Assembly: GCA_025594325.1 (NCBI GenBank)
Contig: JANHCV010000008.1
Coordinates: forward strand, 930,001 to 994,000
Length of the DNA stretch: 64,000 nt
DNA from: Blastocladiella emersonii ATCC 22665
Taxonomy: Eukaryota > Fungi > Blastocladiomycota
Reading direction: 5' to 3'
A model generated the notes under the pieces. That model was not told the DNA's origin, made no database searches, and was given only the letters and a program-made list of their open reading frames with translations. Of this stretch, positions 1 to 64,000 are shown in pieces; position 1 is the first letter of the stretch; the number at the start of each line of letters is the position of its first letter. The translations under genes were made by a program, and so were the position numbers.

Positions 1-88
1 GGAGGCGCGCAAGCCGAACTCACGACGGCGCGTCAGGCCGACCTGACCCCACTCTCCCCTCGGACCGTGCCCCCTGGCAGCTATACCA

Positions 89-1318
89 ATGAAGACTCCA
101 TGCAACTTGAATGAAAATCGGTTACCGACACACGGTGACCTTGTCCGCGTTCCGGGCCTCCCACTTGCCGCGGCCGCCGAGCGAGACGCTGGGTGCTGCG
201 AGGACCAGCAAAAGAGACTTTTGCGCGTCATGGAGCTGCGTCTTCAGGTTATAAGAACCACTCTTGCTATTAGACTTGATCGATCTCCCGCTCCGTCACA
301 TTCGGCGACCGCTGCCGCCGCTGAAATCGGATCACTATTGTCTCAGCTCGCGAGTTTGACGGAGCCGCAACAGATTGTTGCTCGTTCCTTCAACGAGCCC
401 GCTCCTGTCCTGGCTCCCGCCGGCTCGGACACGCCTCGTCTCGACCCGGCGCATGGTCATTGCAAACCCGAGCCCGAGTTTGGAGCAGCTCGTTCTCAAG
501 GCCCAGCTCATACAGGTCCGACCACGACTTACTCAACAGGGACCTTGAACTCGCCCAGCAGCCGTACCTCCCTTTGTTCCTTCGACGACCACCTTCGCTT
601 CAGACTCAAGGAGTCTGGCCCCAACGTGCCGCTCACGGTCTTGCTGGCGCATGCTTACCCAAACGTCCACCGTGCCCTGTATCGCAGGTATGCTGTCTTC
701 TTGCGCATGACAGCAACCGACGACGAGGCGAAACAAATCTTCCTCGACGCTCTCAAGCCAATTGACGATCAGCTGTCGTGGATTAACCGCTGGCTCCGCA
801 TGAAGCCCCGGCCGAGCACTACCGTCGCCAAAGTCTTCTCGACCTATATCCTTGTCCTCCGCGAGCAGATTGTGACTGACGCCATCTTTCAAAGGTTGTG
901 GCACATGAAAAAGCTCTTTGCCGACAAGTTGTTCATGTCGCTCGGGTACATCCCGAAGACGTCGCTGGAGATGATCGCCGCGCCTGATTTGACTTTGTCT
1001 GAGATGGCCGCCGCACTTGGCAACGTTGTGTTCCCGGCGGTTCACTTGTCCGCACCGATGCGAGGCAGCGATGCGGTAACCCGCGGCGGCGACAGTATCG
1101 CCTGCATGTACTGCCGGCAGCTTTGCCAAGCAGTTAATATTGTCCGCTCTCACTCCACGCGCGAGTGCCAGGCACTACAGGACACTTGCTCCGTCGCCAC
1201 TGCAATCGTGAGCGCCGCGCGAAACATGGCCGTTCCAAGCCCTCCGCATTGCGCGGCCGCTTCGCTGAACCATGTCTTCCTCGCTACTGCGAAACAATGG
1301 GTCGTCGACGTGACCCGA
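89..1318 (+). pseudogene. Gag-like family member 1, 5' part, interrupted by TIR element A
   Basis: Leader LLRVMELRLQVI, core HRALYRRYAVFLR...WINRWLRMKP, knuckle CMYC-x12-HSTREC. After codon 410 (VVDVTR) the ORF-track translation runs into element A repeats. Confidence 0.85.
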
Positions 1319-1337
1319 CATCGCAAAACCTGCAGCA

Positions 1338-1745
1338 GCGGTTCGGGGCCCGATCGCGGCCGGATCGCGGCCAGAAAGCAGCATCTGGGCCGGATCTGTG
1401 ATATTATCCTGACGCGGACCGGATCTGGCTCAGACGCCGCGCGGGCGGCGCGAGCGGGGTCGGGGCAGCGTCTGGGCAGCGTTGGGGCGGTATCCGGCCC
1501 AGATCCGGCCCTGATCGTGCCGTGATCCTGCCCTGATCTCGCCCAGGTCCGGGACAGAGGCTGCCGTGATGCCGCCGCGAAGTGCGCACCGATCGTGTCA
1601 CTATCCCGCTCGCATCGTGGCCGGATCCGGGCACACGTCGCAGTCAGATCCTGGCCGTATCGTCGCCGGATCCGGGCCATGTCACGCTCAGATCCTGGCC
1701 GTATCGTCGCCGGATCCAGGCCATATCGCGCTCAGATCCTGACCC
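1338..1745. repeat. Left subterminal repeats of element A (CCGGATC / CAGATCCGG)
   Basis: Many direct and inverted copies of GCCGGATC(T/C)GG and CAGATCC(T/G)G. Confidence 0.85.
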
Positions 1746-1900
1746 AGTCGGGGAGTCATCCGCAGCATTCGGGTATATATATATACAATATCATCATATC
1801 GGAACACGCTTGGGCGGCCGGCCGGCCGGCCTGCCCGCTCGCCCGCCCCCCCCCCCCCCCCCACGGTGCAACAGCGCGTGCGCGCGCGCGCGCCCTTGGC

Positions 1901-4497
1901 CTACTTCTTGGCCTTGGTCTTCGTTCTGCGAGGCACCGAGATGGCGAACGCCGCGAGCGTCGCCGCGCGCTTGGCGCTGGGCTTGCGCACGCGCGTCGAC
2001 TTGGCCCAGGTCGCAGGCGTTGTGGGAGGCGCGGGTGGCGCGTTCTCGACGTTGTTGGTCGGGTCCGTCTCCTGCGTGACTTGGGCATCGGTCCACGCCG
2101 ACTCGTTGTCCTTGGCGCGCTCGTTGTCCTCAATGACGCCACCCTCGGACGCCGCCGACTGGCGCAGCTTGGCCTCAGTCTCGCCGTCGACCACGCCCGC
2201 TGGATCTTGAGCAGCAGCCGCAGCATCGATGGCCGCGGCCGGCGAGGTGAGCCCGTGTGCTGCGCCGACTTGGGGCTCGACCACGGACCCGCTGGTCGGT
2301 GTCGCACTGGCACCAACACCTGCAGCAGCGGAGCGATGGGCTGGGAGGTGGGGGCGATGGCATGAGCGTCAGCGTTGGTCACCCGGACGCGGAGACAGCA
2401 GCGAAGGGAAGGGAGCATACGACAAGGCCGCTGCTGCAGTGGCGGAGGTGGTGGTGGCCGAGGTGGTGGCGGGGTCAGCGAACGTGGACGACGAAGGGGA
2501 CTGGCGTCGCTCTCGTCGCCCTTGTCATCGTTGTTGGCGTCAGCGTCGGCACGAGGGAGCGGGGACGAGGGGAAGGGCGCGGTCGTAGTCTCGACAGGCA
2601 CGAGCGAGGGCGCGCTGGTGGCAAGCGGGACTGCGGCCGAGGTCAAGGCCGACATGGTGAGCGAGGCCGAGCCGCTACCGTTGCCGCTGCGCGCAAGCAG
2701 CTCGAAGATACCGGGGTCGAGGCCGTTGTGGGCAGCGAGGTGAAGAGGCGACGCCGGGTTGCCGGGGTTGATGAGCATTGATGACGTGTTGCCCAACGGC
2801 ATCTCGACCGCGTAGCCCGAGTTGGAGAAGGGCATGGCGCCGGCGGGTACCGATGACGAGGCCGAGGCCGCTGCTGGTGCCCCGGCGATGGCAAGGCCGG
2901 ACGCGGGCGTGGCAGTGCTCGGCGGCGGGGCAGTGAACCACGCAAAGCCCGTACTGTACCCACGTTGGGCACACGTCTCGCGGAACAGCACCGAGAAGCC
3001 GGTCACCTTCTTGGTAAAGTTGGGTTCCGCCACGACCTTGCGGAGCTTGGTGAGGTTGGATTGCCGGTCCGACTGGTTGCGGAAGTCACCCCACCCCTTC
3101 GCGGGCGACAGGGCCGAGCCCAGCTAGGCAGCGCGCGCGCGCGGGGGTGAGCAGGCCGCAGAAAGAAAGCGGCGGTGACGGCGGAGGCGCAACGTATCAC
3201 AGCGAGAAGTAGAGCGAGGAAGCATTGGGCGCGGTTGACCTTGAGCACGGCCCCGTCCAGTTCCTGCAGCACCAGCACAGCGATGGATCCAAAGGATACA
3301 TTCGCTATGAGGGCAAGGTTGGAGGGGGAGGGGAGGGGCGAATGAGGGGTACAAGTTGTGTCGAGGGATGGGCAGACGCACGCAACGTACAGTTCACGGA
3401 CAACAGGAGGACGCTGTCGAGCAGCACCTCAAGGATCGTGTTTGGGTTGCCGGCCGCGTCAAAGAGCACGTTGTTGGTCCACGCAGGCTTGAGGACGCCC
3501 ATGTTGCCGGCCTTGAAGGCGGCGTGCGCCGTGTCCCAGGTCCCCGAGGCGATCGAGGCGTTGTTGACCAGCTTCTGCCTGATGAACTTGAGGACCAGCG
3601 TGAAGAGGTTGGAGCGAGCACAGGCGAACTCGTCCTTCAGGTTGGCGAACTCAAGCTATACACAGGCAGGCAGCAGAGTCAGTGCACCCGGCGCAACTCG
3701 CGGTTGGCCGTGGACCGTACATGGGCGCTTGGCCACTCGTTCTCAAGATCCGACAGGTCGAAGCGGGTCATGTACGGCGTGACGAAGGCCGAGTAGACCT
3801 TGGCGATCATGGTGCCATCAATTGTACGCAATCGAAGCTGTGCCCACCCGTTGGTGGGTGCGACTGCGGGCGCCAATGATGGTGTGAAAGGGGTGAGCGG
3901 GGCGAGAGGGGTGAGCGGGGCGAGAGGGGCGAGACTAGCGACGGGCGCAGATGGCGGAACAGTCAAGGGCGCAGAGGAGGGAGGAGCGGCGGGCAAGACG
4001 GGCCCGCAGGCAAATGGGTTGTGCTTCAAGCGGCGCCGCCACTTGCGCGGAGGCTTGCTGCCGTCGTTGGGCTGTGGGGCCGTTGCTGCCACCGCCGGAG
4101 AGGCAGCAACAGCGGCGGCGGCAGCAGGCGAGCAGGCGGGCGGCGCGCGAGTGGTGGAGCTGAGGAAAAAGGGCAAGGAGGGGTCGGGAGCAGGGGCGAA
4201 CGTCATCAACCGGTCCGTGGCGGGGGTACGCGCGGTGGCGGCGGGAAGAGACACGATGGGGAGAGGGGCAGCCTGCGCAAACGAGGTTGGGTCCGGCGGC
4301 GGGAACGGGAACTGCTGCTGGTGCTGCTGCTGCTGATGATGATGAGGATGATGATGCTGCTGCTGCTGATACTGCGGCATGGACCGCTGCTGCCGGAACT
4401 GCATGATCATCTGGATCTCGTCCGCCGTCATGTTGAGTGGCGGCTTGGCGGGCGCCGAGCCAGACAACGGGCTGGGCGCGGGTTGGTGCGACGCCAT
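1901..4497 (-). CDS. Multi-exon accessory gene of element A (polyQ/H, P/A/S-rich, basic C-terminus)
   Basis: MASHQP start at 4497. Exon frames correspond to ORFs 3679-4818, 3305-3502, 1756-3033 and 1901-2284, with a GTATGC...CAG intron near 2420-2312. Ends in basic RRTKTKAKK*. Exon boundaries are approximate. Confidence 0.55.
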
Positions 4498-4895
4498 GAC
4501 GGGCGACGCTCGGGACGCGAGATGGCGGTGACGGTGGCGGTGGAGGGCGGGTGGGTCGGATGCCAGCAGGTCGAGGGCGGCGGGTGTCTTGCGGGAGCAG
4601 AAGCGACCGAGGCCGAGCAGGCGCAAAGTCAAGAGAGGGGAGGGAGAGCGGGAGCGGGAGCGGGCGGGGCGGGGCGAGGGGGCGCCCCCTCTTTGCCTGC
4701 CTCTTCGCCGCCGCTGTGCAGCAGGCTGTGCAGCACGCCGCCGAACGCGCAAACGCGCCAACGCGCCAACGCGCCAATCATGTGCTCGGCGCGTCGCTGC
4801 CTCGCCGCTGCGCCGCAATCTCTCCCGCGCGCGCGCACGCCAACGCTGGGCCGCCCACCCTCACTGACTTTGCCCTTGTACTCGCGCATGTGTAG

Positions 4896-7442
4896 CGGGC
4901 GTCCGATGCGAGTCGCACCCGGTGACGTCTACAAGACGTTCATGCGGCTGCTGCAGGTGCTCGGCGACCTCCCTGAGCTCTCAATCATGACGCTCACCAA
5001 GCAGGGCATCGTCTGCCCGCATTGCCCGACCGAGGTCGCGCAGTTTCTCAAACGCATGCTCATCTTCGGGTCCTACAACATCGAGGAGATCCGCGCCAAG
5101 CGCGTCGACCCGCCGTCATGGGCCTGAGCAAGGCCCAGCTCAAGGCGCTGGCCAAAACTCTCGGGTACCACCTGCTCAAGGTGCGCTGGCTCTCTCCATG
5201 CCCACTGCGCTTTGGCGCCGCCCATGTCTCACTCACCGACCATTTTGCCCCCACACGAACGACGTGTAGAGCGGCTTCAAGGAGTGGCCCAGCGTCAACA
5301 TCTTCAAGTGTCTCGCTGTCGACCTGCTGCACCAGCTCGATATCGGCGCGTTTGGCCGCTACCTGTGGTCGGCGCTCAAGGCCATTGTCAAGAAGCGCGT
5401 GACGCACCCGCCGAGCCTCGAGCAGCGCATCAGCATGACGCCCGCCTTCTCGAGCAACCCGCTGCGCGCCGGCGCCATCATGACGCGTGACAAGCTCGCC
5501 GGGCACGAGTGGCGGTGCCTTTACCGCGTACGTGTGTTTCTCCGTGCTTGGGTAGACTCGCTGCTGGCTGGCTCCCTTCCAATGCTTACTCATCGTGTTT
5601 GCGTCGCTTTGCCTGTAGGTGATTGTGCCGCACCTGATCGGCCTGTTTCGCGAGAAGGAGCTCAACGACCGCGTCCTGCACCTGTTCAGCAGCTTCGCGA
5701 CCGTGGCCACGCTCGCGTCCTCGCCGACCCTCACCAACTCGGCGCTGGAGCTGATTGGACGGTACCTCGACGTCTTCTTCGAGCACCTCGTGCTGTTCTT
5801 TGAGGACGCCGGTGTCGACCTCCCCGACGCCCTCGTGTTTCATATGATGAACCACATCCCGGGCTCGGCACGCCGTTTCGGCGCGCCGGCGGCGTCCAGC
5901 ACCGAGACCACAATCGAGCTCCAGCACAAGGTGTACGCGACAGCACCAACGAAGCGCACCAACAGCCAGCAGTCGCTCAAGATTTTGGCGTCGCTCAACA
6001 TTGCTGCACGCGACGCCCTGATCGCGCAGTTCTCCTACATGCGCGTCTACCACCCCGACCTCATCTCGCTCGACAAGGTCGACCCGACGCTCGCGCCCCT
6101 CGACCGGGCACTGGACGGCGCGCGGGCTCGAGTGGCCGCCGCTTGTGCCTCCACGCCCGCGACGACCTTTGCCCCTGCGCCCGCCGCCCCAGCACCCGCA
6201 ACGACCTTTGCCCCTGCGCCCGCCGCCCAAGCACCCGCAACGACCTTTGCCGCCGCCACCGCTGCCCCCGCGCCCACCCGAGCACCCACAACGACCTTTG
6301 CTGCCGCCACTGCTGCCCCCGCGCCCGCCGCTGCAGGCACCATCCGGTGTGTCGACAACATGGACATCGACATTGCCACGGACGAGGGCCGCGTCTACGC
6401 TCGCCTCTACGGCAGCCCGGAGCTCATTGCCGAGGTCAATGCCATGTCGGCGGCCACAGGCGCTGTGGGCAACGGCGCGACGACTGCAGGCGCTGGCGCG
6501 CCGACGGCCGCTACTGACGCTGCTGCTGAACCACAGCCCGCCGTCAGCTGCGTCGAGTTGCAGTACGAGGAGCGCCGCATCACGCTCAGTGTCGTTCCCT
6601 CGCTGCTGCGCGGGTCCCGCCGCGGCGTCACGCTCGACTGGCTCGAGAACAAGTTCCCAAACCTCCTGCGCGGCCTCACCAAGGCCATGGCCAAGCACGT
6701 CCTGCTCGGCATCGAGTACGTACTCCCGCATCACTGCCCTCTCTCGAAGTCATGCACTGACGCCACTCTCCTGTTCGCTCCCTGTCCTTTTCTGCCACCC
6801 AGCAACCGCGACGCCAACGCTGCGCTTCGTCCCAAGGACCTTACCGATGCCGCCGGCCGCGTGTCGCAGGTCCGCGGGTTCCAGTGCATGGAGATCCATC
6901 GCACGAGCGACCTCGACCGCCAGCCGATCGTCGAGATCCTCAAGGCCCGCGTCACCGAGTCCCATGGTCGCCTCGTCAACGACTTTTTTGTGGTACGTTT
7001 AACCTCGCCTTGTTATCTTCCTGCCGCTTTACACCACTCGTTACTGATCGCCTCCCCCTGGCGACAAACCCAGGCTTGGCGCGGCAACCAGGGCGGGCTC
7101 AACATCATGGAGCCCATCCTCTTCCTCGACTTTGCCATCAAGGGCTTTGACGACCGCTTCCAGGTCGCCGTCGGTCGCTGGTTCTCGCGGTTCAAGCCCA
7201 ACAGCAACACCATGCTCGCCCGCGACGCCATCACTCACCTGATCCAGGTGCGCCGCGAGGACGCCCTTGCCGTCGTACCCGTTCCCGCCATCGTCGGCCC
7301 TGTCCATCTCGTGCCGACGTTCCTCAAGCACCTCGTCAACGGGAAGCCCAAGAAGAAGCCGTACTACCACCTTAATTGGTTCATCGGCCGCGAGCAGTTC
7401 TTCCAGGAGTCTGACACGGCCTTCAACTCGATCCTGCGCTGA
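4896..7442 (+). pseudogene. Plavaka-like (CACTA-related) transposase, 5'-deleted and frameshifted
   Basis: Motifs GDLPE...CPHC, VDLLHQLDIGAFGRYL, LEQRISMTPAF and C-terminal GPVHLVPTF...YYHLNWF. Introns at about 5181-5269, 5528-5618 and 6993-7073. Frameshift near 5115. It begins at a splice acceptor (4895) with no recognisable upstream exons. Confidence 0.8.
6155..6330 (+). repeat. In-frame 39-bp-type repeat (TTFAPAPAAPAPA) inside the transposase
   Basis: Four copies of ACGACCTTTGC-initiated units. Confidence 0.85.
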
Positions 7443-8339
7443 GCAACGCTCGCCCACCATCCCCACCCCGCCGCGCTCGCCCCTCCTCTCCACCACGTCT
7501 GCAGCCGCCATGGGCTAGTCCGGCTCGGCTTCATTGCATTCTTTGCCTCACCCGAGTCCGTCGGTCGCGCACGGCTGGTCGCACACGGCTGCAACTTCAC
7601 GCGCGGTCCCGACGGTCGCTGGCCCACCACCATCTCCGCCGACGCCGGTTCTCGCTCGCCCGCGGCTCCGCCGACGCCGGTTCTCGCTCGCCCGCGGCTC
7701 CGTGGCGGCGGTCGCATTGGCTGCGCGCGCCGCGACCTATGGCCCGCACTCCGCCTACTCGTTTTCGCGGGTCGACAGGCATCATCGACAGCGCTGAGCC
7801 GCCCGACAAGCGTGCCGCCGCGCGCGACCGTGCCTCGGCGGCTCGCCGCGCCTTGGCGTTCGTCGAGATCTCTCGCGCGCGCGTCTTGGGCCCGCCGCGC
7901 AGAAGACGGTGGCGGTGAAGCCGTCGCCGCCGGATCGTTCCGACACGCGCCACCTCGCTCAAGACCCGGCGCGGGTCAAGTCGCCGCCGTCCTCGCGCGC
8001 CGGACCTCGCGCTGCCGCCGCCGCGGACCGTGCCACCGCAGCGGCCGTGTGGCCGGCCGGGCCGACTCGCGGCCATCGCATCAGCTCAGCAGCCACCGCT
8101 ACGCACGGTGGCCGCCGCCGCCGCGGTGGTCGCTGCTGCCGCGTCCCCACGCTGTCCACCAGTCCCTGGTGGGCGGGTATGGCGTCGCCCGCGGCGGGCA
8201 TCGCGACCACGTTGCGCAGCGACCACTCTCGCTCGCCCTCGCCCCGCGGATCGACCCATAGCAATCAATACATGCATTTGATACTTGACACCGCGTCCCA
8301 CCGTCCCGCCGCCGCGGCTCGCGGCCATGGCAGCTGCAG

Positions 8340-8553
8340 CTCGCGGCCAAGTCCCCCGTCTGGGCCGGATCTGGGCCCGGCAACCAGATCTGGCCCGGAT
8401 CTGAGCCAGACGGCTCATCTGGGCCGGATCCCGCCCCAACACCCCAGCCCCTCCGCGCGCGCCCACCCCGCCGCCGGCGTCTGAGCCGGATCCGGCCCAG
8501 AAGCGCAGTCTGGCTCAGATCCGGGCCAGAGCGGTGCTGCAGGTTTTGCGATG
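8340..8553. repeat. Right subterminal repeats of element A
   Basis: GGGCCGGATCTG / CAGATCTGG / CTGAGCCGGATCC units mirroring the left end. Confidence 0.85.
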
Positions 8554-8702
8554 GAGCGGGAATCCCAAAGGGCACGTCCCAGCGGAAAGCTGTCGAAATC
8601 AAGTCGGGGCGGATGGTCGCCACGGCGGTCTTGAAGTTGCCCAGCGCTGATTTCGAGCGGGTTTTTCAGGGCATCTGGATCGAAATTGCGGCGGTCTGGT
8701 AG
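8554..8702 (+). pseudogene. Gag-like family member 1, 3' part
   Basis: Rejoining across the GA TSD gives ...VTR-AGIPKGTSQRKAVEIKSGRMVATAVLKLPSADFERVFQGIWIEIAAVW*, matching paralogue ends such as RIPRGT...RERVLRVVWVEI. Confidence 0.85.
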
Positions 8703-9076
8703 AAGAAAATTCAAGAATTCTTAGCCGGCGAGCGAGCGCGTTTGTGTACATGGAGAGGTTCGACGTTGGTAATTGCACTCTGAAGCGGGTTGGTGCAAGG
8801 ACGGAGTCAAAGGACCCGTTGTGCATCCTCGCACTGCTGTAGGTTGCAGGAACGTCATGTCGGATCCGTTTTGTCCACTCTCACATTATAGCACGCACAC
8901 TCCTCCAAGTGAGCGAACCAAATGCTGAAGCACGATGCGACCCTGCAAAAGGCTCTTGGGTGCAAATCGGAGACGTGTTCCGATATCACGTGCGTGACGC
9001 GTTGGACCAGAAATGTCTCCCACGCGTTTCTTCGGGAACGACGCGTTGACGACCGAAGGAGCTCCACCCTGCATTT

Positions 9077-10745
9077 ATGACACTCACTCACTATAGACGG
9101 ACTACAGACTTAATGCAACGAACCATGACATCGACTCCCGACCTGTCGGTGGCATCTGGCCTGGCGTCGGCCCTTGCCGACGACGTGGAGGTCTTCTCGA
9201 ACTCCCGCCCCGAGGGTTCACTGAATCCCGTCGCTCTCAATAAGTCTATGTTGCTCGGATCCATCAACATCCGGCTGCAGCTGAAGCGTGCGGCGCTGCA
9301 CGATCGCGCGCTGCAACCCACGCATGTCTCGTTTGCGCCGCCTGCCGACCTTTTCTTCTCATCTTTGCTACCTGCTGCACACGAAGAGCTTGATTCACCG
9401 CCTGTCGATGTCGATCTCCCATCCACGCCAACGTCGGCTCTCGGTCCCGCGTTCCGCGATGCGCCGATGACCAACGAGCCCAGAGCGCCGTGCACCAAGC
9501 TTGTGGCGCCCATCGTGACGATGCTGAAGCAGGAACGTTCTTCGTCCTCTAAATCGCTTTCTTCCAGCTCACCTCCGGCCACCGTCGCCAAGCTGCGCCA
9601 CTCCCTCAGCGCCACGGACCCGCAGCTCTTTCTTCGCTTCAACAAACTTGCACCCGCTTTTCGTATCACGTCCAAGCACTCATCCTCGAAGAGCTTCCAT
9701 GACCCGCATGCCTATCTCGCTGCTCTCCGCGTTGCAATCCCCGAAGCAAAGACGCTGGCCGCCCTTCTCCTGAATCTGTGGACCAAGGTCGATCTTCTTT
9801 TCTACTGCACCTATGCCGTCCTACTCATCGAATCAACACCCGATGCCCAGGCTGAGCGTCTCTTCATTGGCATCGCTGATCAGACCTGGAATCCCGAGTG
9901 GATCGCACGCCGGCTCGCGCTGCAGCCTCGTTCTCAATTGCGCAGTGACATCTCGGCCTACCGTTTGATCTTTCACAACCTCCTCAGCTTAGTCGTAGAG
10001 GTGACTCCGGAGCTGTTGCATTCATGCCACATCAAGCGTGTCTTCACCCTGCTCATCGGTCACTGGCTCAAGTGGAAACCGACGAACGTGGACCCGCTCG
10101 TCCATGACACGGCTGCTTCGCTTGCTGATGTCGTAGAGGTGTACACTCGCCTCACCTTGCGTGGTTCCAAGTTTGCTTCCGGGAAGGACGGCTCGGCGGC
10201 CGCTGCTCAACGTCTGACCCCGCGCCCAACCACCACTACTGCATCAAGCCAGCCATTGCGGGTGTGCGCGCGGCACCTGGACGACCCGGCTTCTCATTCC
10301 GCTTCGTCATGCTCTTGTCACGCTCCCGCTCGCGGTCGCCCGCTCACCACATGCCTCACGAGCACCCTGAGGGGTGCGACTTGTGCTCCCCGCATCCCGG
10401 CTACCCGGTCCCCTCGGCCCACCTTTCCGAGGAATGCCCGCTCCTAAATGACCAGCGGGAGCTCGCGCACCGTCTGCTGTTCGTGGTGCGCACCTCCGAG
10501 ATCGAAGATCTGCCGTTACCGTCGTCCGCGAACTACTACCCTACCTGCTCGAGATGACGACCACGTGGCTGCGGCAAATTGTCTACGCCAAGATTTTGCC
10601 CGGAACGCCCCGGGACGATGCATGCAAGCTGAAGCGGTGCCGCAGCACGTTCGCGATGCTTCTCGCGACACCGCATTCGCGCCGCCGCGAGCGCGTGCTG
10701 CTGGCCATGTGGAGCGAGGTGGCTAAGCTCGTCGAGGCGGCGTGA
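9077..10745 (+). pseudogene. Gag-like family member, two frameshifts
   Basis: Core YCTYAVLL...WNPEWIARRLALQP in frame 9077. SRSRSRSP and knuckle CDLC-x11-HLSEEC in frame 10264. C-terminus KILPGTP...RERVLLAMWSEV in frame 10554. Confidence 0.8.
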
Positions 10746-11016
10746 GTCGCGATGGCCGTGTCGACGTCTGCGAACCAGTTGTTGTTGGAGGAGGGGCTGT
10801 CGTGCACCGTGTCTGATGGGATTCGAGAGAATATATTTGAACTTAGAATACTTATGTCCCGACCGTGAGGTACCTCTCGTGGTCGCGGGAACTGGCGAAA
10901 GCGACGTGAGACGCGACGGGAAATCATGTGACCCGAGACCTGCCAGTCACTTCCCGCACGGCTCGTCCGCGCTCCCACTTCTCCTTCGCTTACCGACCCA
11001 AAATCCATGAACATCC

Positions 11017-12699
11017 ATGAACACTAGATGCAACGTGCCCGGGGAGAGTAGAACGGAAAGCGTGGTTAGTCTTGGCTCGCCAGGACGGGTTGGCGAAAAT
11101 GCCCACGATGTCCCGGCTGCGCGAGAGCAGCTTCCCGCGCCCCACCGGCGAGCTTTGGAAGTTCGCTTGTCTCTCGTCCATCTTGCACTTTCTGCTCGAC
11201 TTGGGGCTGTTACTCCCGGAAATGTTATTGCCCAGTCCCAATTTATGATGGCGGAGCTGTGCGAAATTGACCAGTCCCGCGCCACGCTCGAAACTTGCGT
11301 ACCCGAATCACCTGAAGGCGATGAAGATACGGACTCGAACGACCTTGACATCGAATCGTGTGCTTCGTCGTCGTCAGCTCTCGCTGGATTAGACGAACAT
11401 CGTCCAATCGTGGATACCGCCGACTCGTTCCAGCCCAAGTGTGAATCGACTTCTGGTTTGCCCGAGACCGCTACCACCAAGCTTGATGATACTGCGGCGA
11501 GCGAGTGTCCTACCTCGCCCGACCATGATCCTGCGGCAAACGATCCGCTTTCGTCGCCCGGGTCACTCGAACCAGGAGAAATCGAGGACGACCCTGCGAG
11601 CTCCAGCGCAACTCTTACGGACGCTACCGGCTGCACAATCTCTACGCAACCATTGCTGTCGCTCAGCCCCTACTTGACCCATCAACTGGCTCACCCGAGC
11701 CCTGCTGCTTCGACCATGCCCGTTCGGCTTGTTACCCATCGAGGCGCTGCTTACGATCCCCAACTTTACGAAGCGCTCCGAATTCGAGGCCCAGACCTAT
11801 GGCTTACGAGTGACATGGATCGCGAAACCATCTCGCGCGTGGGTGCCGAATTTCTTGACCAGCTGCGCGAGTTTGCTCCCAGCTTCAGTCTTGCGAGCTT
11901 GCTGCTTACTGCAGCACCTTTGGTGCCTCGAGGAATCAACTGCGTCCTTTCTGTATATCTTCGTCGAGACATGTATGATGCGGAGGCTCGTGAGCTCTTC
12001 ATGAACGTGCTCGATCCCGAATGGAAGCGGGACTGGGTCCGCCGGTGGCTCGCACTTGTTCCTCGGTCCGGCGAATCCATTCCAACCTTCTACCGCACGT
12101 TTATCGCGCTCCTCGGCGAGGAGATCAGCCTCAGGGAAGAACCCAATATGCTTTCTTGGCGCCAGTTCAAGCACGTGTTTGGAGCCAAGTTGTACACGAG
12201 CCTCGGACTGTTGGCCAAGCCCGTCATGGAGCTTGTTTCAGACAATCGTGCAACTATCGGGAAAATGGCCGACAATCTCTCGCATGTTAAAGCGCCGCTT
12301 CATCAAGCTGGCACTCCGTCACCCGTGGATGCGTGTCACTTTTGCCAGCGGATCCCTTACATCCACCTCGCGCTCGCCTCGCACTCGCTGTCCATGTGTC
12401 CGCAGATTCGAAAAATGCAAGTCCATGCTCGTGTCGTCGCGAGCGCGGTCGCTGGCCTCGCGCTTGCGATCCCGAACACTTACAGCAGTAGCACGATGAC
12501 CAATCCTCAGGCTGAGCAGCGGACCTTAGACCTGGTCGAACGACTCCACGCGGCGCCCATTCCGTATGACTCGCCGCGCCAGACCAGAATCGCCGTGAAG
12601 CACGCTCGAGTGCTCGTCCGGATATTGGTGGGGCTCCCGCACAGGGGCAGGTGGCGCGCGCTGCACGACTTTTGGGTGCACTTGGAGCCGCTGCTATAG
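11017..12699 (+). CDS. Gag-like capsid / zinc-knuckle protein (560 aa, subfamily II)
   Basis: Intact ORF. WVRRWLALVPRSGESIPTFYRTF, FKHVFGAKL, CHFC-x12-HSLSMC, ends LHDFWVHL. Confidence 0.8.
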   Translation: MNTRCNVPGESRTESVVSLGSPGRVGENAHDVPAAREQLPAPHRRALEVRLSLVHLALSARLGAVTPGNVIAQSQFMMAELCEIDQSRATLETCVPESPEGDEDTDSNDLDIESCASSSSALAGLDEHRPIVDTADSFQPKCESTSGLPETATTKLDDTAASECPTSPDHDPAANDPLSSPGSLEPGEIEDDPASSSATLTDATGCTISTQPLLSLSPYLTHQLAHPSPAASTMPVRLVTHRGAAYDPQLYEALRIRGPDLWLTSDMDRETISRVGAEFLDQLREFAPSFSLASLLLTAAPLVPRGINCVLSVYLRRDMYDAEARELFMNVLDPEWKRDWVRRWLALVPRSGESIPTFYRTFIALLGEEISLREEPNMLSWRQFKHVFGAKLYTSLGLLAKPVMELVSDNRATIGKMADNLSHVKAPLHQAGTPSPVDACHFCQRIPYIHLALASHSLSMCPQIRKMQVHARVVASAVAGLALAIPNTYSSSTMTNPQAEQRTLDLVERLHAAPIPYDSPRQTRIAVKHARVLVRILVGLPHRGRWRALHDFWVHLEPLL

Positions 12700-12911
12700 C
12701 GCAAATGCTCTCGGTCTATGTAATACAATCGCTTTGCACTCGTACCGAAAACTCTGCACGTGCATTACCCTGACGATCATCCGCGATGCGAATGAAATCG
12801 TTCGCGCGCCGCTAAAAAACACGAGACGCTGAAAACAAAAAGGATCTCTTTGGAACAAACAACAACAACGAAAAATGCTGGGAAACGAACACCGTTGAAA
12901 CTCGGGGAGGC

Positions 12912-15200
12912 TCAGTAGCTAACGGCGCGCCGAATCGCGTTCGCGCCATCATGATCGCCGCGCGCCACGCGCTTGGCAACCGCCTGATCGCGTACGCCTC
13001 GAGGAACGACGCGTGAGAGAACCGCTGGACCGCCCGAAATCGCGCCAAACGCGCGCCAGACCCAGTTGGGCGTGTGCTGGGTCCACGTCACCAAGCGGGC
13101 CATAAAGTCGAGATTGTAGCGCGCGAGAACGGCGAACGTCTGCTTGACGTTTTGCGAGTCCGCATTCTCTTTCTTGGATGCCCTGCCAATCAAGTCGAGA
13201 GTGAAGGTCTGTCTGAGGAACCCGGTAAACGTTCCTGTAGCGAAAATCGATCCCTCGCTTGCAAGCAGCCCGGGAAACAGATTGAGGAACCGCTCCAGAG
13301 CGTCGATTGCGTCTGAGCGGCGCGATCCAAGGTGGCCCCACAAGGAGCGAGGAAGCACAAGATGATTCGATGTTTGCTGCTTCCGGTCAAGCTTTGAAGG
13401 ACTGGACGGATCGATGGCCGCGCGCACCATGGCCGAAGCAAGCAAATCTACACGCTTGCGGCCGTTCAATCCGCCTACAACATCTGCAAGAATCGTTGCG
13501 GTGAAACGTGAGGTCGCGCAAACAGGACGTGAGCTGTTGAGCGAGTCCATCATGGCCGCAGCAAATCGACCAGCTTGAGGGGATACGCCCGCGCGGCGGT
13601 CCACATGGCTGACCCAAGCATTAACGAGATCAAAGGGAGGGGTGTCTGTAACCGTTGAAGCGTCGATCATGTTCACCAGCGACAGATCCGATTCGAGCAG
13701 GGCTGGAAAAGCGTCAGCCAAGGCCTGCTGAACGGGGCGACCAAGCTTGGAAATCAGTGAGCACATGTCAAGCAGTTTGGTCGAGGACACCCTGGCAGCC
13801 AAAGCAATTCCTAGTCGTAATGGGCAGTGAGCAACAGCAATCAATCTAGTTTCCTGGTTGAATACGCGCGTACCGTATGCAAGCGCCTTCTGGACGCCTT
13901 CCGAGCCGAGATGTTCAGTTGCCAGGGCATGGACAATGTCGACTGCGGCCGTTCCAGAAACAGCGAACAAAGCGGAGAAGCCCGCACTTCCAAGAAGCCC
14001 GAGCTTTGCAAACTTGGCGATCGCGCTTAGATCGCCCTTGCGCGCCAAGTCTGCAAGTGCCAAGGCGACAGCGGCGCAGTCCCCAGGGTTCGAACTTGAC
14101 ATGAGGTGCAAGTCGTAATTCTCGATCACGGCGAGCTGAAATGCTCCACCTTGCTCGACGCGGGTGCAAGAGTACCAGCGATGCCCATCACCAAGGGCTG
14201 TTGGCTTCCAGCCGTGTGTCGTAAGCCATTCGAGCACGGGAAGCACAGTTGACGCGGCATCTGCACAACCTGGCATGGTCTCTGCCATCATGTCAGCGAC
14301 AAGGGTGTGAGAAAAAAACTCGACGACGGTGGGCATCGAAATGACCGGGTCGAGGTTGACCAGAAGCTTGAGCGCGGGCAGGTTCCAGGTGGCAGCCGCC
14401 ATGAGAATGAGAGCAAAAATTGGCGACAAAAATCGTCCCGCAATCATGGCGCTGCTTCTCAAGCCCTCGATCAAATCGAGTACCTCGCCATGGTCCATGA
14501 GCCAAAGCGAGAGGAAGCGACGACAGTCCAAACCGCGCTTCTGCAGGACAGGCAGATTCGGTTGCAGGTGAGAGATGCACATGCGAAGCGCGTCGAGATC
14601 GCGAGCTTGAATGAAAAAGAGCGTAAGTATCAGGCCCTCGGGGAACGCACGCACGCGCGACGGCTCCAGGTCCAAGTCGAAGTCGCTGGTCTCAAGCTTG
14701 TGCAGCTGGACGAGAAACTTGTCAATGTCGGCTGGCCCAAAAGGGTGAGCTAGCACATGTTGATGGTCCGGTTTGAAGCACGCTGGGCAGCTTAGATCCG
14801 TGCAGCGCAAGTTTCCTGGGAAAAGCGCTTGGAGGAAGCGGACAAAGCCGTTCCGGAGCGGCTTGTAGGTGTTCGAGCCGGCTTTGGGTGTCTTGCACGA
14901 GGCAGAAGGTGGTTTCAGAGATCCAGAAGTAGCCCCAAGCATACGAAGGATCCACGAACGGTCGTTATTGGTGGTAGTGCGGGAAGCTGGCTTGATCAGG
15001 TTGAAGCAAGAGAACGCCCAGGCCGGGCGCACAACGTTGCCCTTGCTCGGACCGTAGAGCACGCGTGTCGAAGCGGCGACGCAAGCGCGGGGTTTGGCAA
15101 AGATCGCGACCGCTTCGAGGAGCTCGAACGGGAGGTCGCGCAGCGTCGAAGGAGAAGGATCGGCGTCCATCATGCTGGAGCAACAAGGACCTCGATTCAA
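12912..15200 (-). CDS. F-box-like N-terminus plus helical-repeat protein
   Basis: TLRDLPFELLEAV motif near the N-terminus. Paralogue of 15691-17923. Probable 63-nt in-frame intron at 13811-13873 (GTACGC...CTAG). Confidence 0.7.
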   Translation of the reverse strand: MNRGPCCSSMMDADPSPSTLRDLPFELLEAVAIFAKPRACVAASTRVLYGPSKGNVVRPAWAFSCFNLIKPASRTTTNNDRSWILRMLGATSGSLKPPSASCKTPKAGSNTYKPLRNGFVRFLQALFPGNLRCTDLSCPACFKPDHQHVLAHPFGPADIDKFLVQLHKLETSDFDLDLEPSRVRAFPEGLILTLFFIQARDLDALRMCISHLQPNLPVLQKRGLDCRRFLSLWLMDHGEVLDLIEGLRSSAMIAGRFLSPIFALILMAAATWNLPALKLLVNLDPVISMPTVVEFFSHTLVADMMAETMPGCADAASTVLPVLEWLTTHGWKPTALGDGHRWYSCTRVEQGGAFQLAVIENYDLHLMSSSNPGDCAAVALALADLARKGDLSAIAKFAKLGLLGSAGFSALFAVSGTAAVDIVHALATEHLGSEGVQKALAYGTRVFNQETRLIAVAHCPLRLGIALAARVSSTKLLDMCSLISKLGRPVQQALADAFPALLESDLSLVNMIDASTVTDTPPFDLVNAWVSHVDRRAGVSPQAGRFAAAMMDSLNSSRPVCATSRFTATILADVVGGLNGRKRVDLLASAMVRAAIDPSSPSKLDRKQQTSNHLVLPRSLWGHLGSRRSDAIDALERFLNLFPGLLASEGSIFATGTFTGFLRQTFTLDLIGRASKKENADSQNVKQTFAVLARYNLDFMARLVTWTQHTPNWVWRAFGAISGGPAVLSRVVPRGVRDQAVAKRVARGDHDGANAIRRAVSY

Positions 15201-15690
15201 GTAAAAGTATCGGCGCGACTACATGAACGAGGGAGCGGAAGCAAGTGGGGGGTCGGCGCGCGTTCATGCCAGGTTCGCCGTGGACACGGTTCGGACAGCC
15301 CCACGTGTGCTCGTGTGCGGACCGATTCTTCCCCTCATTTCATGGCCCACGTGGTCAAGTTCTCCAAATTCCTCGTCACGCGGGCCAGCCAAGACTCTAA
15401 GGCTTGTAGCAACGGTTGCCCCACCTCATATCGTTGAATGAGAATGCTTCTGGAGGCGTCTAGTTCGAGTCTCATCGAGTATAACTTCGCACATTCATCG
15501 CACATGTACATCTTACAATGATCCTCTTTGAGGCGCAACGGGACGCGTCGCGAAACGTGAGACAATCACGCGTAACTCACATGATCAGTCGGAGACGCGT
15601 TTCAACCGACTCGGCGGGGCGATGATCGCCGAGTTATCAAAAGAATAATGTTATTCGGACCGAAAACCGGGTAGAAATCGCAGGCTTCTC

Positions 15691-17923
15691 TCACCAACGA
15701 CTCGCAAAACGATTTGAGCCACGAGCCGATCGCGGGAAGGCCTGCCCGACCACGCTGGCACCGTTGAAGTTGCCACGCATCATGCGCCCGGACACGATTT
15801 GGTTGCGGAGACTGGGAGATACAAATCGATCGAGCGCATCTTGTCCATCCGGGACCGACTTGAAGGCGCGCCAGATCCAGTCTGGTGTGAGCTGCGACCA
15901 GGTGACCAAGCGCGCCATGAACACGGAGTCGTAGCGCAAGAAGGAGATGAATGTCTGCTGAACGTCAAGCGAGACTGACGAAGAGCCGCGAATCACGGCA
16001 CCCGTAAATGTTTGCGTGACCGCCGCGGCAAACGATGGTGCGACTGGACCAGTCGGCGAAGTTGCAAGAAGTCCTGGAAACAGGCGCAGGAACTGGTCAA
16101 GAGCGCTCGCTTCCGCTGAGTGATGCAAACCGAATCTGAGATTGTCCTGGCCGCGGAATCCCCCAGGAGTACTTGAAGAGCTCGTGAGCTTCGACTCGCT
16201 TGAGGTAATCATGGCTGCACGCACCATGAAAGCGGCAAGCATTCCAGCTCGCTGGCGCCCATCACGCTGTCCATCAGTTGTGGCCAGAATCGTGTCCGCA
16301 AAGTGAGTCCTTGAGCAAACTGGATGAGAGCTGTTCAGTGAGTCCAAGATCTTGACTGCAAGTTTACCAGCGCGATCCGAGATGCTGGTACACTGATCGG
16401 CGTGAGTGACCCATGCTACGACCAAGTCAAACGGCGTATCGGCCGAAGCCGCCGCATTGATCAGAGTCGCGACCGACTGAGTCGATTTCATGAGAGCAGG
16501 AAGCGCATCGACCAGCAGGCGCTGAACGGGGTGGCCAAGATGGGCAATCAACGAGCACGCATGAAGGAGTTGGGTCTGCGAGGAAGTTTTGGCGGCGAGA
16601 AAGATCACTACGAACACACAAGAATGTAAGCGGTTGGGAGGATCGAACATCAACACCTGAGCGCGTACCAGTAACAAGGATTCGGTGGTTCTTGGCCTCG
16701 CCGAGAATATCGCCCGTGAGAGCGTAAATTTGCTCGGCCGTCGTCATATCAGGCGCGGCCAGGAAGAGCTCCGCAAATCCCACGGTATCAATGAGACCAA
16801 GCTTCGCAAACTTGGGAATCCGAGTCAAGTCGCGCTCGCGCATCATAGCGGAGAGCGCCTTGAGCACAGCTCCACGGTCGCCAGCGGTTGGAGAAGTCAT
16901 ATTCGGCAAGTCGCACTTTTCGAGAACAGCAAGCTTGAACGCAGCGCCCTGCACGGCGCAAGTGTGCGAGTACCAACAGTCTCCTAGACGCGTCGAGTCC
17001 CAACCGTTTGCTGTGAGCCAGTCAAGTGTTGGAATAACTGTAGCTACAGCGTCGCGGCGGGTGGCCATGGTTGATGCGAGGAGCAGGGAAACGCTCGGCT
17101 GCGAAAGAAAGTCGATGGCAGCGGCCAGAGAGACTTTGGCGTCGTAACTGACGAGAAGCTCGAGTGCGGGCAGGTTCCAGGCGGCCGCTGCGGCAAGAAG
17201 AAGCGCGAATACCGGCGAACTGTACTTTTGGGTGATATCCGGAGTACCTTGGATCAAGAAGATCGAGTTGAGCGACTGTTTGTGGTCCGTCAGCCAGAGC
17301 GAGAGGAGTTTACGAAAGTCCACGCCACATCGCTTGAGAGTCTGAAGTCTCGGCTTGAGACACGGGAGCGAGTGACGAAGCGCGTCGATGTCATGCGCCT
17401 GGATGAAGAAGAGAATGAGAGCGATGCAGTCGGTGAAAAGCTCGACACACGACGGCCTACGCGTCAGGCTAAAGATCGCCTCGATATCCTCGGCCGTGAA
17501 GGGGTGCGCGAGAGAGGACACCGAGTCACTGGTGAAGCAGCTAGAGCACGCAATGTCCAGGCAGTGCAGCTTTCCTGGAAACAGGTTTTGGAGAAATCGG
17601 ATGGATCGGTTTCGGAACGGGCGAAAGTAACCTCTGCCCGAGAGTCGGGTAACGCATGTGAATGCCGCCGGCCTGGAAGAAGCTTGGCCGATTGAAAGCG
17701 CATCGAGTCCGTGTGAGACGGAGTCGAGACCCTGGGATTCGCGGTTCGGGTCGATGCACGCGATCAGCCATGCCGAATGGACAACTTTGCTCGTCACAGG
17801 GCTGTACAGCACGCGTGAGGCGGCGGCGAAGCAAGCGCGTGGTCCGACCAAGGCGAGGACCGGCTCAAGGACCTCGAGAGGAAGGTCGGCGAACGCCGGC
17901 GGGGGCGCGGCTGCGGCAAGCAT
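15691..17923 (-). CDS. F-box-like N-terminus plus helical-repeat protein (2 exons, about 723 aa)
   Basis: FADLPLEVLEPV motif. A 61-nt intron at 16608-16668 joins ORFs 16427-17923 and 15691-16677 in frame. Collinear with 12912-15200 (AAAWNLPALELLV, LVTWSQLTPDWIWRAF). Confidence 0.75.
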
Positions 17924-18531
17924 GACGGGCGGCCTGGTTGATTGCGCTCAGTTACATGGGCAGTGGGCCTGCGGGGTAGCTCCGTGGGAGAGCGGGAGTG
18001 GACGTCGGCTGCGAAAGCGAACCGAGCGAATGCGTTTTTGCCGCGCCGCACGTGGAGCAGTCGCGACCGGCGCTACACCGCTTCGCTCTCCGCCTTATCG
18101 ATGAACGTGAACCCATGGACCCTGACACCGATGTAACTCGATGCACTTGCGTTTATGCTCTCTTAGGACTCTGGCAGGCGCACCTGGCAGGCGCACCCGG
18201 CCGGTCTTTGGACGGCCCCGTCAGCAGCGACTTGGCTACACGAAGTGGCGGCGCTCGAGCGCACCCTACGCCACTCGTCTCGAACCTTTAAGATTTAGCT
18301 TGCGCGCCTAACCCCTTCACCCTGAGCCCCGACTCAAACTGAACTCGTGGCGCGCGAGCTGACTTGAGGGGGATCGCATTTGGGCAGAGTCGCGACGGCC
18401 GAGCTTCTGCGACTCGTCCGTCCAGCATGAAGACCTTGTCGCACGACTCGTCCAAGCGAGCGTCTTTGTCGCCGGAAACCCCCTCTTCATTTGTAAACGG
18501 CAGTGAGGTGTATTCGTGGCTACAGCGGTCC

Positions 18532-19065
18532 TTACTCAAGCTCAACATAGCGGCTCTCGCTCGACCCAGCACCACCTGTACGCGGGAGCGGGAACGGCGC
18601 GCCGCGCTCGACAAACATGCGCTCGAGCTTCTCTGCCTCGCGATCCGCGTCCGCCGGCGACCCAAACGTCATTTTCGCGAACGTGCGGAACATGTCGAGG
18701 TTGGAGCTGACCATGGCCTCGTACTCGGCCATCTTCGTCAGCGACGTGCGGTACTTGGCCATGTCGGCCGCCGTCGCGCGCTGCGGGCGAATCGAGCCCA
18801 TCTCCTGGCGCATGCGCTGGACGTCGCTCAGCATCGCCTCGAGATTCGAAATCACGTTGAGCACGTCGGCAGGGCTCCCGCTGTGCTTGAAACGCTCGGC
18901 CAAGGATAGGAACTCCTTGGTCCGCCGCCCCAGGTCACCGTGGGCGGCTTCGGCAGCGGAAATCGTCGCGTGGATCTGCGGCGCCGTGGGAGCCGAGGCC
19001 CCGGCGGCCGACCAGCGCTTGGTGCACTTCTTGGCGCTGGATTCGTTCTTTGGGTCGAATCCCAT
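18532..19065 (-). CDS. Small helical/coiled-coil protein of unknown function (177 aa)
   Basis: Clean ORF with ACTTGATGCAAC 12 nt upstream of the ATG. Has an adjacent paralogue. Confidence 0.65.
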   Translation of the reverse strand: MGFDPKNESSAKKCTKRWSAAGASAPTAPQIHATISAAEAAHGDLGRRTKEFLSLAERFKHSGSPADVLNVISNLEAMLSDVQRMRQEMGSIRPQRATAADMAKYRTSLTKMAEYEAMVSSNLDMFRTFAKMTFGSPADADREAEKLERMFVERGAPFPLPRTGGAGSSESRYVELE

Positions 19066-19390
19066 GGTTTACTTTAGTTGCATCAAGTGTGGGCGAGTGG
19101 TGCAGCCGTGAAGGGGTTGCAATGACACTGCGCGAAGGAGAGCTGATCGAATCGCGCATATGCGCGAACAAAAACCGCACACCCAGCCACTCACGTGAGT
19201 GGCGGAATTCTTCGCGTGCTCCGACAGGGCGCGCGCGTATGGGAGGCAACGACGCGCGGGGCGGCAGCGAGCGGCATTGGATCGGTACGCGGTGCAGTAC
19301 AGGTCAATTCATGTATGTGTGGCAATGAGCGGGACTTGATGATGGAGCTCGGCGACACGGCCGCCGCTCGATTATGCACCAGCGCCGTGG

Positions 19391-19837
19391 TCACAGAGAG
19401 CTGGAGCACGGCGGCTTGACCGAGTCGACAGATCCCGCCGCGGGTCCGAACGCCGCCGTGCCCGGGACCGCGTGTAGCAACTTGAGGGCGGAGGTGATCG
19501 AAGCCTCGTACTTGGCGAACTTTGCAATCGATGCGTCGTGCTGCGACATCTGAGCCGTCTTTGCACGCTGAGGCCGTAGCGAGCACAGCTCCTGACCCAT
19601 GAGGGTCGCCGTGCTCCTCTGGTCCAACACCAACAACTTGCGCTTATCCATCTGGCCGCCGCCGCACATGCTCTGGGTAACGAGGGCTATACTCTCTTGG
19701 AGTCGTCGTTCCATGTCGTCGGTGGCCGCGTCGATGCTGGAAAGCACGCCCCAGACGTCAGGCTCGGACGGCAGTGGCCGTGTCGCCCACTTGCGCCTTG
19801 GGCGCGACTTGGTTGCGTTTTTTTAGTTCAAGCCCAT
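19391..19837 (-). pseudogene. Paralogue of 18532-19065 with a premature TAA at codon 5
   Basis: ATG GGC TTG AAC TAA (stop at 19823-19825) is in frame with ORF 19391-19747. QELCSLRPQRA aligns to QEMGSIRPQRA and AKYEASI to AEYEAMV. The same upstream motif lies at 19849-19860. Confidence 0.7.
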
Positions 19838-20023
19838 GGTGTGGTTACGTTGCGTCAAGTTTGAAGTTGCGACTGGTGTCGGTTGATATTGATGAAAGGG
19901 GGGGGGAGAGCCCGCGTAAACGATGCCTCGTTTGAGGCCACCGGTTTGCCCGGGGCATGGATCGCCGCTTGTGGCTCGTTCATCGCGTCTGACTCGAAAG
20001 CCTCTTGATTTCGGTCGCGTCTG

Positions 20024-20035
20024 GATATCATGTGA
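20024..20035 (+). promoter_or_regulatory. Composite upstream motif instance (GTCGCGT-N3-GATATCATGTGA) in a divergent intergenic region
   Basis: Same motif and spacing at 8972, 10910, 22395, 27274 and 36424. Confidence 0.6.
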
Positions 20036-20143
20036 GGTGAGCGTGACTCGGACGAACCTGGGTCGCGCGCCGAAACGCGGATCGTTTGCGCCACGCGACG
20101 AGCCCGGCTCCGCTGCCCCGCACCCCCTTCATGAAGCGACGAA

Positions 20144-21910
20144 ATGAAATTCAATGAAACTCCATGCAATCCTCACGCCGGAGCAGTGTCGACCGCTGGC
20201 GCCTCGCATCGGGGTCCCAACGACTCGCTGCCTTGGCCAGGTGAAATCTCAGCGTGCCTGCCGACCGCACCGGCCGACCGCCGGGCGCTACGCGAGCAGT
20301 CCTTGCTGAAACTTATGAACTTGCGCATTGAACTGATTCGCTTGGTACTACGCCAACGCGAACCCGGCTTGGAACTCGAAAAGCGGCTTAAACTCTCGCA
20401 GCAGCTGTTATGCGCGAAGAACAGCGTGCGTGATCTTCAAAAGGTCGTCGAGTTACTCGAGTTACCCGCCAAGGTCGAAACTGCAACGTCAAGCACCGAT
20501 TTATTGGTTTTTCGCCGCGCTCCCACGGCCAACTTGGGCGCTGCATCACAGCCATCTGCTCGATTGGGCGAGGAGCTCTCTCGCGAGCGAAGATCGCGTG
20601 ACCGCCGACGTTCCCGGTCGCGCTCCCTCTCTCGTGGCCGCAGGGCTTTGCGTAGTCGCCGACGCTCTCCATCTCGCATGCGACGCAGGCGCGGAAGTCG
20701 CGGTGGCTCGGCGTCTCCATCTCGCACGCCACGCGGTCGCTCGCCGTCTCCATCTCGCATGCCACGCGGTCGCTCGCCGTCTCCAGCTCGCTCGCAACGC
20801 GGTCGCTTGCCGTCTCCAGCTCGCTCGCGACGCAGGTGCAGTCGCCCTCGATCTCGTTCACGCAGCCGACCAAGATCTCGCTCACGTTCCCCTCGTCGCA
20901 CGTCGCGATCCAGCAGCGTTTTACCAGCTCGCCACGTGGGTGTTGCCGATTTCGGCACGCTGTTTGACTACATTCGCGAATTTGGGCCGTGCTTCCGGCA
21001 AGTCGGGATGACTCTACGGCCGACCACCAACGACCCGCGCCAGTACATTGAGTGGCTTCGAAAATTCTCTTCCTCGCGCGATTGCCGACCCGCTCCCGTA
21101 TCGCTTGCACTCGCACTGCTCGCATCGAGCTCCAACGTACCGTGGCGCGTCTACTACGTTTACACGGTTTTCCTTCGTACCGACGCGAACGCCAACGAGG
21201 CCGAGCGAATCTTTCTTGACTCGGTCAACCCGGCCGACCCGAAACGGCGCGACTGGGCCGCGCGGTGGCTCAACATCCCGCGTTCGCCGGGCACGCTCGC
21301 CTCTGACTTTTACACCAAGTACCACGCGCTACTTGAAGAAGCCATGCCCGGCCGAGCCGACGACCTCGAGGGCCAATGGGCAATCAAACAAGCCTTTGCC
21401 GAGCGCGTGATAAACTTTGTCGAGCCACGCCCGCAGTACCCGCATGAGATTATCTGGCGCCCGTCGGGCACCGTCAAGCACATGATCGAGGCCCTCCGCG
21501 ACGCCGTGTTTGCCAACAACACCTTGACCCGCGAATACGGCCTGCCCGTTCAGGGCAAGGTCGGGTGCTGGTTTTGCACCGGCTTCGTCGATCTGTGCCC
21601 GCCGTCCAGCCGCGTCCACCCGCGCAACTCGTGCCCGCTCATCGTCCACCCGTACGCGCTATCCGAGGCGCTTGTCGCGGCCATGCGCGCCGCGGATATC
21701 GACTGGCGACAGTACCAGCGGGAAGCGCCGTACCCCGATGCTGCGCTCATGCGCGCATTTGCGCGAATCAGCCGCCGACCGAGCTCGTCGTCCGCCATCA
21801 AAACGGGCCGGGCGATCGTCAAGGGGGTAAATAAGATGGGGCGGCAGCTCATTGGGCGGTTGCTCAGCTTGGTGGGGCCGACCATTGATGAGCTCTGGGA
21901 TAAACGATAA
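20144..21910 (+). CDS. Gag-like capsid / zinc-knuckle protein with RS tract (588 aa, subfamily I)
   Basis: LLKLMNLRIELI, 30-bp-unit RGRSPSP repeats, DWAARWLNIPRSPG...FYTKY, CWFC-x13-HPRNSC. Confidence 0.85.
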   Translation: MKFNETPCNPHAGAVSTAGASHRGPNDSLPWPGEISACLPTAPADRRALREQSLLKLMNLRIELIRLVLRQREPGLELEKRLKLSQQLLCAKNSVRDLQKVVELLELPAKVETATSSTDLLVFRRAPTANLGAASQPSARLGEELSRERRSRDRRRSRSRSLSRGRRALRSRRRSPSRMRRRRGSRGGSASPSRTPRGRSPSPSRMPRGRSPSPARSQRGRLPSPARSRRRCSRPRSRSRSRPRSRSRSPRRTSRSSSVLPARHVGVADFGTLFDYIREFGPCFRQVGMTLRPTTNDPRQYIEWLRKFSSSRDCRPAPVSLALALLASSSNVPWRVYYVYTVFLRTDANANEAERIFLDSVNPADPKRRDWAARWLNIPRSPGTLASDFYTKYHALLEEAMPGRADDLEGQWAIKQAFAERVINFVEPRPQYPHEIIWRPSGTVKHMIEALRDAVFANNTLTREYGLPVQGKVGCWFCTGFVDLCPPSSRVHPRNSCPLIVHPYALSEALVAAMRAADIDWRQYQREAPYPDAALMRAFARISRRPSSSSAIKTGRAIVKGVNKMGRQLIGRLLSLVGPTIDELWDKR

Positions 21911-22394
21911 CAGAAACACTTTTGACTGATAGCACCTCCAACGAGCAACGGGATACTTAAGTGAGACGCGTCCCAATGCATGGGAGCCTAGTTCCCTTCC
22001 GTGAAGGCCCCCGCTCTTGCGCGCACGCGTGTAACCACACGAGCGAACTTGGCCTTGGTCGGGTGCGATTTAAATGCGTGTTGGTCGAATCCCTGAAACG
22101 GCGCATCTGCGGACGTTGCCAGCCCGCGTTCAATAACTAATCAACGCGGCGACGGCCTTCCGAGGAGAGCGTACCCTTTTGACTTGATTTGCTTGTTTTG
22201 TCGCTCTCGCCGGAGAAGCGTGGAAAGCATGTTTTGAGCGGCGAGTCAGATTTCTACCAAGGTGAGCTCGCATTTTGGTCTGGGTTTCTGGTTCTTAGTA
22301 AGCGCGGCTTCACGAAGACGGAGAGTGGGGGTCTTGCGCGGAAGAGTCGGCAGTCACGGTGAGTTTGCGATTCGCGAGCTGAGACAAACCGTCC

Positions 22395-22416
22395 GACGCG
22401 TTCCGATATCATGTGA
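22395..22416 (+). promoter_or_regulatory. Composite upstream motif GACGCGT-TCC-GATATCATGTGA
   Basis: Exact match to the consensus, about 100 bp before ACTCGATGCAAA (22515). This implies the true start is probably an ATG near 22499-22506 rather than 22413. Confidence 0.65.
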
Positions 22417-24269
22417 CCTCGGCGGGCGTCGGAAACTGGTCTCGGTTCGCTCGTTTGCAGCGTCGGCGATTCGCACTCCCGCCGCCCCATAAGACGTGGA
22501 TGAAAATGAATGTAACTCGATGCAAACAGCTTGCCGGGCCTGGGGGATCACACTTCGCACCTTTGTTCCGACCCTTGTCGCCACCCGATGAACCGTCTCA
22601 GCCAGTCCACGCGGGTGCGGCCGACCGGCGGGCCCGGCAGGAAAGTTTCTTGCTAGACCTTATGAACCTTCGTTTGCAGTCAATCCAGTCAGCTTTGCGT
22701 GCCCGTGACCCCGCCGCTGCATGCGACGAACCTGGTGACGCACAACACTTGCCTGTGTGCGAGATTGACGCCATAGAAGGTCTCGTCGACCCATTAAAGA
22801 AACCCTTTTGCCTGCTTTCAAGAGCGACTGCTTCGTCGGAGACGAGCGCCTCAGTCGAAAAACATCCTTGCTCACCTGCTTCTGCCACTCAAGACCACCC
22901 ACCTTCGGCCCCGGAACAAGCCTCTTCACCATATCGTCGGCAATCTCGCGATCTACCGAGGACTCGCACCCGCGGTAAGCGCTCGTCTCGCAGTCGAACG
23001 CGCTCGCGGTCTCCCGTGCGCCCTTTGCACGACCGGCGACGGTACTACCGTTCCCGCTCTCACTCCCGCTCTCGTTCCCGTTCTCGTTCGCGCTCCCGCT
23101 CTATTAACCGCCGGACACGCCGACCACGCTCCCGCTCTATTGAGGGGCGGGCGCGCCGACCACGCTCCCGTTCCCGCTCCCGCTCCCACTCGATTGATCG
23201 GCAGGCGCGCCGATCGCGTTCTTGCTCTCGTTCTCAACCTGCACCGGGCCACTTGCGTTCTCTCGCTCGCCCTGATAGCTTGAAACCGGTCAACCAGCTG
23301 TCTACAAATGGCTTCCGTGTCCTCTTCCACCACGTGCGCGACCGCGGTCCCTACCTCTGGCAGGCCAAACTTGCCTCAAAGTCCGCGACCGATCACCCGC
23401 GCGAGTTCCTTGCCATGCTTCGCCAAATCGCTTCGTCGCGAGAATGCGTCCCGCGTCCCGTCACCTTGGCGCTTGCGTTGCTCGCGGCCAGCTCGAACGT
23501 CCCGTGGCGAGTCTATCACGTTTACTCGGTGTTCCTCCGCCGCGACATGTCGGACGAGGAGGCCAAGCGCGTCTTTCTCGATTCGGTCGATCCCGCTGAC
23601 CTGGCGAGCCGCGACTGGGCTGCGCGGTGGCTCAACTTGCTCCGTCCAGCGGGCGGCTTGGTTTCCGATTTCTACGCACGGTTTCACGCGCTGCTCGAGG
23701 AGGCTGTCCCTGGTGGCTCGGACGCGCTTGAGGCGACGTGGCCGATCAAGCTTGCCTTCACCGAGCGAATTCTTCACCGAACGGACTCGCGACCAGACCG
23801 CTTGCATAATATTCTTTGGAACGAGTCCGGCACGGTCAGGGATATGGTGGACGTAGTCTTTAGCGGCGTTGAATTTCCTGCGGAACGCGGCCGTGCCGCG
23901 CGCCCAAGGCGTCAAGGGTGCTGGCTCTGCCTCGAGTTCGTCGACCTTTGCCCTCCGTCCAGCCGTCAGCACCCTGACAACTCGTGCCCGCTTCTCATGC
24001 ATCCGCGTGCCGTGTCCGAAGCGATCGCCGGCGCGATGCGCGCGGCCGGGATCGATTGGTCGCGGTACAAGCGCAGCGCAACGCATGACGAGGCTGCACT
24101 TGGCCAGGTGTTTGCTCGACTCAATGTCGTAGCGACTGGCCGGGAACCGCCAGCCGTACGTGTGGGACAAGCTGCTTTCAGTGCGATGTTCCGCCTTGGG
24201 CGCAGGATTCGCGATCGGGTGCTCAGCTTGATTGTGCCGGTCCTCGACCGAGAGTGGAGTATTGAATAG
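22413..24269 (+). CDS. Gag-like capsid / zinc-knuckle protein with RS tract (subfamily I)
   Basis: LLDLMNLRLQSI, long RSRSRS tract, DWAARWLNLLRP, CWLC-x13-HPDNSC. Close paralogue of 20144 and 27379. Confidence 0.85.
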   Translation: MTSAGVGNWSRFARLQRRRFALPPPHKTWMKMNVTRCKQLAGPGGSHFAPLFRPLSPPDEPSQPVHAGAADRRARQESFLLDLMNLRLQSIQSALRARDPAAACDEPGDAQHLPVCEIDAIEGLVDPLKKPFCLLSRATASSETSASVEKHPCSPASATQDHPPSAPEQASSPYRRQSRDLPRTRTRGKRSSRSRTRSRSPVRPLHDRRRYYRSRSHSRSRSRSRSRSRSINRRTRRPRSRSIEGRARRPRSRSRSRSHSIDRQARRSRSCSRSQPAPGHLRSLARPDSLKPVNQLSTNGFRVLFHHVRDRGPYLWQAKLASKSATDHPREFLAMLRQIASSRECVPRPVTLALALLAASSNVPWRVYHVYSVFLRRDMSDEEAKRVFLDSVDPADLASRDWAARWLNLLRPAGGLVSDFYARFHALLEEAVPGGSDALEATWPIKLAFTERILHRTDSRPDRLHNILWNESGTVRDMVDVVFSGVEFPAERGRAARPRRQGCWLCLEFVDLCPPSSRQHPDNSCPLLMHPRAVSEAIAGAMRAAGIDWSRYKRSATHDEAALGQVFARLNVVATGREPPAVRVGQAAFSAMFRLGRRIRDRVLSLIVPVLDREWSIE

Positions 24270-25180
24270 AGTCCACGTAAATGAACTGCACATTTCTTTG
24301 CGATGGAGTCGCGAGGACGCGTTGTGAGTGGGTGGCTCGCTCCCTGTCTACACGCTTCCTCTCTCTCTTTTTTCTGTCTCGCACGCTGTCTCGCATATCG
24401 CACGTGATGTGGCGCCGCCGACCACCCGATCGCGCCTTCTCGCGCGCTCCGGCCCCGTTCCGCCGCTACCCCGTGTTCCTCATCTCGGCCGTGTTCACCC
24501 GCCGTGCCACTCGGCGCATCACGCGCTGTGTCCCCGCCCGTGTACCGACCCTCAACTCGCGTGCTCGCGCGCTTCTCGCCCCATGATCCCGGGCCGTGTG
24601 CCCCAACCCGCTTGGCCCGCTCGCGCCGTGCCCCAAGATCACCTGCCCATCCTGTTCGACTCGATCGTCGCTGCCGCACCGCAGTGCTCGGCGCCCCTCG
24701 CCCGCCTCCGCCAGCAGCGGCCTCGCCTCGCCCACGACCACGATATGTACCGGCCGCCGCCCGCGCCCTGGCGTTGGTCAGCACCCTCGTTGTGCTGGAC
24801 CTTCTGCCTCTTCGCCGCGTCGGGTCGGTTCGCGGTCGTGATCCAGTCGTGGCCGCGGATCTATTCTCTAGTGTTTGTGCTGCCGCCACCATCGGGAACC
24901 TCTGCCGCGGAAGGTTACGTTCCGTGGTCGCGCCGCGCCGTCTTCTCGTCTTCTCGTCTTCTCGTCTTCTCGTGTACACGGCGACCGAGATCCCCCTCCT
25001 CGCACTACTTCGTCGTCGCGAACGATCCCTGAACTCTCAGCGTCGATTTGATGCGGGAAAAGTGTTGTTCGCTGAACGGCTCCTTGCATTTCATACGACT
25101 TCTCTGCCGCTCCTCATGTCATGATTCTGTTTGTAGAAGGATCGAGTGTGTTTGGAATATGAATATGGGGTGCGCTCGCT

Positions 25181-25388
25181 TCACTCGAGCTCAACAATCT
25201 GGCCATCCATGCCCGCGGCAGTGCCAGCGCCCGATCCGTGCTGCTGCTCCTGCTGCGCGCGCTCGCACTGAAGTCTCGCCAGCGACTTTCGCGCCGAGGC
25301 GATATTCGCGGCAAACCTTTCGTCGCTTCCGTCTGACATCGCGGCCAGCGTCGAGTTGTAGTTGGCCATCCGCTCCTTGGCGTGTGCC

Positions 25389-25421
<33 letters not shown>

Positions 25422-25500
25422 CTTCTCGAGAATCTACACGGATCAGCGAGTGTAAGTTGCCTTTCCCGATCGCGACGCCAAGAGCGAGTCAAGTCGAAGC
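25181..25500 (-). pseudogene. Possible degenerate third member of the small helical family
   Basis: MANYNSTLAAM...QIVELE* resembles MAEYEAMVSS...YVELE* of 18532. The upstream part is scrambled. Confidence 0.35.
25389..25421 (+). repeat. (GAT)11 microsatellite
   Basis: Read directly from the sequence. Confidence 0.95.
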
Positions 25501-27273
25501 GAGCTTTGCTGCTGTGGCCGAGTACTCGACCGTGGCCGCGTGGCCGTGGCCGTGGCCGAGAAGTCAACCGGCCGTGAACTGCTTGCTCGCCGGCCGTTGC
25601 CGCGCCCCGTCTCGCGGTGCAGGACGTCGCCACCCACGTCGCCACCCACCCGCCGTACCGCGGCCAGTCGCCCAACGCCTTGACGCCATGATATAGCTCG
25701 CCGACCTTCCATCACGTGCCAAGAGGGCAGGTCGTACTTTGACGGCGTGGCAAGGCAGCAGGTCGAGCGAGTGTGGCCGCGGATCCCGCAGTACGACACG
25801 GCCGCGCGACAACGACTCGAGCAAGCGAATTTGAGCTGACCAACTGGCGCAGAGGATCATGTTCTCGCGCATCCACACGGATCAGCGAACGTGATTTGTC
25901 CGTTCGCAGGAGTTTCGAGCATGAGCGAACGAGTACCTTGATGAACGACTCGACTCGACTCGCCGCCCTTGGCGTTGAGGTGGCGCGAGCTGGTGCCGTG
26001 GACCTTGAAGAAGTGGTGGGTCGAGAAGCTTGGAGAATCCGCATCATGTCGGTGCAAGTGTCAGTCGGGCTTTCATGAAGGCAGAAAAGGTCGGGAGAAG
26101 CGTACGTGTTGCTGCGGTCCAGTCGACTGTGCACGCGCGCCGCGCTCGGCGCCAGGCGCGACTCGAACCCGATGATGTTGCCGGCAGCGACGCGCGGCGA
26201 ACGATGCGCCGAGTGGATCACGAAAGCGAGTCGAGCTGGTGCCGCGCCGGGGCTTGCGGAACCTACTAGTTCGGGCAGCAGAGAGTGAGTTTCCTGGTCA
26301 TGAAGAGATGCGGCGGATGGCGTAGTACCTTGATGCGCGATTACGGCATCCTTGCACTTGTCGAGGGTTGGGTCACCGACTTGAGAGCTGCCGCGACCAC
26401 CCGCCGGACACGCGAGAGTCGCTATCGTCGTCGAGTATAGCATTAATAACCCATTTCCACCACCTGCCAAGCAGTGGGTGCCGAGGGTTACGCTCCCATC
26501 GTGCGTGCGAAGCGAATGGCCGCCGCGCGGGCCCCGCAGCACGACGCGGATGCAACACGACGCGAATGCGCGCCGGCCATGACCACGACCACGACCCACG
26601 ACCACGGCCGGCCGCCGCTTGCCGGGTGATGGCGCCTGGCTGGCGCGCGTGCGCGGAGAAGCTAGCTACACGGATCAGCGAGTGGGATTTGGTCAATTAC
26701 GGCAGCACGGAGCAGCACGAGAGCAGTGGTACCTCGGAGGGCGACTTGGCCAGGACGGCGGCCATGAGCGACACGCGATGGGAACTTGATGATGACGCGC
26801 GTAGCGAAAACTCACCGCGTCGGCTGAGATGCAATCGAAATGATCGTCGAGTCCGATCAGCGCGCGTCCTTGACGAGCTTGAGCTGCCCGATGATGGACA
26901 TGGTGCAGTTGCGCGACAGCTTGCCGAGGTGGAGACCGAGGTACAGCGAGCGACGACAGCTTGGCCTCGATGGCCAGTCTGGATGATGGTCGTCGAACAC
27001 CAGCCCGACCCGCCTACACGATGACGGGGATCATGAGGTTAGAGGCGATGAGCGCCACGTCCGGGTGATGCAGTCGTACCCGGCGCGCGAATGCACTGCC
27101 GACCTTGACGTCGACTGGATCAGGTCGACCGCCGATCTCAAACTCGGGAAGGGAAACTGCTGCACGCCCAGTAGCCGTTCTCAAGTTAACTGCCGGCCAA
27201 ACGCCAGCAAGGTGTTGACCAGGGTTACGTGTACTGGGAAGTGGTGCGCTGAGCGGTGAGGGGTGGTAGATGT

Positions 27274-27295
27274 GACGCGTTTGGATATCATGTGA
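27274..27295 (+). promoter_or_regulatory. Composite upstream motif GACGCGT-TTG-GATATCATGTGA
   Basis: Exact consensus, about 114 bp before ACTCCATGCAAC (27409). Confidence 0.65.
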
Positions 27296-27378
27296 GTGTG
27301 GCGTGACGGGATCGCGCCGTGCGAGCGATCGGCCCCTGAAACCGCCCGTCGCCTCGACGCGCTCATCCCAATCCGCCC

Positions 27379-29067
27379 ATGTCGCTGCCCATGAACCACC
27401 ACCATGAAACTCCATGCAACTACACGCAATCCGCTCGAGACGACGAGGTCAATGCGCGACGCGCCGTTCCCAATCCCAAGCACGGCCTGCCGTCGCCGGT
27501 CTCCGCCAGACTTCCGCCGCCCCTGCCCGCCGCAGCTGCCGATCGTCGCGTTCTTCACGAGCAGTCGCTGCTGAAACTCATGAGCCTGCACATCGACTCG
27601 ATCCATTTGGCTCTTCGGCTACGGGAATCGAGCGTGCGACGCGAAGAGCGGGTCGACCTCCAGCGAGAAGGCTTGCACGCGAGCGAGACGATCGGCGAGC
27701 TCCAGCTGCTCGTCGGGCGCCTCGAGCGTACTGACGGATTCGTCGGGTCTGTCGCCGCTAACGCACATGCAACGGAACGGCGTGCCAGCGCAGTCCTTAT
27801 GACGCCCGTAACGCGCTCGTCGAGCATCTCGCATCGGGACGGGCCGCCCAATCGGATACCGCCCGCCGACTCTCGGCTTCCTCGACGCGCCGACTCGCGC
27901 GACGAACCTTCTTCACGGGATCGGTCACGCTCGCCCTCTCCAGCACTTTCACGCGGGCGACATCGGTCACGCTTAGGCTCGCGTTCACGCACGCTTTCTC
28001 GATCATGTTCCCGCTCGCTTTCGCGCTCGCCATCTCGTTCCCCCGAACGCGTACCCCACCGCTCGCGTCACGGCTTGCCCGCGCAACAGCTGACCATCGA
28101 CGAGTTCCGCGTCCTGTTCCTCCACATGCGCGACTATGGCCCGCGATTTCGCCAAGTCGAGACGTGTCCGCGCTCTTTCACCAACGACCCGCGCCAGTTC
28201 GTCGAGTGGCTTCGACGCTTCGCTTCTTCGCGCGATTGCCGACCCGCTCCCGTCACGCTCGCCCTCGCGCTGCTTGCTTCCAGCTCAAACGTCCCGTGGC
28301 GCGTCTACCACCTGTACTCGGTGTTCCTGCGCACCGAGATGATCGATGAGGAGGCCGAGCAGATCTTCTTCGATTCGGTCAACCCCGCCCATCCGCAGTA
28401 CCGCGACTGGGCCGCGCGGTGGCTCAATATCCCGCGAGTGCCCGGCACGCCCGTCTCCGACTTTTACACCAAGTACCACGCGCTGCTCGAAGAAGCCGCG
28501 CCGGGCCGCGCCGACGACCTCGAGGGCTCGTGGCCAATCAAGCTCGCTTTCGCCGAGCGCCTGCTCAGCTTCGTGGGCCCAATCCCGCAGCACCTGCACG
28601 CGATCATCTGGCACAAGCTCGGCAACGTCGAGCAAATGAACGAGGTCCTGCGCGGCGTCGTGTTCGCCAACAACAACCTGACCCGCGAGTACGCGGACGT
28701 GTGGGGCGGCGGGTCCGGGTGCTGGTTCTGCCGCCACTTTCTCGACCTGTGCCCGCCGTCGGCACGCACTCACCCGCGCACCGCTTGCCCGCTCATCATG
28801 CACCCGTACGCGCTGTCAGAGGTCGTCGTCGCCGCGATGCGGGTTGCGGAGATTGACTGGCCGCAGCTCCGGCGCGACGCAGGGTCCGACAATGCGGCGC
28901 TCGCGCGTGTCCACTCGCGGCTCGCAATTATCGCGCCGCAGTTCCCAGCGGTCAAGCCGGGCAGGGCGGTGCTCGACTCGGTTGGCCAAATGGGCAAGCT
29001 CCTGCGCGAGCGCCTGCTCAGTATGGTGGTGCCCACCATTGACGAGCTGTGGAGGAAGAATGTATAG
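27379..29067 (+). CDS. Gag-like capsid / zinc-knuckle protein with RS tract (562 aa, subfamily I)
   Basis: EQSLLKLMSLHI, DWAARWLNIPRVPGTPVSDFYTKY, CWFC-x13-HPRTAC. Confidence 0.85.
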   Translation: MSLPMNHHHETPCNYTQSARDDEVNARRAVPNPKHGLPSPVSARLPPPLPAAAADRRVLHEQSLLKLMSLHIDSIHLALRLRESSVRREERVDLQREGLHASETIGELQLLVGRLERTDGFVGSVAANAHATERRASAVLMTPVTRSSSISHRDGPPNRIPPADSRLPRRADSRDEPSSRDRSRSPSPALSRGRHRSRLGSRSRTLSRSCSRSLSRSPSRSPERVPHRSRHGLPAQQLTIDEFRVLFLHMRDYGPRFRQVETCPRSFTNDPRQFVEWLRRFASSRDCRPAPVTLALALLASSSNVPWRVYHLYSVFLRTEMIDEEAEQIFFDSVNPAHPQYRDWAARWLNIPRVPGTPVSDFYTKYHALLEEAAPGRADDLEGSWPIKLAFAERLLSFVGPIPQHLHAIIWHKLGNVEQMNEVLRGVVFANNNLTREYADVWGGGSGCWFCRHFLDLCPPSARTHPRTACPLIMHPYALSEVVVAAMRVAEIDWPQLRRDAGSDNAALARVHSRLAIIAPQFPAVKPGRAVLDSVGQMGKLLRERLLSMVVPTIDELWRKNV

Positions 29068-29147
29068 TATACCTCGCTTGCTCATCGCATCGCACACTGT
29101 CAGTATCGAATTCTATTGACGCTCTCGCCGAATCGCCCTGAATCTGA

Positions 29148-29726
29148 TCACCGCACCGACGATAACCTGCTGCACAGGTCGGACATGCGAGTCGAACATC
29201 GCGCGGGAATTTCATAGAGTGCAATGGGGTACACCCTCGCGAACTGCAACGCCTCGCACGCCTTGAGCTTGGCTCTGTACATGATTGACTTGTGTCCGCC
29301 GCGTACCCAGAAGAAAAAGCGGTGAGCGTCACGTATGACCTGCTCGTCATCGAGGCGTACGGAGGAAATTCGAGCAGCCGACGCATTAACAGGCAAACCG
29401 GACTCTGAGGCAGACTGCGATTCGCGTTGCGCCACATCACGTATGCGCCGCCTCAAATTTTCCGAGCGCGCTCTCACAGGCGTTGCGGTCAGCGTTGCGG
29501 TGGCCGAGAGAACCCGCTCCCTGCTTATGCACGCGTTGACCACGTACATGAACATGCAACGTGTTCGGTGTCGCAGAGGAGGGACTTTGGCAAGCGATCG
29601 GCGCACGCTTGTTGCTCGTCCACCTCGCGCTTGCAACGCGACTGTGCTCGACTCCGTGTAAGAGCACAGCCACTCATGCTTCATTGCTTTTATCCAAGTC
29701 CGAAGGGCATGTGCGTCCCCACACAC
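29148..29726 (-). CDS. Hypothetical small protein (likely start ATG near 29678)
   Basis: 192-codon non-repetitive ORF filling the gap between two Gag-like genes. No recognisable motif. Confidence 0.3.
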   Translation of the reverse strand: MCGDAHALRTWIKAMKHEWLCSYTESSTVALQARGGRATSVRRSLAKVPPLRHRTRCMFMYVVNACISRERVLSATATLTATPVRARSENLRRRIRDVAQRESQSASESGLPVNASAARISSVRLDDEQVIRDAHRFFFWVRGGHKSIMYRAKLKACEALQFARVYPIALYEIPARCSTRMSDLCSRLSSVR

Positions 29727-29832
29727 ACTCGCCGATCAGCCGCTACGTGAAACGCCCCCAGTTTCACTTGAAGATTCGTGTCCATGCCAAACCCCTCTCA
29801 AGCCTGCTCGAAACTCGACTTCGCCGGACGAA

Positions 29833-31093
29833 ATGGCCGTTGGAACTTCTCCGTCGTCAAATTCGTGTTGTATTCCAGCGCCAAACGAGGTGCACGAGCT
29901 TCTCGAGACGGGTGAAATCTTGGATGCAATGGATTGCGCCAAGCCGCTCGCGAGCGGGACTATTGCAGTTGCTGGGCCAAACGCGCCGTCGCCTCCTCCC
30001 CCTCGACCAATTCAACATTCCTCTTTCTCAATCGCGGCTGCTGGATCACATGTGGCCTCGATTCGCCCTACTCGACCGGTCCAGCCTTCCGCTCTCTCAA
30101 TCACACCTGCTCCGGAGGAAATCCACGATCTCGCGGCCCAATATCACGTTGGATCGTACGATCCATTACTTTGCAGTTCATACCCGCAAGCAGGCCCGGT
30201 ACTCTGGTTAAACCGTTACATGGACACTCGCGCCTTGCCCCAGGCCGGCACCGATTTCCTTGACAAGCTGCGTCAGTGCAAACCGACCTTTAGCCTTGCA
30301 AGTTTGCTTCGGAGTGCGTCCATGTTCGTACCTCGTGGCGTTTACCAAATCTACGCGGTCTTTCTGCACGAGGGCATGTCTGACGATGCAGCGAAACAAG
30401 ATTTTTTCAAAACGCAAGACTGGACGCAGCGGTGGCTCACGCTCATGCCGCAGCCCGGCGAGTCGGTGTGGCACTTCTACGCTGCTTTCTGCGCCACGCT
30501 GTGCGAAGAGGCCATTCTGGACCAAGGCCCGGGGGAGCTCACCTCGCGGCAGTTCAAACAAATCTTCGCCAAGCGAATGTGGGCGAATCTCACCCGGGCG
30601 CCGGATGCAGTACGAGCCCTCTTATTCGACAAGCGTTCGACACTCAACGACTTGGCTGCCGCGATCAGCAGTACGGTGGGTCGGCGAGGATATGACAAGT
30701 ACGGGAACCCGGTCGTGTGCTTTTTCTGTGCGCAGGTCCCATACCTTCGCCACGACGCGCAGAAGCACCGCCTCGCAACGTGCGGGCAGTTTCGCGACAT
30801 GCATATCCACGCACGCTTCGTCATCGACGCGCTCGCGTCGACCAGCCTGGTGCTACCGACCACACAATGAAGTACTGGCTGGCTGGGCCGCGGACTTGAC
30901 TACGCAAATGCTCCGCGAGCTCCGCGACGCGGTGCCTGTGGCAGAGACGTGCGCACAGCTCATGGACCCCATCGAGAATGCCCGCGGATTGCTCCACGCG
31001 CTGGTTTCACTTGACATCTCGGAGTCGTAAAAGGCCATCGCAATGCACGGTCTGTGGGTCCAGGTTGTCGCGCTGAATCGTGACCAGCGTTAG
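29833..31093 (+). pseudogene. Gag-like family member (subfamily II): leader lost, frameshift and nonsense codon
   Basis: WTQRWLTLMPQPGESVWHFYAAF and CFFC-x12-HRLATC. Frameshift near 30862, then in-frame TAA at 31028 before KAIAMHGLW (cf. KLIAMHGLW in 59323). Confidence 0.8.
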
Positions 31094-31327
31094 GATTGCT
31101 CAAGTGCACTGGCGGCAATGCTGGGGTAAAGAACTATCCAGATTCATACATACCACTGTCTTGCGCGTGTCCAGTCGTGAGCTGCAAGCTTGATGGCGCG
31201 ATGGTCACGTCCGCGTGACTGTTTGCCGCGAGGCTGAAACAACCGATCTCCGCCAAACATTGCTCCCGCTCTCACTCCTCTCCTCCCTTGCACCGCTGTC
31301 ATCGGCGCCCATGTAACTCGCTTCAAA

Positions 31328-33184
31328 ATGCAACTCGCTGCATCGGATCTTGATCTTTATGCTTCCGCGGACACACTTGTCAAATCCGCCCTTCAAGAAA
31401 GTCGCCTGCCCGTCGAGCGCGGTGGCTTAGTCGAGCTCCGATCCGCCACCTTGCTCAAAATCATGAACTTGCGGATAGAGCTGATCCGCACCACCATTGC
31501 GACGCGTTGCCCACAATCCACGAGCGCCTCAATCGCAGCCCTGCGTGCGCGTGCGCAAGCCGCTGCTGTATTGCTTCAAAAGGTCGAAACGCTCGGTGTC
31601 TCGATTGACTTGCAGCTCGCGGAATGTGATTCGAGCCGGCGACCAGACCGACCACCTCGCCTTGATCGCTGCGCTTCTCCCTTAAGTCGACCAAGCCCTC
31701 CTGTGCCGTCGTTACATGCTCCCGCCTCACGCATGTGCGACCTCGTAGCTCGCGTGGAACGTTGCGTCTTGTACTTTCGGTACCACGGCACCGACGTTCC
31801 TCAATCGCGGATTTGCTGGAACGCCGAGTTTTTCCTTGATCGCCTGCGCACCGTGGCGCCCGACGTGCCGCTCGCCTCGCTCATTCTCGCGGCGCGGTCC
31901 CGACTGACGCCAGACCTGTACACGGTCTGCGTCGCTCTGCTGCGCCCCGGCATGACCGACACCGAGGCCGAGAACGCGTTCCTACGCGCCTCACAGCCCG
32001 CCTGGAATACCAAGTGGGTCCACAGGTGGCTCAACTTTGCGCCGCGGTCGCGCGACACGATCAGCGCGTTCCACGCCGAATTTCGCGTTCGGCTCCGCCA
32101 GGTGACGCAGCTCGTGCCCGCGGTTGAGCGCGAGTTCCACCTCAAGCTGCTGTTCGTCCGGCGAATCGAGGACCGGCTTGCGTGGACCGCCGAGTCGGTG
32201 CGCCGCATCGTAGATGACGCGCGCGGGTTGATCAGTGATATTGTCGCGGAGTACAACCGGCTGCTTCGTGTGGAGCGGGTCCAGGGGGCGGGGATACCGC
32301 AAACGCGAGTCGCATCACGCGTTCTTACTATGCCCCCGGCCGTGTCACCTACACCGGCAACCAGCTCGCGCTCAAGTTCAAGTTCGCGGGCACGGTCTCG
32401 TGCACGAAATCGCTCGCGCTCGCGATTGACTTCTCCCACGCGTTCCCGCTCGTGTTCGAGAGTCCGCTCTCGTTCCCACTCGCGCTCAAGAGTCCGCTCT
32501 CGTTCCCGTTCGCGCTCGAGGGTCCTCTCTCGTTCCCGTTCGCGCTCAAGGGTCCGCTCTCGTTCTCGTTGGGTCCGCTCTCGTTCCCGTTCGCGCTCAA
32601 GGGTCCGCTCTCGTTCTCGTTCGCGCTCAAGGCTCCACTCTCGTTCCCGTTCGCGCACGAATGCCTGTTCACGAACCCTTTCGCGCTCGAAATCTCGCTC
32701 TCCTTCGCGCACACGCTCCCCGTCTCGCCCACGCCATCGCTCTCGATCCCCTGCGCGACACCGCGAGCCCGTAGGCCAGCCGTGTCTGCTTTGCGCCGAC
32801 CTGGACGTGAACCTCCCGCAGCGCGGCGAGAGCCAGTTGCGCTCGTTCCGCGGCTGCCCGACCGACCACACCACCCGGACCTGTCCGCTCCTCGACCGTC
32901 CGAACGACCTTGCACGGCCGTTTGTTGTGTCCTCGCGCGCGTTCGGACTCGGCGATCCCATAGCACCGCCGCCGGACGCCGATCCGTGGGTGCTCGACCA
33001 GGTGACGTATGAATGGGCGGGCAAGTTCAACAAGACGCTGATCCCGCGCGGCACGACGCCCGAGGTCTCGCACGAGCTCAAGTGGTGCCGCGGCATGACC
33101 AAGGTGCTTCTAGCGCTCCCGCAGCCGCGGCGGGCGGAAGTCATGCGCGGGATGTGGAGCGAGGTGGCGAAGCGGGTCGGGTAG
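31328..33184 (+). CDS. Gag-like protein with the RS tract after the capsid core (618 aa, subfamily III)
   Basis: LLKIMNLRIELI, WVHRWLNFAPRSRDTISAFHAEF, RS array, CLLC-x24-HTTRTC, ends VMRGMWSEV. Confidence 0.85.
   Translation: MQLAASDLDLYASADTLVKSALQESRLPVERGGLVELRSATLLKIMNLRIELIRTTIATRCPQSTSASIAALRARAQAAAVLLQKVETLGVSIDLQLAECDSSRRPDRPPRLDRCASPLSRPSPPVPSLHAPASRMCDLVARVERCVLYFRYHGTDVPQSRICWNAEFFLDRLRTVAPDVPLASLILAARSRLTPDLYTVCVALLRPGMTDTEAENAFLRASQPAWNTKWVHRWLNFAPRSRDTISAFHAEFRVRLRQVTQLVPAVEREFHLKLLFVRRIEDRLAWTAESVRRIVDDARGLISDIVAEYNRLLRVERVQGAGIPQTRVASRVLTMPPAVSPTPATSSRSSSSSRARSRARNRSRSRLTSPTRSRSCSRVRSRSHSRSRVRSRSRSRSRVLSRSRSRSRVRSRSRWVRSRSRSRSRVRSRSRSRSRLHSRSRSRTNACSRTLSRSKSRSPSRTRSPSRPRHRSRSPARHREPVGQPCLLCADLDVNLPQRGESQLRSFRGCPTDHTTRTCPLLDRPNDLARPFVVSSRAFGLGDPIAPPPDADPWVLDQVTYEWAGKFNKTLIPRGTTPEVSHELKWCRGMTKVLLALPQPRRAEVMRGMWSEVAKRVG
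32380..32740 (+). repeat. Tandem about 30-bp repeat (GTCCGCTCTCGTTCCCGTTCGCGCTC...) encoding RSRSRSRSRV
   Basis: About 7 near-identical units are visible at DNA level. Confidence 0.9.
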
Positions 33185-33461
33185 GCGATTGCACTGGATT
33201 TGTACTCGCGAAAGAGATGGGCTACATATATCAATTTTGCTGCGCAAAATTTTGGCCGCTTGGCAACGCGTTGCATGGTTGTTGCGAGGAGAGACGACGC
33301 GGCGATGCGTGAGCCAACGGGCAGCGATTCATGCAGTATATTTGAGACGCGTTTTCGCGGGCCGCCGCTCTTTATTCCTCGCGAAATGATAGTACGCGCA
33401 CAGTACAGGTCGCAAGACGAGCCGCGGAAGATGAAAGTAGAGTAAATCTCGCCCATCACGC

Positions 33462-33977
33462 TCAGTATCGAATCCCCTTGATCTCCCGCCGCGGCACCCC
33501 GAACTTGGTCACCATGTCAACGTTGCTCCACACCGGCCGAACATGAGACTCGAGCATCGCCGCGGGCACCTCGGCCAGCGCCGTGAGATACATGCTCGCG
33601 TAGCGCAGCGCCTCGCGTGCCTTGGGCGCTGTCATTCTGTCAGTGCACGCCTCGCGCGTGCGTGCCGCGTACTCGGAAGTCAGCGCGTTCAGAGTATCAT
33701 AGGACTTGCTTGTCATCTTCTCGTGCAGCGGAAACTCGGGCAGCCACCGCAACCCAAAGTAGACGGACCTGGCGACCCGCCCTGTGTTCCCAGTGTGCTG
33801 GCACCGTACGAGGGCGTGTTGTGGCGCCGTTTTGCGCAAGATCTCGAAGTTCAAACAGTAAACGCACGGCTTGGTCTGCGCACGGATGAGCTTTGGGTCG
33901 TCAGCGGGGGAGGGAGGAAATACGACGGCGGGTGGCGGGCGCTTTGGCGCACGCTGGAGGTTGCGGGGCTGCTTGTT
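33462..33977 (-). pseudogene. 3' fragment of a Gag-like gene (the only minus-strand member)
   Basis: KPCVYC-x12-HALVRC knuckle and C-terminus HVRPVWSNV. The reading frame stays open up to the Helentron-like end at 33978. Confidence 0.75.
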
Positions 33978-35790
33978 TTCTCAGCTGTAGCTTTAGCGAA
34001 GCTGAGTTTCTGTTTGAGCAATTGATACCTATCAGAGACATCAACCTGCACGTGAACCAAGCTTCGTCTGCAGTTCTGGCCCCCGACCCCAACTCTCTTG
34101 GTCTAGCTCTCATTCCAAGTCCCCGACTCCCCGCATTGGCCTCAGCTTTGTGTCTAACACTGCTTATTTGACGAGGCGACCTACTTGAAAGTCTTCAAAT
34201 GTGCGTCAACCTGGAGTGACAGTGGAGCGGTCGGTCGGTGCTGTCTCCCACTGCTGCGCCACCCGCTGAGCCACACGCTGAGCCACCGCTCTCCGACCCC
34301 GCCTGCAGCTCCGTCGCCAACCGTTACGACCGCTTTCGAAGAACAACAATCAGCGCAGCATCAAGGTCGCGCAAAGATCATTTTGAAACACCCGGCGCAA
34401 AATATAGGTCCTCTATTTCCGCTGGTTCCCTTAACTGTCTTTAATCTGGCCGCCCGAACTTCCGCGCTTCGATCCGCCTTTGTCTTTCTCATTAGGCGCA
34501 AAAAAGTCTAGAGTTCGTGAATCGCCTAGTTACCGAGAAAGTACAAGGTCATGGATCTGGGTCATCGTTCGCAAGTAAATGATTTCATTGTTGGCGATGG
34601 GTAGCGTCTACATGGCGATTACTGAGGGGTAGCGATGACGTGACGTACACATTGACTGGAGAAAGCTCAACATGCACGCAGCAAGGCGAGAACGGTGCGA
34701 CGCGAGCCCGAAACATATGTTTCAGGCGGCGAGAACGACTCCGAGGATCCACGACCACGACTGGATCCCGCCAGCTAACCGAGCCTAGCCCGGCGATAAA
34801 GAAGAAGGCTCAGCGGCGTCAGGCGTGTACGCGCCCACTGCATCATACTGAAAGTAGTCAGCCGCGAATCGTGCTCGACACCGCGTACCGCGTCGTGCGG
34901 GTCGACCTGCGCGACACAATTCTTTCTCGCTCCAATACGTCGTTGACGAGGTTACGGGCGAGGCGCACATGCGCATCGTTGACGTGATCGACGTCAAGTA
35001 CTGGCCCTGCGTCAAGATCCCCTTGGGCTCGATCCTGATCGCTGGTCAGACGTCGGCCGCGTGCGAAAGATCCTCACGGCGACGCTCGTTGCGTTCCGCT
35101 CAATAGCCATCGCCCAGAACGCGAGTCAGGGTGACGCCCATACACTGCGGCGCTTCACGACGGCGTCCAAATTATCCAAGTTTTTAGTAACCTTCCCGCC
35201 CACTGCAACACACCGCGCTTGATCCGTCACGCGCCGACCAGCAACCCAGCGACCGTCGCTGCAGCGGACCTGGCCTTGGCCTTCTCGTCAGTGGCTTCTT
35301 CGTTTGCGAAGGGTGCCGCCGATGCAGCCTCGTACCAGTTCGGCCTGGTGGATCGCAAGCTTACGAACCGCAACACAGAAAGCACGCGGAGGGTAACAGG
35401 TGCGTGAGGTCGACTGCTCCTTAGACTGCTTCTCATGGACCGGGACCATGAGCAGGTGCTCGGGCGAACGTTCTCTCCAGCAAGGCTGCGGACGATCCGC
35501 GCTCAGGAACAAGGCGGCGTGGGCGGCCGCGACCTTGGTCACGAGGGCTTCTCCCGCTCCTCAACTTTGTTAACTCGGTTTACTTAGCTGGCACGGACTC
35601 TCAGGCAGCCAGCGCGACATGTTTGAGTCCAGCCTCAGTTCCGACCATGAGCCACGGCTAGAGTGCTTGCTCAACCGAATAACGTGATTTTCTGCCGAGT
35701 GAGTTGTACCTGCGCTGCTATTCTCATCATCGACACGTCAGACTTAAGCTACAGCTGAGACCCAAGTGTGTGCGCAGCACACACACCTAG
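33978..35790 (+). mobile_element. Non-autonomous Helentron/Helitron2-like element
   Basis: 5' TTCTCAGCTGTAGC...GCTGAGTTTCTGT. 3' GCTACAGCTGAGA (inverted copy) plus hairpin GTGTGTGC-GCA-GCACACAC plus ACCTAG|T. Same end design as the Rep/helicase-bearing copies. Confidence 0.8.
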
Positions 35791-36330
35791 TGGGCGAGGA
35801 CGGCGAGAACCTTCGAGGGAAAGCATTGTAGTTGCGGCCACCAGTTGACTGGCCGTTGAGCGATCAGGGCACACAGGACGCGTGTTCGGGAAGCTGGATT
35901 CAATCGGTTCCGCTGCGACTGGCCGTTTGGGCGAGGCACTCTGCAACGAAGCAGGGGGTTCGGGGAAGCGCACCGATCCAAGCCGGTCCACGATATCAGC
36001 AATCGAGTGGTGCTCGCTGTTGACACCTGTGCCCTCCATCCGCCCGCATGCACCGGAACGACCCCATGTCCGCTCGTCATGCACCCGCCCTCGCTCTCCG
36101 AGGTGATCGTGGACGCGATGCGCGCGGCAGGGATTGACTGGTTGGAGTGCAAGCGCAACGCGAAGCGGGACGAGTTTGCCCTCGCGCAAGTTCTCGCTCA
36201 GCTTGGCGTGAACTACGCGCACACGTTGCCCCCGATCCATGCAGCAAACTCGATCCTCGCAGCCGTGCCCCACCTCTGTCCACAGGTTTGGGTCCGATTG
36301 GTGAATGTGGTGGTGCCCGCCCTGGACTGA
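35791..36330 (+). pseudogene. Degenerate 3' fragment of a subfamily I Gag-like gene
   Basis: HLCPPSARMH and CPLVMHPPSLSEVIVDAMRAAGIDW...VVVPALD* match 27379. Several frameshifts. Confidence 0.8.
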
Positions 36331-36423
36331 GCGTGGAGCGGCGAGTAAATATTTGGTCCAAGCTTTTTGCTAGGCGATGGCTCGTTGTGGCAGCCGGAGT
36401 GCGACCTTGGGTGCTTGTCAATG

Positions 36424-36445
36424 GACGCGTCCCGATATCATGTGA
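36424..36445 (+). promoter_or_regulatory. Composite motif GACGCGT-CCC-GATATCATGTGA upstream of an F-box-like gene
   Basis: Exact consensus. ACTCCATGCAAA follows at 36565. Confidence 0.65.
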
Positions 36446-36557
36446 GTGTAGCGGGATGGGAGACATGAGTGATTTTATTTGCCGCCGCGATCAAACGGCG
36501 TACAGCCGCTACTCCTAGCGCTCTCCTCGCCACTGGCCGCATAACTTACTCACTTTT

Positions 36558-38229
36558 ATGAAATACTCCATGCAAATGAACCTGGAATGTGCTATTATGC
36601 CGATCTTGCGCTTTGACGATCTGCCAAGCGAGTTGAAGGCGGCCGTCGTCCAGCTCGCTGAGCCCCGGCCGGCGATCCCCGCTGCCTCCAGCGCCATTTT
36701 GATCGCTTCTCGAGATGCCCATGTCGTTGTGCGCTGGACCTTCTGCTGTCTCGCCCGCGTCGTGTCAGCATTTCTTGCAGACGCCCGGGAGTCATGTCGA
36801 TGGTCTGATATCCACGGATTGCCCAGTAACATCTTGGGCACCGCTCTACTGGCCCTCTGCCGATGGAAGCCAGCGGGACACGATCAGCTACTTCATACGC
36901 TTGCCGCTTGGCTCCTCAAACGCAACTCGCAGCGGGTCCGTAGTCGCAACCAAGATCCCTATCTCTTGGAATTTGAACTGCGTGGGCGATTGGGATGCAC
37001 TGATTTGCCGGCTCGCTCGACAAGATCCGGTCCTGCTGGCGCAGCTTTTCTCGGCGCACCCAGCTCAAGTTCTTGCCACTGCAACCCGTAATCGGATTTC
37101 GGAGGCGCACAATGGATTCAACGGTATTCTCATCGCTCAATCTTTTGACTTCAGCAAGCTTGGCCCACTGAAGGACCTTGGGGTTCTCGATAATTTCGCG
37201 TTGCCGAGCGCCTTGCATTGGGCACTCGAGCGTGGAGCACCCAGGGAGACCATTGACCACATCCGTTCCTTGGCGGACGGCGATGTTTGGGACGACATTC
37301 TTGTCACCGGTACGTGACTGCTAGCGGCAAGGAACGCGCGCCGTAGCTAACCTCCTAGTCTAGCCCTCGGAATATCGCATCTGCGCAGCCAACACCCGAA
37401 CTGCATGCAGCGGGTCGTCCAACTTGCTTCGCAGACGTCCTCAACCAACCTCTTGGACCGGTTTGGCGAGTCCCTGGCTCGCACATCTATGTTTGGTCCA
37501 AACGGCGCGCTCATCCGCTTCCTTGATTGCCCGCCAATCATAGATCTGTGCGACGCTTTAGCCGTCGTGGCGCGGGCGCTGGTCACCACCGTCCGCGAAG
37601 AGACTTCCATTGCCGGAGTGCATGCGATTTCTTGGCTGATGACTCAAGTGCTTGCCATCGCTGAGTCGAGGGACTCTGCGCTAGACATTGTGCGCAGAAC
37701 AGGTGCTGCACCGCACTTGATCAGTGCCATGATCGGTGCGCACCTGTCGAGTCAGTATCACGCTTTGCTCCGCTTTGCTCCGCGGTACTCGATGTGTCAC
37801 GCTTGCCCGTTGAGTTTCCAGCGCGCGTGGCGCGACGCGTTTCTTGTTTTGCTTCCTCTCCTCGGCAACGACTCGTCCCGTGACAACGCGCCGGGACTGT
37901 ACGCGCGATACCTGACTCCAGTCCGGGCTCGTGTGAGCGACTCGCTGGCGCTCGAGATGTCTAACGCTTGTTGCAGCGCGCCAGACTCGGAGGAGCTGCA
38001 TTCGACCGCGTTTATCATGTCGAATCTTCTCGCTACAGACCCAAAGCTTGTCGTAGCCCTCATTCTCATTCTCAAGCCCGCTCCAGTGAACTTGACTCGC
38101 TTGCTGCCCGACGGCGCCCCCGACAAGGCGCTTGATCCCAGGGACTTGGCTCAGATCAAGGCGGCGGCAGACGTGACCCTTGAACACGCAGTTGAGCTTC
38201 AACGACTCGCGCCCTCACATTTCTGGTGA
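36558..38229 (+). pseudogene. Third F-box-like paralogue, shortened and probably frameshifted
   Basis: LRFDDLPSELKAAV motif and a frame change near 36950-37000. Intron 37310-37363 follows ILVT-G at the same position as in 15691-17923. Confidence 0.55.
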
Positions 38230-38381
38230 CCGACAGCCTTGAACTCCTGGTATCGTTTTGTTTCGTTGTTCCTGATTGACACGTCGGCTGAACAAGCAAG
38301 TTGGTCCACTTGTTTCGAATGTCTATAATTCACGCGAATGACTTCACAATAAAATCAATTTGTGTTTTCCCGTTAACCTTG

Positions 38382-41255
38382 ACTAAGGGTGTGTGCGTTG
38401 CACACTCTGTCTCAGCAGTAGGCGACTCGGCTGGCTGGCAAATGACTGAACATCAAAGTCGAGTTGACGGGATGTGGTCCGTCTTGCTTGAGGGAAGCAG
38501 TTTTGCTAAGTCGAGCATGCGCCAGTCGCTGTCGCCCTGACCGCTGCTCTCAATGAAGAGCTGCCGCCAAAGGAGTGGTCCGGTTGTGGAGGGCTTGCGG
38601 ACGAGATCGACGCACTCGAGGTCAAAGATTTCGTCGGGTTGGAGACCGAGGCGACGCGCGTGTTTCGCGGCGGCCATCGAGTTCCACGCGTCGCGCACCG
38701 AGTTCTGCCCCGTGATGAGGACCTGGTCGCTCCAGTCGTCGAGCTGGCCTGGGTGCTGGCCCAGTACGACGTCTGCTCGCCGCGAGCCGAGGTACTCGAT
38801 CACGCGCTGCGAGACGATGCAGTTGCGCAGGTCCTGGAGCACGTTGAGGAAGCTCGCGTCGCCCGACTGCCGCATCTGCTGCACGAGGAAGAAGACCGAG
38901 TCGAAGGCGAGCCACTGATCGCGACCAATGTTGGCGTCAGTTCGAGTTCTGCTGACCGCTGGCCGCTCCTTGCGCTTGGACGCGCGCTTCTTCTGCTGCT
39001 GCTGCTGAGGCTCGCCGTCGACCCGCATCGAGTCGCCATCATGAGCTGCATCCACCTCGGGTTCGGGTGCGCGTTCGACCGGCTGCTCAGATGGAACCGT
39101 GAGCGAGCGGGCCATGACGGGCTCGAACTGGAAAAAGTCGCCAAACGCGAGGACGTGCAGGCCGCCAAACGGACGATGGTCGCGGCTCGGGTATAGCGCG
39201 TCGAAGCGCAAGTGCATTGCGGCGAACAGCTCGGCGTCGACCATGGAGATCGAGGCCTCGAGCTTGGCCTAGGCTTTGTCGCTCATCAGCTTGGTCGCCG
39301 AGACGATGGTGCTGATACCGCACATCAGCGTTGCCACGCTTGATGGCATCGAGCGTCGACTCAACGTGCTCGGCCACGCGGCGCTGCTCGACGTTGAGCC
39401 CTTGAAGGTACGGAGCGAGCTGCTCCTGCTGCACGAGCTGCACATGGACGGCTGGCGGTGCAACACCGCCGTCTGCTTGAACGAGTCGAGCGCGAGGTGG
39501 CTCCGCCGAGCGTTCTGCAGCAAACCGACGGGCATCCTCGTCGGCCTTCCTGGCCAGATCGGCGTAGTTGGCGAGTTGCGCGAACTACGCCGGATCCGAG
39601 TCGACCTTGAGCAGCTGCTGGCGAAGCTCGAGTGGCAGAGCAGGCACGGGCGCGTTCGAGTTTGAGAGCAGTCCGTAGTGTACTGCCGACATGAGGAGCA
39701 TGGCCGCGTGCTGGTCGTTCTGGGAGATGATCGAGAGGATCTCGTGCAGGAAAGCGTCGTTGCCGTGAGCTTCTTGCACGATGCCGACGGGCATGATCTC
39801 ACCGTCAGCCTCGTCGTCGTTACCCATGCCAGTACCGCCGGCGCGTCGAAGGTCGACCTGCTCGGGCGTCGCGCTGTTGTCGGCCTCCGAATCGTCGACC
39901 AGCTTGCCGGGTGACGTGTTCACGTAGTCGCGGAAGTTGTTGATCCACCGGAGCCGGTCGCTGCCCTGCTCGAGCGTGCTTTTGAAGAGATCGAGCGTCT
40001 GCGACCACGTCTCGCCGCGAGCCGGAGCCACCTCGTTGATGGCGCGGAACGGCTTGAACAGGATCATGGAGATCATGGCGCGCGACTCGGTGCTGCCGAT
40101 ATCGGACGACTGGCTGACCTGCTTGTTGAACAGCGGCACGGGAACGACCTTGGTCGCGCGCATCGCGGCGACGAGCTTGCCGACTGCAGCATGGGGTGCC
40201 GCGGAACCTGTACCGCGGCTCGGCGTGGCGACCGCGCTTGGCGCGCGGCACGTTGCCGTCGTCGGCATTGTCGTCGGGCACGGACTGCTGCGAGCGGTTC
40301 GTCGTGGACTTGATGGGCTCCACGCGACAGCACCAGACAAAGTCGTAGAGCGAGATCGACTTGAGCTCGCTGGGCCGGTGCATGTAGTGGTCGCTGATGG
40401 TGACTTTGTCGGTGATTGGGCGGTCCTCGACAGTGATGCGCTCGTCGTCGTTCTCGTCGTCCTCCTGCTCGAGCTCGCGTTCATCGTCGACTGCCGTGGC
40501 GCCGTCCTCGCCGACGCGCTGCGCGTCAGTTGTGTTGCCTGATGCGTCCGAGCCCGCCGCGTTTGTGACCATGCGCAGGAACTGGTAGAGCGGGCCGTGG
40601 GCGAAGATGTACGTCGTGGAGACCCACGTCTCCTCGCCCTTGCGGATCAGGTCAAGCGCGATCTGCTGCCCGTTGATCTCACGCGACGTGATCAAGCTGT
40701 TGACGAGGCCGCGCAGAATGGAGCTGACGGAGAGCTGGAGCGTAACTTCTTGGCGCGCTCGAGGGGGGCGTACGTGCTGTAAGAGTACGGCGGCACCTTG
40801 GCGACGTAGTTGGTGATGTGGTACATGACGTTTGCGGGGTTGAAGCCAAGAAGCGGAAAACCAGATCTCAGGATTCCTTCAGAGCTCCATGTAACGCGAA
40901 GAAAATGGACACAGAGCGCTTCAAGAGAAGGATATCTGAGCAAAAAAAAACAGTCAAAGAAGTGAATTCACGATTGTGATGAACACGGGGGTAGGGAAGA
41001 AGGCGAAAGACAGAAGTGGATCAAATCGGTCATGACTCCGCTAGATGATGTTTTCTATGGTGCCAACCTTGTTGCATAGAGTTACAGGATAGATTGTATC
41101 AGGGTATTTGGAGAAAAGTGAGGAGAAGATAATTCGAGCGCGACCGAGACGCGTCGCGACGCGTGTTGATGGGAGTGGCAGAAAAGTCAGGCGTGCCAAA
41201 TGGCCCAGCTTGAGCGCGAATTCAGCTCCACAGAAACTCAGCCTACTGCTGAGAA
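38382..41255 (-). mobile_element. Helentron/Helitron2-like element, internally deleted (copy 1)
   Basis: 5' end TTCTCAGCAGTAGGCTGAG (reverse complement at 41237-41255). 3' CCTACTGCTGAGA plus hairpin GTGTGC-AAC-GCACAC (reverse complement at about 38390-38422). Carries Rep and PIF1 remnants. Confidence 0.85.
38453..40840 (-). pseudogene. Helitron Rep-PIF1 helicase remnant
   Basis: Rep motif MYHITNYVAK, SREINGQQIALDL, helicase LNVEQRRV, ISMVDAELF, FGGLHVLAFGDFFQFEPV, LVQQMRQSGD. The Walker A region is deleted and there is an internal TAG. Confidence 0.85.
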
Positions 41256-41443
41256 TAACTCGCGGAGCTTTACTGATGCCCGCAGATGGGCACTACCTCG
41301 CGTCGATCATCCCCACGTGGTGCGCCACCGGCGTGACCAAGAGCCGACCAAGTGGCGCTCGTTTTTCAGGGGCACCCTCGCTCCCACGCAACCTTTGGCA
41401 AACTATGAACCACATGTAAACCAGACCTTGCACTTTATGCAAC

Positions 41444-42928
41444 ATGACGCAGGACGCGCTCGCTTGCACCCCATCCGTCAAAAACGTGGATCTACCGGAT
41501 TCGCTGCTTGACGACCCTGCCGCATTGCGTGGCATCCACGAGGCCGCGCTTAAGCGTGTGATGAGCCTCCGGCTACATATCATCCGCGCTGTTCTGGCTA
41601 TTCAGCTCGATCGGACAATCTCTGAAACCGAGCAGGCGCGTGTTGCGGACCTCACGGCGGCATTGGGCAGCGCGGAAAATATGCTTTCATTGATCGAAAG
41701 GCGACGCGCCGGGCTTGACGCTGACGGACCAACAGCCGATTCTGCTCAGGTCCCCGATGCCGCTTTGACCACAACACCGCAGCAGGACTCGAGCACAGCC
41801 AACGCATTGTCCGGTTCAAATGAGCCGCTATATTCTAACGCACGCCAACCGCACTCGCGTCGCCGATCCGAGTCGCTCGAACGCGACCATCCGCGAGCGG
41901 CACCCCGCACCACGCCCACCTTGCTTTTGTCCAGCGAAAGCTTGTACTTGCGTGTGAACCAAGTCGTGCCTCCCTTTCGAGTCCCTGCTTCTGCTGCCAT
42001 GCGCGCCCGCCTCCCGTCATCCACGACCGTTTGGGACGCGCACGATTTTCTCGCGCTAATTCGAGACGCCCTGCCCGGCGTTCCCGTGGCCCGCGCCCTT
42101 CTGGCGGCACGGAACCGCGTCCCGCACACGCTCTTCATCACCTACGCCGTGTTCCTGCGCGAGTCGACGCGCGACGAGGATGCGGACCGGGTTTTCCTCG
42201 ATGCGACGAATGATGACTGGAACCGCGGCTGGGTCGAGCGATGGATTAAATTGAAGCCAACGAGCGGCAAACCCCGCCAGGTTTGGTCGTTTTACGATAG
42301 CTTCTGCGCCGTTCTGGGCAGGGCCATCGACCTGACGGCCGATATATGCCGGGAAGAGCACATCAAGCGCACTTTTGCTAAGAAGCTGTACTACACTCTC
42401 CGCTGGGACGTAGTGCCGCTTCTGTCCTATCTGGTCGACCCCGAGCATTCGATCAAAGACCTTGCCGCTGCTTTCATCGCGATGTACGCGTCGAGAGCCC
42501 GCACCCCGTCACCGCTGCGACCAGACCTGGACTCTGCTGGCCGCTTGGACTGCCGTTTCTGCTGCGCTTGCCTCGAGTACGAGACGCTGGCCCAGCCAAC
42601 CCAGCCACCCCACGACTCGCTCAGCTGCTCGCTCCTCGACCGCCCGCGCCAGATCGCTCAGCTACTCGTCGACGCTACAGGCGGCTTCAGGATCGACTCA
42701 CCGCGAGCGCCGCCCGCTGGCTCGTCGGACGCGGAATTGATCCAACTGACTCGCGCATGGACCGCGAGGCTGTGGGACGCGCGGATCCCGCGCCGCACTC
42801 CGCGCATCATGGCCCAGACCATGAAGTGGTGCCGCGACGTGTTCAAGGAGCTGGTTGAGCTTCCCATGGACGTACAGGCTCGCGTGCTTCGTGCTGTGTG
42901 GGCCGAGGTCAAGGCGGCGGCTGAGTAA
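41444..42928 (+). CDS. Gag-like capsid / zinc-knuckle protein (494 aa, subfamily III)
   Basis: ALKRVMSLRLHII, WNRGWVERWIKLKP, CRFC-x16-HDSLSC, RVLRAVWAEV. ACTTTATGCAAC lies directly before the ATG. Confidence 0.85.
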   Translation: MTQDALACTPSVKNVDLPDSLLDDPAALRGIHEAALKRVMSLRLHIIRAVLAIQLDRTISETEQARVADLTAALGSAENMLSLIERRRAGLDADGPTADSAQVPDAALTTTPQQDSSTANALSGSNEPLYSNARQPHSRRRSESLERDHPRAAPRTTPTLLLSSESLYLRVNQVVPPFRVPASAAMRARLPSSTTVWDAHDFLALIRDALPGVPVARALLAARNRVPHTLFITYAVFLRESTRDEDADRVFLDATNDDWNRGWVERWIKLKPTSGKPRQVWSFYDSFCAVLGRAIDLTADICREEHIKRTFAKKLYYTLRWDVVPLLSYLVDPEHSIKDLAAAFIAMYASRARTPSPLRPDLDSAGRLDCRFCCACLEYETLAQPTQPPHDSLSCSLLDRPRQIAQLLVDATGGFRIDSPRAPPAGSSDAELIQLTRAWTARLWDARIPRRTPRIMAQTMKWCRDVFKELVELPMDVQARVLRAVWAEVKAAAE

Positions 42929-43213
42929 GGCGCGACCTTGACTGGATGGAAATATACACGCGAGGCCATCTTATGCACACTTGCCACACGTCCCCTTTCC
43001 TCGATTGAGCCTCTTACTTGCGCGCAGTTGCAATGACGGCGACTCGAGAGATCGCGAGCCCCGCGCCGCTCATCTCCACGTGGCGCACCGAGGGGTCAAG
43101 TGGCGTCAGGTTTCCCCTGTGACGTCTGCTCGAGATCCAAACGTTCGCCCTCCCTGATCGCCCCGTATCGCATGAAGCAGATGAAATTCTACCCGGCGAC
43201 TTGATGCAATACG

Positions 43214-44716
43214 ATGACGGGGGACTACTTGTGTCTTTCTTCTCTTGTGCCGACCAACGAGCGACCCAACCATCCCGCCGGTGTGCACGGCGACCAGGAG
43301 ACATTGCTGATGCGCGCCACGAACCTGCGGCCACAGCTGGTTCTTTCGGCACTGGGTGCTCGAATCCAACGGTCCACTTCCGAAACTCAACAGACACACT
43401 TTACAAAACTTGCATCAGCGCTGGACAATACGGAGCGGCTCATGTTGGCTCATGACGACAAGGTTGTCGAGGCGACTCAATCTGAGGCTTCCGTCAGCTC
43501 TTCAAACATTTCGCCTTCAGTCGGCAATCCGCTTTTGGAGCAGGGCGGGGGATCGGATGGGCTCTTGCGCGTTCGGAATGAATTGAACCGCTCACCAAGC
43601 CCAACTTCGCGGCGGCGCGGCCGATCACGGTCACCCTCGCCGTCGCGCAAAGTCAAGAACCAGCGTCCGCGGTCACTCACTCCAGCCCGCGCTGCTGTCC
43701 TTTCGCAGGAACGGTACTTGCACGTCATGCACTGGGTCCCGCCCTTCCGGATCCCCGTGAGTGCCGCTGCCCTTCGAAACATACCGTCGTGCCAGACCAT
43801 CTTGGACGCGCGCGAGTTCCTGTCGCACCTCCGCGCCGCGCTGCCCAACACCTCCGTCGCACTCGCCCTGCTCGCGACGCGGAGCCGCGTCCCTCACCGG
43901 CTCTTTTTCACGTACGCGGTCCTGCTGCGCGAGTCGACCGCCGACGAGGAAGCGACCCGCCTGTTCCTTGGCGTTGCGGACGGAACCTGGAACCCCGACT
44001 GGGTCGCGCAGTGGCTCCAAGTAAGGCCCACGGCGCCCACGCGCGACGCCGTCTGGGCCTACTACGACCAATTTTGTGCCGTGTTGAACAAGGTCGTGAA
44101 GGTGACGTACCAGGTCGAGCGCGAGGAACACGTCAAACGCGTGTTCGCGAAGCTTCTCTTCTACAAGCCCCGGTGGGACATGGCGCCGCTGGCGTCCATC
44201 TTGCAGGATCCGGGTGCCTCGCTCAAGAACGTTGTCGCCGCGTCCGTTGCCCTGTTCGCGCCGCCGACACGGTCTGCATCGAGCTTGCAGTCGCAACCTG
44301 GTCCGAGCTCTGGCGCCCGTGCGGGCTGCACTTTTTGCGACGACTACAAGTTTGCCTTCGAAACGACCAAGTTGGAACACCCGCCCCACGACACGCTCAA
44401 GTGTCCACTGCTTGACCAACCAGCCCGAATTGCCACGCTCTTCGTTCGCGCGCTCGGCGACTTCCACCTCGATCCGCAGCCTGTCCCTCCCACCAGCGCA
44501 TCTGACGCGGACTTGCTGGACGTGACGCGTCTGTGGGCGGGCAAGCTGTGGGAGGCACGAATCCCGCGCGGGACCGCTCGCGCCAACTCCCAGGCGATGA
44601 AGTGGTGTCGCGAAGTGTTCAGGGGGCTCAACCGGCTCCCGAACGCGGAGCGAGAGCGTGTGCTTCGTGTTGTCTGGGTCGAAATCGGGTCGCTGCTGGT
44701 GCGGCGAGATCGTTAG
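43214..44716 (+). CDS. Gag-like capsid / zinc-knuckle protein (500 aa, subfamily III)
   Basis: Tandem paralogue of 41444. WNPDWVAQWLQVRP, CTFC-x16-HDTLKC. Confidence 0.85.
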   Translation: MTGDYLCLSSLVPTNERPNHPAGVHGDQETLLMRATNLRPQLVLSALGARIQRSTSETQQTHFTKLASALDNTERLMLAHDDKVVEATQSEASVSSSNISPSVGNPLLEQGGGSDGLLRVRNELNRSPSPTSRRRGRSRSPSPSRKVKNQRPRSLTPARAAVLSQERYLHVMHWVPPFRIPVSAAALRNIPSCQTILDAREFLSHLRAALPNTSVALALLATRSRVPHRLFFTYAVLLRESTADEEATRLFLGVADGTWNPDWVAQWLQVRPTAPTRDAVWAYYDQFCAVLNKVVKVTYQVEREEHVKRVFAKLLFYKPRWDMAPLASILQDPGASLKNVVAASVALFAPPTRSASSLQSQPGPSSGARAGCTFCDDYKFAFETTKLEHPPHDTLKCPLLDQPARIATLFVRALGDFHLDPQPVPPTSASDADLLDVTRLWAGKLWEARIPRGTARANSQAMKWCREVFRGLNRLPNAERERVLRVVWVEIGSLLVRRDR

Positions 44717-44930
44717 AATAAAACTTGTACGGAGTCCACAACGACTCTATGACGCGGCACGTTTGCAACGTTTGACAATACCCGCCAAGCCCTCATCGAT
44801 TTCTCATTCGTGGAGCGGGTGCGAGACAAAAATCGTGCGAGACATCACGTGAGTTTCCCGCGCGAGCATTTCGAGGCTTTTGCGATCGCGGCGCGCGTTC
44901 GACGCCACCTTCCGCGTACTTTGAATTCAA

Positions 44931-46535
44931 ATGGACGAATATCACGGAATCACTTGCTGCAACTGTGCTGGATCATCGACTGGACGCTGCTCTGCGCACT
45001 CGGCCAACGGAGCGGTCATCTCGCCCGCCGCCTCGCTTCTTCACGCGACGGATGAGCGCGCGATGATCTTTCAAGCGCTCAATGGCCGGCTTGGAATGAT
45101 CCACGCGGGATTGCGTCAAAGGCTTAGTCCTCAAGCGGTGCTGTATCCGGTCTGGTCTGCAAATGGCCAGTCCGCGCCCCACTACGCGCAACCGAGCCTT
45201 GGAAACTTGGCCCATCCGGACGATGCCTCGGTGGCTCCAACTCAACATCACAACTCAGCTCGTACGGCGGCCGAGCAACCTGCGGCACCGCTTACGGAAG
45301 AGCTGGTCGCGCCGCGCGACCACCAGCATCGACTTGCACACCAGCACGCGACTGCGACCACCTCCTCGGCCAATGTGCGACAGTTTCCTGAGCGCATGGC
45401 CGTCGCACCTGACCTGAAGCAGCTCGTCGCCGCAGCAGACTTTGAGTTCAGCATTCACGACCCGCTGGACGAAAATGCTTATGTGAACATAGACATCATG
45501 CTCAACGCCTTGTCCGCTGCAGGAATCCCCGCCGGCCGCCTCGCCGAGGCTTTGATTTTGATTCATGACCGCGTCCCTCACGACATTTACCGCGCGTTCG
45601 CGATTGTGCTGCGTCCCACCATGTCCGACTCGGCCACCCGCAAAGCTGTCCGATCTAGTTTCTGCAAACCGCGACCCTTGTGGCTTACGTCTTGGCTCGA
45701 CTTCACCGTCGAGTGGCACATGGACATCGAGACCGTTGCTGCTTCCGCTCTGTCACTTGTTCACAACTCGCGCGGCCACATCAAAGGACCCGACCGATTC
45801 GCACACTCTGCCCACATCAAGGACCTGTTTGCCGGTCGAATCGTGGGTGTCGACCGCAGCGCGCTTGAGCGCGAGATCACGGATCCTGATTGCTCGCTTG
45901 ACGCATTGCTTCGGATTGGTATCGACCTCGCCAAGGAAGCGGCTAAATCAAAGTACCGTCGTAACGGGAATGTGACGAACGATCAGATATCGCAGAGTGA
46001 TGCTTTTCGCGCTGCCCGTCCCTCTCTGCGCCAAAGCCTCGCCGATTCAATTGAATGCGGATACTGCCGCGTCGTCTTGCGTGATCCGGCGCCGGGCAAG
46101 CGATACAACACCACGCCGCACAAGACGAAGACATGCTACAGCGTCAGCAACCCGGCCAACGCGGCGGTCATCGTGTTCCGCGCGATTCGGGCAATCCCTG
46201 CTGCCTCCCGACCGATCATTCCACGACCGCCGCAAGTGCGGGCGGCACACCGAGTACCCGGGCTCAACCGCGACTTGCTTGCCTACACGCGTGATCTTGC
46301 GCGCGATATTGAACCGTACTGCGCAGATCGTCCACAGCGCCGTGGCCACGCGATGCTGTGCGAGATGCAGAAACTGGAGCCAGCGGGCTACCGCGCAGGG
46401 CGTATGCTTAAGTTTGTGAACCTGCTCTACTGGATGGATTGTGCACCAGCAGATTCGTCGCTCGAAGCCGCGCGGGATTCAGCTGTCCAGCGCTTGCGCG
46501 AAGAGGAAGGGCGGGTTGGATCTGGCCGGACGTAG
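44931..46535 (+). CDS. Divergent Gag-like family member (534 aa)
   Basis: FQALNGRLGMIH leader, RVPHDIYRAFAIVLRPTMSD, WLTSWLDF, CGYC-x17-HKTKTC. Confidence 0.75.
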   Translation: MDEYHGITCCNCAGSSTGRCSAHSANGAVISPAASLLHATDERAMIFQALNGRLGMIHAGLRQRLSPQAVLYPVWSANGQSAPHYAQPSLGNLAHPDDASVAPTQHHNSARTAAEQPAAPLTEELVAPRDHQHRLAHQHATATTSSANVRQFPERMAVAPDLKQLVAAADFEFSIHDPLDENAYVNIDIMLNALSAAGIPAGRLAEALILIHDRVPHDIYRAFAIVLRPTMSDSATRKAVRSSFCKPRPLWLTSWLDFTVEWHMDIETVAASALSLVHNSRGHIKGPDRFAHSAHIKDLFAGRIVGVDRSALEREITDPDCSLDALLRIGIDLAKEAAKSKYRRNGNVTNDQISQSDAFRAARPSLRQSLADSIECGYCRVVLRDPAPGKRYNTTPHKTKTCYSVSNPANAAVIVFRAIRAIPAASRPIIPRPPQVRAAHRVPGLNRDLLAYTRDLARDIEPYCADRPQRRGHAMLCEMQKLEPAGYRAGRMLKFVNLLYWMDCAPADSSLEAARDSAVQRLREEEGRVGSGRT

Positions 46536-46974
46536 AGTAATAGATTCGTTCTGTTTCACTCCTGTTTCGACGCAATCGTAGCAATCGCAACTCATTACAA
46601 TGCTGCACACGCCTCGGCGGGCTGCACGCCTTGACGGATGGTTGATTTGCGCATCAACGTGAATTGTTCATGTCCATACGTGTCGCATGTCGCTCGCCGA
46701 ACGCGTTACTTCTCCGCTTGCCACCTAAACAGATTGCCCAGCATCTATAAATCTCTTGCTGTCGGACACGCGACGTGCCACTTCGATCAATCGCGCTGAC
46801 GCGAGCATCCCGCTTTCTCGAGCGGAGCGCGACGCGCGGTTCTCGACACCGCCAACGCGAACCGGAGCAGGTCCTGGGGTGCGTGACTTTTATGTTGTCG
46901 AACCCTTAGCCGCTAACAAGTCTTTCTCGAAGACGATCTTGCACTGACTGTTGACGCGAAGTCGTGAGTACTGG

Positions 46975-49250
46975 TTCTCAGCAGTAGGCTGAGTTTCTGT
47001 GGAGCTGAATTCGCGCTCAAGCTGGGCCATTTGGCACGCCTGACTTTTCTGCCACTCCCATCAACACGCGTCGCGACGCGTCTCGGTCGAGCTCGAATTA
47101 TCTTCTCCTCAATTTTCTCCAAATCCTCTTAATAAATCTACCCTCTAACTCTATGCAACTCAACTAAAATCGTCTGGGGCACAGTTCGACGTCGGAATAC
47201 TCTCCGTGTACCTGACCTCTCACGCTTCCCGCTCCTCCCGCGGCCACTGTGCATATCCTCTACATTTCCTCCGTCCTTCATGTCCTACGTGGGCATCCAC
47301 ACGCTTCCCTGACGCTTTGATTTAATTCACCGCTTGCGCGTATTGTGTCTCGCGTTTTTTTGTCTCACGTCTCCTGTCTCGCACTCGTGGCGTGCGCGAG
47401 ACACATCGCGTCTCTTGTGTCTCACTAGCACGAGACGCGCACGAGATCTCCATGGTCGGCGCCGAGCTGTTCGCCGCAATGCACTTGCGCTTCGACGCGC
47501 TATACCCGAGCCGCGACCATCGTCCGTTTGGCGGCCTGCACGTCCTCGCGTTTGGCGACTTTTTCCAGTTCGAGCCCGTCATGGCCCGCTCGCTCACGGT
47601 TCCATCTGAGCAGCCGGTCGAACGCGCACCCGAACCCGAGGTGGATGCAGCTCATGATGGCGACTCGATGCGGGTCGACGGCGAGCCTCAGCAGCAGCAG
47701 CAGAAGAAGCGCGCGTCCAAGCGCAAGGAGCGGCCAGCGGTCAGCAGAACTCGAACTGACGCCAACATTGGTCGCGATCAGTGGCTCGCCTTCGACTCGG
47801 TCTTCTTCCTCGTGCAGCAGATGCGGCAGTCGGGCGACGCGAGCTTCCTCAACGTGCTCCAGGACCTGCGCAACTGCATCGTCTCGCAGCGCGTGATCGA
47901 GTACCTCGGCTCGCGGCGAGCAGACGTCGTACTGGGCCAGCACCCAGGCCAGCTCGACGACTGGAGCGACCAGGTCCTCATCACGGGGCAGAACTCGGTG
48001 CGCGACGCGTGGAACTCGATGGCCGCCGCGAAACACGCGCGTCGCCTCGGTCTCCAACCCGACGAAATCTTTGACCTCGAGTGCGTCGATCTCGTCCGCA
48101 AGCCCTCCACAACCGGACCACTCCTTTGGCGGCAGCTCGTCATTGAGAGCAGCGGTCAGAGCCAGAGCGACCAGCGCATGCTCAACTTCGCAAAACTGCT
48201 TCCCTCGAGCAAGACGGACCACATCCCGTCTACCCTCAAGCTGTTTGCTGGCGCGCGTGTCATCGTGACGCGGAACATCAACACGCCGTACGTCTCCGCG
48301 TCATATTCGCCGGCCATTAGGCGCGTGGACTCACCAGCGCTTCCTCGCTTCGCATCGTGTAGTCGCGGCATCGTCAACGGCGTCATTGGCCGTGTTGAAG
48401 GCTTTGCCACCGACGCGAACAACGGCATTGATGCAGTCATCATCCGGCCCAACAGGGATCTGGGTCGCATCCCCAAGCTACCCGGGATCCCCGACGGCTG
48501 CTTCCCGCTGCGCCGCGAGATCACCTCGTTCCGCCTCAAGAACAAGGTGGCCGGCACATCCAAGACGATCCATCGAGCCTAGTTCCCGCTCGAGCTCGCG
48601 TACGCGCTGACGGCGCACAAGGCCCAAGGGATGACCCTCGAAAAGGTCATCGTTGATCTCGCCGACATGACGCGTGGATCGTTACCGTCGCGCTTCCTGT
48701 ACATGATCCTATCGCGTGTACGGCGCGGTGACGACATCCTGATCCTGCGTGATCCAGGTATCCAAGGCCTGAATCAAACGCAGGATCAACATTTACTTGC
48801 CGAGTACGCTTGACTGCAATGTGCTGGCGGAGGCAACTGTTAAGACAGGGATCACGGCTCAACGATGTGTATTCGAAGTCTCCTCCTCGCTAGCGGGGAC
48901 CCGCTGGGTTTTGTACAGCGGGGCGGCGCCGGCGGACGCGTTGGTGCGCGCCGCGGGCGGTGAGAGACGCGACACGCGTCCTGGCTTGGGGCCTCGTGCG
49001 GCCGCGTGAGGGACGCGTGATCACGCGTCTGTCTCACGCAGGCTGGGAGACAGGCCAGCTGAGGTCGGGACCGGACCCCGAATCCTAACAGCAACCACTA
49101 CCTAGTCCTGAGCTCATTAATACGTAGCTATTTTGACACGTCATTCACTACTCGCCTTTCAACGCGGACGGAACTTGACGTCCAGCTTATTTTCAAGTCA
49201 GCCTAGTCGCCTACTGCTGAGACAGAGTGTGCAAAGCACACACCCCTAGT
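46975..49250 (+). mobile_element. Helentron/Helitron2-like element, internally deleted (copy 2)
   Basis: 5' TTCTCAGCAGTAGGCTGAG. 3' CCTACTGCTGAGA, hairpin GTGTGC-AAA-GCACAC and CCCCTAG|T. 46975-47160 is the reverse complement of 41070-41255, and the helicase segment is near-identical to copy 1. Confidence 0.85.
47392..48813 (+). pseudogene. PIF1-family helicase C-terminal part of Helitron RepHel
   Basis: EISMVGAELF, GDFFQFEPV, GIVNGVIG, then RA*FPLELAYALTAHKAQGMTLEKV...LYMILSRVR. The TAG at 48580 replaces the Q of QFPL. Confidence 0.9.
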
Positions 49251-49545
49251 CGGTTCAAGTGACCTGGCACAAGGCGCACCCAGTTTTGATAACGTGTGAC
49301 TGGCACTGTCGCGAGCAATGAATCTTTCTTGTAGCCCAACCCGTGCAATTATTCGCTCCATACTTTCAAAGCGTTACCGCGTGGCGCGTCGTGTGATCGA
49401 AGATTGATCCGAGGTCACGCGATGCTGTTTGACCCTTGAAGGCACGGCGGCGCTGACCGAAGCCACCCCAGCTCCCCGCTACCATGTAAGCTTTGAATGA
49501 ATCGCCATGAACACTCCATGCAACCGAAACAGCGACCTAGCGTAA

Positions 49546-51724
49546 ATGCAATGCGTTGGTCGTGACAGCAAAGTCGAGCTTGAGCGACTTCACCGTCGAG
49601 CGATGAATTTACGGTTGTCGCTCATCCGCCTTGGTCTAACCACTCGCCTTCGCACGCTTCCTCCCGGTAATGCCAACCTTATTGCTCAGTCTCAATCAAT
49701 TTTCTTGGAGCTCCACAAAATGGCCCAACAATGTGCTGCGCTCGAGGCGCAGGCTCAACCCGTGACTCCCGCCCAGCAAGAATCCCGTGCCTTTCCGAAC
49801 GCTTCCTCGCCAACTTCACCGACTGCAAGCCTTCACGTACATCCTGCGACGTATGACCGTGTTCCCTTACCCAGTGCTGCTTCTCCACCTGCATTTCTGG
49901 CTCCCATCTTGCCATCTCCGCCAACGGATGCGTCAAACACGTCCGAAACCGTAGAATTGAATGATTTATCCGCGGCGCACTCACTGGATTCCAATTTGTC
50001 GCCAGTTCGGTCGCCGTGCACCAACTCGCCTGGATCGGAATTGGCGGATCGCTCAGCTGCTGTTGATTTTGCGACCGCCCAACCCTCTCCAATTAACGAT
50101 CGGGCGTCTGATCCCGAGCATGGTTCCATTCTTGATGCCAATCCTTCGCCCGTGCGCGGTTCCGAGCTCGCGCGTCAGATCATTACCACTTCTCTTCAAT
50201 CATCGGCTACAGGCTTGATCGAGCTGCCCACGGCTATGCTGGCCCGGACCTTGCTGCAAGCCGAGATTGATTCCCTTTCAGACGAGGACGCGGTTGACGA
50301 GCCTCGGATTACGACTGGGAATATCGGCCCAACGGCCCTCGGGTCTTCGAATGCCAACGTCATTGCCATTCTACGCCGTGCGCACATTCTTGCGCTCCTT
50401 GGCGTTATCAACCCGAGCGGTGAGGAGTCGCCCGCGCACCTGTACGGCGCGTTCGTGTACTCGCGCATCGAGATGCTACTCGAAAACCCCGAGCTGCTCG
50501 CCAAGTTCCTCGCGCGGATCCGCGCCATCGGCCCGCATGACGGCGGCGTCCTCGCTGAGGCGATGCAGCGCGCGTGCACCGTCGCCAACTGCCGCGCGTG
50601 GATGCGGCGGTACGCGAACCCGACCCGCGTTCGCTCCACATCGTCGCTCGCGCTCGAGGCCGAGGACCTCACGCCGATCGTGCTGTTCCTCGCGTGCGTC
50701 GCCGACAACCTCGAGGCGGCGCTCGGGTGCGCGGACGTGTTCGTGCACGGCGAGTCGACCAAGATCGAGATCATTGCGGCGCTCATCCACACGACGAGCC
50801 ACTCCCTCATGATGCACGCGCGCGAGTGGTACCGCGCGAGCGTGTACGGCGACGTGGACGACGACGCCATCCCGTCGTGGCTCAAGGCGAACGGGCCCGA
50901 GGACCCGCTCTGGTGCCGCTTTCTCGTCTACGCCAAGTTCACGCCGCTGCTCATGTACATGCGCCGCGATCCCGCCCGCACGCACGCGTCGCCCGCGGCT
51001 AACGGCGAGGATCTCGCTGGCGTGTACCGCGTCCTGCAGGGCGCGCTGCGGCCGCCCGCCGCGTCAGGCACCGTTGGCGACGCGCTCGTCGACCAGATCA
51101 CGATCCCCGCCACCATCTTTGAGAACTTTGGCCGCGGGATCCCGATGCTCGGCCTGCGCGTGCCCGCCATGCGCGAGGAGATGGTGGACGGGGCGCTGCA
51201 GATGATCGATGCGACGCCGTTCGCCGCGCTCAAGATCGTGACCGAGATCGCGCTCGTCGCCTCCGCCTCGCCCGCGCACCTCAAGTACACGCAGCCCGGC
51301 ACCGCCGGCAAGACGACGATCGTGTTCCTCAACGCCGACGGTACGCCCTCGCCGCGCGCTCGCGCTCGTTGACCCGCCGCGCGCCGCGAGCATACGCTGA
51401 CACGCGCGAGCCCCACGTGTAGCCGAGACGCGGAGCGGCGCCGTGCAGCGCGTCGTCGACCACCCGCACGACGATACCACGTCTGCCCTTTTTGCCGCTG
51501 CTCGAGCGCCGCTGGACGATTCGGCTGCTGAGCGGGCAATCAACGCTCGCGTTGTGAAGCACCGCAAGAGCTGGCCGCCGACCAAGGTCGCGCAGCACTG
51601 GATCAAGTCCGCCGTTGCAACCCAGACGGTCAAGAAGGCAGTCGCCGCGATACCTGCCGCGGAAGGCCCGCGCAACTGGACCGAGTTTCGCGAGAACCTC
51701 GAGCTTTTGGCTATTCCACCATAA
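49546..51724 (+). CDS. Chimeric gene: Gag-family leader fused to an unrelated two-exon domain
   Basis: LHRRAMNLRLSLIRLGL leader plus S/P linker, then no capsid or knuckle motifs. Intron 51341-51422 (GTACGC...GCTGAC...TAG) joins ORF 51443-51724 in frame. An in-frame MNTPCN...TAA precedes it at 49507-49545. Confidence 0.65.
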
Positions 51725-52208
51725 ATGGCGCAAGGCGTGGGCTCCGCATCACAAAACCCGGAACGGTCAACTGGGACAATATGACCTGACATGGGTGTCG
51801 GTCAGCACAATTGACTTCATATGAGCTACCCCGATGAGTTGAGCCTCATACAGGGCGAATTGAGGGTCAGGGACTCGGGCTGAGCTGGACCCAATTCGGG
51901 GCCAATTGAGCGACAGGTTCGGCGGCGGGAAGTACTCGATATATGAGCAGCGCGAAATGTCACAGTGAAAAAGCACCCAGGTTAGGGCTGCGGTTAGGTG
52001 GGCTTAGCTGCGGTGCGATCGCGATCGGCGCCACGCGCCAAAGTCCCTGAGCTAGCACCTCGGTTAGGAAAGCTTAGCTCGGCGTGCGGCTTAGGATAGA
52101 GTTTGGCCCGGTTTGCAACTCCATCACGCTAACCCTTCTCCTAACCTCGGCCTAAGCACTCCCACCGTTACTCAATGAATACACCATGTATACTAGTTGC
52201 AACACCTT

Positions 52209-53140
52209 CTATGTGCTCGTCCACGTCGGGACAGGGATCTCGCACGCGATCCAGCTTGCCCGCGTCGTCGTGGCGTCCACCGTGGTGATCGGCGCCTCGA
52301 CCTTCCTCCGCCGCTCCGACCGCGTCAAGCGCCGGTCGCTGCACACGCGCGCCGTGATGGCCTGCACTGGAAGGGCCAGGTGGGCGCCGTCGCCAGCGTC
52401 CAAGGGCTCCTCGATCCGTCGCACGCCCGCGATCTCGATCCGCTTGGGAAAGTTGTCGGCGAGGTCGTCATGCACGTAGTCGACCTCGTTGACGAGCGTC
52501 ACCTGCGCAAAGACCTGGCCGACGTACTCGAAGAAACCCGTGCACCGCGCGAGCGCCGACACAAGCTCGAGGCCATGAGTTGCTGGCGCGGCCGCGCTCC
52601 AGCGCCGCGAGAAGACGGTGAGCGCTTGCTTGTTGCTGAGCGTTTCCCGTAACAGGCGCGGTATCACGATGCGTGCCAGGTGAATGGACGCCAACACGGA
52701 GAGCGCAGCGGGAGACCGCGACCTGCATCAGGTCCTCCCGCACTTCGTTGTGATTGTCCTTGATATCCCCGTTCCGCCGTTCACCAGGTACCCGCTCGTG
52801 TCGCCGTCCCTGTGCTGGCTCCAGGCGCTGTTTGTCGCAGCGGACCTGGCCACCGCCAACCGCGCTATGTGCTGAGCCGCCCTGCGCGTCACCTCGTTCT
52901 TGCGCGACGTACTCCAAAGGCTCCTCGCCGTCGCTGCCGTCCTGCACGCCCAGCAGGCCACGGGCGTCGATACTCGCGCCCCGCCGCTCACCGCGGGTCT
53001 GTACGCCGCCGCGTGCCTGCTCGCCGCGGGGCTCGCGCATGCGCACGTCCTTACCATGCTGTACCCTTGAGCGACCATGGCGGCGACCGAAGATCGCCCA
53101 CGCAAAGTCGCCGGGAGCGTCATGTACCGGTTCTGCATCT
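52209..53140 (-). pseudogene. Possible degenerate transposase 3' exons in element C
   Basis: GFFEYVGQVFAQV and PVACWA...SLWSTSRKNE loosely resemble CACTA-type C-terminal segments. Confidence 0.35.
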
Positions 53141-53265
53141 AGAGGGACCGCCGCGCGATACCGACTCGATGGCGCCCTACTACGCACAGCTGCGCGCCTC
53201 GCGCCACGCACAGTGGACTTCAACGCATCCGTCGTCGGCGCCAAGGGCGGGGCAGGTTTCACCCG

Positions 53266-53845
53266 GTGCATCAGTTTGTCGCGCAGCTCGGCCAGTGTGG
53301 GAGCTTCGTCCCCGCCAACCGCGAGAAGTCGGTGCATGACCTGCTGCAGTTTGAGTTCAGGCTCGTCGTCGGCGACTGTGTCACCAAGGTCAAGCGGCGT
53401 CGCCCCTCGTGGCGCAGCGCCAAGGTATGTGGACGCGTGATGGGCGTCTTTTTGTCGCGGTTGACTGACACGCGAGGGACGAGTGTAGATTGTGCGCCTT
53501 ATCGATCGGGTGCGCCCGATTGCGCTCTACCATCCCGCCGAGATTGGCGAGGATGACGCATCCACGCCCTCACCTCAGCATCACGCGCGCGGGAACCGGC
53601 GCCTGGCCGTCGTCGCAGTCGACCATTTCGCGGCCCCGCCCGAAATGCCTATGGCGGGAATGCTCGTCCCTTTTGACGTGCGCGCGAGCGAGCAGGCGAC
53701 CCTCGGCTTCGACATGGCCGCGCGGCACGCGGACTCGACCATTGAGACTAACCGCCAGGACCGGATTCGCGAGGCCGAGGTGCTCGCAGAGCATCCCGAT
53801 GACCCGTCGCACAAGCTGCTCTACCCGCCCTCTGATGGTGCGTGA
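53266..53845 (+). pseudogene. 3' exons of an accessory gene in element C
   Basis: High-GC3 coding stretches joined by a GTATGT...TAG intron (about 53425-53488). No 5' end. Confidence 0.4.
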
Positions 53846-55069
53846 ACAGGGCGGCCGCGTCGCCGTTGCGCGACACAGCGCCAGGGCACCAGTTGGACGC
53901 ATTTGATTGTATTTCTTCCGTTAAATACGTGGCAAGCAGTGCCTTATTTCAGTTCTATCGTGATAAACAAACCTTGAGGATTTTGCGACACGGGTAGCAT
54001 GACTCGTGCAACGGCGTGCGAGCCAGCCGTGCAGTTGTGGACGCGGCGGTCATCTGCACGTGACGCGTCGTGGGGACCGAACAAGGTTTCGAACCCCTTC
54101 GCTCGCGTTCTTGCTGAGACCGGGAGGGTCCTTCCGCCGCGGCGGTATTTAAGCTTCGCGCGCCCGCCCTCTGCTCAGCAAGGCACTCTTCTCCCCCGCG
54201 GCCGCCCCTCGTCTAGATATTCGCCTCGTATAGCATGCGCGCCACGGCCGACGTGACGGCGACGGGTACGCCTCCTCCCAGTTTGACCGTGACGGTCGTG
54301 TGTGTCTCATCGGCCGACCTAACTCATGGCTAACCTGTACTGTGTCCGCTCGTCATTGTCTAGGCTAACGGAATCGGCCCAGGTCGGCGTGAAGGTCGAT
54401 GGCCATGGTCGGCCTGTTCTCGTCTCGTCGCTGATCCGTGCGTGAGCTGCTGTTTCTCCTCCTCTTCGCCTCCACCAATGCCTCTCGTGGTATCTCGACG
54501 AGTGTGCTGGCGAGCGGAGCCCGTCCTCACGGGCCTCGTTTGCGGGCCGCCGTCGCAAGGCGCCTCGCTCGTGCTCCTCGGACCGTTCAATGAAGTCCTG
54601 CGTGCCGTGAATCGTAGCCGGTATCGCTCAAGCATATCGATGTACGTGTTCTCCTCATCACGACTCGGCGGTGGTGCTGGGCGGACGCGACCGCCGCCAC
54701 GTCCGCGGCCGCGGCTTGCCGCTGCTGCTCGAGCTGTACCTGGCCATCATCGCGAAGGCGGTTGGTTTCGGCTCGACGCGGCGGTCGCGAGTCGCGGCCG
54801 ACGAGTACGGCGGTATTCGCCGTTGTGTTCGCCGTCGCTGCTCGGGGGAGCGGCGGCGTGTGACGGGTGGCGGTCGCGGGCTGTGCGGTGTCCTGGGACC
54901 GGCCGATCGGGGGCGGCGTGATTTCGGGCGGCGAGTGTGGCGCAACGCGTGGGACGCGTGCGCGAGCGCAAGCGGCGTGGCCGCTGTTTTAATCACCTCA
55001 ATATACGTGATTTGCCGAAAACGTGTCATGATGAGTCAGTAAATGATATTCAGCTGTATCGAGCCTAAT

Positions 55070-55428
55070 TAGCTGCTAACCAGCTCCTAATCGCTTCCGA
55101 TACTAATCTACGCTAACTTCGCACTAATCCGTCTCGCGATTAGTCGCGCTTCTCCAACCTCGTCGCGCGTCAAACTACGCCAAAGCGCCTTCAAACTCAT
55201 TACTTGTTAGCCGGCTGCTAACCGCGACGCTAGCTCGACTACTAGTCGTTGCTAACCCACGACCTAACCTTGCGTCGCTAACCCACGATCCTAACCTGAC
55301 CATGACTGGTTAGAGATTCGATCGCGCTAACCGGTCTCCTAACCCTTCTTAACCGTTCCGAAAAACCTAAGCGGTGCTAACCTACCCTAACCATGGGTTA
55401 GGAGCGGGTTAGGGCAATTTCCTAACCG
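55070..55428. repeat. Telomere-like CTAACC / GGTTAG(G) subterminal repeats of element C
   Basis: More than a dozen CTAAC(C)/GGTTAG units. A mirrored set lies at 51980-52160. Confidence 0.8.
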
Positions 55429-55516
55429 GGGTGCTTTTTCACTGTGGTGGGATAGCAGTTGAGGGGGCAGATGTGCGCGAGTAGCGCGCTGCGGCGTGTG
55501 AAGCGGCCGCCGCGCG

Positions 55517-56760
55517 CTAGCGGATCGAGTTCAGGAAGCCTGGAAGCTCGCTGATGTGGTACTGGTCGCGGCCCACGCACGGGTTGAGCCAGAAGCGCGT
55601 GAAGTGGCTCTGGCGCGCGGCCGTGGCCCGCGACCCACTGAAGCGGGCGCCTTTCTCGGGACGCACGAACGGCATCTTGAGCTCCTTGAGCACCTTTTGC
55701 GCGCTCGTCGTCGCCGAGAACGCGGGCACGACATGAGCAGCGACCGCGACGGCCGCGGCCGACATGGCAAAGGGCGCGGCACTTCGCGTGAGCTTGAGGT
55801 AGCCCAGGTCGTCGTGCGGCCCGTTGAGTTGCCGCTGAAAGTGGTAGCCGAACACGACGTTGAAGGCGTACATGGTGCCCTTTCCATCCTCGTAGTCAAA
55901 CTCGAGGAAGATGCGCGGCTCGACAAAGCGCCGCTGGCCATCGTCAAGGCGGACCTACAAGCATGCGAGCACCCGTCAGCGACTGCGCGCGTGAATCGAC
56001 GCAGCGATGGGCGCGCGTCACATACGCGAAAACGTACGATCATGGTAACCCAGCGAAGCGAGCCGTACAGCGTAACGACGCGCGCGTGTATGAACTCCTG
56101 GACCGTTTTGTCGAGGAGCTCGCTATGCTTCGCCAAAATGACCGTCTGGTACACCTTGAGCAACGCGACAACGGGCATCGATGATCGTAGCGCCGTCGTG
56201 CGCCGCTGTTCCCGCCGGCCTCGTCGATGACGTTCATGACGCCCACCATGGCGACCTGCTCGAAGTTGTTGAGCGTGTTGAGCTGCTGGGCGAGGGGGTG
56301 CGCGGGTGCCCCAACACGGACGCGCGAGCGGATCAAGGTAGCTCCAAACAAACTGAAAGCAGCAGAAGCGAGAGCGTATCTCTCAGCCGCGCAGAGCAAC
56401 TACTCTCAGTCCAGGGCCCCGTTGCACATGTGAACTGACTCGATGGTGGGCAGCAGAAGGCGGCATTCGATGTGCAAGGCGCACTTTCTCTCACACAGCT
56501 CGCGTCAGCACCCGCCCGTGCAGAATACTCTAAGATTGGTCGCCCAATTGTGCAGGTCGACAACGAGCAGGTCCCAGATTGGGTGAAGAGGCTGCGGTGG
56601 GAGGAGGAAGCGCAAACGTCGCCGTTGTCCAAGGCCGACTTGGTGAAGTAGCGGCGGAGCGCAGCTGCACGCAGAGCCGTATGCATCCGGCTAGTTTCAT
56701 GAGTTTGTATCAATTTAAAGACGTTGCAGAGTGTTGTGGCAGCGAAGATGGGGTCGGCGG
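55517..56760 (-). pseudogene. Transposase 3' exons of element B
   Basis: Ends AHVVPAF...RFWLNP, parallel to HLVPTF...YHLNW of the element A transposase. Intron-split, with the 5' part missing. Confidence 0.6.
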
Positions 56761-57285
56761 GGTCGGCGGGCGGTGGCGGCACTCGTGGCGCCCGTGGCAC
56801 GTCGCGTCCTCCCTGAACGAGGCGCGATCGGGCGGTCAGCTGATCGCTGAGAACGAAGCGACTTGGCCGCGCGCGCGCGCCGGTGGTCGGTGTCTTGGAT
56901 CCATTCCGGCTCAAAGTCGCTGCGTCGCCCACGCTTCCGCTCCCGCTCCGCCGCCGACCATTGGCTCCATGTAGCGCCATGCATCGCCCTCGCTCCTCCA
57001 TCTGTGACGCGCACGGACGCACGTCGCCGCCGTAGCTGAGGTGCGGCCCACGACGCCGCGACGCTATCCGCTCGGTCTCACCCTCCGCGTCTCGCGCTGG
57101 CAGCTGTAGTGGCACCCCGGACGGCAACGCTCGCGGTCGCAGTGGCTCAAGCGCTCGCTCGCTCGCCACCGTGTCGCTGCTCGAGACACGACCGCGGCCG
57201 GTCCCCGACTGGCCCTGCGAGTCGCGTAGCGGCAGCAGCAGCGGTCGCGGCCGTGGAACTAACTTCGGCACAGGCTGCGGTACTG

Positions 57286-58610
57286 ATGCCGTCGACCCTC
57301 GAGGCGACCGTGACCCGGCTCGTGGCCGTGGCTCAGGTCAAGGCCAGGTCGAGGTACGCCGTCCTGCTCCCTGCTCCCGCCCGCCACTTTGCTCCCTGCT
57401 CCCACGCCCGCCGCCCATCTCATCTCCCGCTCGACTTGGTCTCGCTGCCTACCGCGCTGCTGTCGCCGCGAGCCTGCCTTGAACGGCGCGGTGCGGCGCG
57501 ATTGTGCGGCGTCCACGTCGTAATCTTCCCCTCCCTGCATCCTTACACCCGAAGCTTCGCGCTCAAGACGCTTGTCCACTCACACCTGCCCGCCTTTCTC
57601 GCTCCAGGACCACGTCGGCGCCGACGGTCGCCGTGTTCCGCCCCGTCCGCCGCAAGCGCCGCGCGTGAACTCGCCCTCATCGCCACCGACGCCATCGCGC
57701 GTCCAGCTCGCCACCCGCGTGGTCAAGTCGCCCGGAAAGGCCTTCACGCTGGCGCGCAAGACGCTCGTCCTCATCCGCGGCCCCTACACGCCGTCGGGCG
57801 ACGAGGCGTTTGTCAAGCTGTTCCACAAGCGCCGCTACAAGTTCTCGCACAAGACCAAGCGCGGGAAACGCGGCGACGAGTCGGTACGTTGCGCGTGGGT
57901 CGCCCTCGGGGACCTTTGCTTACCACGGCACGGCCGTGTAGGACTCGATGACCATTGCCGACGCGCGCGGCCTGCTGGTCACCTCGGTCAAGAGTGCCGC
58001 CAGCAACTACGTGCTCCAGCTCCAGAACATGACGATCGCGCCGCCGTCGGATCGCAGCGCGACCCAGGCGCCCGTGATCATCTCTTACGTGCAGGTCCCG
58101 CGTCCTCAACCCGCACAAGGGTGGTACGTGCTATGACCCCGTGCGCGATGTGCTTGATTCTAACCCTACCCCACTTCGTGCGCACGCTCTAAACGGACGA
58201 GCTCATCGAGGACCTCGCGCCCATGATCCAGCTCCTGCACTGCCCGAGCCGCAACAAGGAGCGCGACACGAAGCCGTGGATGCGGCCCGACCACGCGCCC
58301 GCGGTCGCGACGCGACGCTGGCACCATCAAGCAGTACGCGGTCGAGATCATTGCGGCCATCGCGGTCTTGATACGCGCTCACTGTCTAGGCGATGCCACA
58401 CTCGCTGACCGGCGGCGCTCGTACCGCTAGGCGTTCAAGTTCGTCATGGCGCAGGCACACGAGGGTGCCCACAAGTCCATGGACAGGGACAAGGCGACGG
58501 CGACCCACAAGGCCGTGGTCGGCGCGCTCCACGCCCAGGACGCCTTCGACGCGCGGGAAGTGGCCGAGGAGCTGCTCAGCGTGACCATCGGCCCCGAGAA
58601 GAAGAAGTAG
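57286..58610 (+). CDS. Multi-exon accessory gene of element B
   Basis: MPSTLEATV start, several GTACG...AG introns, high-GC3 exons (KLFHKRRYKFSHKTKRGK; ...IGPEKKK*). Divergent from the transposase. Confidence 0.5.
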
Positions 58611-59322
58611 CAGCGGCGCGCGTGTGGGTCCTGGCGTCGGGCGAGCGAGCGGCGCGCGTGGGCGCGGGGCGACCGGTCGAATTATGACGCGATAAATCAT
58701 TATTCCGCATCTCGTGACTCTCGTGACTCCATGACGGTGAAAGCAACTGATCTATTACGATATGAACATACGCGGTCACGCCGGCGGCACGTGACCCATG
58801 CCATCCAACCATCAGAATGGGCATTGGGATGCACATCGTAGCCCTGTTCGCGCGTGGTACGCGCCCGGCCATCACTTGATCCCAGTCGGTACCAAAACAA
58901 GTCATACGGGTCCAAACGGGACCAATCGGGGCCGATTGCAATCAATTGAGCCGCCTCGCCCAACTGAGGCCATATCAGCCCAATTGAGCCCGAGTTCGAC
59001 CGTTATGAAAACCCCAATTCGGCCGCCGCTCGCATGAACGCAATTGAGGCCCAATTCGCGCCAATTTGGGTGCTCCGGGTTTTGTGATGCGCGCTTTACT
59101 GTGACGCTTGCAAGTGGGAGTGAGCGGTTGAGTGAAGAATATTTCTGCCTCGGCAGGTGCGGGGCGAACTTCTTTGTTGCGCAGCACGCCTACGTTGATA
59201 TTGATACTGAGCGGATGCTTGCCTTGCGAATCGGTCGCGAAGCGCCACACCCGTGAAGTTGAGCCACTTGCTCGCACCGCAAGATTTTTTAGCGTTCGTC
59301 GCTCGCGCCGCGGCCACCGCTG

Positions 59323-60840
59323 GTGCATGCACTCTCGAACCCTCACCATCCCCATGATATGACGATGCAGACTTCTTGCAATGTATTTAGCACCATGGAA
59401 GACAATCTTATGCAGGCGATGAGCGTGCGCTTGTCGCTTATCCACACTGGGCTTGCGGCCCGCCTGCAATCAGCTCCGCGCAACACCGCCCCTGCCCGCT
59501 TATCGTCCACTGATTCTGAGCGCAAAGCTCAAGGTCCAGCATACGAAGTGCTTTCAGATCGACCACTATGCATCCAGGCGTCAGCCTCACTTGTGGTCTT
59601 GCAGCGCCCGATTCCGCATCAAGATCTGCAGACCCCAGCTTTGTCCGACTCGCTTGCTGTCGAGGCTTCGCACACAATCAAAACACGTACTTTTTCCGTT
59701 TCCAACGACTTACATCAAGGCTTTGAGCAAGGCGAGCTCACGGATGCAGACTCGGACGCTTGCGACAAGCCACCGTCCGCTCAAAGGAAAAAACAATCTC
59801 TCCCTCGCGCTCTCCGGTCTCCACGCGCGCAGGTATCAGAGAAAACCTTCAATTCCGCTGCTCAAGGTCACAGTGCAGCTTATGAATCCGCGCTTTGCGA
59901 GTCGCTCCGCCGAGAGGGCGTGGTTCTTCAAGTGACGAGCGCGATGGACACTCGCGCCGTTCTCTGCGCTGGAATAGCCTTTGTAGACAAGCTGCGCCGC
60001 TTCAAGCCGAACTTGGAACTTGTGACCCTGCTACTCAGCGCGTTCAAGTGCGTGCCGCGGCCCGTGTACCACATCTACGCGGTCTTCCTGCGCAAGGGCA
60101 TGCCGAATGCGATGGCGGAGCAAGTCTTCTTTGACGCCCTAGACCCCGCCTGGAAGCGAGTCTGGGTTGAACGGTGGCTCAGGCTCCAGCCAAAGCGTGG
60201 CGAATCCGTCTGGAACTTTTACTCTGCGTTCCGCGCCATCTTGTCCGAGGCGATGGACTTGAACCGCGACCCCGACGTTCTTGCCTCGCGCCAGCTAAAG
60301 CACATTTTCGCCGAGCGTGTCTACTCGAGCCTTAGCAACGCGCCCGATTCGGTGCGAACTCTCATCGCTGACGAACACGCGACACTCGAAGACTTGGCTT
60401 CCACGTTCGCCAACTGCACAGTGGCTCGCGTTCCTTTGACAAAGCGCGGGATCGACGCCGTCTGTAGCTTCTGCTCGGAGGTCCCGTACCTCCGCAACAC
60501 TAGCACCACGCATTCCACTGAGACGTGCGGGCAGTTTGGCCACATGCAAGTCCACGCACGCGTCGTGCTCGCCGCGCTTGCGGCAACTGGGCTAAGGGTC
60601 CCGGCCATGCCACCACGCGCGGAATTCTCAGCCAGCTGGGCCTTGAACTTGACTGCGCGAACGCTCGAGGCGTTTCGCGAGGCGGCGGACACCGCGCGAT
60701 TGTCAGTTGAGCGCATGACGGCTGTCACCCACGCACGCGACTTGCTCCATGTTTTGATATCGCTTGAGATCCCTCAGTCTAGGAAGCTGATTGCAATGCA
60801 CGGACTTTGGATTCACGTCGTTACGTACAAGCGCCCCTAG
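59323..60840 (+). CDS. Gag-like capsid / zinc-knuckle protein (505 aa, subfamily II)
   Basis: LMQAMSVRLSLI, WVERWLRLQPKRGESVWNFYSAFRAIL (the best Gag-like signature in the window), ATLEDLA, CSFC-x12-HSTETC. Confidence 0.85.
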   Translation: MHALSNPHHPHDMTMQTSCNVFSTMEDNLMQAMSVRLSLIHTGLAARLQSAPRNTAPARLSSTDSERKAQGPAYEVLSDRPLCIQASASLVVLQRPIPHQDLQTPALSDSLAVEASHTIKTRTFSVSNDLHQGFEQGELTDADSDACDKPPSAQRKKQSLPRALRSPRAQVSEKTFNSAAQGHSAAYESALCESLRREGVVLQVTSAMDTRAVLCAGIAFVDKLRRFKPNLELVTLLLSAFKCVPRPVYHIYAVFLRKGMPNAMAEQVFFDALDPAWKRVWVERWLRLQPKRGESVWNFYSAFRAILSEAMDLNRDPDVLASRQLKHIFAERVYSSLSNAPDSVRTLIADEHATLEDLASTFANCTVARVPLTKRGIDAVCSFCSEVPYLRNTSTTHSTETCGQFGHMQVHARVVLAALAATGLRVPAMPPRAEFSASWALNLTARTLEAFREAADTARLSVERMTAVTHARDLLHVLISLEIPQSRKLIAMHGLWIHVVTYKRP

Positions 60841-61147
60841 CCTCAACGATTACTCAGGCGTGCTACCTGCTGCATGTGATCAAGGAAAACAGTATTCATC
60901 TATGCGGATCGTTCGAATGCAATGAAATACATAGTTAATCTGAGTCGAGTCCAATCGCCGCGAGGGATCGCGAGGCGACTACCCGTCCATTGAATGAGTG
61001 GCACGGCCTGGGCCCTGACGCTCGCGCAGCGCCACACCACGTGAGGATCAGCCACTGGATCCCACCGCAAGCTTTGGTTGCGTTCGTGCGTTCGGACTGC
61101 GGCCACAGCTGGTGTCCTCGCTCTTGAACCCTCGCCACACCCACGAC

Positions 61148-62609
61148 ATGACCGTGGAGACTTCTTGCAATGTATTCAGCACCACGGGAACCGGACACTT
61201 ACAGGCCATGAACGCGCGCCTGTCGCTCATACACCTTGCGCAACTCGACTGCTTGCATCGACGCGACTGATCAGCCTCCGCTGATGGGCTCTGTGCTCCG
61301 GGAAGTGGTGCGGGACTGTTTAGCAAGGCTGGATCGACCGCTTTGCGCGAAATCCTCGACTCCACTTGAGGGCTTACTCCCAGCTCCATTTCTGACGCCT
61401 CGAACACCAACACCGCTCGATCACACCATCAATGCAGCTTCTCAATAGACTGAATATCATGCGATCCGGGCGCCGAACGAGCGATCTGAGCCCCTCGAGC
61501 CGGGCGAAATCGATGAATCGACAGCTTCCCCTCGAACACCTGTCCAACCCGAACAGCCCTCGACCGCTGGCAAAATTCAGCTTTCACGTGAAGCTGCCAT
61601 GCAGCGGAAATCTGACCACGCGTCCCAATATCGCGGTGCTGCGTTTGACTCGGCGCTCTGCAAGTCGCTTCGCAAAAACGGGCCAGCGCTTTGTGTGAAC
61701 AGGGTAATGGACGCATACGGCTTACGACGAGCTGGTTCCGCCTTCGTTGACCGGCTTCGTCACTTTGCGCCCAACTTTGACCTCCCGAGCTTTCAGCTGA
61801 GCGCGTTAAATTGCGTGTCGCGGTCCGTGTACCACGTCTACTCGGTCGTTCTGCGCGAGGGCATGTCCGACGATACGGCCAAGCAAGTTTTTCTCAACGC
61901 CTTAGACCCGACCTGGAAGCGGGACAGGGTTGAGCGGTGGATAGCGCTCGGCCCACGGCCCGGCGAGCTCGTGTGGGGCTTTTATGTCGCCTTCTGCGCC
62001 ATGCTGGGCGAGGAACTCGATCTTGTCCAGGAGCCTCGTCGCATTGACGCATGCCAGTTCAAGCGGATCTTCGTGGAGCGGGTACACGCCAAAATCAGCT
62101 ATGCGCCCAACTCGATCCGATACCTCGTCTACAACAAGCGCACGTCGCTCGAGAATCTGGCCGCCGCGATCTCGGAGTGCGCAGGCGAGCGCGACATGCA
62201 GGCAGCACGAAAGAGGCTAGCCGGGTGCGGGTTCTGCTTGAGAGTCCCGTACCTCCTCCTAAAGTGCACGAAGCACCCTCTCGAAGCATGCATGCAGCTG
62301 GACAAAGTGAGCCTCCACTCACGCGTCATCCTTGACGCGCTCGACGAGACTAGGATCGCTCTTCCTCGCGCGGCGCTTGGCGCGGTGCAATCGGCCAGCT
62401 GGGCCCAAGATTTGACTGTTCACTTACTCGAGCAGTTCCGTGACGCGGCGCTTCCCAAGAATATGGCTGCCCGCGACGTGATGGCTGTCAGGCATTCTCG
62501 CGAGTTGCTTCGCGCCCTGACCTCAGCTGAACTCTTGCCAGCGAGGAAAGGGGTCGTGATGTATAACCTGCGGATTCGCGTAGAATCGATATGGCGTCCA
62601 CGAGTGTAG
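61148..62609 (+). pseudogene. Tandem duplicate of 59323 with a frameshifted leader
   Basis: MTVETSCNVFSTTGTGHLQAMNARLSLIH stops at about 61268. The core is intact in ORF 61599-62609 (RVERWIALGPRPGELVWGFY, CGFC-x12-HPLEAC). The upstream DNA resembles 59230-59390. Confidence 0.8.
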
Positions 62610-62920
62610 CGGTTTGTGGCCGTTTCTTCTCCGCCGCATGAGTTTCCTGAACAAGTTCGTGAGCGTTCCTCATTCAGATATCGAATAAAAACCTAACGCC
62701 GTAAAGAATGACCTGGCGCGTCAGTTACAGCGGTGAGACCAGCGCGGTGGTCATGTCCACGTGCTGCATGTGATGCGGGTGGGCCTTGCCAGGGGTGGCC
62801 TTGTGCCAGGGGTTTGGCTTCCCACGGACACGGCCGGCCCCGAGGCGCCCAACTCGGCCGCCCTCGCTCTCCATCTCCTCGCGCTATCACAGATGAACTG
62901 CCCATGTAACTCGATGCAAG

Positions 62921-64000
62921 ATGGAACTTGATGCATCTAAATGCGATCTTTATGCTTCCGCGGACTCGCTCGTTAAGTCCGCCCTGGACGAAGGTCGGTT
63001 GCCCGACGACCGCAGCTTGGTCGAGCTCCGTTCCTCAACCTTGCTCAAGGCTATGAACTTGCGAATTGAGTTGATCCGCGCCGCCCTTGCGTCACGCTGC
63101 CCGCTATCCACTGGGGAGTCGGTGTCTGACCTGCAAGCCCGTGCACAAACCGCTGCCGCGTTGCTTCGCGAGATCGAAGCGCTCGGTGTCTCGATCGACG
63201 CACGGCTCTCGGCAACGAAATGTGATTCGAGCCGGCGACCAGAACCAGCGCCGCGTGCCGGCCGCTCCGCTACTACTGCGCAGTGCATTCCCAGCCCGCG
63301 AACGTCCCCTGAGCGACGCGCACCCGTCTCTTCTCCCACTTGCGACCTCGAAGCCCGCGATGAACGCGACGCGTTGTATTTTCGCTACCGCAGCACCGAC
63401 ATTCCAGAATCGCGGATCTGCTGGAACGCCGAACTTTTTGTTAAACGCCTGCGCGCCGTGGCGCCCGACGCGCCGCTTGCCGCGTTGCTGTTCGCGTCGC
63501 GGTCCCGCTTGCCGCCTGACTTGTACACGGTCCTCCTTGCGCTGTTGCGCCCTAGCATGCCCGACACCGAGGCCGAGCACGCGTTCCTCCGTGCCTCGCT
63601 ACCCGACTGGAACTGCCGGTGGGTCCGCGAGTGGCTCACTCTTGGGCCACGGTCGCGCAACGGGATCAGCGCGTTCCAGGCCGACTTCCGCTTCTGGCTC
63701 CGCCGGGTGACGCAGATCGTACCCGCGGTCGAGCGCGAGTTCCACCTCAAGATGCTGTTTATGCGGCGAATTGAGGAACGGCTCGCGTGGACCGCCGAGT
63801 CGGTGCGCCGCATCGTCGACGACGAGAGCGGCTCGATCGTCGATATTGTCGTAGAGTACAACCGGCTTCTGCGTGTGGAGCGGGGCGAGGAGACCGAGCC
63901 ACGTCCCCTCGGCTTGCGCGCACCGCCTGTTCCTCCAGCCCCGCAACCTCGGGCTTCGCCACCTTCACCACGACCGCGCCCACGTTCGAGTTCAAGATCG
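62921..64000 (+). CDS. Gag-like protein, close paralogue of 31328, runs off the window end
   Basis: My translation from ATG 62921 reads MELDASKCDLYASADSLVKSAL...LLKAMNLRIELI...WVREWLTLGPRSRNGISAFQADF and stays open to 64000, so it is absent from the ORF track. Confidence 0.85.
   Translation, partial: MELDASKCDLYASADSLVKSALDEGRLPDDRSLVELRSSTLLKAMNLRIELIRAALASRCPLSTGESVSDLQARAQTAAALLREIEALGVSIDARLSATKCDSSRRPEPAPRAGRSATTAQCIPSPRTSPERRAPVSSPTCDLEARDERDALYFRYRSTDIPESRICWNAELFVKRLRAVAPDAPLAALLFASRSRLPPDLYTVLLALLRPSMPDTEAEHAFLRASLPDWNCRWVREWLTLGPRSRNGISAFQADFRFWLRRVTQIVPAVEREFHLKMLFMRRIEERLAWTAESVRRIVDDESGSIVDIVVEYNRLLRVERGEETEPRPLGLRAPPVPPAPQPRASPPSPRPRPRSSSRS

Follow-up and report, generated by a model that had tools for sequence, protein, structure and literature searches.

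What is a long, one-strand row of genes for capsid-like, zinc-motif proteins doing in a fungal genome, with no polymerase gene among them? The window analysed here is a stretch of 64,000 nucleotides from contig JANHCV010000008.1 (about 930-994 kb) of the water mould-like fungus Blastocladiella emersonii ATCC 22665. A first-pass annotation had described it as a tandem array of Gag-like genes, probably domesticated by the host. Searches by tblastn and by a six-frame HMM scan (E down to 1e-143 and 1e-167, respectively) confirmed all 16 of the positions listed in that annotation as genuine family members, and divided the family's holdings in the window into 14 large paralogues and four fragments. 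These are given below, together with one partly related ORF.

89..1525, + strand: intact family copy, 478 aa, divergent and on a long branch (HMM E 2.8e-100; alignment A1)
8496..8699, + strand: orphan fragment, C-terminal module (HMM E 1.9e-6; tblastn)
9077..10736, + strand: family copy, probably decaying (HSP frames 2, 1, 3; HMM match in pieces)
10473-10736, + strand: fragment, the 3' part of the stretch given for copy 9077..10736
11017..12699, + strand: intact copy of the 59323 subfamily, 560 aa; zinc motif CX2C-X12-H-X4-C
20144..21910, + strand: intact copy, 588 aa; Arg/Ser-rich disordered linker ahead of the core
22413..24269, + strand: intact copy; ATG probably at 22500, later than listed; RS-rich linker
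27379..29067, + strand: intact copy, 562 aa
29552..31081, + strand: copy with two frame changes; core in ORF 29833-30870 (HSP frames 2, 1, 2)
31328..33184, + strand: intact copy, 618 aa
33513..33923, - strand: fragment, zinc motif and C-terminal module (HMM E 3.3e-10)
36019..36345, + strand: C-terminal fragment of the 20144 subfamily (tblastn E 1e-14)
41444..42928, + strand: intact copy, 494 aa
43214..44716, + strand: intact copy, 500 aa
44931..46535, + strand: intact copy, very divergent, 534 aa
49546..51372, + strand: ORF of 608 aa with only the N-terminal helix module in common with the family (tblastn E 3.6e-8; HMM E 6.6e-6)
59323..60840, + strand: intact copy; ATG probably at 59359, later than listed
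61112..62609, + strand: copy whose reading frame shifts between 61234 and 61332; ORF 61599-62609
62906..64000, + strand: copy cut by the window end, 67-70% identical to 31328

The earlier description of this arrangement was accurate: the fragment at 33513-33923 is the sole piece off the plus strand, the gaps between neighbours are as small as 214 bp (44716 to 44931) and 285 bp (42928 to 43214), and the genes are intronless insofar as every intact copy is one unbroken ORF. Copy 9077..10736 keeps its N-terminus and CA-like core in ORF 9077-10447, with the zinc motif and C-terminal module in two other frames. In copy 31328..33184, some 100 aa of RS repeats (DNA repeats 32362-32740) are inserted after the CA-like core and before the zinc motif. 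Copy 44931..46535 was detected by the HMM and missed by BLAST. In ORF 49546..51372, the body beyond the N-terminal module differs from the family, and a short uORF (MNTPCN....) lies ahead of it. Copy 27379..29067 has its nearest relative about 87 kb away at locus L006 (87% aa identity over the core), and its GenBank annotation covers the last 313 aa only; the published B. emersonii annotation is ab initio, and ESTs exist (PMC9730499).

The tandem array is borne out and proves much larger than first noted, with at least 50 of these fast-diverging copies along about 1.1 Mb of one 1.8-Mb contig and three elsewhere. On this contig, which is the window's own, they occur at 186, 334, 554, 851, 930-994, 1154 and 1277 kb, head-to-tail on one strand with intergenic gaps down to 214-311 bp. 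A single locus (L008) holds about 12 copies within 25 kb, and on two other contigs solitary copies are flanked by ordinary or housekeeping genes. Of 1.84 billion protein representatives searched exhaustively by profile, 25 matched; two of these are repeat artefacts and 23 are real, all from B. emersonii ATCC 22665; no homologue was found outside this species in that library, which may lack close Blastocladiella relatives, and no viral or metagenomic homologue was found among the same representatives. The window takes in one part of a very large gene family restricted to this species.

The encoded proteins share a common layout. A short conserved N-terminus (M-x-T-P-C-N) leads into an amphipathic helix (LLxxMxLRLxLIxxxL), behind which come a disordered linker, rich in Arg/Ser in certain copies, and a wholly helical core about 180 aa long. 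A flexible spacer of roughly 15 aa then leads to a four-ligand CX2C-X10-27-H-X4-C motif, and a helical C-terminal module comes last. The shared motif reported for the core is genuine and reads W..RW(L)xLxPxxG..V..FY..F.A.L ... IK..FA.R/K in alignments A1-A4. The "CCHC knuckle" of the first-pass annotation is not supported as a knuckle of retroviral type: the ligands C, C, H and C are kept in 20-21 of the 21 sequences spanning them, but their spacing is not CX2CX4HX4C. No family copy has the latter pattern, for which about 250 kb read in six frames gave one spurious 33-aa non-family piece, and zf-CCHC (PF00098) found no Pfam match in the family proteins, even at E<=10.

At the sequence level, Pfam yielded no match to Retrotrans_gag (PF03732), Arc or zf-CCHC with ten full-length proteins (E<=1) or 28 core domains (E<=10), and the HMMER-type comparison proposed for the Gag claim gave no significant Gag or capsid HMM with either set. 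One of the 28 core domains (P0001, residues 71-146) matched the Pfam PNMA model at E 0.02 and 14.8 bits, against a cutoff of 25. This match covers the RWLxxxPxPGETVxxFxxF region, which is the motif picked out earlier, and falls within the chance number of E<0.3 matches for 28 queries. Sequence and profile searches of the PDB with the family returned no capsid and nothing past threshold. Moreover, the canonical residues of the major homology region (MHR; Q, G, E, aromatic, R) are not conserved across the 28 sequences: G occurs in 20, E in ten and Q in two, the aromatics are conserved, and R is out of register.

Structural comparison was based on two AlphaFold models, both built on the core of copy 59323. 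The AlphaFold2 core model (pLDDT 84) is all-helical with 11 helices, and the C-lobe model has a pLDDT of 92. Foldseek gave no match at E<=0.001 for the family models; the neighbours it returned, with capsids of Ortervirales at the top, range from E 0.036 to 9 with TM-scores of 0.23-0.44. In BFVD, the best match to the core is the coat protein of a caulimovirus, Lamium leaf distortion virus (E 0.036, prob 0.96), and of the best 30, about 15 contain a capsid and belong to caulimo-, badna-, tungro-, lenti-, delta- and epsilonretroviruses. The isolated C-lobe has six PDB matches in all at E<=10, led by the Ty1 capsid C-terminal domain (9rxw_A; 87/90 columns, TM 0.44, E 6.6), with the HIV-1 CA C-terminal domain in second and fourth place. 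When the whole core was searched against the PDB, 14-3-3 proteins scored level with HIV CA, so that part of the ranking stems from a resemblance common to helical proteins and from the frequency with which a protein is represented in the library. Ty3 and Arc structures are absent among the PDB matches listed.

A specifically Ty3/Gypsy layout is unsupported by these results: caulimovirid, retroviral and Ty1 capsids are the closest in structure, and neither Ty3 nor Arc is among the best neighbours. The broader proposal of a capsid (Gag) fold fares somewhat better, as capsids recur as top neighbours and PNMA matches below its cutoff, although no threshold was passed. Three independent weak signals, namely the BFVD ranking, the C-lobe PDB ranking and the Pfam PNMA match, concur on a retroelement capsid as opposed to a random helical protein, and the protein order of capsid-like core, spacer and zinc motif parallels CA, SP and NC. 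A capsid fold and origin for the modelled helical core are weakly supported.

Are the copies still mobile? In the window, none of the 30 ORFs outside the family that reach 150 aa or more matched RT, IN or PR in Pfam, and no LTR-sized direct repeats were found. Extending the search for linked pol or LTRs to nine further loci (about 250 kb) revealed no RT, integrase, protease or LTR, and no YxDD motif in any six-frame piece, in keeping with the earlier statement that no protease, RT, RNase H, integrase or LTR separates the copies. Throughout these loci the genes stand without linked pol, LTR or mobility features, as do domesticated genes. There are no per-copy terminal repeats, and DNA similarity between copies reaches no further than about 90-130 bp upstream of the ATG, with no common flanks beyond. 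Amino-acid identity between pairs is 20-87%, and dS is at least 0.34 in every pair tested (0.34-0.57 in the closest); these dS values and the end of that similarity imply that the copies are not recent mobile ones. Near-identical copies, terminal repeats and dispersed insertion, the usual signs of an active TE, are lacking in a family whose copies are tandem, same-strand and old. The family genes are host-resident, not mobile.

Copies group by location in the tree, with neighbours being each other's closest relatives, which indicates a tandem origin, and a two-gene block has been duplicated at a spacing of about 31.6 kb (61112 and 62906 match 29552 and 31328). Local duplication, both tandem and segmental, has enlarged the family, which is subject to birth-and-death. 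Three window copies carry frame changes (9077-10736, 29552-31081 and 61112-62609), and some copies have evidently decayed via frameshifts. The dN/dS comparison called for by the first-pass annotation gave purifying values: pairwise NG86 estimates are 0.25-0.45, with 0.29-0.44 across nine pairs and 0.25 for the closest pair when its core, zinc motif and C-terminus are compared. Judged from these codon comparisons, the family ORFs are under moderate purifying selection.

A conserved DNA motif, ACTCNATGCAA preceded by A, C or G, marks the 5' ends of genes at the following sites.

20158..20169, + strand: example site of the 5' motif (A/C/G)ACTCNATGCAA
94, 18135, 22514, 27408, 36564, 41083 (-), 47147, 49512 and 62908: further ACTCNATGCAA sites

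The window's ten sites compare with 0.73 expected by chance, and at loci L004, L005 and L006 the motif lies at family copies or 100-300 bp upstream. E-box-like and ACGCGT motifs accompany this element upstream, and the combination suggests that the copies may be regulated together.

The region has other contents as well. Two unrelated orphan families have been amplified in it, one on the minus strand (12912-15200 with 15691-17923) and one of 177-aa genes (18532-19065 with 19394-19822). PIF1-helicase-like (Helitron-type) fragments occur at 38453-39244 (-) and 47392-48582 (+) and also at L003 and L004, a Herpes_ori_bp helicase gene is found at L005, and 4021-5127 has a weak Plavaka transposase match. 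Finally, a 789-bp inverted repeat, 99% identical, lies on both sides of the trio 41444-46535.

The explanation that we favour, and hold as a whole to have slightly better than an even chance, is that of a host-resident, species-restricted array in which an ancient Gag domestication would have diverged, been hugely expanded, and given rise to self-associating, capsid-like proteins. The likeliest ancestor of the core would be an Ortervirales-type capsid of ancient date, a Gag CA comprising both an N-terminal and a C-terminal lobe, with the zinc motif in the place of the nucleocapsid; domestication would be old and heavily diverged, with the massive expansion coming afterwards. In the most likely mechanism, self-association would be mediated by the capsid-like lobes together with the N-terminal helix, and nucleic-acid binding by the zinc motif together with RS or basic tracts. 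As decoy subunits, the proteins would poison particle assembly by retroelements or viruses; alternatively, they would form assemblies that bind RNA.

A serious, if doubtful, competitor is an orphan, lineage-specific family unrelated to Gag, whose helical domain and zinc motif arose, or diverged past recognition, in Blastocladiella and were amplified in a duplication-prone region, the capsid likeness being generic to short-helix bundles. In its favour, neither sequence nor structure gave a significant match with a known family, 14-3-3 proteins stand level with HIV CA in the whole-core PDB search, the MHR is not conserved, the zinc spacing is unlike the retroviral one, and unrelated orphan families are amplified alongside. 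It accounts less readily for a BFVD ranking that favours retroelement capsids from six virus genera, for Ty1 and HIV CA-CTD making up 3 of the 6 C-lobe PDB matches, for a PNMA match placed on the motif region, and for the CA-SP-NC order. That the genes instead belong to a mobile element so far unrecognised, as its cargo or ORF1 (e.g., Helitron-captured genes or a non-autonomous element), with the array built by transposition, seems highly unlikely: the flanks are not shared beyond about 130 bp upstream, per-copy terminal repeats are missing, all pairs are old, closely spaced head-to-tail neighbours are closest relatives, and solitary copies sit amid housekeeping genes on other contigs, even though helicase and Plavaka-like pieces, the inverted repeat around the trio and the common 5' motif could all be read in its favour. 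Least probable of all is that an unknown virus other than a retroelement (e.g., a mycovirus) left an endogenised capsid gene, which was amplified later. The best structural neighbours do come from a viral structure library, and the GC of the cluster (0.60-0.61) is below that of an ordinary locus (0.65), but those neighbours are specifically reverse-transcribing viruses, no other viral gene was found in about 250 kb, and the 1.84 billion representatives include no viral or metagenomic homologue.

If the favoured origin by Gag domestication holds, several known systems invite comparison. The animal PNMA, RTL (SIRH) and Arc genes are pol-less, LTR-less and Gag-derived with a two-lobed helical capsid domain, followed in PEG10 and some PNMA by a zinc motif; they number about 10-20, are mostly dispersed, and have orthologues in many species and significant Gag HMM matches. 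The Blastocladiella family is likewise pol-less, LTR-less, multi-gene and under purifying selection, and one member has its sub-threshold PNMA match on the equivalent region, but it numbers at least 50 copies, arranged in tandem over 1.1 Mb in a single species, lacks a significant HMM match and has another kind of zinc motif. In the coat proteins of Caulimoviridae and in retroviral Gag CA-NC, as in this family, a helical capsid or capsid-like part is followed by a spacer and a Cys/His zinc motif, whereas their CX2CX4HX4C knuckles, conserved MHR and linked pol are all missing from the family. In yeast, the Ty1 restriction factor p22, itself a fragment of the capsid, prevents particles from assembling. 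A similar blocking mechanism is proposed here, and the Ty1 capsid C-terminal domain is the C-lobe's best PDB neighbour, at a non-significant E of 6.6; however, p22 is encoded inside Ty1 itself and the Blastocladiella genes form a separate host array. The vertebrate SCAN-domain and KRAB zinc-finger clusters are also large, tandem and subject to birth-and-death, and are thought to track retroelements. SCAN is a dimerisation module derived from the capsid C-terminal domain and paired with C2H2 finger arrays in transcription factors; the Blastocladiella proteins similarly join a capsid-like module to a zinc motif, but have one CCHC motif with a variable loop.

Among fungi, Crtg12-14 are co-opted gag genes of Dikarya that are single-copy and recognisably Ty1/Copia or Bel-Pao (Wang & Han 2021, PMC8321522). 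The Blastocladiella genes would resemble them as Gag-derived host genes, and differ in being multi-copy and in belonging to Blastocladiomycota, a phylum not covered by a 2024 screen for fungal TE co-option (PMC10799480). No comparable genes are known to have been described in Blastocladiomycota.

It is tempting, though rather unlikely to be correct in full, to go further and picture a "capsid nursery" in which about 3% of the B. emersonii genome is given over to Gag-derived genes, dozens to hundreds of them, for proteins that self-assemble and bind nucleic acid; every gene would bear the 5' RNA/DNA element ACTCNATGCAA as a tag, often inside a uORF. Working together, the proteins might restrict retroelements or viruses as a diversified innate bank, or they might form particles that package their own ACTCNATGCAA-tagged transcripts. 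Were this so, the family would be the first large-scale capsid domestication beyond animals and plants, and the largest known.

All 16 positions at which the first-pass annotation had placed Gag-like genes belong to one family, as demonstrated by tblastn among the ORFs (E-values down to 1e-143), and a six-frame HMM scan resolved the content of the window into 14 large copies and four fragments. The reported orientation and spacing were also borne out, with the 33513-33923 fragment being the sole minus-strand piece and the intergenic gaps of 214 and 285 bp verified. Ten window copies are single intact ORFs, one extends past the window end, and three (9077-10736, 29552-31081, and 61112-62609) carry frame changes that are probably genuine decay, since the assembly was built on HiFi data. 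That assembly (GCA_025594325.1; PacBio HiFi with Illumina polishing) totals 34.27 Mb in 21 contigs and was annotated ab initio (PMC9730499). GenBank annotation of the family is badly incomplete, with copies mostly absent or truncated; for example, the public protein P0002 covers no more than the C-terminal 313 aa of ORF 27379-29067. P0002 maps to contig JANHCV010000008.1, which places the window at ~930-994 kb of that contig. Other public models are likewise truncated, as P0002 is, and some merge two or three adjacent copies into one "protein", including P0001 (locus L004, 10001-13458) and P0004 (locus L008, 10001-15141).

A profile HMM of the family's core domain, run exhaustively against 1.84 billion cluster representatives, returned 25 proteins. 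Two of these, a 990-aa repeat protein (P0022) and a TPR protein (P0025), were rejected as relatives, their scores being sums of weak repeat matches, while the remaining 23 all derive from B. emersonii ATCC 22665 and are labeled "hypothetical protein", mostly from truncated gene models. A word-index homologue search with a 505-aa query gave zero matches, even to paralogues, probably because low-complexity words were dominant. Nine of the loci encoding the matched proteins were scanned in six frames and, having been chosen for holding a member, they describe copies within loci and not the density between them.

Family copies in the window and in other member-holding loci
L005, contig 8, 186-207 kb: 3 copies
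L009, contig 8, 334-354 kb: 1-2 copies
L001, contig 8, 554-576 kb: 5 copies
L006, contig 8, 851-872 kb: 4 copies
Window, contig 8, 930-994 kb: 14 large copies and 4 fragments
L004, contig 8, 1154-1177 kb: 8 copies
L008, contig 8, 1277-1302 kb: ~12 copies, nearly wall to wall
Contig 6: two divergent copies amid ABC-transporter genes
Contig 1: a solitary copy, with a pyridine-nucleotide oxidoreductase gene on one side and IML1/DEPDC5 on the other

In total, the window and the nine member-holding loci contain at least 50 copies across ~1.1 Mb. A maximum-likelihood tree groups the copies by location, including an L004 clade of seven, an L001 clade of four, and subfamilies within the window, which is the signature of local tandem duplication. 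The young clades are that of 20144, 22413 and 27379 with L006 and that of L004. Every pair tested is old, with NG86 estimates of dS ranging from 0.49 to 1.8 across nine window pairs and pairwise dN/dS from 0.29 to 0.44. The closest pair found, window copy 27379-29067 and L006 16604-18256, lies ~87 kb apart and is 87% identical in the amino acids of the core, with a dS of 0.34-0.37 in its best-conserved part and, from the core through the zinc motif to the C-terminus, a dN/dS of 0.25-0.26. In the N-terminal half, dS rises to ~0.98 for the same pair, as opposed to ~0.35 for the core, zinc motif and C-terminus, a contrast that points to a mosaic history or to gene conversion, or simply to a poor alignment of the disordered part.

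The family is not a mobile element. As the first-pass annotation had stated, no pol lies between the copies, and the 30 ORFs of 150 aa or longer outside the family are devoid of reverse transcriptase, RNase H, integrase or protease matches, yielding only PIF1-helicase fragments and one weak match to a Plavaka transposase. LTR-sized direct repeats were not found in the window, in keeping with the same annotation, and a search for terminal repeats around individual copies found none. Six-frame translations of the window and the nine loci (~250 kb) contain no YxDD motif and a single CX2CX4HX4C match, in a spurious 33-aa piece. DNA similarity between paralogues stops ~90-130 bp upstream of the ATG, and Rfam had no match anywhere in the window.

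Other features surround the array in the window:

1416-1504 versus 8417-8498, and 1589-1743 and 8389-8530: short GGATCCGG-rich tandem and palindromic repeats flanking the first copies
3200-7500: weak Plavaka match at 4021-5127 (E 0.037), long ORF at 5619-7442, and 39-51-nt tandem repeat at 6145-6324
12912-15200, minus strand: 762-aa ORF of a second orphan family
15691-17923, minus strand: its frameshifted tandem paralogue, 42% identical
18532-19065, minus strand: 177-aa ORF
19394-19822, minus strand: tandem paralogue of the preceding ORF, 32% identity
38463-39251 and 47445-48233: 789-bp inverted repeat, 99% identical, bracketing the trio of copies at 41444-46535
41071-41255 and 46975-47159: inverted-repeat pair
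38381-38443 and 49189-49251: inverted-repeat pair

The GGATCCGG-rich repeats may be MITE-like or satellite sequence, and the 3200-7500 region may be the remnant of a Plavaka/KDZ-type DNA transposon. The arms of the 789-bp repeat contain PIF1-helicase-like ORF fragments of Helitron type and are far younger than every duplication of the family. The second orphan family has no Pfam match and begins with the N-terminal motif DLPxExLExV; a comparable N-terminal motif occurs in ORF 36558-37091, yet the BLAST similarity of this ORF to the family is not significant. Two annotated minus-strand genes in L006 (13770-14303 and 14603-15136) also encode 177 aa each, matching 18532-19065 in length, and together with the 18532/19394 pair they may constitute a third small orphan family. 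The GC content is 0.60-0.61 in the cluster loci and 0.65 in an ordinary locus.

Family copies also have sequence in common at their 5′ ends. The 12-mer (A/C/G)ACTCNATGCAA occurs at ten window sites, relative to 0.73 expected by chance, with nine of the ten on the + strand:

Window: 94, 18135, 20158, 22514, 27408, 36564, 41083 (minus strand), 47147, 49512, and 62908
L004: 6058-16573
L005: 9478 and 19975
L006: 9421 and 16618

In the last three loci, the motif is found at the start of, or ahead of, almost every family copy; in L002, a search for it found none. It encodes an N-terminal T-P-C-N in five family genes, while other sites fall in another reading frame or in a short uORF immediately ahead of the main ATG, as in MNTPCNRNSDLA* ahead of 49546 and MNCPCNSMQDGT* ahead of 62921. 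Because it is coding in some genes and out of frame or in a uORF in others, the motif is conserved as DNA or RNA and not as protein alone. It also occurs ahead of the non-family ORFs 36558 and 49546 and beside PIF1-like fragments. Further upstream, ~90-120 nt 5′ of the ATGs, copies 9077, 11017, 20144, 22500, 27379 and 44931 possess GATATCA(T/C)GTGA and GACGCGT, which are E-box-like and similar to the fungal MluI cell-cycle box, respectively. These common elements hint, at the sequence level, at common transcriptional control.

The anatomy of the proteins was read from four family alignments (A1-A4):

Part 1, N-terminus: M-x-(x)-T-P-C-N and, ~30 residues on, the amphipathic helix LLxxMxLRLxLIxxxLxxR
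Part 2, disordered linker: Arg/Ser repeats abundant in the 20144, 22413 and 27379 clade
Part 3, core, ~180 aa: best-kept residues W97, R100, W101, G109, V112, F115, Y116, F119, L123, K142 (27 of 28 sequences) and F145 (25 of 28)
Part 4: poorly predicted spacer of ~15 aa, then C-x2-C-x(10-27)-H-x4-C, with all four ligands kept in 20-21 of the 21 sequences covering the motif
Part 5, protein end: helical C-terminal module of ~90 aa

In copy 31328, an RS block of ~100 aa instead separates the core from the zinc motif. The + strand ORF 49546-51372 (608 aa) has only the N-terminal helix module in common with the family (E 3.6e-8), the remainder being an unrelated body without assignment, and the module has therefore apparently been shuffled between gene families.

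The originally proposed derivation of the core from a Gag capsid has evidence on both sides. AlphaFold2 predicted 11 helices ahead of the spacer (12 paralogues; pLDDT 84, pTM 0.70), arranged as six helices, a strand-turn-helix motif and four helices, followed by the flexible spacer and Cys/His motif; we take this layout to parallel the CA-NTD/MHR/CA-CTD/SP/NC order of retroviral Gag. The C-terminal lobe of the core (C-lobe), modeled alone from 26 sequences, reached a pLDDT of 92 and pTM of 0.81. Three independent, weak signals agree with the proposal. When the core was compared with the non-redundant BFVD library, the best match was a caulimovirus coat protein (E 0.036, probability 0.96), and ~15 of the top 30 were capsid-bearing, from caulimo-, badna-, tungro-, lenti-, delta- and epsilonretroviruses. 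The C-lobe alone had six PDB matches at E<=10, led by the Ty1 capsid C-terminal domain (TM 0.44, with 87 of 90 columns aligned), with the HIV-1 CA C-terminal domain second and fourth. Finally, residues 71-146 of P0001, a single member among 28 cores, match the Gag-derived Pfam family PNMA at E 0.02, and the match falls exactly on the W..RWL...P.PGE.V..F..F segment.

Against this, no match reaches threshold. Foldseek gave nothing at E 0.001 or better for the whole core versus PDB and BFVD or the C-lobe versus PDB, and the whole-core PDB list is uninformative by itself, as HIV and RSV CA top it together with 14-3-3 proteins. Pfam searches matched no family for ten full-length proteins at E<=1, N- and C-terminal modules included, and Retrotrans_gag, Arc and zf-CCHC were all absent from the matches of the 28 core domains at E<=10. 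Sequence-profile searches of PDB (A1, A3 and A4) recovered no capsid, their output being confined to designed helical proteins and noise. The core alignment shows no conservation of the canonical MHR residues, the zinc-motif spacing differs from that of the retroviral CCHC knuckle that had been suggested, and the specific assignment to Ty3/Gypsy found no support. On balance, a capsid origin of the core is modestly favored, and the family would most plausibly represent an ancient, strongly diverged capsid domestication that was vastly expanded in one lineage.

Gag co-option in fungi has so far been described for only three genes, each single-copy and in Dikarya (PMC8321522), and a kingdom-wide screen for TE co-option in fungi was done without Blastocladiomycota (PMC10799480). 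The protein family reported here is previously undescribed and mostly unannotated. If its capsid origin is true, it would be by far the biggest Gag-derived host gene family known, and early-diverging fungi would have their first example. As a tractable zoosporic model organism, B. emersonii would then provide a direct test of why hosts retain and multiply capsid genes, be it for restriction, RNA transfer or another role. Even without the capsid link, this is an undescribed family with a cis-element in common, spread along ~1.1 Mb of a single chromosome-scale contig. The region is a clear example of a duplication-prone "gene nursery".
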